Assembly (NCBI GenBank): GCA_038087875.1
Contig: JAXLNO010004250.1
Span: 62,001-126,000 of the forward strand
Direction: 5' to 3'
Source: Malacoraja senta
Lineage: Eukaryota
Length of the DNA stretch: 64,000 nt
The notes under the pieces are model-generated. The model was not told the DNA's origin. It was given only the letters and a program-made list of their open reading frames with translations, and did not search any database. Position numbers and translations under genes: made by a program. Shown one piece after another: positions 1 through 64,000 of the stretch (positions are counted from its first letter, which is position 1; each line of letters begins with the position of its first letter).

Positions 1-990
1 CAGTCTGTTAGGTTAGACAAGCACACCTCTTCAACCCTCACACTGAACACCGGCGATCCACAGGGCTGTGTGCAGAACCCCCTCCTCTACTCCCTCTTCA
101 CCTACGACTGCACACCTGTACATGGTACTAACACCATCATCAAGTATGCAGATGATACAACGGTGATTAGCCTCATCAGCAACAACGATGAGTTGGCCTA
201 TAGGGAGGAGGTCCAGCTCCTAGCAGCATGGTGCGCTGACAACAACCTAGCCCTTAACTCCAAGAAGACCAAGGAGCTCATTGTAGACTTCAGGAACTCT
301 AGGGGTGGCACGCACACCCCTATCCTCATTAACGGGACGGAGGTGGAACGTGTTTCCAGCTTCAGGTTTCTGGGGATCAACATCTCCGATGACCTTTCTT
401 GGACCCACAATACCTCAACTCTGGTCAAGAAGGCTCACCAGCTTCTCTTCTTCCTGAGGAGACTAAAGAAGGTCCATCTGTCTCCTCAGATTCTGGTGAA
501 CTTCTACCGCTGCACCATCGAGAGCATCCCTACCAACTGTATCACAGTATTGTATGGCAACTGCTCTGTCTGTGGAAAGCACTGCAGAGGGTGGTGAAAA
601 TTGCCCAATGCATCACCGGTTCCTCACTCCCCTCCATTGAGTCTGTCCAAAGCAAGCGTTGTCTGCGAAGGGCGCTCAGCATCGCCAAGGACTGCTCTCA
701 CCCCAGCCACAGACTGTTTACCCTCCTACCATCCGGGAGGTGCTACAGGTCTCTCCGTTGTCGGACCAGCAGGTCCAGGAACAGCTTCTTCCCTGCGGCT
801 GTTACATTACTCAACACTGTACCTCGGTGACTGCCAATCACCCCCCCCCCCCCCGGACACTCCTCCCACCAGGATTTATTAGATTTATTTATTGCTCATA
901 TTTATGTCGCTCTTCTAGGGAGATGCTAACTGCATTTTGTTGTCTCTGTACTGTACACTGCACAATGACAATAAAGTTGAATCTGAATCT
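1..990 (+). mobile_element. Rex1/Babar-type non-LTR retrotransposon, 3' part (RT C-terminus and 3' UTR), frameshifted
   Basis: ORF 70-597 contains KYADDTTVISLISNNDE. The element ends in caataaagttgaatctgaatctga and is nearly identical to the 3' end of 55950-58445. Confidence 0.85.
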
Positions 991-1300
991 GAGCTGCTCC
1001 AGATCGGTGGCGCTTTGCTGGTCCGTCACTGAACCCTGGGAGGGGCAGCTCTGTTGTCCCAGTGGTAGAAGATGGGCAACAAATGTCCTGTATAATCAGG
1101 GCACAACTACTCAAACCTGGACCGTACAATGGAACAGGGGAGGTGACCACCTGGACCAGGCGGTTATTCCGTGTTGACTCTACACTGCCCCCTGCGGCCA
1201 GGTGTGTGTTGGGATGGTCGAAAATGTCGGATGAATGGTTCGCACGGTTCACGCATTGTATATATTTATTACTTGAATAAAGTCTATTTTGAAAAAAAAA
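990..1300 (+). mobile_element. Probable 3' end of an L1/Tx1-like LINE
   Basis: Ends in gaataaagtctattttg plus an A-run at about 1275-1300. No diagnostic domain remains. Confidence 0.35.
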
Positions 1301-1523
1301 TGGTCAGCTGCAAATCCCCTCATTCCCTCCGCTTCTTTCACCAATGACCTCAGCCCGAGTCCTCCGCTCACAGCCCTCCATCCACAGGGCCCACTTTCCC
1401 CTCCTTCACTGGGGCAACCCGTCCCCATTCTGAACCCCTCTATTCAAATCGTACCCCACCTCACCTTCCCCAGCTCACACACACACCTTTCCCGGATCAC
1501 AGAACTACCCCAGCCTCCCTGCT

Positions 1524-1750
1524 GGGCGGCACGGTGGCGCAGCGGTAGAGTTGGTGCTTCACAGCGCCAGAGACCCGGGTTCGATCCTGACGACAGGTGT
1601 TGTCTGTATAGAGTTTGTACGTTCTCCCCGCGACCGCGTGGGTTTTGCCCGAGTGCTCCAGTTTTCTTCTATAATCCAAAGACAGGCAGGTTTGTAGATA
1701 ATTGGTGTCGGGGAAATTTGTAAAATTGTCCCTCTAGTGCAGGATCGTGC
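1524..1750 (+). mobile_element. tRNA-derived SINE (HE1/V-SINE-like)
   Basis: Head gggcggcacggtggcgcagcggtagag (A box) and gggttcgatcc (B box), followed by the core gagtttgtacgttctccccgcgaccgcgtggg. Confidence 0.8.
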
Positions 1751-2075
1751 TGTTGTACAGGGTCATCTCTGGTCGTCGGGAGAGAAACAAGAGCAAATGA
1801 GAGAATAGAGCCCTGGGAGGCATCGTTCACTGTTTATTCCACTGGACAATATAATCTCACCCCCTGATTATTTTTTATTGTTCCGGCATCTTTTGACTTC
1901 AGAATCATTTTTTGTCCTTTGACAGGTTTGATGATGGGTGACTGAAGAAATTCCCGGGAGAAGGTTTGTCCCGGAACCGACTCCCATGAAAGGAGACTCA
2001 AGGAACAGATTCCAAAGGGAGCCGGGGTCTCGGTGCGGAGCCTGGAGTCCTTTGGCCACCGGTTGCCCTTGGCTA

Positions 2076-2150
2076 CACCGCACAAGGTGTGACTTTTCAC
2101 CCCGCACAAGGTGTGACCTTTCACCCCGCACAAGGTGTGACCTTTCACCC
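2076..2150 (+). repeat. 24-bp tandem repeat x3 in a probable 5' UTR exon
   Basis: Unit cccgcacaaggtgtgacctttcac, followed by a gtgagt donor at 2162. Confidence 0.9.
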
Positions 2151-2285
2151 CCTGGTCAACAGTGAGTGGGGGTGGTGGACACAGGCAGCGGGGACGGAGG
2201 GGGAGGTGGCGATCACAGCTTCCCGCCCATCACGGGTCTAACACTTCTCTCTCTCTCTCCCTCAGGCACTGACCCCTCCACTGGG

Positions 2286-2343
2286 ATGGGAGTGGTTCAC
2301 TGCGCTGTGTTGTTACTGCACAGGATCCTCAGCTCAGTCCACG
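2286..2343 (+). pseudogene. Orphan signal-peptide exon of a butyrophilin-like paralogue (MGVVHCAVLLLHRILSSVH plus phase 1); exon 2266-2343
   Basis: Acceptor ctctctccctcag|, ATG at 2286, donor |gtaatg at 2344. The downstream intron is the inverted paralogue of the intron upstream of the IgV exon at 61865. No plus-strand IgV exon was seen. Confidence 0.7.
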
Positions 2344-2373
2344 GTAATGACAACAACATCTGGTTTGATTTCT

Positions 2374-3100
2374 ATTTATTTATCTCATGGAGGGGGCTTC
2401 ATGGAGTCAGAAGATTCATATTTTAAAATAGCTAATTTTAATGCAGTTGTCCACATCACTTAATACGATCAGGTAGGAGGTTCTTCCTCCCTCTGTGGGC
2501 GATGATGTGAACTGCAGGAGTAGGAGGCAACTTCATTTTTGTGGATAATCAGGATAGCGGGAAGCAGATAGTGGGTGCCGATCGTTTTTCTCTCTGTGTG
2601 GCAAGATAGAAGGAGTGGTGTCCCACGGGGATTGGTGTTGAGACCCTGACGTTATATAAAAATATAATCGTGAACTACCTGTGAACATTTTCATATCCTG
2701 TTTTCATCCCTGGATTATAACGTCATGTGATAGGAGCAGATGAATGTCATTCCGCCCATCAAGTCTACTCCGCCATTCAATCATGGCTGATCAATATCTC
2801 CCTCCCTAACCCCATTAGAGATCGAGTGATACAGTGTGGAAACAGGCCCTTTGGCCCAACTCACCCACACCGGCCAACAATTTCCCCACGGCACTAGTCC
2901 CACCTGCCTGCGCTGGGTCCATATCCCTCTAAACCTGTCCTATCCACGTACGTGTTAAACGATGGGGTAGTCCCAGCCTCAACAATCTCCTCTGGCAGCT
3001 TGTTCCATACAACCAGCAACCTTTGTGTGGAAACGTTGCCTCTCGGATTCCTATTAAATCATTTCAATTAATTAAATCTATTAAATTTGATATCTATTCA
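2374..3100 (+). repeat. Inverted segmental paralogue of about 62727-64000 (BTN-like intron 1)
   Basis: tttatttatctcatggagggggcttc...attaaatttgatatctattca is the reverse complement, with scattered substitutions, of the window's right end. Confidence 0.9.
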
Positions 3101-5886
3101 TAGAAACATAGAAAATAGGTGCAGGAGTAGGCCATTCGGTCCTTGGATCCTGCACCGTCATTCAATATGATCATGGCTGATCATCCAACTCAGTATCCTG
3201 CACCTGCTTTCTCTCCATACCCCCTGATCCCTTTAGCCACAAGGGCCACATCTAACTCCCTCTTAAATATAGCCAATGAACTGGCCTCATTCTGTGGCAG
3301 AGAATTCCAGCGATTCACCACCCTCTGTTTAAAAAATGTTTTTCTCATCTCAGTCCTAAAAGATGTGCCCTTTATCCTTAAACTGTGACCTCTTGTTCTG
3401 GACTTTCCCAACATCGGGAACAACCTTCCTGCATCTCTCCTGTCCAACCCCTTAAGAATTTTGTAATTTCTATATGATCCCCCATCAATCTTCACAAGCC
3501 GAGTCTATCCAGTCTTTCTTCATATGAAAGTCCTGACATCCCAGGAATCAGTCTGGTGAACATTCTCTGTACTCCCTCTATGTCAAGAATGTCCCTTCTC
3601 AGATTAGACCAAAACTGTACGCAATACTCCAGGTGTGGTCTCACCAAGACCCTGTACAACTGCAGTAGAACCTCCCTGCTCCTATACTCAAATCTTTTTG
3701 CAATGAATGCTAACATACCATTCGCTTTCTTCACTGCCTGCTGCACCTGCATGCTTACTTTCAATGACTGGTGTACCATGACACCCAGGTCTCGTTGCAT
3801 CTCCCCTTTTCCTAATCGGCCAACATTCAGGTAAGAGTCTACTTTCCTGTTTTTCCCACCAAAGTGGATAACCTCACATTTATCCACATTATACTGCATC
3901 TGCCATGTATTTGCCCACTCACCCAGCCTATCCAAGTCATCTTGCAGCCTCCTAGCACCCACCTCACAGCTAACACTGCTCCCCAGCTTCGTGTCATCCT
4001 CAAACTTGGAGATGTTGCATGCAATTCCCTCGTCCAAATCATTAATATATATTGTAAATAGCTGGGGTCCCAGCACTGAGCCTTGCGGTACCCCACTAGT
4101 CACTGCTTGCCATTCTGAAAAGGACCTGTTTACTCCTACTCTTTGCTTCCTCTGCCAGCCAGTTCTCTATCCACATCAATACTGAACCCCCAATACAGTG
4201 TGCTTTAAGATTGTATACTAATCTCTTATGTGGGACCTTGTCGAAAGCCTTCTGAAAGTCCAGATATAACGCACCCACTGGTTCTCCCTTATCCACTCTA
4301 CTAGTTACATCCTCGAAAAATTCTATAAGTTTCGTCAGACATGATTTACCTTTCGTTTTGTGCTGCAATCCCATCTTTAATAACTGACTCTAGCAGTTTC
4401 CCCACTAGCGATGTTAGACTAACTGGTCTGTAATTCCCCATTTTCTCTCTCCCTCCCTTTTTTAAAAGTGAGGTTACATTAGCTACCCTCCTATCCTCAG
4501 GAACTACTCCAGAATCTAAGTTTTGAAAAATTATCACTAATGCTTCCACCATTCCTGGGGCTACTTCCTTAAGTACTCTGGGATGCAGCCTATCTGGCCC
4601 TGGGGATTTATCGGCCTTTAATCCATTCAATTTACCTAACACCACTTCCCTGCTAACCTGCATTTCACTCAGTTCCTCCATCTCATTTGACCTGCGGTCC
4701 CCTGCTATTTCCGGCAGATTATTTATGTATTCCTTAGTGAAGACTGAACCAAAGTAGTTATTCAATTGGTCTGCCATGTCCTTGTTTCCCCATGATCAAT
4801 TCACCTGTTTCTGACTGCAAGGGACCTATATTTGTTTTAACTAATCTTTTTCTCTTCACATACTGTATCTATAAAAACTTTTGCAGTCAGTTTTTATGTT
4901 CCCTGCCAGTTTTCTTTCATAATCTATTTACCCTTTCCTAATTAAGCCCTTTGTCCTCCTCTGCTGGACTCTGAATTTCTCACAGTCCTCTGGTAGGCTG
5001 CTTTTTCTGGCTAATTTCTACGCTTCATCTTTTGTTTTGATACTATCCCTGATTTCCCTTGTTATCCACGGATGCACTACCTTCGCTGATTTATTATTTT
5101 GCCAAACTGGGATGAACAACTGTTGTAGTTCATCCATGCAGTTTTTAAATGCCTTCCATTGCATATCCACCGTCAACCCTTTAAGAATCAACTGCCAGTC
5201 AATCTTGGCCAATTCACGTCTCATACCGTCAAAGTTATCTTTCTTTAAGTTCTGAACCCTTGTTTTTGAATTAACAATGTCACTCTCCATCCTAATGAAG
5301 AACTCAATCATATTATGGTCACTCTTGCCCAAGGGGCCACGCACAACAAGACTGCTAACTAACCCTTCCTCATTACTCAATACCCAGTCTAGAATTGCCT
5401 GCTCTCTCGTTGGTTCCTCTACATGTTGGTTTCGAAAACTATCCCGCATTCATTCCAAGAAATCCTCTTCCTCAGCACCCCTGCCAATTTGATTCACCCA
5501 ATCTATATGTAGATTGAAGTCACCCATTATAACTGTTTTACCTTTGTTGCACGCATTTCTAATTTCCTGTTTGATGCCATCCCCAACTCCACTACTACTG
5601 TTAGGTGGCCTGTACAAAACACCCACTAGCGTTTTCTGCCCCATAGTGTTTCGCAGCTCTACCCATATCGATTCCACATCCTCCAAGCTAATGTCCTTTC
5701 TTTCTATTGCGTTAATCTCTTCTCTAACCAGCAACACTACCCCTCCTCCTTTTCCTTTATGTCTATCCTGAATATTGAATATCCCTGGATGTTCAGCTCC
5801 CAGCCTTGGTCACCCTGGAGCCATGTCTCCGTGATCCCAACTATATCATAATCATTAATAGCTATCTGCACAATCAACTCATCCAC
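3099..5886 (-). mobile_element. CR1 LINE family A, 5'-truncated, degenerate ORF2 (APE and RT)
   Basis: Minus-strand ORFs with GVPQGSVLGP, KF(E)DDTK and VIMGDFN. The 3' tail reads catagaaacatagaaa on the plus strand at about 3099. Confidence 0.95.
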
Positions 5887-6085
5887 CAACACCGGGAACT
5901 CCCCCCCCCGCCCTCACAACCACCCCCCCCCGCACAACCACCCCCCATACCGTGACAGCACTCGGACAATACTCTTATAATAATTATTATTATCAGGCTT
6001 TATTAAACGTTAAGTTAAAAGTGAAAAGTCACAAACTGGGGCGGAGCCACAAGGGGGGGGAAAGAATATCTGCGTCGCCGTCGGG

Positions 6086-6170
6086 TCACAGACTGAAGCC
6101 CGCGATGTGCAAATTACTGCCGTTAATGACGGCATTTTGACCGGATTTGGCGTCGCGCCCCGGACACTCC
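6086..6170 (-). CDS. Terminal coding exon of an unidentified gene ((K)ECPGRDAKSGQNAVINGSNLHIAGFSL*)
   Basis: Acceptor gccggtgccccag| at 6172/6171, phase 2 matching the upstream exon, TGA ending at 6086, and AATAAA at 6004-5999. Confidence 0.65.
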
Positions 6171-6179
6171 CTGGGGCAC

Positions 6180-6680
6180 CGGCGGGGGGGTGGTGGGTAG
6201 AGAGTCCCCGGGGCACAGGGGTGGGGGCGATTGTTGCTGACAATCCCTGAGGAGGGGGTGGAAGGGAAAGGGCTGTGTAGGGGAGGGTTGAATAGAGGGA
6301 GGAGGGGGTCGGGGAGGTGGGAGGAGGGGAGAGGGGGTGGGGATGGGTGAGGGAAGGTGGGGGGATGGGTGAGGGAAGGTGGGGGGGATGGGGTGTGGGG
6401 GCTAGGGGGGTTGGATGAGTAGAGGATGGGATGGGGCATGCCGCAGGCAGGCCTGGGGTCCCAGCGAGGGAGAGGGGGGTGGGGTGAGTGGGGATGGGTA
6501 AGGTAGGGGTGAAGGAGGGGGGTGGGGGATAAACGGGGACTTTGGGGGAGGGGAGAGGCAGGGGAGGGGGATAGTAGGGGAAGAGTGATGTAGATGGTGG
6601 GGGAGGGAGTGGGTAGGGGAGGAGTTGGGGATGGGTGGGTTAGAGGAATAAGGGGGTGGGGTGGATGGGGGAGGGGGGGG
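6180..6680. repeat. G/purine-rich low-complexity intron
   Basis: Dense G-runs such as gggatgggtgagggaaggtggggg. Source of the Pro-rich spurious ORFs. Confidence 0.85.
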
Positions 6681-6754
6681 ACACGCCGCAGACAGGCCCC
6701 AGGCCTCAGCGACGCCCCCCGCGAGGTGCCCGGGAACCCAGCCTCTCCGCTCAC

Positions 6755-7016
6755 TTGGTGTCGGTGCCCGGCCCGGGCCGTCTCCTGGCCGACCAGAGCT
6801 GCCCGTGGATGGTGAGCGCGTCCACGTTGGGCGAGAGGATCTTGGAGGGGATGAGGTGGAACTGCTTGTGGTCCGAGTGTACTTGTACAGCCCCTCGATC
6901 ATCTGCAGGTGGATCAGCTTGGGCCCGGTCCCCACAGCCTCTGGGGCGGCGGCGCCGTAATCCGTTCGCAGTCTCTCCGCGAACGCAGCTTCGCACCCGG
7001 CTCCGTCTGCTCGCGT
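6755..7016 (-). CDS. Penultimate coding exon of an unidentified gene, with a probable 1-nt deletion near 6882
   Basis: Acceptor tctccccaccgtctag|, donor |gtgagc. Strongly GC3-biased codons read TRADGAGCEAAFAERLRTDYGAAAPEAVGTGPKLIHLQMIEGLYKY, then switch frame to SDHKQFHLIPSKILSPNVDALTIHGQLWSARRRPGPGTDT. Confidence 0.65.
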
Positions 7017-7539
7017 CTAGACGGTGGGGAGACGGCAGACGGTCAGGACTGGAGGGGGGGGGGGGAGGTGGGGGTGGGAGCGGGACCGGTCCCCACCTCT
7101 CCCCGTCCCCCAACCACTGTGACTCTAAAAACATTTGCGAACCCCACACCCCGCTCCGCACTTTCCGCCCCCCCACGACCAATCACAGGGTCACCGCACC
7201 CCACCGTGACCTCACCAGCCCTCCCCCCTCCACCACTGCGTATTCTTTCCCCCGCCCTCGCGTACTCCCCTCCTCCCCTCCATACTCCCCCTCCATACTC
7301 CCCCTCCCCCGATGAAACCTAACCCCGGGTCCCCTCACTCCGCATTCCCTCGCCCCCCCGATGGGACCTAACCCCGGGTCCCCTGCGGGCGGGTGTGGGA
7401 CCCGGGGCCCAGGAAGCCGCAGCCTCGGCCGCCTCGGCGAGATCACTGAAGAGGGGGAGAGGATGGTGAAACCCACCTCGGCGGGGACGGATATCGCCTC
7501 CCCCAAACAATACCACGCCCCCCCATCACGTCGTATCAA

Positions 7540-8215
7540 CTTCAAAGTCGTCTTGTTGTGTCTCATTGTCTGTAACTTGTTCTCTCCAACAACGAACAAT
7601 GGCCTGTTTCCTTTTATCATCGTTACTTTTCAGCATATCTTTCATTTGTGCAATATCTCTCTAAATCACCGTCTATATCTCTCGTTTCCCTTTCCCTAAC
7701 TCTCAGTCTGAAGAAGGGTCTCCGCTGAGTTACTCCAGCACTCTGTGAAACGTCATCTATCCATGTTCTCCACAGATGCTGCCTGACCCGCTGAGTTACT
7801 CCAGCACTCTGTGAAACGTCACCTATCCATGTTCTCCACAGATGCTGCCTGACCCGCTGAGTTACTCCAGCACTCTGTGAAACGTCACCTATCCATGTTC
7901 TCCACAGATGCTGCCTGACCCGCTGAGTTACTCCAGCACTCTGTGAAACGTCACCTATCCATGTTCTCCACAGATGCTGCCTGACCCACTGGAGTACTCC
8001 AGCACTCTGTGAAACGTCATCCATCCATGTTCTGCACAGATGTTGCTGACCCGCTGAGTTACTCCAGCACTCTGTGAAACGTCACCTATCCATGTTCTCC
8101 ACAGATGCTGCCTGTCGCGCTGAGTTACTCCAGCACTCTGAAACGTCACCTATCCATGTTCTCACATATGCTGCCTGTCCCGCTGAGTTACTCCAGCTTT
8201 TTGTGTCTATCCACG
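7540..8215 (+). mobile_element. Penelope-like element terminal fragment ending in a 66-bp tandem array (about 7 units, about 7722-8198)
   Basis: cagtctgaagaagggtctc, then repeats of cactctgtgaaacgtcacctatccatgttctccacagatgctgcctgacccgctgagttactccag. The family call is inferred from the CTGAAGA...GAAACGTC motif. Confidence 0.7.
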
Positions 8216-8314
8216 TTGTCTAGAATGCGGAGCTGCGCACCTGGTACAGACTGGGAACTGCAGAAGCTTGGTTTTCAAAATGGGGACATTTTTCCCTCAT
8301 CTACCTGTCCAATC

Positions 8315-8650
8315 TTCTAAGATTTTTTTGTTTCTATTAGATCCCCTCTCATCCTTCTAAATTCCAGTAAATACAAACCCAGTCGACCCATCCTTTCATC
8401 ATATGTCAGTCCCGCCTTCCCGGCAATTAACCATGAAAACCTATGCTGCACACCCTCAATAGTAAGAATGTCCTTCCTCAAATTTCGAGATCAAAACTGC
8501 ACACAATACTCCAGGTGTGGTCTCACTAGGGCCCTGTTCAATTGCAGTAGGACCTCTTTGCTCCTATATTCAACTCCTCTTGTTATGAATGCCAACATGC
8601 CATTGCCTTTCTTCACTGCCTGCTGTACCTGCATGATTACTTTCAGTGAC
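8315..8650 (-). mobile_element. CR1 RT fragment
   Basis: Reverse complement encodes a decayed version of the RPHLEYCVQFW region. Confidence 0.8.
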
Positions 8651-9334
8651 TGACACTAAATGCTGGAATAACTCAGCGGGACCGGCAGCATCTCTGGTGG
8701 GAAGGGACTGAAAAAGAGTCTGAGGAATGTTCTCCCCTTCCTCTGTATAACAGCTGACAATGTCTTCCCGGCTGTAATCAGGCAACTATGTTATCCTGCC
8801 ACAACTAGACGGCAATGCTTACTACTATCTACCTCTTTGGTGACCCTCAGACTATCCTTGATCGGACTTTGCTGGCTTTACCTTGCACTAAACGTTATTC
8901 CATTGTCATGTATCTATACACTGCAAATGGCTCGATTGTAATCATGTACTGTCTTTCCGCTGACTGGATAGCATGCAACAAAAGCTTTTCACTGTCCCTC
9001 GGTACACGTGACAACAAACTACACTGAAATGTGCTAACTAGTCTGGGCACAATGTGCCCTGAACACCACAAGCCCACAAGGTAGAAACAAACAATTGTAG
9101 ATGCTTTGGTTTACACCAAAGATAGACACAAAGTGCTGGAGTAACTCAGCTGCTCAGACAGCATCTCTGGAGAATGTGGATGGGCGATGACAATTCTAGC
9201 TATTGAGGGAGTGCAGCATAGGTTCACCAGGTTATATTCCCGGGATGGCGGGACTGTGATATGTTGATAGAATGGGGCGGCTGGGCTTGTACACTCTGGA
9301 ATTGAGAAGGATGAGAGGGATTTTTATTGAAACA

Positions 9335-12300
9335 TGCAGATGATACTAAGATAGGTGGTGTGGATAATGAAGTAGATTTTCAAAGTCTACAGAGAGATTT
9401 AGGCCATTTGGAAGAGTGGGCTGAAAGATGGCAGATGGAGTTTAATGCTGAAATGTGAGGTGCTACATCTCGGTAGGACAAATCAAAATAGGACGTACAT
9501 GGTAAATGGTAGCGAATTGAGGAATGCAGTTGAACAGAGGGATCTAGGAATAACGCATAGTTCCTAGATCAATTTTCACACATAGACTGGGAAACACATT
9601 CTGTAAAAGGGCTGGATGGTTTGGAGTTTGTAAAATGTGTGCAGGATAGTTTTTAGCAGCAATACATAGAGGTACCTACTAGAGAAGGGGCAGTGCTGGA
9701 CCTCCTGTTAGGAAATGAGACAGGGCAGGTGGCGGAGGTAAGCGTTGGGGAGCCACTTCGGGTCCAGTGATCACAATACCATTAATTTCAATATAATTAT
9801 GGAGAGGGTCAGAACTGGACCTAGGGTTGGGATTTTTGATTGGAGAAAGGCTAACTTTGAGGAGATGCGAAAGGGATTTAAAAGGAGTGAATTGGGACAT
9901 GTTGTTTTATGGGAAGGATGTAGAAGAGAAATGGAGGACATTTAAAGGTGAAATTTTAAGAGTACAGAATCTTTATGTCCCTGTTCGGTTGAAAGGAAAT
10001 AGTAAACATTGGAAAGAGCCATGGTTTTCAAGGGAAATTGGACACTTGGTTCAGAAAAAGAGAGAGATCTACAATAATTATAGGCAGCATGGAGTAAATG
10101 AGGTGCTTGAGGAGTATAAAGAATGTAAAAAGAATATTAAGAAAGAAATTAGAAAAGCTAAAAGAAGATATGAGGTTGCTTTGGCAAGTAACATGAAAGT
10201 AAATCCAAAGGGTTTCTACAGCTATATTAATAGCAAAAGGATAACAAGGAATAAAATTGGTCCATTAGAGAGTCAGAGTGGACAGCTATCTGCAGAGCCA
10301 AAAGAGATGGGGGAGATATTGAACAATTTCTTTTCTTCGGTATTCACCAAGGAGAAGGATATGGAATTATGTGAGGTAAGAGAAACAAGCAGAGTAGCAA
10401 TGGAAACTATGAGATTCAAAGAAGAGGAGGTGTGGACACTTGAAAAATATGAAAACGGATAAGTCTCCAGGTCCTGACAGGATACATAGATACATAGAAA
10501 ATAGGTGCAGGAGTAGGCCATTCGGCCCTTCGAGCCTGCACCGCCATTCAATATGATCATGGCTGATCATCCAACTCCCGTACCTGCCTTCTCTCCATAC
10601 CCCCTGATCCCTTTAGCCACAAGGGCCACATCTAACTCCCTCTTAAATATAGCCAATGAACTGACCTCAACTACCCTCTGTGGCAGAGAGTTCCAGAGAT
10701 TCACCACTCTCTGTATGAAAAAGTTTTTCCTCATCTCTGTCTTAAAGGATTTCCCCCTTATCCTTAAGCTGTGACCCCTTGTCCTGGACTTCCCCAACAT
10801 CGGGAACAATCTTCCTGCATCTAGCCTGTCCAACCCCATAAGAATTTTGTACGTTTCTATAAGATCCCCTCTCAATCTCCTAAATTCTAGCGAGTATAAG
10901 CCAAGTCTATCCAGTCTTTCTTCATATGAAAGTCCTGACATCCCAGGAATCAGTCTGGTGAACCTTCTCTGCACTCCCTCTATTGCTATAATGTCCTTCC
11001 TCAGATTTGGAGACCAAAACTGTACGCAATACTCCAGGTGTGGTCTCACCAAGACCCTGTACAACTGCAGTAGAACCTCCCTGCTCCTATACTCAAATCC
11101 TCTTGCTATGAAGGCATTCATAGCATTCGCTTTCTTCACTGCCTGCTGCACCTGCATGCCTACTTTCAATGACTAGTGTACCATGACACCCAGGTCTCGC
11201 TGCATCTCCCCATTTCCTAATCGGCCACGATTTAGATAATAGTCTACCTTCCCGTTTTTGCCACCAAAGTGTATAACCTCACATTTATCCACATTATACT
11301 GCATCTGCCAAACATTTGCCCACTCACCCAGCCTATCCAAGTCACCTTGCAGTCCCCTAGCATCCTCCTCACAGCTAACACTGCCCCCCAGCTTAGTGTC
11401 ATCCGCAAACTTGGAGATGTTGCTTTCAATTCCCTCGTCCAGATCGTTAATATAAATTGTAAATAGCTGGGGTCCCAGCACTGAGCCTTGCGGTACCCCA
11501 CTAGTCACTGCCTGCCATTGTGAAAAGGACCCGTTTACTCCTACTCTTTGCTTCCTGTTTGCCAGCCAGTTCTTTATCCACATCAATACTGAACCCCCAA
11601 TACCGTGTGATTTAAGTTTGTATCCTAATCTCTTATGTGGTACCTTGTCGATATTCCCGAGGACGTTGAGGGAAGTTAGTGTAGAAATAGCAGGGGCTAT
11701 GACAGAAATATTTCAAATGTCATTAGAAACGGGAATAGTGCCGGAGGATTGGCGTACTGCGCATGTTGTTCCGTTGTTTAAAAAGGGTTCTAAGAGTAAA
11801 CCAAGCAATTATAGACCTGTTAGTTTGACGTCAGTGGTGGGCAAATTAATGGAAAGGATACTTAAAGATAATATATATAAGCATCTGGATAAGCAGGGTC
11901 TGATTAGGAACAGTCAACATGGATTTGTGCCTGGAAGGTCATGTTTGACTAACCTTCAAGAATTTTTCGAAGAGGTTACTAGGGAAATTGATGAGGGTAA
12001 AGCAGTGGAAGTTATCTATATGGACTTCAGTAAGGCCTTGACAAGGTTCCTCATGGAAGGTTGGTTAAGAAGATTCAATTGTTGGGTATTAATGGTGGAG
12101 TAGCAAGATGGATTCAACAGTGGCTGAATGGGAGATGCCAGAGAGTAATGGTGGATGGCTGTTTGTCAGGTTGGAGGCCGGTGACTAGTGGGGTGCCTCA
12201 GGGGTCTGTGTTGGGTCCACTGTTGTTTGTGATGTACATCAATGAACTGGATGATGGTGTGGAAAATTGGATTAGTAAGTATGCAGATGATACTAAGATA

Positions 12301-13215
12301 GGTGGTGTGGTGGATAATGAAGTAGATTTTCAAAGTCTACAGAGAGATTTAGGCCATTTGGAAGAGTGGGCTGAAAGATGGCAGATGGAGTTTAATGCTG
12401 ATAAATGTGAGGTACTACATCTCGGCAGGACAAATCAAAATAGGACGTACATGGTAAATGGTAGAGAATTGAGGAATGTAGTTGAACAGAGGGATCTAGG
12501 AATAACTGTGCATAGTTCCCTGAAGGTGGAATCTCATGTAGATAGGGTGGTAAAGAAAGCTTTTGGTGTGCTGGCCTTTATAAATCAGAGCATTGAATAT
12601 AGAAGTTGGGATGTAATGTTAAAATTTTACAAGGCATTGGTGAGGCCAATTCTGGAGTATGGAGTACAATTTTGGTCGCCTAATTATAGGAAGGATGTCA
12701 ACAAAATAGAGAGAGTACAGAGGAGATTTACTAGAATGTTGCCTGGGTTTCAGCAACTAAGTTACAGAGAAAGGTTGAACAAGTTAGGTCTTTATTCTTT
12801 GGAGCGCAGAAGGTTAAGAGGGGACTTGATAGAGGTCTTTAAAATTATGAGCGGGTTAGACAGAGTTGACGTGGATAAGCTTTTTCCATTGAGAGTAGGG
12901 AAGATTCAAACAAGGGGACATGACTTGAGAATTAAGGAACAGAAGTTTAGGGGTAACATTAGGGGGAACTTCTTTACTCAGAGAGTGGTAGCTGTGTTGA
13001 ATGAGCTTCCAGTGGAAGTGGTGGAGGCTGGTTCGATTTTATCCTTTAAAAATAGATTGGATGGGTATATGGACGGGAAAGGAATGGAGGGTTATGGTCT
13101 GAGTGCAGGTAGATGGGACTAGGGGGAAGTATTAAAAAAAAATTAAAAAGTGTTCAGCACGGACTTGAAGGGCCGAGAAGGCCTGTTTCCGTGCTGTAAT
13201 GGTTATATGGTTATA
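9335..13215 (+). mobile_element. CR1 LINE family B, rearranged and interrupted by a family A copy
   Basis: ORFs 9827-10462, 11618-12103 and 12061-13122 (KYADDTK). 3' tail ggttatatggttatat at about 13201. Confidence 0.9.
10485..11649 (-). mobile_element. CR1 family A, 5'-truncated, nested in CR1 family B
   Basis: Host sequence cctgacaggata|ttccc is split, with gata at 10481-10484 and 11650-11653 (short TSD or microhomology). Contains the RT motif KFADDTK. Confidence 0.92.
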
Positions 13216-13519
13216 TACGGTTACTAGACTAAGGGGGACCCGTTGGGTCCCATGTTCACACGGGAGGGCTGGTCCCCCGACGCAATATTCCACCCCTCCA
13301 CCAATTCGAATATTGGTGGCCAGTGGGGGGGGGGGGCTTTCTGGAGCGCTAGTATGGGTGTTGTTGGCTGCAGGGACTACTGGTCTCCAGAGGGCTAGTA
13401 TGGACATTGTGGGCCAAATAGATTCTTGGGGTGGCAGCTCAGTCCCTCAAGCCTGATGTGCTGGCAGCTCACTCACGGCTGGTGGGCTGGCAGTTGACTC
13501 GCAGCTATTCCTTGAAATT

Positions 13520-14395
13520 CCATTTCAAGCAGAGCGCAAGGCCACCAAATTCAAATCCATTTTACTACCATTTCAAGCAGGGTGCAAGGCCACCAAATAC
13601 AAGTGCAGTTTCTTACCTCTTCGAGCAGGGTGCAAGGCCACAAAATTCAAGTGCTGTTTCATACCACTTCAAGCAGGGTGCAAGGCCACCAAATTCAGGT
13701 TCAGTTTCCTACCACTTCAAGCAGGGTGCAAGGCCACCGAATTCAAGTGCAGTTTCCACCACTTCAAGCAGGGTGCAAGGCCACCAAATTCAAGTGCAGT
13801 TTCATACCACTTCAAGCAGGCTGCAAGGCCACCAAATTCAAGTGCAGTTTCATACCATTCAAGGAGGGTGCAAGGCCACCAAATTCAAATGCAGTTTCAT
13901 ACCATTTCATGCAGGGTGCAACAACACCACATTCAAATGCAGTTTCATACCATTTCATGCAGGGTGCAAGGCCACCAAATACAAGTGCAGTTTCTTACCT
14001 CTTCGAGCAGGGTGCAAGGCCACAAAATTCAAGTGCTGTTTCATACCACTTCAAGCAGGGTGCAAGGCCACCAAATTCAGGTTCAGTTTCCTACCACTTC
14101 AAGCAGGGTGCAAGGCCACCGAATTCAAGTGCAGTTTCCACCACTTCAAGCAGGGTGCAAGGCCACCAAATTCAAGTGCAGTTTCATACCACTTCAAGCA
14201 GGCTGCAAGGCCACCAAATTCAAGTGCAGTTTCATACCATTCAAGGAGGGTGCAAGGCCACCAAATTCAAATGCAGTTTCATACCATTTCATGCAGGGTG
14301 CAACAACACCACATTCAAATGCAGTTTCATACCATTTCATGCAGGGTGCAAGGCCACCACATTCAAATGCAGTTTCATACCATTTCAAGCAAGGT
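13520..14395 (+). repeat. 47/48-bp minisatellite (about 18 units) with a 382-bp duplication
   Basis: Unit ggtgcaaggccaccaaattcaagtgcagtttcataccacttcaagcag. The variant caccaaatacaagtgcagtttcttacctcttcgag occurs at 13591 and 13973. Confidence 0.95.
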
Positions 14396-14399
14396 GAAA

Positions 14400-14765
14400 C
14401 CACCATAAAACCACACAAAACACCACACTCACGGTTCATTAGACATTCAGTGTGTTCAGTTGATTCACAGCTCAGACAGTTGTGACCTCTCTCTTCCCCA
14501 TCATGCAGAGACTGAGCCACACCCACACTTCCGGGTTTTATAATCCCTACCCTTCAACCGGAAAAGGTGTGGCCTTCTTGGCGTGATTGACAGGAGAGAG
14601 ATTTTCAACATTTTTAAAACACTAATAACACTTATTTTTCATTGATGGGAAAAATCCTCTGCACTTGATCAGCGGAGGGGGACTGAGTAAGATGGGCAAA
14701 AATCACAGCCGTAAGTGGTAGCGTTTTACCTAAAATCAATATAGTGCAAACAGGAAGTTGTCAAG
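14400..14765 (-). mobile_element. Internal second Helitron 5' module lacking the terminal TC segment
   Basis: Homologous to 23620-23987 and 46366-46710 (acttacggc..., gatgaaaaat..., ctgagctgtgaat...aacygtgagtg). Confidence 0.75.
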
Positions 14766-14769
14766 TTTA

Positions 14770-17700
14770 GACAAACAACCCTTTGCAGCGCCTTTTCACT
14801 TCAACCCAAAACCCCCACAAACAACCATGTGTAGTGCATTTTTACTTCAACCCAAAAACAAACAAACAACCATTTGCAGTGCAATTTTACTTCAACCCAA
14901 ACAACCATTTGCACTGCATTTTTACTTCAACCCAAACAACCATTTGCAGTGCATTTTTACTTCAACCCAAACAAGCCTTTGCAGTGCATTTTTACTTCAA
15001 CCCAAACAACCCTTTGCAGTGCATTTTTACTTCAACCCAATAACCACAAAGAACCATTTGCAGTGCATTTTTACTTCAACCCCAAAAAAAACGAGACAAC
15101 CATTTGCAGTGCATTTTTACTTCAACCCAAACAACCTTTGCAGTGCATTTTTACTTCAACCCAAACAACCCTTTGCAGTGCAATTTTACTTCAACCCAAA
15201 AACCCGCCCAAACAACCATCTGCAGTGCATTTGTATTTCAACACAAAAACACGCCCAAACAACCATTTGCCGTGCATTTTTACTTCAACCCCACCCCCCC
15301 CCAAACAACCATTTGCAGTGCATTTTTACTTCAACCCAAACCCCTCCCCAACAACCATTTGCAGTGCATTTTTACTTCAACCCAAATCCCCCCCCCAAAC
15401 AACCATTTGCAAAACATTTTTACTTCAACCCAAACAACCATTTGCAGTGCATTTTTACTTCAACCCAAACGCCCCCAAACAACCATTTGCAGTGCATTTT
15501 TACTTCTACCCAAACCCCCCCAAACAACCATTTGCAGTGCATTTTTACTTCAACCCAAAGCCCCCCCAAACAACCATTTGCAGTGCATTTTTACTTCAAC
15601 CCAAACATCCATTTGTGTGCATTTTTACTTCAACCCAAACAAACATTTGCAGTGCATTTTTCCTTCAACCCAAAACTCCCTCCAAACAACCATTTGCAGT
15701 GCATTGTTATTTCAACCCAAACAACCATTTGCAGTGCATTTTTACTTCAACCCAAACAACCATTTGCAGTGCAATTTAACTTCAACCCAAACAACCATTT
15801 GCAGTGCATTTTTACTTCAACCCAAACAACCCATTGCAGTGCATTTTTACTTCAACCCAATAACTCCCAAACAACCATTTGCAGTGCATTTTTACTTCAA
15901 CCCAAACTCCCCCCCCCGAAACAACCATTCGCATTGCCTTTTTACTTCAACCCAAACCCCCCCAAACAACCATTTGCAGAGCATTTTTACTTCAACCCAA
16001 ACCCCCCCCAAACAACCATTTGCAGTGCATGTTTACTTCAACCCAAACCCCCCCCAAACATCCATTTGCAGTGCATTTTTACTTCAACCCCAAACCACCC
16101 CCAAACAACCATTTGCAGTGCGTTTTTACTTCAACCCTAACGACCATTTGCAGTGCATATTTCCTTCAACCCAAAACCCCTCCCAAACAACCATTTGCAG
16201 TGCATTTGTACTTCAACCCAAACAACCATTTGCAGTGCATTTATACTTCAATACAAACAACCCATTGCAGTGCATTTTTACTTCAACCCAATAACCCCAA
16301 ACAACCATTTGCAGTGCATTTTTACTTCAACCCGACCCCCCCCCCAACAACCATTCGCATTGCCTTTTTACTTCAACCTAAACCTCCCCAAACAACCATT
16401 TGCAGTGCATTTTTACTTCAACCCAAACAACCATTTGTAGTGCATTTTTACTTCAACCCAAACAACCATTTGCAGTGTATTTTTACTTCGACCCAAGCAA
16501 CCATTTGCAGTGCATTTTTACTTCAACCCAAACAACCATTTGTAGTGCATTTTTACTTCAACCCAAACAACCATTTGCAGTGCATTTTTACTTCAACCCA
16601 AAAACCCGCCCAGACAACCATTTGCAGTGCATTTTTACTTCAACCCAAACAACCATTTGCACTGCATTTTTACTTCAACCCAAACAACCATTTGCGGTGC
16701 ATTTTTACTTCAACCCAAACAACCCTTTGCAGTGCATTTTTACTTCAACCCAATAACCCCCAAACAACCATTTGCAGTGCATTTTTACTTCAACCCAAAA
16801 ACTCCCCAAACAACCATTTCCATTGCCTTTTTATTGCAACCCAACCTCCCCCCCAAACAACTATTTGCAGTGCATTTTTACTTCAACCCCAAAACCCGCC
16901 CAAACAAACATTTGCAGTGCATTTTTACTTCAACTCAACCATTGGCAGTGCATTTTTACTTCAACCCACCCCCCCCAACCAACCATTGGCAGTGCATTTT
17001 TACTTCAACCCAAACCCCCACCCCAAACAACCATTTGCAGTGCATTTTACTTCAACCCAAACATCCATTTGCAGTGCAATTTTACTTGCATCCAAACAAC
17101 CATTTGCAGTGAATTTTTACTTCAACCCAAACAACCATTTGCAGTGCATTTTTACTTCAAACCAAACAACCATTTGCAGTGCATTTTTACTTCAACCCAA
17201 AAACCAAATCAAACAACCATTTCCAGTGCATTTTTACTTCAACCCAAACAACCATTTGCAGTGCATTTTTACTTCAACCCAAAAACCAACCCAAACATCC
17301 ATTTGCAGTGCATTTTTACTTCAACCCAAACAACCATTTACAGTGCATTTTTACTTCAACCCAAACAACCCTTTGCAGTGCATTTTTACTTCAACCCAAT
17401 AACCTACAAAGAACTATTTGCAGTGCATTTTTACTTCAACCCAAAAAAAACCCAAACAAACATTTGCATTGCCTTTTTATTTCAACCCACCCCCCCCCCA
17501 AACAACCATTTGCAGTGCATTTTTACTTCAACCCAAAAACCCGCCCAAACAACCATCTGCAGTGCATTTTTATTTCAACACAAAAACACGCCCAAACAAC
17601 CATTTGCCGTGCATTTTTACTTCAACCCCACCCCCCCCCAAACAACCATTTGCAGTGCATTTTTACTTCAACCCAAACCCCTCCCCAACAACCATTTGCA

Positions 17701-20700
17701 GTGCATTTTTACTTCAACCCAAATCCCCCCCCCAAACAACCATTTGCAAACCATTTTTACTTTAACCCAAACAACCATTTGCAGTGCATTTTTACTTCAA
17801 CCCAAACGCCCCCAAACAACCATTTGCAGTGCATTTTTACTTCTACCCAAAACCCCCCCAAACAACCATTTGCAGTGCATGTTTACTTCAACCCAAAGAA
17901 CCATTTGCAGTGAATTTTTACTTCAACCCAAACAACCCTTTGCAGTGCAATTTTACCTCAACCCAAAAACCCGCCCAACCATTTGCAGTGCATTTTTATT
18001 TCAACACAAAAACACGCCCAAACAACCATTTGTAGTGCATTTTTACTTCAACCCCAATCCCCCCCCAAACAACCATTTGCAGTGCATTTTTAATTCAAAC
18101 CAAACCCCCCCCCAACAACCATTTGCAGTGCATATTTACTTCAACCCAAACCCTCCCCCAAACAACCATTTGCAAAGCATTTTTAATTCAACCCAAACAA
18201 CTATTTGCAGTGCATTTTTACTTCAACCCAAACCCTCCCCAAACAACCATTTGCAGTGCATTTTTACTTCAACCCAAACCCCCCCCAAACAACCATTTGC
18301 AGTGCATTTTTACTTCAACCCAAACAACCATTTGCAGTGCATTTTTACTTCAACCCAAACAACCATTTGCAGTGCATTTCTACTTCAACCCAAGCAACCA
18401 TTTGCAGTGCATTTTTACTTCAACCCAAACAACCATTTGTAGTGCATTTTTACTTCAACCCAAACAACCATTTGCAGTGCATTTTTAATTCAACCCAAAA
18501 ACCCGCCCAAACAACCATTTGCAGTGCATTTTTACTTCAACCCAACCCCCCCCCCAACAACCATTTGCAGTGCATTTTTACTTCAACCCAAATCCCCCCC
18601 CCAAACAACCATTTGCAAAACATTTTTACTTCAACCCAAACAACCATTTGCAGTGCATTTTTACTTCAACCCAAACGCCCCCAAACAACCATTTGCAGTG
18701 CATTTTTACTTCTACCCAAACCCCCCCAAACAACCATTTGCAGTGCATTTTTACTTCAACCCAAAGCCCCCCCAAACAACCATTTGCAGTGCATTTTTAC
18801 TTCAACCCAAACATCCATTTGTGTGCATTTTTACTTCAACCCAAACAAACATTTGCAGTGCATTTTTCCTTCAACCCAAAACTCCCTCCAAACAACCATT
18901 TGCAGTGCATTGTTATTTCAACCCAAACAACCATTTGCAGTGCATTTTTACTTCAACCCAAACAACCATTTGCAGTGCAATTTAACTTCAACCCAAACAA
19001 CCATTTGCAGTGCATTTTTACTTCAACCCAAACAACCCATTGCAGTGCATTTTTACTTCAACCCAATAACTCCCAAACAACCATTTGCAGTGCATTTTTA
19101 CTTCAACCCAAACTCCCCCCCCCGAAACAACCATTCGCATTGCCTTTTTACTTCAACCCAAACCCCCCCCAAACAACCATTTGCAGAGCATTTTTACTTC
19201 AACCCAAACCCCCCCCAAACAACCATTTGCAGTGCATGTTTACTTCAACCCAAACCCCCCCCCAAACATCCATTTGCAGTGCATTTTTACTTCAACCCCA
19301 AACCACCCCCAAACAACCATTTGCAGTGCGTTTTTACTTCAACCCTAACGACCATTTGCAGTGCATATTTCCTTCAACCCAAAACCCCTCCCAAACAACC
19401 ATTTGCAGTGCATTTGTACTTCAACCCAAACAACCATTTGCAGTGCATTTATACTTCAATACAAACAACCCATTGCAGTGCATTTTTACTTCAACCCAAT
19501 AACCCCAAACAACCATTTGCAGTGCATTTTTACTTCAACCCGACCCCCCCCCCAACAACCATTCGCATTGCCTTTTTACTTCAACCTAAACCTCCCCAAA
19601 CAACCATTTGCAGTGCATTTTTACTTCAACCCAAACAACCATTTGTAGTGCATTTTTACTTCAACCCAAACAACCATTTGCAGTGTATTTTTACTTCGAC
19701 CCAAGCAACCATTTGCAGTGCATTTTTACTTCAACCCAAACAACCATTTGTAGTGCATTTTTACTTCAACCCAAACAACCATTTGCAGTGCATTTTTACT
19801 TCAACCCAAAAACCCGCCCAGACAACCATTTGCAGTGCATTTTTACTTCAACCCAAACAACCATTTGCACTGCATTTTTACTTCAACCCAAACAACCATT
19901 TGCGGTGCATTTTTACTTCAACCCAAACAACCCTTTGCAGTGCATTTTTACTTCAACCCAATAACCCCCAAACAACCATTTGCAGTGCATTTTTACTTCA
20001 ACCCAAAAACTCCCCAAACAACCATTTCCATTGCCTTTTTATTGCAACCCAACCTCCCCCCCAAACAACTATTTGCAGTGCATTTTTACTTCAACCCCAA
20101 AACCCGCCCAAACAAACATTTGCAGTGCATTTTTACTTCAACTCAACCATTGGCAGTGCATTTTTACTTCAACCCACCCCCCCCAACCAACCATTGGCAG
20201 TGCATTTTTACTTCAACCCAAACCCCCACCCCAAACAACCATTTGCAGTGCATTTTACTTCAACCCAAACATCCATTTGCAGTGCAATTTTACTTGCATC
20301 CAAACAACCATTTGCAGTGAATTTTTACTTCAACCCAAACAACCATTTGCAGTGCATTTTTACTTCAAACCAAACAACCATTTGCAGTGCATTTTACTTC
20401 AACCCAAAAACCAAATCAAACAACCATTTCCAGTGCATTTTTACTTCAACCCAAACAACCATTTGCAGTGCATTTTTACTTCAACCCAAAAACCAACCCA
20501 AACATCCATTTGCAGTGCATTTTTACTTCAACCCAAACAACCATTTACAGTGCATTTTTACTTCAACCCAAACAACCCTTTGCAGTGCATTTTTACTTCA
20601 ACCCAATAACCTACAAAGAACTATTTGCAGTGCATTTTTACTTCAACCCAAAAAAAACCCAAACAAACATTTGCATTGCCTTTTTATTTCAACCCACCCC

Positions 20701-23610
20701 CCCCAAACCACCATTTGCAGTGCATTTTTACTTCAACCCAAAAACCCGCCCAAACAACCATCTGCAGTGCATTTTTATTTCAACACAAAAACACGCCCAA
20801 ACAACCATTTGCCGTGCATTTTTACTTCAACCCCACCCCCCCCCCAAACAACCATTTGCAGTGCATTTTTACTTCAACCCAAACCCCTCCCCAACAACCA
20901 TTTGCAGTGCATTTTTACTTCAACCCAAATCCCCCCCCCAAACAACCATTTGCAAACCATTTTTACTTTAACCCAAACAACCATTTGCAGTGCATTTTTA
21001 CTTCAACCCAAACGCCCCCAAACAACCATTTGCAGTGCATTTTTACTTCTACCCAAAACCCCCCCAAACAACCATTTGCAGTGCATGTTTACTTCAACCC
21101 AAAGAACCATTTGCAGTGAATTTTTACTTCAACCCAAACAACCCTTTGCAGTGCAATTTTACCTCAACCCAAAAACCCGCCCAACCATTTGCAGTGCATT
21201 TTTATTTCAACACAAAAACACGCCCAAACAACCATTTGTAGTGCATTTTTACTTCAACCCCAATCCCCCCCCAAACAACCATTTGCAGTGCATTTTTAAT
21301 TCAAACCAAACCCCCCCCCCAACAACCATTTGCAGTGCATATTTACTTCAACCCAAACCCTCCCCCAAACAACCATTTGCAAAGCATTTTTAATTCAACC
21401 CAAACAACTATTTGCAGTGCATTTTTACTTCAACCCAAACCCTCCCCAAACAACCATTTGCAGTGCATTTTTACTTCAACCCAAACCCCCCCAAACAACC
21501 ATTTGCAGTGCATTTTTACTTCAACCCAAACAACCATTTGCAGTGCATTTTTACTTCAACCCAAACAACCATTTGCAGTGCATTTTTACTTCAACCCAAG
21601 CAACCATTTGCAGTGCATTTTTACTTCAACCCAAACAACCATTTGTAGTGCATTTTTACTTCAACCCAAACAACCATTTGCAGTGCATTTTTAATTCAAC
21701 CCAAAAACCCGCCCAAACAACCATTTGCAGTGCATTTTTACTTCAACCCAACCCCCCCCCCCAACAACCATTTGCAGTGCATTTTTACTTCAACCCAAAC
21801 CCTCCCCCAAACAACCATTTGCAAAGCATTTTTACTTCAACCCAAACAACTATTTGCAGTGCATTTTTACTTCAACCCAAACCCTCCCCAAACAACCATT
21901 TGCAGTGCATTTTTACTTCAACCCAAACTCCCCCCCAAACAACCATTTGCAGTGCATTTTTACTTCAACCCAAACAACCATTTGCAGTGCATTTTTACTT
22001 CAACCCAAAGAACCATTTGCAGTGCATTTTTACTTCAACCCAAGCAACCATTTGCAGTGCATTTTTACTTCAACCCAACCCCCCCAAACAACCATTTGAA
22101 GTGCATTTTTACTTCAAACCAACCCCAACCCCCCAATCAACCATTTGCAGTGCATTTTTACTTTAACCCAAACCCCCCCCAAACATCCATTTGCAGTGCA
22201 TTTTTACTTCAACCCCAAACCACCCCAAACAACCATTTGCAGTGCATTTTTATTTCAACCCTAACGACCATTTGCAGTGCATTTTTCCTTCAACCCAAAA
22301 CCCCTCCCAAACAACCATTTGCAGTGCATTTGTACTTCAACCCAAACAACCATTTGCAGTGCATTTATACTTCAACACAAACAACCCATTGCAGTGCATT
22401 TTTACTTCAACCCAATAACCCCAAACAACCATTTGCAGTGCATTTTTACTTCAACCCAAACAACCATTTGCAGTGCATTTTTACTTCAACCCAAACAACC
22501 ATTTGCAATGCATTTTTACTTCAACCCAAGCAACCATTTGCAGTGCAATTTTACTTCAACCCAAACAACCATTTGTAGTGCATTTTTACTTCAACCCAAA
22601 CAACCATTTGCAGTGCATTTTTACTTCAACCCAAAAACCCGCCCAAACAACCATTTGCAGTGCATTTTTACTTCAACCCAAACAACCATTTGCACTGCAT
22701 TTTTACTTCAACCCAAACAACCCTTTGCAGTGCATTTTTACTTCAACCCAATAACCACCAAACAACCATTTGTAGTGCATTTTTACTTCAACCCAAAAAA
22801 AACCCAAACAACCATTTGCAGTGCATTTTTACTTCAACCCAAGCAACCATTTGCAGTGCATTTTTACTTCAACCCAAACAACCATTTGTAGTGCATTTTT
22901 ACTTCAACCCAAACAACCATTTGCAGTGCATTTTTACTTCAACCCAAAAACCCGCCTAAACAACCATTTGCAGTGCATTTTTACTTCAACCCAAACAACC
23001 ATTTGCACTGCATTTTTACTTCAACCCAAACAACCATTTGCGGTGCATTTTTACTTCAACCCAAACAACCCTTTGCAGTGCATTTTTACTTCAACCCAAT
23101 AACCCCCAAACAACCATTTGCAGTGCATTTTTACTTCAACCCAATAACCCCCAAACAACCATTTGCAGTGCATTTTTACTTCAACCCAAACAACCATTTG
23201 CAGTGCATATTTACTTCAACCCAAACAGCCATTTGCAGTGCAATTTTACTTCAACCCAAACAACCCTTTGCAGTGCATTTTTACTTCAAACCAAAAACCC
23301 GCCCAAACAATCATTTGCAGTACATTTTTACTTCAACCCAATAACCCCCCCCCAAACCAACCATTGGCAGTGCATTTTTACTTCAACCCAATAACCCCCA
23401 AACAACCATTTGCAGTGCATTTTTGCTTCAACCCAAAAACTCCCCAAACAACCATTTCCATTGCCTTTTTATTGCAACCCATATTTACTTCAAACCAAAC
23501 AACCATTTGCAGTGCATTTTTACTTCAATCCAAACAACCATTGGCAGTGCATTTTTACTTCAACCCAAACAACCATTTGCAGTGTATTTTTACTTCAAAC
23601 CAACCATATT
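14770..23610 (+). repeat. 35-bp satellite array (about 8.8 kb, more than 200 units) with a 3.2-kb higher-order duplication
   Basis: Unit aaacaaccatttgcagtgcatttttacttcaaccc with variable C-rich inserts. Rare variants recur at offsets of 3206-3208 bp. Confidence 0.97.
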
Positions 23611-23987
23611 TTCATTTTCAAACAACATTAAGGGCACTCACAGTTGAGTAAGACATGTGTTCAGGGTTATTCAGAGCTCAGAGAGACGCGACGCGACGTG
23701 ACCCTCTGGCGTCCTCCATCTTGCAGAGACTGAGCGAGGCACACCACTTCCTGGTTTTATAGTCCCTCCCGCTCCCTGCAGCAGGGGCAGCAGAGAGAAC
23801 GCCGATTTAAAAAAAAATTAATATCTCTCTGATTTTTCATCGATGGGAAAAATCCTCTGGTCCAGGAAGGCGAAGGGGGGCTCTGGGTGAGGTGGTAAAA
23901 AATAACGGCCGTAGGTGGCGGCGTTCTCTCGGAAATCACACCACAGTGAGCTAAAAGCAGTCAAGATCAGACTTTTAGTAATATAGA

Positions 23988-24330
23988 TTAACGGTTTGGA
24001 CACGCTCGAGGCAGGAAACACGTCCCGATGTTGGGGAAGTCCAGAACCAGGGGCCACAGTTTACGAATAAGGGGTAAGCCATTTAGAACGGAGACGAAGA
24101 AACACTTTTTCTCACAGAAAGTTGTGAGTCTGTGGAATTCTCTGCCTCAGAGGGCGGTGGAGGCCGGTTCTCTGGAAACTTTCAAAGGAGAGCTAGTTAG
24201 GGTTCTTAAAGATAGCCGAGTCGGGATATGGGGAGAAGGCAGGAACGGGGTACTGATTGTGGATGATCACAGTGAATGGTGGTGCTGGCTCGAAGGGCCG
24301 AATGGACTACTCCTGCACCTATTGTGGATT
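23988..24330 (+). mobile_element. CR1 3' fragment
   Basis: Encodes MLGKSRTRGHSLRIRGKPFRTE...LWNSLP. Confidence 0.85.
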
Positions 24331-25194
24331 GGGACCCTTCTTCAGACGGCCAGTTAACTGCACGAATTGACATTAGGCGCCACAGTTCCACGATTCATCC
24401 CAGCGGGAAAATGTACATCGTTTTAATTTTTAATGCCAGGTCGTATTTTGAATACAGAGATTGACAGATTCTTGATTAGTGTCGATGTCAGAAGTTATGG
24501 GGAGAAGGCGGGAGAATGGGGTTGGGAAGGAGAGATAGATAGATCAGCTATGAATGGTGGAGTAGTCTCGATGGGCCGAATGGCCTAATTCTGCTCTTGT
24601 GACTTGTGAACTTGCACCAGCACAAGCGGTTAGTGATTGTTGACCGTGGAGAGATCAAACATTCATGGAGGCTGAGGGAAGTGTGAGAATAAAACGACTT
24701 TGCAGATGTGGAGGCAGCACTTCAGGCAAAGGCAGGAACAGGCAGGCGCAGTGGTCAGAGCTGGGACCAGTGGTGATGTCTACACATTCCACAGCACCAC
24801 AGAGCAGCGCTCGCCTCACTGGGAGAGAGTCCGCTGGTGTGAACGCGCCCACGCCAGGGCAGCCTTCAGTTTGACCTCCATCCGCACTGCCCCAGTGGAC
24901 AAACCCTCTCGTGTGTCCTCCATGGGTGCCACCGTGAGCAGTAGAGTCACTCCTCCATCTCTGTCACCTCCCTCTCCATCACATCTGAAACAGCGGAACC
25001 CTGGAACATTGAGCTGCGAATCCCATCCCCCTTACATCCAGGTCACTACTAACTGTTTCTAATATGTGGATATAAATATACATATACAAATGTATAGGTA
25101 TATGTGTACATGTGTGGATATATGTACACACGCATATTCACGCAAACATATACACATACAAACACACACATATATATATACGCGCATATACGTA

Positions 25195-25581
25195 CATAGA
25201 AAATAGGTGCAGGAGTAGGCCATTCGGCCCTTCGAGCCATTCAATATGATCATGGCTGATCATCCAACTCAGTATCCTGTACCTGCCTTCTCTCCATACC
25301 CCCTGATCCCTTTAGCCACAAGGGCCACATCTAACTCCCTCTTAAATATAGCCAATGAACTGGCCTCAACTACTTTCTGTGGCAGAGAATTCCACAGATT
25401 CACCACTCTGTGAAAAAAACAATTCTCTTCTCGGTTCGAAATGACTTCCCCCTTATCCTTAAACTGTGACCCCTTGTTCTGGACTTCCCCAACATCAGGA
25501 ACAATCTTCTTGCATCTAGCCTGTCCAACCCCTTAAGAATTTTGTAAGTTTCTATAAGATCCCCCCTCAATCTTCTAAATT
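25195..25581 (-). mobile_element. CR1 family A 3' end, target of the DIRS insertion; continues at 30769-30780 and 31318-31345
   Basis: Consensus caatcttctaaatt|ctagcgagtacaagccgagtc (seen intact near 42190) is split exactly at the DIRS ends. Confidence 0.88.
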
Positions 25582-27047
25582 TAACTTCGGAGTCACGTGA
25601 GTGACTACGTGAGGAAGGCCGTCCAGGCGCATGCGCGTCATTATGCCTATCGCACTGTTCCTGCCAGCGGTAAGTTTAAACCTCAAGGTAAGTTTTTTTA
25701 TTCACAGGTTATGTTTTCTTTTGCAGGATTCTCTGCTTACAGAGTTTTCCTGCAGAATTTCGGGGCGAAGTCCGGGCGGGCCGCGGGAGAACCTTTATGG
25801 ACCGCGGGGAAGCCCAGTCACGGACCACAAGGAATCCCGGTCATGACCTCGGGGAATCCCGGAAACGGAACGCGGGGAACCCGCTACGGAGACCGCGGAA
25901 GTGCGGGTAGTGGGCGGCGGTCAAATTCGCCTTTCGAGTCGCTGGCGGTGGAGCCAGTGGCTTCAGACTGGTGCCGGTAGCACGTAGGCAACCCCGCTTG
26001 GAGGGTAGCCACGAAGAAAGTCTGTACGGCCCGTTGACTCAAACGAGTCGGGCCAGGAGGATTCCTGATGGAGAGGATCCCCTCCTTCATGGTAACATCT
26101 TTGAACGTTCAAATCCACATGGAGCACCTGATTGAGAGGTGCTCCACAATGATATATTCCAAAGGAGGGAGTTATCACCGCGGGTCTCCTCGGGGGCCCA
26201 CGGCAACGGCACCTGTTACAAGGCTGCACAATGTCCCCATCTCTGAGGAGGGGAGCATTTGGGGTCAGTTCCTGTCTGACTCAGAGCACAACTCCTGATA
26301 TAGGTTCGTAGGAGGGGCCATGTCAGCACAGGTATCCTTAGGGGCCTGCGGCAGCGCCTGTTTTAAAGGCTGCCTACGAGTCTCCTCTGTGGAGGGGAGT
26401 GCGAGGAAATACTCGCAAGCGAAGGGGTTACTGCCGGATAAATTGATTCCAGCCGTTGGCAGAATACCCGGAAGGGGCCAGAGTTTGCCCTCATGCTACA
26501 AGTGCTGGCAGTGAGCAGCGCTATCAGGGGTGACATTGGAGGATATGAAACCAGCCGCCGAATCTTCTCTTCAGGTAAGACTTATCCAACAGGTATACCT
26601 GGATGAGGAAGCAAAAGCTGTCGGACTAATCAAGGTACCAATGACGAACAAAGCTTCATCGTTCGGCGACGACACATCCCACACCTCATCGGCAGTAAGC
26701 AGTTCACTGAAACTGGTCGCAGCTTGAAAGCTGGGCAGAGGCCAAGGTCCAAGCCGGTCTCAGGGAATATGGAATCCACATACACTACCATTCCTATTCT
26801 CCAACCAAGGAGGGGAATAGAACCCACATCAGGGGCCGCTGGGGTTACCATAGACTACTGGTAACCATGGAGGTAGGTGGGTTTGGTTCTTCCGAAACAT
26901 GGGGTAGTGGACCATTTACAAGTTGGTAATCTGTACAAATTACAATGATAACATGAGATTCAGATCAGTTATATACTAAAATGATAACATGAGATTGGGT
27001 TATTATTGCACAGTATACTAGGGTACCAAGCTTGGCTTGGAATTGGG

Positions 27048-27290
27048 GCCAGAGTTGTCTTTCGAGGCAGGCTCAGTATTACGGCCAGAATTGCCTTCTG
27101 AGACAAGCTCGGGAATTGGCCAGAGTTGTCTTTCGAGGCAGGCTCAGAATTATGGCCGGTGTAGCCTTTCAAGGCAGGCCCAGTATTATGGCCAGAGTTG
27201 TCTTTCGAGGCAGGCTCAGTATTATGATCAGGAACACCTTTCGAGACAGGCTCGGGAATCTGGCCAGAGTTGTCATTCAAGGCAGGCATG
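27048..27290 (+). repeat. 35/36-bp tandem repeat (about 7 units) inside the DIRS RT region
   Basis: Unit ggccagagttgtctttcgaggcaggctcagtattay. Confidence 0.9.
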
Positions 27291-27826
27291 AAATTATGTC
27301 AGGCGTTGTGAAAGATGGAGGATGTTGGTTTAAAAGTGATTTAACTAGCATGTGCAACATAGGTTTTTCAGTATATGGAATTTCGTTGCTGTGTAACAAA
27401 ATGATTTCCTTAGGATCTTTATGGCATGCATCGATTTCAAAGTTGAATACTATTCAGGTCTCATTCAGAGATCCCAGGAGACATTTGGAATTTTTCTGGA
27501 TGGGGCAATGATAACAGTTAATGCGTTGCAAATGGGCTAACTTCAGCTCCCAGGTCATCTACCAAATTACTAAACTGCTTACAGCTCAAAAACACTTGTT
27601 ATGGCTGAACTAAATGATATTCTAAACGCTGTGTTTTGCTAAAATCAACTGTTTCAGCCACAACTATATTTGAGAAATTGAGGTTTCCTCCAGTTAAATT
27701 TAAGTTGATACCAACTAGTTTGATTATTTGGTTTTACCTTTAACTATTAATTATCTGTGACTCCGCCCTGGGGCAAGAGATTGGAATCAATAGAAGCATG
27801 TAACAAACTTGTTATCAAGCAGTCTT

Positions 27827-28378
27827 AACCATATAACCATTACAGCACGGAAACAGGCCATCTCGGCCCTTCAAGTCCATGCCGAACATTTTTTTTATTA
27901 AAAAAAAAAAAAAATACTTCCCCCTAGTCCCATCTACCTGCACTCAGACCATAACCCTCCATTCCTTTCCCGTCCATATACCCATCCAATCTATTTTTAA
28001 AGGATAAAATCGAACCAGCCTCCACCACTTCCACTGGAAGCTCATTCCACACAGCTACCACTCTCTGAGTAAAGAGGTTCCCCTTAATGTTACCCCTAAA
28101 CTTCTGTCCCTTAATTCTCAAGTCATGTCCCCTTGTTTGACTCTTCCCTACTCTCAATGGAAAAAGCTTATCCATGTCAACTCTGTCTAACCCGCTCATA
28201 ATTTTAAAGACCTCTATCAAGTCCCCTCTTAACCTTCTGCGCTCCAAAGAATAAAGACCTAGCTTGTTAAACCTTTCTCTGTAACTTAGTTGCTGAAACC
28301 CAGGCAACATTCTAGTAAATCTCCTCTGTACTCTCTATTTTGTTGACATTCTTCCTATAATTAGGCGACCAAAATTGT
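27827..28378 (-). mobile_element. CR1 family B 3' fragment nested in DIRS
   Basis: ORF 27924-28310 matches the C-terminus of ORF 37283-38668. Tail aaccatataacc. Confidence 0.92.
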
Positions 28379-30436
28379 ACTTCATCAAGTGTAATTGGCA
28401 ATATAGCAGCTGTGTTTCAGCTGTGCAATTGGGTCTTTGCTTTATCTGAACTTTTAACGTGCAAAGTAGTAACCTCTCAAGTGCCATATAGGTCATTGTT
28501 AACGGATCTATGCTTTTACCAGCTGAAGCCATCAAAGTCACAATGGTGGACGAACAATATTCAGCATTGCTCCAGTCGTTTTTGGTCAATGAATCTTCAG
28601 TTATTACAGACTGATGTTAGTGCTCTAAGATGGGAAATTACGAATGCCATCTTCAGTTACGGAGGCGAATGGGATTTGCATGAATTACCAATTCTTCAGT
28701 TATTGGTATCAACTACCTATAGACACTAGGTGCATACTATGGGTTAAAGGGTTATTGTGTGGATATGCATGCTCAGTTCCAGGTTGATACACTGTGGTGG
28801 TGGCATATGTTGGTCACATGGGTGCAATAAAGCCAAAGTATCCTGTCATAATTTACCCAACCTTATTTGGCGCTGGTGTATCATCACATAAAATCAATGA
28901 CAACACAGAATGGATGTTGGATCACAAAGTATTTTATGACATTATGGCTCGATGGAACACCGAATATCGATATGTTTGCATCCAGGCTCATTCACCGGTT
29001 GTAAAGACATGTGGCATCACAGTGGCGAAAGATACATTCTCGCTACATGGGGGAGGAATGTTCTTTTATGTCATTGCTCCAGTTTGCCTCATCAGTCGGG
29101 TCTTGCAATAAATTCAGCAAGATCCCGCTTCAGGGTTTTCGTACTGTCTGACTGGCGTATGTAGCCATGGTTTCTTGCAAATGTTGGGAATCACAGTAGA
29201 ACCTTATATGGGGTTTCTAAACATAAAACTTTGCTGCTTCAGCCTGGGACTCGGGGGAACCAGCCTCTGCATGATTAATCAATTCATTGCCTTACAGAAT
29301 CTGAGAAGACCGCTCCTGCGGCTCGGGGTGGCAGACCGATCCATGTCTGTGTTCACTGCAGAGTGCAGCGATAGCACCAAAAAAGCAGTACATTTCCTCT
29401 TCAGGAGATGGGGAGCCTTCTGTTTAAATACTATGTTACATATAATATGGCATGGACACTGACGTCTTAGGGTTCATTTTCTATGGGCCCTTGACAATAA
29501 ATTAAGTTATAGTCCCATTAACTGCCCAACCTGCTTTCTCATCATATTTGCTGCAGCGAGCGGGACCCGCTCTGTCGGGTCTCACCCTCTGATATCCAGT
29601 TTATTAAGGATATCTTTACACAAGTTCTCCCAGACCCAAGTACACGGAAGTATGCGATATTGACATTGTGTTAACACTACTTCACCAGGGGGCTCCAGCT
29701 ATATCCCTATTTTTGGCTCGGCTCTCATAAGGTAGTTATCCCCTTGGCGCTATTCTCAGGGCAACGGGTCCAGTGATTACATAAATTGCGACTGGACAGG
29801 ATGGTTATACCTGCTAATAATATATTTCATGTTTACGATTTAGTTACGCAGGGCAGCCCAGGGGTGTCAGGTCTCAAACTAGTTCTCACGGCATACCCCA
29901 TGCAGCTTCGTTTATCTGTGGTCACACATTTACATTATGTCAAGGTCACCTAGAGCCTTAGAGGCTCTCATACTACCTATGTAGTTAGTTACTAATAACC
30001 TCATAACAAGGTATCAGTTCAGAGCACCTCCAGGTGGTTAAAACGGGGTTCTGGCTTATACAGGGGTAGATACTAATTTTCTAATCTCACTCCACCAGGG
30101 CTGCTACTACATCAGCAGCAAGGGTTATGCACGGTCCTCTGGACCACATCCTGCCGACTGCAGGATAGTCTAACGTACGAGTTTCCAAACATTTTATTTT
30201 AACCCATTGCCAGACCAGGGGTATTTGCCTACTCTATTTTAGGTTCTATTTCATAGCATTCCCCCCGGATGAGAGGGGTTACTAATGTTATTATTTGTTC
30301 ATTTATCAGCATGTTTTAAATCTATGTCATGTCTGTATGCATTATTAATGTTTTCCCTTATCTGTGGTAAACTGATGCAGTCGCGCTTGTGTGGACTCGT
30401 TTTTCCACGGCATCGAACTACAGAGCTTCAAAGTCT

Positions 30437-30544
30437 TCACGTAGTCACTCACGTGACTCCGAAGTAAAATAGTAAGATTAAACGAGCTTACCAGTTCGAA
30501 GTTTGATCTTTATTTTATGAGGAGTTACGATGAGCGATTACGTG
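30437..30544 (+). other. DIRS internal complementary region (circle-junction copy)
   Basis: 30437-30465 is the reverse complement of left terminus 25584-25612. 30466-30544 is the reverse complement of right terminus 30690-30768, with few mismatches. Confidence 0.93.
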
Positions 30545-30780
30545 CCCTCCACTCCCAACCCTCGTATCATAAAGATCATCTGGTAGTTCTAGTCTTCTCT
30601 AATCTTACTATGTTAGTTCAACTACTGTTATCTGTGATTTCACACCGCTGCTTTGAAGATTGACGCGCATGCGCCTGGACGGCCTTCTTCACGTACTCGC
30701 TCATCGTAACTCCTCATAAAATAAAGATCAAACTTCAAACTGGTAAGTTCTCATTTAATCTTACTATTCTAGCGAGTACA

Positions 30781-31315
30781 TAGATACATAGAAAATAGGT
30801 GCAGGAGTAGGCCATTCAGCCCTTCGAGCCTGCACCGCCATTCAATATGATCATGGCTGATCATCCAACTCAGTATCCCGTACCTGCCTTCTCTCCATAC
30901 CCGCTGATCCCCTTAGCCACAAGGGCCACATCTAACTCCCTCTTAAATATAGCCAATGAACTGGCCTCAACTACCCTCTGTGGCAGAGCGTTCCAGAGAT
31001 TCACCACTCTCTGTGTGAAAGTTTTACCTCATCTCGGTCTTAAAGGATTTCCCCCTTATCCTTAAGCTGTGACCCCTTGTCCTGGACTTCCCCAACATCG
31101 GGAACAATCTTCCTGCATCTAGCCTGTCCAACCCCATAAGAATTTTGTACGTTTCTATAAGATCCCCTCTCAATCTCCTAAATTCTAGCGAGTATAAGCC
31201 AAGTCTATCCAGTCTTTCTTCATATGAAAGTCCTGACATCCCAGGAATCAGTCTGGTGAACCTTCTCTGCACTCCCTCTATGGCTATAATGTCCTTCCTC
31301 AGATTTGGAGACCAT
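30781..31315 (-). mobile_element. Young CR1 family A 3' fragment with a 7-bp TSD
   Basis: gagtaca at 30774-30780 and 31318-31324 flanks it. Tail tagatacatag. Confidence 0.9.
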
Positions 31316-31504
31316 ATGAGTACAAGCCGAGTCTATCGTCTTTCTTACGCACACATATATATATAGGCACTCATATATACACTCATATATACATACACGC
31401 ACAAATGTGTGTGGTGTGTGTGCACATGTATGTGTGTTTATATATATTTATGTGTGTATATATATATATTTGTGTGTATGGGTGTGAGCATATATTTGTC
31501 TCTA

Positions 31505-31682
31505 NNNNNNNNNNNNNNNNNNNNNNNNNNNNNNNNNNNNNNNNNNNNNNNNNNNNNNNNNNNNNNNNNNNNNNNNNNNNNNNNNNNNNNNNNNNNNNNN
31601 NNNNNNNNNNNNNNNNNNNNNNNNNNNNNNNNNNNNNNNNNNNNNNNNNNNNNNNNNNNNNNNNNNNNNNNNNNNNNNNNNN
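31505..31682. other. Assembly gap (178 N) next to a (TA/TG)n microsatellite
   Basis: Run of N. Confidence 1.
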
Positions 31683-32019
31683 GACCAGTGGCTGAGGATA
31701 CAGCCACGGATGGAAGCTGGCAGAGAGCACGGTTGCAGAAGTGGAGGATGCAGCTTCACCTCGCTGTTGTTTCCGGCTGGAGTTACCATCAGTGTCTGGA
31801 ATCTGCCCTCACCCTGTCTGCAGTCAACCCCAGCTAAAGCTTTTTGCTTCATCTTCAGAGTCTGAGGATCGATTTCACACCAAAGTGAAACGCAGCTGTG
31901 ATGGCCATTCACTGGAACCCTGACAACCGAGCGTTGAGAAGATTTTCCCAACTTTGCTAATGTTTACTTTTCTTTAGGTCAGAGATACAGAGGGCCAATT
32001 AACCTACAAACCGGTACCT

Positions 32020-32160
32020 CTGGAGTGTGGGAGGAAACTGGAGCACCCGGAGGAGACCCACACTGTCACTGAGAGAACGTACAAACTCGGTAGTCGTACA
32101 AGCACCTGTAGCCAGGATCGAACCTGGATCTCTGGCGCTGTGAGGCACCTTCTTCTCCGC
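32020..32160 (-). mobile_element. tRNA-derived SINE fragment, flanked downstream by a LINE 3' tail (about 32160-32500)
   Basis: ggaggaaactggagcacccggaggagaccc...caggatcgaacctgg is the reverse complement of the SINE head and core. Confidence 0.75.
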
Positions 32161-32789
32161 GCTCCCGTCGGCAGAAAGTACAGAAGCTTGAAAGTGCGCA
32201 CCACCAGACTCAGGAACAGCTTCTTCCCCTCTGTCATCAGGCTTCTGAACGGTCCTTCCATAAGCTAGGGTACTGTCCGATTCACCTCTACCCCATTGTA
32301 GACATTGGACTTTGTCTCTGGAACTGATGCGGTACAATGCTGAGAACTATATTCTGCACTCTGTATCTTCCCCTTTGCTCTACCGATTGTACCTGAGTTT
32401 GACCTGGTTGCGTCTATGTGCGGTTAAACGGATCTGTTTTGGACAGCAAGCTAAACAACGCTTTTCACTGTACCTCAGTGCAGGTGACATCAATAAAACT
32501 GATCCTAAACACAAACCTGCACATTTCATGCTCAAACACATCTAACCAGAAGTCTCTGCCTTTGTAAAGCTTTGTGTAAGGTGTCAAAAACAAAATACAT
32601 GTTCTGTACAGCCCCATTTATTGTTAGCAGTGATTCATTGGTGAAAATATCAAAAAAATGTTGAAGTAATCCTTGTTATTCGGTTCGTTTATCGATGTTA
32701 TGTAGTGTAATCATTCAAACAGTCATGCAAATATATTCACTCCCCCTAATACTCCCTTCCTCGATAGGTTTTACTGTAAGTTGTAAATA

Positions 32790-33138
32790 ACCCGCTGAGT
32801 TACTCCAGCACTCTGTGAAACGTCAACTATCCATGTTCTCCACAAATGCTGCCTGACCCGCTGAATTACTCCAGCACCCTGTGAAACGTCACCTATCCAT
32901 GTTCTCCACAGATGCTGCCTGACCTGCTGAGTCACTCCAGCACTCTGTGAAACTTCACCTATCCATGTTCTCCACAGATGCTGCCTGACCCGCTGAGTTA
33001 CTGCAGCACTCTGAAACGTCACCTATCCATGTTCTCCACAGATGCTGCCTCACCCGCTGAGTTACTCCAGCACTCTGTGAAACGTCACCTATCCATGTTC
33101 TCCACAGATGCTGCCTGACCCGTTGAGTTACTCCAGCA
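32790..33138 (+). repeat. Second 66-bp Penelope-derived tandem array (about 5 units)
   Basis: Same unit as 7722-8198. Confidence 0.92.
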
Positions 33139-33859
33139 CTGATTTCCTTGGGATCGTCTCTCCCAACTGGGTGACACAGTGCAAGGTCCCCAGTAGACAT
33201 TCTTTCAACGGGGAAACAGGCCCTTCGGCCCACCTCATCCATACCGACCACGATGCCCCATCTACTCTTGTCCCACCTGCCCGCATTTGGCCCATATCCC
33301 TCTGAACCTTTCCCATCCATGTACCTGCCTGTTTTTTTTTAAATATTGGTATATTTCGACTGCTGCCTGCCCTGTCCGACCAGCCGAGTTTTGTGTCCAT
33401 GTTCTCCCCGCAGTACCGGCTGCCAGCAGCAGGTGGGGGTGCTGCACCGTCAAACTGTACTGAGCTCTGGACAGCTCGTCATCACCATTTCCTGGTTGGA
33501 AGCGGCATTACAACTGTCCCGGACTGTGAACTGAAAGTCCCATTGTAGATCATTAGATAGGAACAGAATTAATCATTCGGCCCATTAAGTCTGCTCCGCT
33601 ATTCCATCTTCGCTGATCTGCGTATCCATCCCAACCCCATTCGCCTGCCTTTGACACCCTTACTAATCTACAGATGCGCCGCAGAAAGCATTTAATCGGT
33701 GGGAAGGAACTGCAGATGCTGGTATACACCGAAGATAGACACAAAATGCTGGAGTAACTCAACGGGACTGGCAGCATCTCTGGAGAGAAGGAATGGGTGA
33801 CGTTTCGGGACGAGACCCTTCTTCAAACTCGGGATGGACCACAGCGTAAAATTGCAGAG

Positions 33860-34270
33860 TTGTGGACGCAGCCCAGACCATCACGCAAACCAACCTCCCC
33901 TTCCATTGACTGTCATAGATTGATACAGTATGGAAACAGGCCCTTCGGCCCAACTTGCCCACACCGGCCAACAAAGTCCCAGTAACACTAGTCCCACCTG
34001 CGCTTGGTCCATATCGCTCCAAACCTGTCCTATCCATGCGCCTGTCTAACTGTTGCTTAAATGATCGGATAGTCCCAGCCTCAACTACCTCCCCTGGCAG
34101 CTTGTTCCATACATCCACCATCTTCTGTGTGAAAAAATTACCCCTCAAATTCCTATTAAATCTTTTCCCCTTCACCTTGAACGTATGTCCTCTGGTCCTC
34201 GATTCCCCTACTCTGGGCAAGAGACTCTGTGCATCTACCCGATCTATTCCTCTCCTGATTTTGTACACAT
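33860..34270 (-). mobile_element. CR1/L2-clade LINE 3' fragment
   Basis: Encodes MYKIRRGIDRVDAQSLLPRVGESRTRGH...WNKLP. Confidence 0.8.
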
Positions 34271-34455
34271 CTACACTTCATGCAGCCTCGGCAAGGCCAC
34301 ATCTACATTTCCCCTGGTTTTATTTCCGTGTTCACTGGGGTTTTTACGACGCCGAATTTGGGGATTAAATGGGAGTCGTTCAGCGCCGACCTGTTGTCCA
34401 CCGGGTTTCTGCCCCTGAGCCCCGCTCCTGACGCCGGTCCCTGGACCCGACCCGT

Positions 34456-34994
34456 TTACACATCCGGAGGGGAACCGGAGCAGATTCTCAGCCACTTGTC
34501 TTTATGCGAAGGCGAGAAGAAAGGATAAAGTTTCTCCGTGAATGTATTCCCAGTGAAGGCATGGAGATGGGAATTGGTGTCCACGTCGTAAAATGAAACT
34601 GTCCCGGACTCGTAACTGAGATAAACTCCCACCCTCCCGGAGATGGGACGGTCGGGGAGAGGGGATCGAGGGGAAGTGACTGCATTAAACCCGTCACCCT
34701 GCCGCCAGATGATCCAGACTCCAGTCTCCGGGGTCAGTTTGACACGTCTCTTCCTCTCCACAGACTCAGCGACGAATCCCAGACACCACCACTCACACCC
34801 CGCCACCTCCACCTCCCAGTAATGTCTCCCCGATGTGAATCCCTCCGATCCCAGCACACACCACCAATCTGTAAACCTCTTCCCGGTGTCAGGGAGATTC
34901 CTCTCGATCCCGGTCCTTGTCTGTCTCACCCTCTTCCGATCCTCAGACACCTCGAGCCGCGGATGCGCTGTTTCCACATCCAGGGTGACGGAGA
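34456..34994 (-). CDS. B30.2 (PRY-SPRY) terminal exon of the butyrophilin-like gene
   Basis: Acceptor cttctccccccag|, phase 1. Reads (V)SVTLDVETAHPRLEVSED...VLGSEGFTSGRHYWEVEV...RVGVYLSYESGTVSFYD...LYPFF and is open to the stop. AATAAA at 34324-34319. Confidence 0.93.
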
Positions 34995-35349
34995 CTGGGG
35001 GGAGAAGCAGAGAATCAGAGAGTCCCCGGGGGTCGGGGTAGGGCTCAGGCAGCGTGGCCCCGGGACCGGGGGAGAGGCCGCTCGGGCACAGGCGGGCGGA
35101 CAACTGGACGATATCCCGGCGTATTCCCGCCCACCAACATCCCATGGACAAAAACATATTTCCCGGAGTTTCCTAATTCGGGTGGAAGTGGACGGGAACC
35201 GGGTGAACGGTGAGAAATAAAAACAAACTGCTGGAGGAAGTCCGCGGGTCAGGCAACACATGTGTAAGGAAATGACAGAACACGTCTAGGGTCTGAGGAA
35301 GATAAAAATGCTGGATAAACTCAGCGGGTGAGGCAGCATCTATGAAGCC

Positions 35350-38300
35350 AATTCGGATAGGCGATTCTGTGGACGCAGTCAGGAGACCCGGATGGTAGTT
35401 TGCCTCCCTGGTGCCAGGGTCAGGGATGTGTCTGAACGCGTCCAAGATATCCTGAAATCGGAGGGAGAGGAGCCTGAGGTTGTGGTACATATAGGTACCA
35501 ATGACATAGGTAGAAAAAGAGAAGAGGTCTTGAAAGGAGAATTTAGGGAGTTGGGAGGAGAGCTAAGGAGAAGGACTACAAAGGTAACAATCTCAGGATT
35601 ACTACCTGTGCCACGCGACGGTGAGAGTAGGAATGGAGTGAGGTGGAGGATAAATGCGTGGCTGAGGAACTGGTGCAGCGGGCAGGGATTCAAATTTCTG
35701 GATCATTGGGACCTCTTTTGGGGAAGGTGTGACCAGTACAGAAAGGACGGGTTGCACTTGAACCCGAGGGGGACCAATATCCTGGCGGGGAGATTTGCAA
35801 AGGCTACTGGGGAGACTTTAAACTAGAACGGTTGGGGGGAGGGACTCAAATAGAGAAAGCTAGTGGAAAATGTGGGAGGCAGGAGGCAGAGAAGGGAAGC
35901 ACTCGGACCCAAAATGTAGGGGAGAAAGAAGAAAAAGATAATAAACAGAGAATAAGTGGTGGTGGGTTTCTTAAATGTGTATATTTTAATGCTAGGAGCA
36001 TTGTAAGAAAGGTGGATGAGCTTAGAGCCTGGATTGACACCTGGAAGTATGATGTTGTGGCGATCAGTGAAACATGGTTGCAGGAGGGCTGTGATTGGCA
36101 AATAAATATTCCTGGATTTCGTTGCTTCAGGGGTGATAGAATTGGAGGGGCAAGAGGTGGGGGTGTTGCATTGCTTGTCAAGGAAGATATTACAGCAGTG
36201 CTTTGGCAGGATAGATTAGAGGGCTTGTCTAGGGAGGCTATTTGGGTGGAACTGAGAAATGGGAAAGGTGTAGCAACACTTATAGGGCTGTATTATAGAC
36301 CACCAAATGGGGAGCGAGAATTGGAAGAGCAAATATGTAAGGAGATAGCAGATATTAGTAGTTAAGCACAAGGTAGTGATTGTGGGAGATTTCAATTTTC
36401 CACACATAGACTGGGAAACACATTCTGTAAAAGGGCTGGATGGTTTGGAGTTTGTAAAATGTGTGCAAGATAGTTTTTTGCAGCAATACATAGAGGTACC
36501 TACTAGAGAAGGGGCAGTTCTCTTCGGGTCCAGTGATCACAATACCATTAGTTTCAATATAATTATGGAGAGGGTCAGAACTGGACCTAGGGTTGACATT
36601 TTTGTTTGGAGAAAGGCTAACTTTGAGGAGATGCGAAAGGATTTAAAAGGAGTGAATTGGGACATGTTGTTTTATGGGAAGGATGTAGAAGAAAAATGGA
36701 CGACATTTAAGGGTGAAATTTTAAGAGTACAGAATCTTTATGTCCCTGTTCGGTTGAAAGGAAATAGTAAAAAATGGAAAGAGCCATGGTTTTCAAGGGA
36801 AATTGGACACGGTTCGGAAAAAGCGAGAGATCTACAATAATTATAGGCAGCATGGAGTAAATGAGGTGCTTGAGGAGTATAAAGAATGTAAAAAGAATAT
36901 TAAGAAAGAAATTAGAAAAGCTAAAAGAAGATATGAGGTTGCTTTGGCAAGAAAGGTGAAAGTAAATCCAAAGGGTTTCTACAGCTATATTAATAGCAAA
37001 AGGATAACAAGGAATAAAATTGGTCCATTAGAGAGTCAGAGTGGACAGCTATCTGCAGAGCCAAAAGAGATGGGGGAGATATTGAACAATTTCTTTTCTT
37101 CGGTGTTCACGAAGGAGAAGGATATGGAATTATGTGAGGTAAGGGAAACAAGCAGAGTAGCAATAGAAACGGATAAGTCTCCAGGTCCTGACAGGATATT
37201 CCCTAGGACATTGAGGGAAGTTAGTGTAGAAATAGCAGGGGCTATAACAGAAATATTTCAAATGTCATTAGAAACGTGAATAGTGCCGGAGGATTGGCGT
37301 ACTGCGCATGTTGTTCCGTTGTTTAAAAAGGGTTCGAAGAGTAAACCTAGCAATTATAGACCTGTTAGTTTGACGTCAGTGGTGGGCAAATTAATGGAAA
37401 GGATACTTAAAGATAATATATATAAGCATCTGGATAAGCAGGGTCTGATTAGGAACAGTCAACATGGATTTGTGCCTCGCAGGTCATGCTTGACTAATCT
37501 TCTTGAATTTTTCGAAGAGGTTACTAGGGAAATCGATGAGGGTAAAGCAGTGGATGTTGTCTATATGGACTTCAGTAAGGCCTTTGACAAGGTTCCTCAT
37601 GGAAGGTTGGTTAAGAAGTTTCAACTGTTGGGTATTAATGGTGGAGTAGCAAGATGGATTCAACAGTGGCTGAATGGGAGATGCCAGAGAGTAATGGTGG
37701 ATGGCTGTTTGTCAGGTTGGAGGCCGGTGACTAGTGGGGTGCCTCAGGGGTCTGTGTTGGGTCCACTGTTGTTTGTCATGTACATCAATGATCTGGATGA
37801 TGGTGTGGAAAATTGGATTAGTAAGTATGCAGATGATACTAAGATAGGTGGTGTTGTGGATAATGAAGTAGTTTTTCAAAGTCTACAGAGAGATTTAGGC
37901 CATTTGGAAGAGTGGACTGAAAGATGGCAAATGGAGTTTAATGCTGACAAATGTGAGGTGCTACATCTCGGCAGGACAAATCAAAATAGGACGTACACGG
38001 TAAATGGTAGCGAATTGAGGAATGCAGTTGAACACAGGGATCTAGGAATAACTGTGCATAGTTCCCTGAAGGTGGAATCTCATGTAGATAGGGTGGTAAA
38101 GAAAGCTTTTGGTGTGCTGGCCTTTATAAATCAGAGCATTGAATATAGAAGTTGGGATGTAATGTTAAAATTGTACAAGGCATTGGTGAGGCCAATTCTG
38201 GAGTATGGAGTACAATTTTGGTCGCCTAATTATAGGAAGGATGTCAACAAAATAGAGAGAGTACAATGGAGATTTACTAGAATGTTGCCTGGGTTTCAGC

Positions 38301-38767
38301 AACTAAGTTACAGAGAAAGGTTGAACAAGTTAGGTCTTTATTCTTTGGAGCGCAGAAGGTTAAGAGGGGACTTGATAGACGTCTTTAAAATTATGAGCGG
38401 GTTAGACAGAGTGGACGTGGATAAGCTTTTCCCATTGAGAGTAGGGAAGATTCAAACAAGGGGACATGACTTGAGAATTAAGGGACAGAAGTTTAGGGGG
38501 AACATTAGGGGGAACTTCTTTACTCAGAGAGTGGTAGCTGTGTGGAATGAGCTTCCAGTGGAAGTGGTGGAGGCAGGTTCGATGTTATCCTTTAAAAATA
38601 GATTGGATGGGTATATGGACGGGAAAGGAATGGAGGGTTATGGTCTGAGTGCAGGTAGATGGGACTAGGGGGAAGTATTTATTTTTAATTTTAAAAAAAA
38701 TGTTCGGCACGGACTTGAAGGGCCGAGATGGCCTGTTTCCGTGCTGTTATGGTTATATGGTTATATG
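35350..38767 (+). mobile_element. CR1 family B, near full length (ORF1 SGNH-esterase part, APE, RT), with frameshifts and stops
   Basis: VVVHIGTND (35392-35826), CVYFNARSI/GDFNFP (APE), 461-aa RT ORF 37283-38668, tail ttatggttatatggttatatg. Confidence 0.96.
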
Positions 38768-39291
38768 CCTCTTCCTTGGGTTTAACACTATCCTTAATTT
38801 CCCTTGTTAGCTACGGTTGAGCCGCCTTCCCTGTTTTATTTTTCGCCAGACAGGGATGAACATTTGTTGTAATTCATCCATGCGATCCTTAAATCTTTGC
38901 CACTGCATCTCCACTGTCAACCCTATAAGTATCATTTGCCTGTCTATCGACACAAACACATTTGCACTTTAGACTGTTTTGACTGTTCTTTTTATAAATC
39001 ATGTTTCTCGGGGTATCTAAATCTAAATTTTATTAGTTGTTTAAGTTATCACATCGGATGGAAGCTGCATACCAAATCTCGTTGCACATATGTGCAATGA
39101 CAATAAAAGATATTATTATTATTATTATCCCAGCCAATTCCCGTCTCCTGCCACCAAAGTCTCTTTCTTGAAGCTCAGGACCCCAGTCTCTGAATTAACC
39201 TGTCACGCTCCATACTAATGCAGAATTCCACCATATTATGGTCACTGTTGCCCAAGGGGCTTTGCACAATAAGATCACTAACTAATCCTTC

Positions 39292-39704
39292 AGGGCCTGT
39301 CCCACTCACATGCGACTGCATGTGTTTGGCGCGACCAAACGGTAGCGGAGTTCGCGCGTGAGGTAACTTGCGTCATACTTACAAATCAGCTGGGCAGGAG
39401 GCGGGCCGATTGAATTTGGGCGTTGCACGGTGACGTCATCACGCAACGCCACGCCGGGCGGTGACGTCATCGCGCAACGCCACGCGCTAGGCGTACGCCC
39501 TCAATGCACCTGCGGGCCGACAGGCTGTTGGCGCGCGAAATTTTCGGACAGTGCGGGATTTTCGGAGCCCCGCGCGATGTCGGGACCAGACCCACACAAC
39601 CCCGTACGCCTCCGCGCTTCGAAGTGGGACCGGCCCCTCGCGGCCCGTACGCCTCAAGCGACCACGTTTGGTCGCGCCAGTCGCATGCAAGTGGGACAGG
39701 CCCT
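39292..39704. mobile_element. MITE with 27-bp TIRs (PIF/Harbinger-like by TIR start)
   Basis: Left agggcctgtcccactcacatgcgactg versus right cagtcgcatgcaagtgggacaggccct (2 mismatches). No clean TSD. Confidence 0.75.
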
Positions 39705-40091
39705 TTCCTCATTACACAATACCCAGTTTAGGATGGCCTGCCCTCTAGAGGGTTCCTCAAAATTTGGCTTAGAAAATCATCCTGTATACACTCCGTGAAA
39801 TCCTCCTCCTCATGTTGTTAGCAATTTAGTTGGCCCAAAATATATATAGATTAAAGTCGCGCATGATAAGTGATGTACTGCTTGTTCCTCTGCTACTCAT
39901 TCATATGTTATCCTAAATTGTAAGAATTCCCCATGGTTTGGAAATCCTTTTTAATCTATGACCTCTGTTAAAAACGTGCTTCTTTTTAAAATATAACTGT
40001 GTTTATTCTGTGTCGTTCGCTGGAAGTAACCGCTCCTTGGTTGGGATTATTGACAGCTAACCCCCTTCAGCAGTGACTTGAGTAGTGAAGT

Positions 40092-40208
40092 GTTTAAGAA
40101 AGAACTGCAGATGCTCGAAAAATCGGTGGACAAAAATGCTGGAGAAACTCAGCGGGTGAAGCAGTTGCTGCCTCACTCGCTGAGTTTCTCCAGCATGTCT
40201 GTCTCCCT
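40092..40208. mobile_element. Short Penelope-like insertion with an internal inversion and 14-bp TSD
   Basis: ttgagtagtgaagt at 40078-40091 and 40209-40222. Hairpin gctggagaaactcagcgggtgaagcag / ctgcctcactcgctgagtttctccagc. Confidence 0.75.
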
Positions 40209-40510
40209 TTGAGTAGTGAAGTAAGTTAGTCTTTGAAATTGAGGTTGGTACAGTATAATCCCCTTATCGTGAGAGTACTTGTAGATACTTATAGTAGATA
40301 AGACAGTCTTGATTTAAATTAAGGCTCTCGGACGGGTAATCTCAATATCATCACACGCAGACTCACACACACCCTCACTCGCACACCACGCATGCACTCA
40401 GACGCTCACGCACATGCCCGCACGCAAAGGCATACACACGCACATGCGAACACACACACGCACACATTCACACGCACACGCACGCACACACACGTAAACT
40501 AAGATCTTAC

Positions 40511-40537
40511 CTTGGTGGCTACATATCCTTTTCCACT
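40511..40537 (-). CDS. 27-nt micro-exon of the BTN-like gene ((E)WKRICSHQ)
   Basis: ttgtttgtttctgttttcag|AGTGGAAAAGGATATGTAGCCACCAAG|gtaaga. Phase 1-1, in frame with the B30.2 exon. Confidence 0.82.
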
Positions 40538-40729
40538 CTGAAAACAGAAACAAACAAGACTGATATGAAGAAAACTCTCTGGAATGTAATCTGATTAATT
40601 TCATAGCAAGAAGCTCCTGATGGACCCACTGCAGTTTCACAACATGCTGTCCATAGGTGATAATGTTGCTGCAAGTGACTGAGGTTGCATCTGTCTGCGC
40701 ATGTGTGTGTACTGCACACGTTTGACATG

Positions 40730-41123
40730 GTTATTCTCTCTCTCCCTCTTCCTGTCTGTCTCTGTCTGTCTTCCCACCAACCCTCTCTTTCTCACTCTTC
40801 CCTCTCTCTCTCTCTCTACTCCCTCTCCCACCCTCTCTCTCTCTCTCTTCCTGTGTCTCTGTCTCTGTCTATGTCTCTCTTCCCACCAACCCTCTCTTTC
40901 TCACTATTCCCTCTCTCTCTCTTTCCCACCCTCTCTCTCTCTCTCTTCCTGTCTGTCTCTGTCTCTGTCTCTCTTCCCACCAACCCTCTCTTTCTCAATC
41001 TTCCCTCTCCTTTTCTCCCTCTCCCACCCTCTCTCTCTCTTCCCACCAACCCTCTCTCTTTCTCAATCTTCCCTCTCCCTCTCTCTCCTTTTCTCCCTCT
41101 CCCACCCTCTCTCTCTCCTTCTC

Positions 41124-41159
<36 letters not shown>

Positions 41160-41160
41160 G
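40730..41160. repeat. CT-rich microsatellite/minisatellite
   Basis: (ct)n with recurring ttcccaccaaccctctct. Confidence 0.95.
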
Positions 41161-41793
41161 AATTTCAGTGTGGCGTTCGACAAGGTTCCGCATGGTAGGC
41201 CGCTCTGGAAAGTTAGATCGTACGGGATCCAATGAGAAATAGCCGAGTGGATAGAAAATTGGCTCCATGGATAAAAGCAGAGGGTGATGGTGGAAGGTTG
41301 CTTCTCGGACTGGAGGCCTGTTACTAATGGTGTGCTTCAGGGTTCGGTGCTGGGCCCGTTACTGTTTGTCATCTACATCAATGATTTGGATCAGAAGATA
41401 CATGGCAAAAATAGCTGATGATACAAAAGTGGATGGTTTTGCAGATAGTGAAGATGGATGCGAAAATTTGCAGCAGGATATGGATTGATTGGCCAAGTGG
41501 GCTGAGGATTGGTGGATGTAATTTAATACAGAGAAATCTGAGGTGTTGCATTTTGGGTAGTCTAACATGGGCAGGACATACACAGTGAATGGTAGTGCTC
41601 TGGTGAGTGTTGTGTTGAATCTCCTCAGTCTCCTAAGCAAGTAGAGACATTGGGTGTCATCTTGGCTGTTGCTTCATTGTACTTGGTCCACAACAGATCA
41701 CTTGGAATATTAACACCGGGATACATGAGGCTCTCACCCACTTCTACTTCGGCACCATTGATGCTGATTGGGGCTTGTACACCATCGGCATTC

Positions 41794-44700
41794 ATAGAAA
41801 CATAGAAAATAGGTGCAGGAGTAGGCCATTCGGCCCTTCGAGCCTGCACCGCCATTCAATATGATCATGGCTGATCATCCAACTCAGTATCCTGTACCTG
41901 CTTTCTCTCCATACCCCCTGATCCCTTTAGCCACAAGGGCCACATCTAACTCCCTCTTAAATATAGCCAATGAACTGGCCTCAACTACCTTCTGCGGCAG
42001 AAAATTCCAGAGATTCACCACTCTCTGTTTGAAAAATGTTTTCCGCATCTCGGTCCTAAAAGATTTCCCCCTTATCCTTAAACTGTGACCCCTTGTTCTG
42101 GACTTCCCCAACATCGGGAACAATCTTCCTGCATCTAGCCTGTCCAACCCCTTAAGAATTTTGTACGTTTCTATAAGATGCCCCCTCAATCTTCTAAATT
42201 CTAGCGAGTACAAACCGAGTCTATCCAGTCTTTCTTCATATGAAAGTCCTGACATCCCAGGAATCAGTCTGGTGAACCTTCTCTGTACTCCCTCTATGGC
42301 AAGAATGTCTTTCCTCAGATTAGGAGACCAAAACTGTACGCAATACTCCAGGTGTGGTCTCACCAAGACCCTGTACAACTGCAGTAGAACCTCCCTGCTC
42401 CTATACTCAAATCCTTTTGCTATGAATGCTAACATACCATTCGCCTTCTTCACTGCCTGCTGCACCTGCATGCCTACTTTTAATGACTGGTGTACCATGA
42501 CACCCAGGTCTCGTTGCATCTCCCCTTTTCCTAATCGGCCACCATTCAGATAATAGTCTACTTTCCTGTTTTTGCCACCAAAGTGGATAACCTCACATTT
42601 ATCCACATTATACTGCATCTGCCATGCATTTGCCCACTCACCCAGCCTATCCAAGTCACCTTGCAGCCTCCGAGCATCCTCCTCACAGCTAACACTGCCC
42701 CCCAGCTTCGTGTCATCCGCAAACTTGGAGATGTTGCATTCAATTCCCTCGTCCAAATCATTAATATATATCGTAAATAGCTGGGGTCCCAGCACTGAGC
42801 CTTGCGGTACTCCACTAGTCACTGCCTGCCATTGTGAAAAGGACCCATTTACTCCTACTCTTTGCTTCCCGTCTGCCAGCCAGTTATCTATCCACATCAT
42901 TACTGAACCCCCAATACCGTGTGCTTTAAGTATGTATACCAATCTCTTATGTGGAACCTTGTCGAAAGCCTTCTGAAAGTCCAGATATAACATATCCACT
43001 GGTTCTCCCTTATCCACTCTACTAGTTACATCCTCGAAAAATTCTATAAGATTCGTCAGACATGATTTACCTTTCATAAATCCATGCTGACTTTGTCCAA
43101 TGATTTCACCACTTTCCAAATGTGCTGCTATCCCATCTTTAATAACTGATTCTAGCAGTTTCCCCACTACCGACGTTAGACTAACTGGTCTGTAATTCCC
43201 CGTTTTCTCTCTCCCTCACTTTTTAAAAAGTGGGGTTACATTAGCTACCCTCCAATCCTCAGGAACTACTCCAGAATCTAAAGAGTTTTGAAAAATTATC
43301 ACTAATGCTTCCACTATTTCTGGGGCTACTTCCTTAAGTACTCTGGGATGCAGCCTATCTGGCCCTGGGGATTTATCGGCCTTTAATCCATTCAATTTGC
43401 CTAACACCACTTCCCGGCTAACCTGGATTTCACTCAGTTCCTCCATCTCATTTGACCCCCGGTCCCCTGCTATTTCCGGCAGATTATTTATGTCTTCCTT
43501 AGTGAAGACAGAACCAAAGTAGTTATTCAATTGGTCTGCCATGTCCTTGTTCCCCATGATCAATCCACCTGTTTCTGACTGCAAGGGACCTACATTTGTT
43601 TTAACTAATCTTTTTCTCTTCACATATCTATAAAAGCTTTTGCAGACAGTTTTTATGTTCCCTGCCAGTTTTCTTTCATAATCTATTTCCCCTTTCCTAA
43701 TTAAGCCCTTTGTCCTCCTCTGCTGGACTCTGAATTTCTCCCAGTCCTCTGGTAGGCTGCTTTTTTCTGGCTAATTTGTACGCTTCATCTTTTGTTTTGA
43801 TACAATTCCTGATTTCCCTTGTTATCCATGGATGCACTACCTTCCCTGATTTATTTTTTTGCCAAACTGGGATGAACAATTGTTGTAGTTCATCCATGCA
43901 GTCTTTAAATGCCTTCCATTGCATATCTACCGGCAACCCATTAAGAATCAATTGCCAGTCTATCTTGGCCAATTCACTTCTCATACCCTCAAAGTTACCT
44001 TTCTTTAAGTTCAGGACCCTTGTTTCTGAATTAACAATGTCACTCTCCATCCTAATGAAGAACTCAACCATATTATGGTCACTCTTGCCCAAGGGGCCAC
44101 GCACAACAAGACTGCTAACTAACCCTTCCTCATTACTCAATACCCAATCTAGAATAGCCTGCTCTCGTTGCTTCCTCTACATGTTGGTTTAGAAAACTAT
44201 CCCGCATACATTCCAAGAAATCCTCTTCCTCAGCACGCTTGCCAATTTGATTCACCCAATATATATGTAGATTGAAGTCACCCATTATAACTGTTTTAGC
44301 TTTGTTGCACGCATTTCTAATTTCCTGTTTGATGCCATCCCCAACTCCACTACTACTGTTAGGTGGCCTGTACACAACTCCCACTAGCGTTTTCTGCCCC
44401 TTAGTGTTTCGCAGCTCTACCCATATCGATTCCACATCCTCCAAGCTAATGTCCTTCCTTTCTATTGCGTTAATCTGCTCTCTAACCAGCAACGCTACCC
44501 CACCTCCTTTCCCTTTCTGTCTATCCTGAATATTGAATATCCCTGGATGTTCAGCTCCCAGCCTTGGTTACCCTGGAGCCATGTCTCCGTGATCCCAACT
44601 ATATCATAGTCATTAATAGCTATCTGCACATTCAACTCATCCACCTTATTACGAATGCTCCTTGCATTGAGACACAAAGCCTTCAGGCTTGTTTTTACAA

Positions 44701-46165
44701 CACTCTAACCCCTTATACAATTATGTTGAAAAGTGGCCCTTTTTGATTTTTGCCCTGGATTTGTCTGCCTGCCACTTTTACTTTTCACCTTGCTACCTAT
44801 TGCTTCTACCCTCATTTTACACCCCGCTGTCTCTACGCTCACACATTTAAGAAACCCTTTCCCTTTAACTCCATCCTCAACTATCCCATTCGACACCCCA
44901 CCCCCCTTATTCAGTTTAAAACCACCCGTGTAGCAGTGGAAAACCTGCCTGCCAGAATGCTGGTCCCCCACCTGTTAAGATGCAATCCGTCCCTTTTGTA
45001 CAGTTCCCTTTTACTCCAAGTGATCTAAGAATCTAAATCCCTGTCCCGTGCACCAGTTCCTCAGCCACACATTCAGGTCCCGTATCTCCCTGTGCCTGCT
45101 CTCGCCAGCACGAGGAACTGGAAGCAAACCGGAGATAACAACCCTAGAGGTCCTGCTTTTCAGCATTTTTCCGAGCTCTCTAAAGTCACGCTGCAGAATA
45201 TTCATCCCCTTCTTTCCGACATCGTTTGTGCCGACATGCACTACCACTTCCGGCTGTTCACCTTCGCCCTTGAGGATTTTCTGCACTCTGTCCGTGACAT
45301 CCTGGATCCTGGCACCAGGAAGGCAGCACACCATCCTCGAATCCCATCTGTTGCCGCAGAAACCCCTGTCCGTACCTCTCACAATGGAGTCTCCCACTAC
45401 AATGGCATTGCCTGACTTTGGCCTTTTTGGTTTTGGCTCAACAGCCCTATTCGCATTGCAAGCCAGTCTGCCGCTCAGTGTTAAAACGTCTTCTGTCCCA
45501 ACAGATTCTAAGTGGGTGAACCTGTTCACAAGAGGTAGAACACCCGGGGACGTTTGCATTCCATGCTTCCCTCCCTTTCTCACTGTCTCCCACCTTCTCT
45601 CTTCCAGTACCTTAGGTGTAACAATCTTACTGTAGGACTTGTCGAGGAACCACTCCGTTTCTCGGACAATCCTGAGGTCATCCACTTGCTTCTCCAGTTC
45701 CCCAACACGGTCCTTCAGGAGCTGTACCTGGATGCACTTGTCACATTTGTAGCAGCCAGAGGCACCAGCAGTGTCCTTGACCTCCCACATACTGCAAGCA
45801 TCACACTGAATCAGCTTGCCTGACATCTCCTTCTTTCGTCTCTCCCTCTGCAGTGTTTTGAGTAGCCTCTTCTCCTCGCCAAAGACTCACACTTTTCTCA
45901 CAGGGCACTTCCGTCATAAGGCCACTCCCTCACTGCCACTCCCTAAGAGCAGTCTTGCTTATATTAACTGATAAATTGCCTAATTTACAATCCAAATTCC
46001 TCAATTTACAACTGTTTTCCCCGCTTTGAGTCACTTCTCTCCTCCCTCTTGAGCTAAAGGCAATCAGTGTTTTCTCTTGCTAATCTTCTCCTGCTGTTGC
46101 TTCCAAATCTACAGCAGCTCTGAGTAAAGTCTGCCTGTGCTTTGCCTCTCCTTTTCAACTTCCTG
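41794..46165 (-). mobile_element. CR1 family A, near full length (5' UTR, ORF1 zinc-finger-like plus SGNH esterase, ORF2 APE-RT broken by frameshifts)
   Basis: ORF 45011-45826 (CDACSMW...CDKC; IVVGDSIVRG; VVVHVGTND). ORF2 pieces 44495-44677 through 41884-43167. Tail catagaaacatag. Confidence 0.96.
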
Positions 46166-46184
46166 AAATTAACTCACAAATACG

Positions 46185-46345
46185 CACATCTTCGGGATGT
46201 GGGAGAAAACCGGAGCACCCGGAGGAAACCCGTCACATGGAGAATATATGCAAACTCTGCACAGACAGCATCCGAGGTCAGGATCGAACCCACGTCTCTG
46301 GCGCTGTGAGATATCAATTCTCCCAGCAGCACCACTGTGTCGCCA
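46185..46345 (-). mobile_element. tRNA-derived SINE fragment
   Basis: ggagaaaaccggagcacccggaggaaaccc...ggtcaggatcgaaccc. Confidence 0.75.
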
Positions 46346-46709
46346 TTCCTTCTCATTTGTGAATATCTATATTACTAAAACTAAGATCTTGACCGCTTTT
46401 GACTTACTGTTTTGTGATTTCCGAGAGAACGCCGCCACTTACGGCCGTCATTTTAGGCCACCTCGCTCAGAGCCCGCCTGGACCGGAGGATTCTTCCCAT
46501 CGATGAAAAATCAGAGAGATATTAATGTTTTAAAATGTTTTGCCATTCTCTCTGCTGCCCCCGCTGTCGGCAGGGGGGAGGAACTATAAAACCGGGAAGT
46601 GTCGCGCCTCAGTCAGTCTTTGCGAGATGGAGGAAGCGAGAGGGTCACGTCTCTCTGAGCTGTGAATAACACTGAACACATGTCTACTCAACTGTGAGTG
46701 CCCTTAATG

Positions 46710-46946
46710 TGGTTCCAAAATGCTTGCAAAAAGTGTCTATTGGTTCTAAAATACTTGCAAAAAGTGTCTATTGGTTCCAAACTGCTTGCAAAACGTGTCT
46801 ATTCGTTCTAAGATGCTTGCAGAGTGTCTATTGGTTCTAAAATGGTTGCAAAAAGTATCTATTGGTTCTAAAGTGCTTGCAAAAAGTGTCTATTGGTTCT
46901 AAAATGCTTGCAAAAAGTGTCTCTATTGGTTCTAAATTGCTTGCAA
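46710..46946 (+). repeat. 31-bp tandem repeat (about 7.5 units)
   Basis: Unit tggttctaaaatgcttgcaaaaagtgtctat. Confidence 0.95.
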
Positions 46947-47084
46947 CAGTTTTCGGAAGGAATAATCGTGAATAAAAGTTTTATTCAATCAGGACTGTTT
47001 AATGCAAAATTGCCGCTCATTCCGTGACTTCCGCTTAGTGGAAAGGTGGCGCTGAGTGCGTCATTTCCACTCAGTGGAGAGGTG

Positions 47085-48600
47085 GTGCTGTGGCTTTTGA
47101 AATGAATGTGGCTTTTGAGGTGTGGCTGTTGAAATAAACGTGGCTATTGAAATAAACGTGGCTGTTGAAATAAACGTGGCTTTTGAAATAAACGTGGCTT
47201 TTGAAAGAAATGTGGCTTTTGAAAGAAATGTGGCTTTTGAGGTGTGGCTTTTGAAATAAATGTGGCTTTTGAAGTAAATGTGGCTTGAAATAAATGTAGC
47301 TTTTGAAATAAATGACTGGCTTTTGAAATGAATGGCTTATGAAATGAATGTGGCTTTTGGACTGAATGTGGCTTTTGGACTGAATGTGGCTTTTGAAATA
47401 AATGTAGCTTTTGAAATAAATGTGGCTTTTGAAATGTGGCTTTTGAAATAAATGTGGCTTTTGAAATAAATGAATGGCTTTTGAAATGAATGGCTTTTGA
47501 AATAAATGTGGCTTTTGGACTGAATGTGGCTTTTGAAATAAATGTGGCTTTTGAAATAAATGTGGCTTTTGAAATAAATGTGGCTTTTGAAATGTGGCTT
47601 TCGAAATAAATGTGGCTTTTGAGGTGTGGCTGTTGAAATAAACGTGGCTGTTGATATAAACGTGGCTTTTGAAATAAACGTGGCTTTTGAGGTGTGGCTT
47701 TTGACATAAATGTGGCTTTTGACATAAATGTGGCTTTTGACATAAATGTGGCTTTTGAAAGAAATGTGGCTTTTGAGGTGTGGCTTTTGAAAGAAATGTG
47801 GCTTTTGAGGTGTGGCTTTTGAAATGAGGCTCTTGAAATAAATGTGGCTTTTGAGGTGTGGCTTTTGAAATAAATATGGCTTTGGAAATGTAGCTTTTGA
47901 AATGTGGCTTTTGAAATAAATGTGGCTTTTGAAATAAATGTAGCTTTTGAAATGTGGCTTTTGAAATAAATGTAGCTTTTGAAATGTGGCTTTTGAAATG
48001 CGGCTTTTGAAAGAAATGTGGCTTTTGAAATAAATGTGACTTTTGAGGTGCGGCTTTTGAGATAAATGTGGCTTTTGAAAGACATGTGGCGTTTGAAATA
48101 AATGTGGCGTTTGAAAGAAATGTGGCTTTTGAAATAAATGTGGCTTTCGAGGTTTTGCTTTTGAAATAAATGTGGCTTTTGAAATGTAGCTTTTGAAATG
48201 TGGCTTTTGAAAGAAATGTGGCTTTTGAAAAGTGTATTTTGAAATAAATGTAGCTTTTGAAACGTGGCTTTTGCAATAAATGTAGCTTTTGAAATGTGGC
48301 TTTTGAAATGAATGTGGCTTGTGAAATGTGGCTTTTGAAAGAAATGTGGCTTTTGAAATGAATGTGGCTTGTGAAATGAATGTGGCGTGAAATGAATGTG
48401 GGTTTTGAAATGTGTGTGGCTTTTGAAATAAACGTGGCTTTTGCAAGAAATGTGGCTTTTGAAATGTGGCTTTTGAAACAAATGTGGCTTTTGCAAGAAA
48501 AGTGGCTTTTGAAATAAATGTAGCTTTTGAAATGTGTCTTTTGAAATAAAGGTGGCTTTTGAAATGTGCCTTTTGCAACACCTGTGCCTTTTGCAACAGC
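47085..48600 (+). repeat. 18/14-bp minisatellite (about 1.5 kb)
   Basis: Units gaaataaatgtggctttt and gaaatgtggctttt. Bracketed by a diverged direct repeat (about 46955-47070 and 48608-48715). Confidence 0.96.
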
Positions 48601-48807
48601 TGTCCCTGGAAGGAATAAACGCTTTATTAGGTCCAACCGTGTTTACTGCAAAAGTCCCGCTCATTTCGTGATTTCCGCTTAGTGGATGGGTCACGCTGAT
48701 TGCGTCATTTCCGGTGAGTACAGAGGTCATGCAGAAGTGTTGCTGACTGCGGAAGGCCCAAAGTGGAGCCGTTTGAGTATTCAAAATTTTTTATTGCCAA
48801 ATATATG

Positions 48808-49268
48808 GTGAGTGTGTGTGTCTGTGTGTCTTTGTGTGTGTGAGTGTATGTGTGTGTCTGTGCATGTGTGTCTGTCTGTGCGTGTGTCTGTGCATGTGTC
48901 TGTCTGAGCGTGCACCTGTCTGTGCGTGCGTATGTGTGAGTGTCTGTGTGAGTGTCTGTGTATGTGTGTGTGTCTGTGTATGAGTGTGTGTATGTGTGAG
49001 TGTCTGTATGTGCGTGTGAGTGTTTGACTGTGTCTCCGTGTATGAGTGTGTCTGTGTGTCTGTATGTGTGTCTGTGAGTGTGTGTCTGTGTGAGTGTCTG
49101 AGTATGTGTGTGAGTGTCTGTGTGAGTGTGTGTACGTGAATGTGAGTGTGTTTCTTTGTGTTTGTGTGTATATCTGTGTGAGTGTGTCTTTGTGTGTGTG
49201 TCTGTCTGTCTGTATGTGTCTGTCTGCATGTGTGTGAGTGTCTTTGGGTGTGTGTGTCTGTGTGTGCA
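48808..49268 (+). repeat. (TG)n-rich compound microsatellite
   Basis: gtgtgtctgtgtgagt-type repeats. Confidence 0.95.
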
Positions 49269-49305
49269 CTCTTCTTGAAATGATGTGAAATTGGATTTGC
49301 TGGCC

Positions 49306-49507
49306 TGCACTTGGAGTGCTGTGAGGTCAGACTTTCTGCTTGCACTCTGCTTGGTGTGCTGTTAGGTTGGACTTGCTGCCTGCACTCTGCTTGGAGTGCT
49401 GTGAGGTTGGACTTGCTGCCTGCACTCTGCTTGGTGTACTGTGAGATTGGACTTGCGGCCTGCACTCTGCTTGGTGTGCTGTGAGGTTGGACATGCAGCC
49501 TGCACTC
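49306..49507 (+). repeat. 40-bp tandem repeat x5
   Basis: tgcactc recurs at 49341, 49381, 49421, 49461 and 49501. Confidence 0.95.
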
Positions 49508-49939
49508 CAGGTTGACTTTTGAGGTAAATTCTCATATTTTCTTTGTTAAAATTTGACTGCTTAATCTCTCTATATTAAAATTTATCTTTTTTTATATCAA
49601 CACCAAAGTGTTATCAAGAGGCAATGAGCAGCAGAACACAGCAAGAGACACAACAAGAAAGAACTTAATAAATCTCATCTTTAACATTTAAATTGTTGTT
49701 ATATTTTAATTCATTCACATTTTAAACTTTAATAAATCCTTTTTCCACTTACCATGCCTGCGTGTTCTTCATCACAATTGTAACCTAATAGGCAGGAATG
49801 GTTGCGCTGTCGGAGAGCCACTAGGAGTGCATGGGGGAGGGGGGGAAGGTTGAGGGGCGATGGACTGAATGTGTGTGGGGGAGGGGAATGGCATGGAGTA
49901 GAGGGGGGGGGGTGAAGCGAGGAGGGGTGACTGAGTGAA

Positions 49940-50090
49940 CTGCCACCACCAGCCGTGAGTGACTGGGCTGCCAGCCCACCAGCCATGAGTAAGTGAACTG
50001 CCAGCCCAACAGCTGTAAGTGACTGAAGTGTCAGCCCACCAGCCATGACTTAGTGAACTGCCAGCCCACCAGCCATGACTCACTGAACTG
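49940..50090 (+). repeat. 30-bp tandem repeat x5
   Basis: Unit gccagcccaccagccatgagtaagtgaact. Confidence 0.9.
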
Positions 50091-50164
50091 CAAGTCCAAA
50101 AATCCATTTAGTCCACAATGTCCATACTAGCCCTCTGGAAACCAGTCCCTTCAGCGCACAACAG

Positions 50165-50357
50165 CCTGAGTGACTGAGCTGCCTGGCCTGAGTGAATGAG
50201 CTGCCTGGCCTGAGTGACTGAGCTGCCTGGCTTGAGTGACTGAGCTGCCTGGCCTGAGTGACTGAGCAGCCTGGCCTGAGTGACTGAGCAGCCTGGCCTG
50301 AGTGACTGAGCAGCCTGGCCTGAGTGACTGAGCAGCCTGGCCTGAGTGACTGAGCTG
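50165..50357 (+). repeat. 22-bp tandem repeat (about 9 units)
   Basis: Unit cctgagtgactgagcagcctgg. Flanked by a duplicated ccacaatgtccatactagccctctg segment (about 50113 and 50379). Confidence 0.95.
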
Positions 50358-50584
50358 CCAGCCCAAGAATCCATTCGGCCCACAATGTCCATACTAGCCC
50401 TCTGAAAACCAGTCCCTTTGACCCACAACACATACTAGTGCTCCAGAAAGCCCCCCCCCCCACACTGGCCAGCAATATTGGAATTGGTGGAGAGGTGGAA
50501 TATTGCTTTGGGGGACCAGCACTCCCGTGTGAAGCTGGGACCCAACGGGTCCCACTTAGTCTAGTTTCAATACTAAATTCTTAC

Positions 50585-50617
50585 CATGTTCTACGATGGA
50601 TTTGCGCCGTTCCAGCT
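50585..50617 (-). CDS. 33-nt micro-exon of the BTN-like gene ((E)LERRKSIVEH)
   Basis: ctggtttctccttccag|AGCTGGAACGGCGCAAATCCATCGTAGAACATG|gtaaga. Phase 1-1. Confidence 0.8.
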
Positions 50618-51992
50618 CTGGAAGGAGAAACCAGTGTTACATTTGAACAATGAGCATCAGAGACAATGACTATCAGAGTCAGAGGTCAATCCAAACAAGG
50701 CTGGAAATAAGTGCAGAACAATGAGGGAAGTTCCGCGCGGGTCAGGCAGCTGCAGAGAGGAACAGCATTCCTGGTTCAGGTTGACAGGGTCTCATCAGGC
50801 CTGGACAATGTCAGATGGTGACAGGTGTGAGACAAGCGTAGCGGCAAATAAAGGCGGTAAAACAAATGTTGTGTAACATGTGAAGGGCAGGAGAGGAGAA
50901 TGACGAGGAACGGATCAGGTGAATAATACACTGAGGGTCCGGGGACGTTTCAATGATTCACCCACGACCAACAGTTGCTGTAGGAAAATGTGAACATGGT
51001 GATCATTGTGTGAAACGGTTGAGGACAATGTTGAATGTGGAAGGCTGCGAGAGGCCGGATTCAAAGGCGGGCGGTTCCCCAGCTGCTGCTCAGCCTCATT
51101 AGATCAGAGTAGGAGAGCGGGGGAGATCTCACACTGGGACGGGACACGCAATGAAAGTGACAAGTGAGCGAAACCTCAGGTTGACAACGGGGAACTGAAC
51201 AGAGATGTTCATCCAAGTGATCACCTCATCTGTGATCCGTCTCTCCACAGTGGAGATCAAATACAGGAAACAGAGACAAGTCCAAGTGACTGTGTCCGGT
51301 TAAATCTCCTCCCACGGCACCGTCTCATGCACACACAGATGTCACATCTGCCCATTTACCCCATTATCCCCACCTCCTGGGACACTGATACTCTCTCCAG
51401 AGGCAACAGTTACCGCTGGAAGGTCGAAGTCCTGCGGAGAGTGCTTTGGTGTTCCACCTTTTCCGGCTGCAGGCCCTGTGGACGGTAAGATCGGGAGCTC
51501 GCTGGTCCCTGGTGGGAGACCGCTTTTCGGAGCTCCCGCAACGGCAAATTTCGCCTGCCCAAATCGAGGGGTTTAAATCGACCCGGAGCCGGGCCTTACA
51601 TCGCCCGGCACGGCTTAAACTACCGCGGGACTTACCATCGCCCGCCGGGGGCTCTAACATCTAACATGTAGAGCCTCGATCAGCTCGATGCAGCAGTTTG
51701 ACTGCTTGACTACGGGAGAAGAATAAGAACAGAGAATAGGGAAGAGATAAGGACTTTTGCCTTCCATCACAGTGAGGAGGTGTTTGGGGATTCACTGTGA
51801 TGGATGTTTATGTGGAATTGTGTTAATTGTGTGGGTTTTTTTTGTTGTTGTTATGACTGCAAGAACGTAATTTTGTTTGAAACTTTGTATAAATGACAAT
51901 AAACGGCATTCTGATTCTGAAGTTACAGTGGGAATCTGGGAGAACCCCACCCGGATTTCCTGACCTGCATCTTCCGCTGTTGTTTAATGTAC

Positions 51993-52112
51993 CTTTAATG
52001 CTTCTGCTTTGTTTCACGTTCCAATAAAACACAGCACCGTGGGCGGCAACAAGAAGATAAATGGTGAGGACCAGCGGCAGGACCCAGTCAAGAACTCCAG
52101 GGAAGATATAAT
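51993..52112 (-). CDS. Transmembrane exon of the BTN-like gene ((D)YIFPGVLDWVLPLVLTIYLLVAAHGAVFYWNVKQSRSIK)
   Basis: ctctgcag| acceptor, |gtacat donor, 120 nt, phase 1-1. Hydrophobic stretch followed by basic residues. Confidence 0.82.
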
Positions 52113-52123
52113 CTGCAGAGTCA

Positions 52124-52310
52124 NNNNNNNNNNNNNNNNNNNNNNNNNNNNNNNNNNNNNNNNNNNNNNNNNNNNNNNNNNNNNNNNNNNNNNNNNNNNN
52201 NNNNNNNNNNNNNNNNNNNNNNNNNNNNNNNNNNNNNNNNNNNNNNNNNNNNNNNNNNNNNNNNNNNNNNNNNNNNNNNNNNNNNNNNNNNNNNNNNNNN
52301 NNNNNNNNNN
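52124..52310. other. Assembly gap (187 N), 11 bp from the TM exon
   Basis: Run of N. Confidence 1.
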
Positions 52311-53319
52311 TCAGTATATATCGGTATATATATCAGTATATATCGGTATACATGTCAGTATATAACTCACTATATATACTGTATCAGCACATATACATAT
52401 ATATAACTGCAGGTGCTGGTTTAGATTGAAGGGAGACACAAAATGCTGGAGTAACTCTTCAGAACAGACCGAAGTCTGAAGGAGGGTCTCGACTCGAAAC
52501 GTCGCCCATTCCTTCTCGCCAGAGATACTGCCTCGCATTTTATTCCAGCATTTTTTGTCTGTATATATATACTGATATGTAAACCGGTATCTAACTGTCC
52601 CTCTCTCTCTATATATATATATATATCCGTATATATTTGTATATTGGTATATATCCTGCCGTGATATTTGTAAGGGTTTACTGGAAGATCCAGCAATGGC
52701 AGCGCTTGGGTTTGCTAAAGGCCTGTTGGAGCTAATGGAGGCTTGAGAACTTCTCCCCTGCCACTGATGTTTAGGTTGTAGCTGCCTGAGAAAAGGCACG
52801 AGTTCCAACGTTGGCACTGAGCAACAAAATTACATTTAATCTAAGAAAAAGGCTGGGATGGGTTTTTAGGACGGGTGCAACGAACCAACCACTTGTTCTA
52901 GATGTTGCCCCAATATGGTCCATGCCGGACAACGCCACAGATTGTTGGTCTTCCCTTCGATGGGATGGCAGCAGTGGTTTACAATGTGGTGCATCCCGAC
53001 ACGCACATGTGGAACCTTCCTCTCTCAGCGGGCAGAGCATGGATGTTTAAAGTGACGGGCAATTAGATATTCATGGGTTACCCTGATAGACTTAGACAGA
53101 AAACCTTCAATTTGGACTAGTCGTGAAAAGACAACGTTGGAGGTAAACGCTTCTGTTTAAACCGCATCCCCACAACTATTCAGATCAAAGCTTCATCTAC
53201 ATACTCTGTCATGTGATTCACTCAAACCCTGGTCTCAGGGTGATTCAAGTGAAGCCCAACCCAATGGAACTGATTGCTCTCTCCCCTCCACTGGGAGAGG
53301 AGATAATTTTCCAATGTTC

Positions 53320-54770
53320 TATAGACTCAGGATCAGTTCCTGTAGATTGGAGGGTAGCTAATGTTATCCCACTTTTCAAGAAAGGCGGGAGAGAGAAAAC
53401 AGAGAATTATGGACCAGTTAGCCTGACATCGGTGGTGGGGAAGATGCTGGAGTCAATTATAAAAGATGAGATAGCCGCACATTTGGATAGCAGTAACAGG
53501 ATCGGTCCGAGTCGGCATGGATTTACGAAGGGGAAATCATGCTTGACTAATCTTCTGGAATTTTTGAAGATGTAACTAGGAAAATGGACAAGGGAGAGCC
53601 AGTGGAAGTAGTGTACCTGAACTTTCAGAATGCATTTTATAAGGTCCCACATAGGAGATTAGTGGGCAAAATTAGGGCACATGGTATTGGGGGTAGAGTG
53701 CTGACATGGATAGAGAAGTGGTTGGCAGACAGGAAACAAAGAGTAGGGATTAATGGATTCCTTTCAGAATGGCAGGCAGTGACTAGTGGGGTACTGCAAG
53801 GCTCGGTGATGGGACCGCAGCTATTTACAATATATATCAATGATATGGATGAAGGGATTCAAAGTAACATTAGCAAATTTGCAGATGACACAAAGCTGGG
53901 TGGCAGTGTGAACTGTGAGGAGGATGCTATGAGAATGCAGGGTGACTTGGACAGGATGGGGGAGTGGGCAGATGCATGGCAGATGAAGTTTAATGCGGAT
54001 AAATGTGAGGTTATCTACTTTGGTAGCAAAAACAGGAAGGCAGATTACTATCTAAATGGCGTCAAGTTGGGAAAAAGGGAAGTACAACGGGATCTAGGGG
54101 GTCCTTGTACATCAATCTATGAAAGTACGCATGCAGGTATAGCAGGCAGTGAAGAAAGCGAATGGCATGTTGGCCTTTAAAACAAGAGGAATCGAATATA
54201 GCAACAAAGGGGTCCTTCATCAGTTGTACAGAGCCCTAGTGAGACCAACCCTGGTGTATTGTGTGCAGTTTTGGTCCCCTAATTTGAGGAAGGACATTCT
54301 TGCTATTGAGGGAGTGCAGCATAGGTTTACAAGGTTAATTCCCGGGATGGCGGGACTGTCATATGGTGAGAGAATGGAGCAGCTGGGCTTGTACACTCTG
54401 GAGTTTAGAAGGATGAGAGGGTATCTCATTGAAACATATAAGATTGTTAAGGGCTTGGACACACAAGAGGCAGGAAACATGTTCCCGGTGTTGGGGGAGT
54501 CCAGAACCAGGGGCCACAGTTTAAGAATAAGGAGTAAGCCATTTAGAACGGAGACGAGGAAACACTTTTTCTCACAGAGAGTGGTGAGTCTGTGGAATTC
54601 TCTGCCTCAGAGGGCGGTGGAGGCAGGTTCTCTGGATGCTTTCAAGAGAGAGCTAGATAGGGCTTAAAAATAGCGGAGTCAGGGGATATGGTGAGAAGGC
54701 AGGAACGGGGTACTGATTGGGTATGATCAGCCATGATCACATTGAATTGCGGTGCTGGCTCGAAGGCTGC
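53320..54770 (+). mobile_element. CR1 family C, 5'-truncated, frameshifted RT
   Basis: ORFs 53213-53575, 53584-54180 (KFADDTK) and 54149-54667. Confidence 0.92.
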
Positions 54771-55029
54771 CCTCAAGCTGAAAGGGGTTCAGAAAAGATT
54801 CACAAGGAGCCAAGGAAGCTTTGGGATGACCTGAACATTTCATATGCTTCCTTTATTTCCCTTTTGACCAAATTTGCAACATGTCTTGTCATCCAAGTTC
54901 TCAGATGTATCCATCCTTGTCTTTCTTCCTCACAATGACATGTTGCTCCTGCATTCTGATTACTGGTCTTTAACAACCCCCATTAGCCTGATATTGACTT
55001 CTCCAAATCTACTCTCCACAACTCCAGCC

Positions 55030-55190
55030 TGATACTGAAGAAGGGTCTCGACCCGAAACGTCACCCATTCCCTCTCCAGAGATGCTGCCTGACCCGCTGA
55101 GTTACTCCAGCACTCCGTGAAACGTCACCCATTCCTTCTCTCCAGAGATGCTGCCTGACCCGCTGAGTTACTCCAACATTTTGTGTCCAG
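55030..55190 (+). mobile_element. Penelope-like terminal fragment with a minimal hammerhead-like core at 55035-55062
   Basis: CTGAAGA-A-GGGT-CTCG-ACCC-GAAAC-GTC, followed by two units related to the 66-bp repeat. Confidence 0.65.
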
Positions 55191-55949
55191 CCTGTTACTG
55201 TTGAAAATTGCCTTTTCCTAATTAAGCATTATTGAGGTCGTCTTATCACTTCCACAACTTGCTGAACATTTATTGAATTGTGATCATTGTTGTCAACATG
55301 CTCTCCCTTTGAAACTCCACCTGGCTGCGCTCATTTCCCAAATCAATGTCCATTATAGTCCAATCCAGGGTTGGATTAACTGCATAATGTGTCAGAAAAC
55401 CCTCCTGGATGCAGTCAAATGCTGCCACATCTAAACCCTTGCCCCTAGGGCACTCACGGTGAATATTGGGGAAATTAATCCTCTACAACCAATCTGTTGT
55501 TTTTACATATTTCCACAATCTACCCACATACCTGTCTTTAACGAGTCCTACGCTGTAACCTCATCATCCTACTGCACGTTTCTTATTCCTGACTTCCTCC
55601 CATATTGCCTCAGTAGACGAACCCTCCAGGATGTCCTCATTAAGAAATTCAGTGACATTCTTCCTGATCAGTAAAGAAACACACAACCTCTTTTACATCT
55701 CTCTCTATCATGTCTGAAAATCTGAAACCTGGAATGATGAATTGCAGTCCTGCCCTTTTCTCCACCAAGTCTCGAACAAGTTTCTGTCATGGCCACAATC
55801 TCATGGTTCATGCACCAAGTTCATCTGCTTTACTATAATATGCCTTTAACAAAATAAATAAACCAGCATTTCAGCCCCGCCGTGTTCATTAACTTGGCCC
55901 TGCCCGACCTTAGTTCCAGACTTACTTCACCCAACCTCCACATTCCTCA

Positions 55950-58445
55950 CAGTCCCTCCTCTTGCTGATCTGTTGTTCACTCCCCACCCCCTGTCACGCA
56001 GGATTAATCCCAAGCAACACCAGTAAACCTCCTCACAAGACGACTCCTTCACCCAGGAATCAACCGAGGGGATATTCATCGTGCCAACTCCATGGCGAGT
56101 ACACGTTTCCTTCAGTAAGCAGACAAAGACTGTACACTGTGCCCCAGGTGAGGTCTCACCAACGTCCTGTACAACTGTGATGAGGCTTCCCAACATGACA
56201 CTGGACAAAGTCTACACTAACATGGCTGAAGCTTACAAAGCCGTCCCCCTCCCCCACCTTGAACAGTCTGATCACCTCTCATTGTTCCTGCTCCCAAAGT
56301 ACTCCCCTCATCAGGCGGGTTAAACCCACTGTGAGGACAGTTAAAGTCTGGTCAGAGGAGGTGGACTCCACACTTCAGCAGTGTTTTGGAAACACTGACT
56401 GGAAGGCGTTTGTAGCCCAGGCCACCCTTGACTCCCACACGGACATTGACTCCTATACATCCTCTGTTCTGGACTTTATAAACTCCACCATCAACAGTGT
56501 CACCTCCCTCAAACGGGTGACCATATTCCCGAATCAGAAGCCATGGATGAACAGCGAGGTCAGGCTACTGCTGAAAGCACGGGACACCGCTTTCAGGTCA
56601 GGCGATGCACGAGCCTACAGTTCATCCAGGGCTAACCTGAAGAGGGGCATCAAGAAGGCCAAGACTGCCATAAGCTCAGGATTGAGGAGCATTTCAAAAA
56701 CAACTCCGACCCCCGACGCATGTGGCAAGGCATCCAGGCCATCAGAGACTTTAGACCCACCAACACCACCCCCACATCCAGCAACGCCTCCTTCCTTGAG
56801 GAGCTTAACCACTTCTATGGCCGCTTTGACAGGGACAATCTAGAGATCGCCATCAAGGCGTTGCTCCCTGCCAATCACCCGCCCCTCACACTCACCCCCT
56901 ACGACGTGTACGTGGCACTGAGTTGGACTACTGCACGTACGGCTGCTGGCCCTGACGGCATCCCCGGGCGCGTCCTCAGGGCCTGTGCTGCGCAGCTGAC
57001 AGACATCTGGACTGACATCTTCAACCTGTCACTTGCCCAAGCAGTTGTGCCCACGTGCCTTAAAACCACCTCCATCGTGCCGGTGCCAAAACACTCCACT
57101 GCGCCGAGGCTCAACGACTTCCGCTCAGTTGCACTTACTCCCATCATCACCAAGTGCTTCGAGAGGCTGGTCCTGGCACACCTCAAAGGCTGCCTACCCC
57201 CCACATTGGATCCCTATTAGTTTGCCTACCGCAAGAACAGGAGTACGGAGGATGCCATCTCAACGGCACTTCACTCCGCCCTCTCCCACCTCGACAACAG
57301 AGACACTTATGTAAGAATGCTGTTCATCGATTACAGCTCAGCATTCAACACCATCATACCCTCTAAACTGATCACCAAACTCGGTGACCTGGGCATCGAC
57401 CCCTCCCTCTGCAACTGGATACTGGACTTTCTAACCAACAGACCCCAGTTTGTTAGGTTAGACAAGCACACCTCTTCAACCCTCACCCTGAACACCGGCG
57501 TTCCACAGGGCTGTGTGCTGAGCCCCTCCTCTACTCCCTCTTCACCTACGACTGCACACCTGTACATGGTACTAACACCATCATCAAGTATGCAGATGAT
57601 ACAACGGTGATTGGCCTCATCAGCAACAACGATGAGTCGGCCCATAGGGAGGAGGTCCAGCTCCTAGCAGCATGGTGCGCTGACAACAAACTGGCCCTTA
57701 ACTCCAAAAAGACCAAGGAGCTCATTGTAGACTTCAGGAAGTCTAGGGGCGGCACGCACACCCCCATCCACATTAACGGGACGGAGGTGGAACGTGTTTC
57801 CAGCTTCAGGTTCCTGGGGATCAACATCTCCGATGACCTCTCTTGGACCCACAATACCTCTACTCTGGTCAAGAAGGCTCACCAGCGTCTCTTCTTCCTG
57901 AGGAGACTAAAGAAGGTCAATCTGTCTCCTCAGATTCTGGTGAACTTCTACCGCTACACCATCGAGAGCATCCTTACCAACTGTATCACAGTATGGTATG
58001 GCAACTGCTCTGTCTCCGACCGGAAAGCACTGCAGAGGGTGGTGAAAATTGCCCAATGCATCACCGGTTCCTCACTCCCCTCCATTGAGTCTGTCCAAAG
58101 CAAGCGTTGTCTGCGAAGGGCGCTCAGCATCGCCAAGGACTGCTCTCACCCCAACCACAGACTGTTTACCCTCCTACCATCCGGGAGGCGCTACAGGTCT
58201 CTCCGTTGCCGGACCAGCAGGTCCAGGAACAGCTTCTTCCCTGCGGCTGTTACACTATTCAACACTGTACCTTGGTGACTGCCAATCACTGCCCCCCGCC
58301 CCCCACCACCCCGACACTCCTCCCACCAGGATTTATTAGATTTATGTACTGCTCATATTTATGTCGCTCTTCTAGGGAGATGCTAACTGCATTTCGTTGT
58401 CTCTGTACTGTACACTGCACAATGACAATAAAGTTGAATCTGAAT
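55950..58445 (+). mobile_element. Rex1/Babar-type LINE (APE remnant, RT, 3' UTR), degenerate
   Basis: SDHLSLFLLP, AAGPDGIPG, FIDYSSAFNT, GVPQGCVLSP, KYADD. Tail caataaagttgaatctgaat. Confidence 0.92.
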
Positions 58446-58809
58446 CCATTCTCCATTCCCCTCAATTAAAAACTCTGGGACAGTTGTGATGGAACTCCGG
58501 TGAAACACATTACCATGGCTGCCCTCCATTTACTCAAGTTACTTCTCAATATAAACATTGCAACAGCATGTTCTTAATTATAGACAATAAACAATAGGTG
58601 CAGAAATAGGCCACTAGGACAGGGATGAAGGTTCTACTGAAGGAGACGTCATGGTCCGATTACAAAGCAGAACCGTGAAAGAAATGGTGTGTGGATGACT
58701 ACCCAAGACCTGTGTAAATTGGCACCGGGCGAATTAGGTCATGTAGTTACCATATGTGTCCACAATAATTGTGGGAGAAATGGGTTCCAATTCCTGAGAT
58801 GGAAGTCAA

Positions 58810-59985
58810 TAGACAATAGGTGCAGGAGTAGGTCATTCGGCCCTTCGACCCAGCATCGCCATTCAATGTGATCATGGCTAATCATCCACAATCGGTACCC
58901 CGTTGCTGCCTTCTCCCCATATCCCTTGACTCCGCTATCTTTCAGAGACCTATCAAGCTCTCTCTTGAAAGTATCCAGAGAACCGGCCTCCACCGTCCTC
59001 TGAGACAGAATTCCACAGACTCACAACTCTCTGGGTGAAAACGTTTCTCCTCATCTCCGTTCTAAATAGCTTACCCCTTATTCTTAAACTGTGGCCTCTG
59101 GTTCTGGACTCCCCCAACATCGGGAACATGTTTCCTGCCTCTAGCGTGTCCAAACCCTTAATAATCTTATATGTTTCAATAAGATCTCCTCTCAACCTTC
59201 TAAACTCGAGTATACAAGCCCAGCCGCTCCATTCTCTCAGCATATGACAGTCCTGCCATCCCGGGAATTAACCTTGTGAACCTACGCTGCACTCCCTCAA
59301 TAGCAGGAATGTCTTTCCTCAAATTAGGGTACCAAAACTGCACACTATACTCCAGGTGTGGTCTCACTAGGGCACTATACACTTGCAGAAGGACCTCTTT
59401 GCTCCTATGCTCAACTCCTCTTCTTATTAAGGCCAACATGCCATTCGCTTTCTTCACTGTCTGCTGTGCCTGCATGCTTACTTTCATTAACTAATGAACA
59501 AGGACCCCCAAATCCGCTTGTACTTCCTCTTTTCCCAACTTGACACCATTAGATAATAATCTGCCTTCCTGTTTTTGCTACCAAAGTGGATAACCTCACA
59601 TTTATCCACATTAAACTGCATCTGCCATGCATTTGCCCACTCACCCAACCTGTCCAAGCCACCCTGCATTCTCATAGCATCCTCCTCACAGTTCACCCTA
59701 CCACACAGCTTTGTGTCATCTGCAAATTTGCAAATGTTACTTTGAATCCCTTCATCAAAATCATTGATGTATATTGTAAATAGCTGCGGTCCCACCACCG
59801 AGCCTTGCGGTACCCCACTAGTCACTGCCTGCCATTCTGAAAGGGACCCGTTAATCCCTACTCTTTGTTTCCTGTCTGCCAACCAATTTTCTATCCATGT
59901 AGAGCACGCTACCCCAATACCATGTGCCCACATTTTGCCCACTAATCTCCTGTGGGACATTATCAAATGCTTTCTGAAAACATTG
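58810..59985 (-). mobile_element. CR1 family C, 5'-truncated
   Basis: ORFs 59487-59966 (KFADDTK), 59200-59487 and 58953-59243. Confidence 0.9.
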
Positions 59986-60245
59986 TTGATTGAACGCCCT
60001 TAACAAACTGTTATTTTTACATTTATCGTCAACTGTCGGTGTTTTGCACATGCACTCCACTGCTGTGTAACCAGCCACTATCACTGGATACAATATCCTG
60101 ATCCTGAGGAATTCACTGTCTCACCCCTGGGAGCAGAGAAAGTGTAAGACTCTTGAAATATTGTGAATATTGTGCCAACGGTACAGCAATTCTATCTTTA
60201 AACCATGAGAAGCGATTTATAAAGACAATCGCATTTCTTTAACGT

Positions 60246-61490
60246 TAATACATAGATACATAGATACATAGAAAATAGGTGCAGGAGTAGGCCATTCGGC
60301 CCTTCGAGCCTGCACCGCCATTCAATACGATCATGGCTGATCATCCAACTCAGTATCCCGTACCTGCCTTCTCTCCATACCCCCTGATCCCTTTAGCCAC
60401 AAGGGCCACATCTAATTCCCTCTTAAATATAGCCAATGAACTGGCCTCAACTACCCTCTGTGGCAGAGAGTTCCAGAGATTCACCACTCTCTGTGTGAAA
60501 AAGTTTTTCCTCATCTCGGTCTTAAAGGATTTCCCCCTTATCCTTAAGCTGTGACCCCTTGTCCTGGACTTCCCCAACATCGGGAACAATCTTCCTGCAT
60601 CTAGCCTGTCCAACCCCATAAGAATTTTGTACGCTTCTATAACATCCCCTCTCAATCTCCTAAATTCTAGCGCGTATAAGCCAAGTCTATCCAGTCTTTC
60701 TTCATATGAAAGTCCTGACATCCCAGGAATCAGTCTGGTGAACCTTCTCTGCACTCCCTCTATGGCTATAATGTCCTTCCTCAGATTTGGAGACCAAAAC
60801 TGTACGCAATACTCCAGGTGTGGTCTCACCAAGACCCTGTACAACTGCAGTAGAACCTCCCTGCTCCTATACTCAAATCCTCTTGCTATGAAGGCCAACA
60901 TACCATTCGCTTTCTTCACTGCCTGCTGCACCTGCATGCCTACTTTCAATGACTGGTGTACCATGACACCCAGGTCTCGCTGCATCTCCCCATTTCCTAA
61001 TCGGCCACCATTTAGATAATAGTCTGCCTTCCCGTTTTTGCTACCAAAGTGGATAACCTCACATTTATCCACATTATACTGCATCTGCCAAACATTTGCC
61101 CACTCACCCAGCCTATCCAAGTCACCTTGCAGTCTCCTAGCATCCTCCTCACAGCTAACACTGCCCCCCAGCTTAGTGTCATCCGCAAACTTGGAGATGT
61201 TGCTTTCAATTCCCTCGTCCAGATCATTAATATAAATTGTAAATAGCTGGGGTCCCAGCACTGAGCCTTGCGGTACCCCACTAGTCACTGCCTGCCATTG
61301 TGAAAAGGACCCGTTTACTCCTACTCTTTGCTTCCTGTTTGCCAGCCAGTTCTCTATCCACATCAATACTGAACCCCCAATACCGTGTGATTTAAGTTTG
61401 TATCCTAATCTCTTATGTGGTACCTTGTCGAAAGCCTTCTGAAAGTCCAGATACAACACATCCACTGGTTCTCCCCTATCCACTCTACTA
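60246..61490 (-). mobile_element. Young CR1 family A, 5'-truncated, RT region open
   Basis: Uninterrupted 377-aa ORF 60350-61483. Tail tacatagatacatagatacatag. Confidence 0.95.
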
Positions 61491-61517
61491 ATAATAGCAA
61501 TGATTTTACTTACTCAC

Positions 61518-61865
61518 CTCGAACTTGTAGCTGAGCTGGAGATGTTTCATACTCGGTTCCCTCTGTAACTGAACATGTATATTCCCCTTCATCAAACCTT
61601 CTTACATTCTTTATTCTGAGAGAAATGTTCCCTTTGGTCACTTCATCTTTAAACAGTTCGGCCCTTGCTCTGTAATCCTGGTGTTGAGCGAGGGCGTCAT
61701 TTTGTTGCTGTCTGTACACGAGGACTGGCGAGGTGAGACCTGACTTCCTCCACTGCACGACCATGTTGCTGGTCAATATATCTGGGACAAGCTGACATTC
61801 CAACACCACATCTGAACCTACAGTGGCTACAAAACCATTGCCCGGTACAATTACGACAAATTCAG
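61518..61865 (-). CDS. IgV exon of the butyrophilin-like gene ((A)EFVVIVPGNGFVATVGSDVVLEC...WRK...ELFKDEVTKGNISLRIKNVRRFDEGEYTC...LQVR)
   Basis: ttgacccgcag| acceptor, |gtgagt donor, 348 nt, phase 1-1. B- and F-strand Cys, C-strand Trp, D.G.Y.C motif, and the BTN/MOG-type ELF...GN.SL.I motif. Confidence 0.93.
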
Positions 61866-61999
61866 CTGCGGGTCAATTCAAATCAGTGAAAACACGATTA
61901 TTTAAGGAATCAATACAGAAAAATAGAAAACAAAATTAATGTTAGTAAAGTTTGCATCGTTCTGTACGCACAAAGACCAATCGCATTTATTTCATGAGG

Positions 62000-62730
62000 G
62001 CTAGAATACAAAAACAGGAATGTAATGCTGAGGCTCTATAAGGCGCAGGTCTGGCCGTATTTGGAGTATTGTGATGTTTCCACTAGTGGGAGAGTCTACG
62101 ACTCGAGGTCATAGCTTCAGAATTAAAGGACATTCATTTAGGAGGGGGTTGAGGATGGATTTCTTAAGCAGAGGGTGGTGAATGTGTGGAATTCATTGCC
62201 ACAGACGGTTCTGGAGGTCAAGTCAATAGATATTTTTCAGACATAGATTCTTGATTAGTACGGGTGTCAGGGGTAATGGGAAGAAGGCAGGAGAATGATC
62301 TGATATAGCCGAGGATATTGTGGGAAACTCGAGAGGAAATTGCGGGAGCCCCGATTGTAATTTACGAGTCGTTCATAAAAACAGGAGAGGAGCCGGAAGA
62401 CGGGAGGATGGCAAACGTTGTACCTCTTTTCAAGAAGGGCTGCAGATAAAATGCTGGGAACTATAGGCCGGTGAGCTTAACATCTGGGTTAGGATATACA
62501 AGCATTTGGATGGGCAAGGGCTGATTGGGGATAGTTAGCACGGTTTTGTACATGAGAGCTCGTCTCACAAATCTGGTTGACTTTTTTGAAGACGTGACCA
62601 GACAGGTTGATGAAGGCAGAGCTCTAGATGTTGTGTACATGGACTTCAATAAGGCGTTCGAGAAGGTTCTGCATGGTAGGCTGCTCTGGAAGGTTAGATC
62701 GCATGGGATCCAAGGAGAGATAGCTGAATA
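62000..62730 (+). mobile_element. Old CR1/L2 fragments
   Basis: Degenerate RTRGH, NYRPVSL and YMDFNKAF motifs. Confidence 0.75.
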
Positions 62731-63069
62731 GATATCAAATTTTATAGATTTAATTAATTGAAAAGATTTAAGAGGAATCCGAGAGGCAACGTTTCCACAC
62801 AAAGGGTGCTGGGTGTATGGAACAAGCTGCCAGAGGAGATTGTTGAGGCTGGGACTACCCCATCGTTTAACACGTACATGGATAGGACAGGTTTAGAGGG
62901 ATATGGACCAAGCGCAGGCAGGTGAGACGAGTGCCGCGGGGAAATTGTTGGCCGGTGTGGGCGAGTTGGGCCAAAGGGCCTGTTTCCACACTGTATTACT
63001 CTATGACTCTAATGGGGTTAGGGAGGTAGAGATAGATCAGCCTGTTTCCACACTGTATCACTCTATGAC

Positions 63070-63590
63070 TCCAACATCGGGAGGCTCGTGGCTCCAAATC
63101 GGTGCGGCCCTGTCGGCTTCAGGTGCCATCGACTCCGCTGGGAAACCGGCCGTTCCAGCCGCTGCGAGGACTCTCCCGACGGCCAGGAACATCGGGCCTC
63201 CGTAGAGGCAACTGTGGAGGCCTCACTGGGCCTGACTCTGGGGAGAACTGGGTTCGGGACTGGACATTGTGCCTTCCCCCACAGTGGTGGTCATTGTGGG
63301 GGGATGATTTTTGTGTGCTGTGCCTGTTAGTCTGTGTGCAAGATGGCGGTCGGAGGGGAGAGTGCACGCTGGCGCGAATTGGTCGCCGCTGCTCTCTCCT
63401 CAAATTGTGATTCTTATTTTCTTTTTGTGCTTTTGAAATTGAATTCTGTCCTTGATTTGTGTACTGTGGTGTTTTTATATTTAATTTATTCCGATTATGT
63501 GTTTTGTATTTTTGTGATTCTATGCCTTGTAAGGTGTCCTTGGGTTTTAGAAAGGCGCCAGTAAATAAAATGAATTATTATTATTATTAT
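63070..63590 (+). mobile_element. Retroposon-like 3' UTR insertion, absent from the paralogous segment near 2790
   Basis: Ends in taaataaaatgaa(ttat)n. The paralogue is contiguous across this point. Confidence 0.6.
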
Positions 63591-64000
63591 GATTGAATGG
63601 CAGAGTAGACTTGATGGACCGAATGACATTCATCTGCTCCTATCACTTATGACCTTATAATCCAGGGATGAAAACAGGATATGAAAATTTTCACTGGTTG
63701 TTCACGATTTATTTTTTATGTAATGTTGGGGTCTCAACACCAATCCCCGTGGGACACCACTCATTGCATCTTGCCACCCAGAGAGAAAAACGATCGGCAC
63801 CCACTCTCTGCTTCCTGCTATCCTGATTATCCACGAAAATGAAGTTGCCTCCTACTCCTGCAGACCCCATCATCGCCCACAGAGGGAGGAAGAAACTCCT
63901 ACCTGATCGTATTAAGTGATGTGGACAACTGCATTAAAATGAGCGATTTTAAAATATGAATCTTCTGACTCCACGAAGCCCCCTCCATGAGATAAATAAA

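Follow-up and report, generated by a model that had tools for sequence, protein, structure and literature searches.

Helitrons at the locus and their insertion sites

In the window, that is, the whole 64-kb stretch of skate (Malacoraja senta) DNA analysed here, Helitron 5' tips and 3' hairpin-CTAG ends number exactly two each, and their pairing delimits two elements. Element A is a composite Helitron of 10,764 bp on the minus strand (13224-23987), running from a 5' tip at 23987 to a 3' hairpin-CTAG at 13224. In element order it is made up of an outer leader (m1), a 35-mer array, an inner leader (m2), a GT tract, a 48-mer array, 26-30-mer repeats and the 3' module. Element B (46366-50564, plus strand, 4,199 bp) is likewise bounded by a paired tip and hairpin-CTAG. 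Their sequence features mark A and B as canonical Helitrons of the non-autonomous kind, belonging to one family.

The 15-nt tip, which begins with TC, occurs twice in the window, at 23987 (minus) and 46366 (plus), as well as at position 2727 of an outside contig, L001, and in the three loci homology starts exactly at TC while the upstream flanks are unrelated. The 3' motif of a hairpin, 7 nt and CTAG also occurs twice in the window, against an expectation of zero. This hairpin, GGGACCC-AAC-GGGTCCC, has a stem of 7-8 bp, lies 11 nt from the element end and is the main stem in a single-stranded DNA fold, and the terminal CTAG (13224-13227, minus, in A; 50561-50564, plus, in B) fits CTRR. The complete 3' modules (13224-13453, minus, in A, with the hairpin at 13235-13251; 50339-50564, plus, in B, with the hairpin at 50537-50553) are 88% identical. 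In both elements an A precedes the 5' TC and a T follows the 3' CTAG, and the 5' flank of the element in L001 also ends in A. The preliminary description had proposed TC and hairpin-CTAG ends inserted between A and T, and the termini bear this out; target-site duplications in place of A/T junctions, which it had named as a contrary finding, were seen at neither A nor B.

At the site of A, the host repeat has two paralogs (58965-59172 and 54436-54645) that run uninterrupted across TTAA/TAAT, with nothing duplicated and nothing lost, and agree in 9 of 11 positions beyond the junction. The 10.8-kb composite, including both leaders, thus fills one site without target duplication. The flanks of B end in AATA and begin with TTTC, again with no target duplication, and no paralogous empty site for B was found within the window. 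Subterminal inverted repeats are absent from both elements, since no 11-mer of the first 40 nt has its reverse complement (allowing one mismatch) in the last 400 nt. An N gap (31505-31682) lies in host DNA between the elements, 7.5 kb from the 5' end of A and 14.7 kb from that of B, with a TA/TG microsatellite on one side and unrelated unique DNA on the other. As A and B each lie wholly within one gap-free block, this join affects only their distance and relative orientation.

A promoter-like leader at the 5' end

The sample comprises four leaders (m1, m2, m3 and that of L001) and two 3' ends. Leader m1 (23625-23987, minus) bears the TC tip, TATAAAA at 23755-23761 and GTGAGTG at 23635-23641, and ends in ...CCCTTAATGT. 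Leader m3, that of B (46366-46710, plus), has TATAAAA at 46585-46591, an Inr-like TCAGTCT at 46613-46619 and GTGAGTG at 46694-46700. The preliminary description had counted three homologous 5' modules, and this homology is confirmed, with m1 and m3 agreeing in 86% of aligned bases (81% in a BLAST alignment that counts gaps) and m2 about 71% identical to each. The inner leader m2 (14426-14772, minus) keeps TATA, Inr and GTGAGT but has lost the first 15 nt or so of the tip. In terms of K2P distance, m1 and L001 are the closest pair (0.075), followed by m3 and L001 (0.124) and by m1 and m3 (0.153), while m2 stands at about 0.37 from all the others.

In all four leaders the distance from TATAAAA to the downstream TCAGTCT is 29-30 nt, and GTGAGT follows this Inr-like site after roughly 80-90 nt; the best conserved block is TATAAAACCnGGAAGTG. 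By its motifs the leader resembles a portable core promoter for Pol II, followed by a short non-coding exon of roughly 80-90 nt and then a splice donor, and the "shared box" previously noted in the modules corresponds to the 3' part of this promoter-like leader with its TATA, Inr, short exon and GTGAGT. GTGAGTG is also recurrent throughout the GT-rich tract, and the copy in the leader may be just the start of that tract. An Rfam scan of the whole window matched no family, so no known small-RNA gene or ribozyme is present in the leader or the arrays. No recognisable m2-type leader was found in B; its two spacers (see below) were compared with the leaders as possible decayed copies, without significant scores bar one that is likely due to low complexity.

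Tandem arrays

The largest array of A is that of the 35-mer (14772-23624, minus; 14772-23570 according to TRF), with about 214-215 units, of which 92 have a period of 35 and 107 one of 44-48, and with C making up only 8% of the element strand. It includes two adjacent 3.2-kb blocks (21775-18566 and 18569-15358, minus, together 15358-21775) which are 99.87% identical and stem either from a tandem duplication of very recent date or from faulty assembly. The 48-mer array (13520-14396, minus; TRF) comprises 18 units with a 382-bp higher-order period and is preceded by a GT-rich tract of 29 bp (14397-14425, minus).

All arrays of B lie on the plus strand. The 31-mer array (46710-46946, 7.6 units by TRF) is followed by an 18-mer array (47089-48607, about 88 units by TRF) set between two mutually homologous spacers of about 140 bp (46947-47088 and the start of 48608-48807). 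Then come a GT-rich tract (48808-49266), which corresponds to the short one behind m2 in A, and a 40-mer array (49284-49507), homologous to the 48-mer of A. The segment 49928-50359 combines arrays of a 30-mer and a 22-mer with a partial copy of the 3' module (50076-50163); its three monomers are related.

The arrays of 35, 48 and 31 bp reported earlier are thus all recovered by TRF. Every match of the seven monomers in the 64 kb falls inside A or B, so that arrays independent of the module, a further contrary outcome named in the preliminary description, do not occur in the window. Given that no array lies outside a Helitron, seeding of satellites by this family is something that we infer rather than observe.

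Further copies

An ORF search with the 5' leader returned one match, L001, in which the same leader is followed at the same junction by a 31/33-mer array of at least 29 units. This unit of leader and array differs from that of B in copy number, which supports the earlier proposal that the family carries minisatellites around, now at a second locus. L001 also contains a pannexin/LRRC8-like ORF, called as a gene with an in-frame stop. The searches with the array ORFs (35-mer/junction and 48-mer/m2) gave no match and revealed no other arrays. The ORF of the 3' module, searched with HMMER against 1.84 billion representatives, gave three weak matches to very long proteins, which were judged, uninspected, to be unrelated low-complexity sequences. 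As non-coding DNA of the host is almost absent from the databases, these blanks carry no information on copy number.

Relationships among the monomers

Leaders m1 and m3 are identical through ...GTGAGTGCCCTTAATGT, as described for two modules said to switch at one exact junction. The switch itself is less sharp than that, since homology goes on beyond this shared end for 9 of 12 positions (xGTTxxAAAATG). Moreover, the 35- and 31-mer arrays begin in the same phase, and their monomers share a weak kernel (z 2.7-3.1, p 0.02-0.03). The kernel claimed for three monomers holds for these two, but the three-way version does not rise above shuffles, the comparisons of 35 with 48 and of 31 with 48 not being significant. 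By free local alignment the first unit of m1 past the junction showed no significant similarity to the 31-mer; only the anchored 9/12 register match holds. The likeness between the 35- and 31-mers being weak (p about 0.02), outright replacement by an unrelated array may also be compatible with the data.

The 48-mer is homologous to the 40-mer of B (z 7.4), and the two arrays are collinear, leader, GT tract, 40/48-mer, 30-mer and 3' module following in the same order in A and B. Of the fixed slot with three different arrays put forward in the preliminary description, the common junction therefore stands, but the 48-mer has to be taken out, its counterpart in B lying 2.6 kb downstream of the slot. 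As regards the 35-mer, the leader closest to that of L001 is m1, the one which carries it; as L001 and m3 both have the 31/33-mer at the same junction, the 35-mer appears as a product of derived turnover. No intermediate monomers linking the 35-mer with the 31/33-mer were found among 214 + 36 units.

Origin of the arrays and of the composite element

In Helitron transposition, a nick at the 5' TC is followed by strand displacement as far as the 3' hairpin-CTAG terminator and by insertion between A and T. A and B would be mobilised in this way, in trans, by a RepHel protein, through steps that we infer for these elements. The explanation that we favour, and regard as probable, is that leader and arrays are inherited together, that the arrays turn over fast, and that composite A arose by read-through or by use of the first terminator encountered. 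The conserved parts are the leader, about 345 bp long, at the 5' end and some 230 bp at the 3' end, and nearly all the DNA in between is minisatellite. Each new copy would take over the arrays of its source copy, which slippage and unequal exchange would then remodel much faster than the ends diverge. Such remodelling is suggested by the drift in monomer length (31 to 33 bp; 35 to 44-48 bp), the higher-order periods, the duplication of the 3.2-kb block and the growth of one array to 8.8 kb. The common junction would then reflect common descent of leader and array, with turnover downstream of a conserved boundary, and no site for the uptake of foreign arrays needs to be assumed. The 35-mer would be derived, having either replaced the 31/33-mer or been remodelled from it, while the 48-mer would come from a second, older cassette represented in B by the 40-mer.

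A true fixed slot would instead mean that unrelated arrays are taken up or newly generated time and again at the end of the leader, for instance through template switching in rolling-circle replication, and that the 35-, 31- and 48-mers were acquired independently. The small distance between the m1 and L001 leaders, whose monomers are cleanly distinct and unconnected by intermediates, speaks for it, as do the break of three leaders at nearly one point and the precedent of oyster Cg_HINE group 2, where related flanks enclose unrelated repeats (PMC7492417). We nevertheless hold it unlikely, because the homologue of the 48-mer in B is not in the slot, the 35- and 31-mers stand in the same register with an ordered kernel common to both, and the 64-kb window offers no possible donor array outside a Helitron. 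In fact, the shared register and weak kernel make inheritance with rapid turnover at least as good an explanation of the junction. In part, the 8.8-kb array might owe its size to a mis-join of reads from a shorter one, an idea prompted by the near-identity and direct adjacency of the two 3.2-kb blocks, which differ mostly by indels of 1-3 bp. Four substitutions and several indels do separate the blocks, however, and the unique parts of the array continue on both sides, so that such an artefact seems rather improbable. The thought that no transposon is involved, and that a host promoter, first exon and minisatellite-bearing intron were segmentally duplicated, takes its appeal from the resemblance of the leader to a promoter with a first exon. 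It is contradicted by the terminal features (homology stopping exactly at TC and CTAG between unrelated flanks, a canonical hairpin, A/T sites and the paralogous empty site for A), and we give it hardly any credence.

For composite A, inheritance of leader and arrays is combined with an origin as one block, or at least as a block filling one site, most likely by a transposition that began at the outer leader and ran as far as the terminator of an inner element lying downstream, whether by read-through or by first-terminator use. At the internal junction, the last 35-mer unit is joined to GTCTAAACTTGAC, i.e. the 35-mer directly abuts GTCTAAAC. Descent of A and B from one composite element is not supported, since B has no recognisable m2-type leader. 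An origin of the inner element by deletion between two GTGAGTG repeats was considered and dropped, as this motif recurs all through the GT-rich tract. Two events might also have produced A, an outer element having inserted exactly between the A of the host and the inner TC tip, and a later deletion having taken the outer 3' end together with about 15 nt of the inner tip. The boundary between host and inner tip would itself be an A/T target, the inner leader lacks no more than those first nucleotides, and m2 is far more diverged than m1. Against this, an extra precise deletion is required, the outer 3' module leaves no trace, and the 3' modules of A and B match each other as closely as the outer leaders do; a two-step history is therefore possible, though doubtful.

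A more speculative extension, to which we attach only a slim chance, is that the leader works as a portable Pol II promoter, complete with a first exon, and drives transcription into G/T-rich arrays (the low C content being on the sense strand), while minisatellites are made and renewed at a fixed point immediately past the splice donor. Their source would be either instability linked to transcription, R-loops being one example, or template switching in rolling-circle copying. If this were true, leader and array would form a self-renewing cassette, multiplying inside Helitrons and spreading new promoters and proto-satellites through the skate genome.

Comparison with known Helitrons

In broad outline, minisatellite-filled Helitrons are already known in oysters, flies, frogs and zebrafish. 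Cg_HINE of the Pacific oyster and DINE-1/DINE-TR1 of Drosophila are non-autonomous Helentrons in which conserved flanks surround satDNA-like arrays in fixed orientation; related flanks may hold related, divergent or unrelated monomers, some elements have two consecutive arrays, and a simple-sequence tract precedes the array (PMC7492417). The skate elements share the central tandem repeats, the fixed orientation and the conserved flanks, a resemblance which is functional only; the former are Helentrons with subterminal inverted repeats, whereas the latter have none and show TC...hairpin-CTAG ends at A/T. Besides, the left flank, composed of subTIR, IR and microsatellite in Cg_HINE/DINE, is a promoter-like leader in the skate, and the host is a vertebrate. 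Among canonical vertebrate Helitrons, non-autonomous copies of Heli2Xen/Helitron-N2_XT (Xenopus) and Helitron-N1_DR (zebrafish) are mostly minisatellite and variable in sequence (PMC12001565). They are likened here to A and B by description, and a single 166-bp unit is described there (PMC12001565), as against several monomers of 18-48 bp in successive cassettes in the skate.

A literature search yielded no description of Helitron families in skates or other cartilaginous fishes. The present elements provide a clean, well-bounded vertebrate case of Helitrons that carry and remodel minisatellites, useful for repeat annotation in a little-studied lineage. Its distinguishing points are a closely related pair of leaders with different monomers at one junction, one of the arrays having become very long, and a two-leader composite which, according to the paralogous empty site, fills a single A/T site.

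The leader itself has its nearest parallel in bats, where HelibatN3 of vespertilionids captured the NUBPL promoter, a short exon and a splice donor (PMC4778049, PMC4224331), and where Helitrons with a hairpin terminator form composites via read-through to another terminator (PMC4778049). The skate leader similarly places a putative promoter, short first exon and splice donor between Helitron ends. Nevertheless, the cargo of HelibatN3 has been traced to a host gene and drives chimeric transcripts, whereas the skate exon, predicted from motifs, is non-coding; nor are the bat elements filled with arrays. Should the leader be an active promoter with a splice donor, insertions could give host genes alternative first exons, as in bats.

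Helitron ends, element boundaries and insertion site

Two Helitrons could be delimited in the window. The 15-nt 5' tip starting with TC occurs in exactly two copies, at 23987 (minus strand) and 46366 (plus strand), and the 3' signature, defined as a hairpin (GC stem of 7 bp, loop of 3 nt) followed by 7 nt and then CTAG, is also found exactly twice, at 13224 (minus strand) and 50564 (plus strand), with none expected by chance. These ends pair in the right order and orientation, thus defining element B (46366-50564, 4,199 bp) and composite A (23987-13224, 10,764 bp). The flanks of both read A|TC and CTAG|T, which, together with the paired tips and hairpins, bears out the Helitron ends at A|T proposed in the preliminary description. 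When the 3' end was folded as single-stranded DNA, the GC stem was the dominant feature. Since subterminal inverted repeats are present in neither A nor B, both are canonical Helitrons and not Helentrons. Moreover, the homology among the leader (5' module) of B, m3, the outer leader of A, m1, and a fourth leader on an outside contig, L001, starts exactly at the TC, the three upstream flanks being unrelated and each ending in A.

On its 5' side, A abuts the end of a dispersed host repeat, of which two further copies (58965-59172 and 54436-54645) run on past the insertion point of A, where they read ..TTAA|TAAT.., with 9 of 11 matches to the first 11 nt of the 3' flank of A. A has a paralogous empty site, without duplication or loss, and its whole 10.8-kb block, both leaders included, fills one A|T site. 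A repeat family starting ...ATAACCATATAACCATTACAGCACGG (13180-13212, 27826-28022 and 38570-38766) begins 11-15 nt downstream of the 3' end of A and interrupts the host repeat copy that received A. A and B each lie wholly within a gap-free block (1-31504 and 31683-52123). The assembly gap between these blocks (31505-31682), with a TA/TG microsatellite on its left and unrelated unique sequence on its right, is separated by 7.5 kb from the 5' end of A, on the minus strand, and by 14.7 kb from that of B, on the plus strand; this scaffold join affects no more than how far apart A and B lie and how they are oriented to each other, and no conclusion draws on either. A second gap (52124-52310), edged by TA-rich simple repeats (52311-52378), is outside both elements.

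Leader boundary and proposed array turnover

The comparison sample consisted of four leaders and two 3' ends. L001 comes from an ENA metagenome-type assembly and was found via an ORF of the leader; searches for further copies by the protein route were nearly blank, the databases being poor in the non-coding DNA of this host. The three 5' modules of the window are homologous, as had been claimed: m1 and m3 share 86% of their aligned bases, and m2, the inner leader of A, is about 71% identical to both. The 3' modules of A and B are 88% identical. TRF recovered the 35-mer array behind m1, the 48-mer array behind m2 and the 31-mer array behind m3 where they had been described, and in B it detected, in addition, a GT-rich tract and arrays with periods of 18, 40, 30 and 22 bp. 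Within the window, the seven monomers are confined to A and B.

The proposal of a single slot, a fixed point after the leader receiving three different monomers, fails in that form. In fact, the 48-mer shows no relation above chance to the 35-mer or the 31-mer, its clear kinship being with the 40-mer of B (z 7.4). The inner element of A is collinear with the 3' half of B, both running from a GT-rich tract through CACyyTnCTTGAAATG..., the 40/48-mer array and the 30-mer family to the 3' module. In B, the counterpart of the array behind m2 thus lies downstream of the slot, at a distance of 2.6 kb. As for the other two monomers, L001 carries at the same leader junction, and in the same orientation, at least 29 units of the monomer of the 31-mer array of B, which measures 33 bp there. 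Since m1 is bracketed by two leaders bearing this 31/33-mer (K2P distances of 0.075 for m1-L001, 0.124 for m3-L001 and 0.153 for m1-m3, with m2 at about 0.37 from all three), the 35-mer is, by parsimony, derived in a lineage formerly carrying the 31/33-mer.

Such a change could have come about by descent with rapid homogenisation or, possibly, by replacement with an unrelated array at the junction. The 35- and 31-mer arrays start in the same phase of a common ordered kernel, TGGTT ... TAAAA(A)TGC ... TGCAAA, and the alignment of their consensuses beats shuffles, weakly (z 2.7-3.1, p 0.02-0.03); the kernel attributed to all three monomers is not above chance. No intermediate units were found among the 214 + 36 monomers. 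With a weak kernel in the same phase and no intermediates, both routes are compatible with the data, and we favour descent with rapid homogenisation. At the common junction the switch is not sharp, 9 of the 12 positions past ...CCCTTAATGT still matching between m1 and m3. A conserved leader boundary, with inherited arrays that would turn over quickly behind it, is a better reading than a slot. In oyster, Cg_HINE Helentrons have conserved flanks around variable satDNA-like arrays, and related flanks with unrelated repeats occur, as do two-array elements (PMC7492417). Vertebrate Helitrons consisting for the most part of minisatellites have been described in Xenopus and zebrafish (PMC12001565). 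For skates and other cartilaginous fishes, our literature search yielded no paper on Helitron families.

Within the arrays, the 35-mer units fall into two length classes, with 92 units of 35 bp and 107 of 44-48 bp. Two adjacent 3.2-kb blocks of this array are 99.87% identical, owing either to unequal exchange in the very recent past or to a fault of the assembly. The 48-mer array shows higher-order periodicity at 382 bp, and the 18-mer array is flanked by two homologous spacers of ~140 bp. The leader-proximal arrays (14772-23624, 47089-48565 and 48808-49266) are strongly C-poor on the element sense strand (8-10% C; G+T 64-82%); the 3'-proximal ones are not. Elsewhere, a 66-bp unit (CCGCTGAGTTACTCCAGCAC...GATGCTGCCTGAC) is tandemly repeated at 7722-8197 (7.3 copies), 32790-33140 (5.3) and 55074-55175 (~3), and looks like a minisatellite that arose out of another dispersed repeat, which would make it a second way for tandem arrays to come from transposons in this genome. 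At 40755-41159, a CT-rich low-complexity stretch of ~400 bp shows a higher-order period of 94-98 bp; it has no relation to the Helitrons.

Origin of composite A

In the work on Helraiser, the 3' hairpin acts as a terminator that can be bypassed, transposition then ending at another terminator downstream (PMC4778049). By analogy, the simplest origin of A would be a transposition that started at the outer leader, whose own 3' end was absent or passed over, and ran to the terminator of the inner, older element. The same block might also have resulted from a tandem insertion, with the host A and the T of the inner TC tip supplying the A|T target, and a later deletion; we hold this course of events to be the less likely.

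The leader as a candidate promoter

In all four leaders, an initiator-like TCAGTCT is preceded, 29-30 nt upstream, by TATAAAA. They also have an ETS-like GGAAGTG and a stretch of ~80-90 nt that is free of long ORFs and has GTGAGT at its end; their best conserved block, the diverged m2 included, is TATAAAACCnGGAAGTG. On these motifs, the leader looks like a putative core promoter, followed by a splice donor at the end of a non-coding first exon. Nevertheless, GTGAGTG also recurs within the GT-rich tract, so that in the leader it may simply mark the start of that tract. The proposed arrangement has a parallel in bats, where the NUBPL cargo of HelibatN3 drives chimeric transcripts (PMC4778049). 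Rfam returned nothing in the window. Midway along the leader (46489-46512 in m3), m1, m2, m3 and L001 all retain the imperfect palindrome GATTyTTCCCATCGATGAAAAATC; no compensatory changes were seen among the four copies, which thus give no evidence for structure. On L001, a pannexin/LRRC8-like ORF (1639-2394, minus strand) is found ~330 bp from the Helitron 5' end; since the called gene (251 aa) contains an in-frame stop, it may be a pseudogene or reflect a sequencing error.
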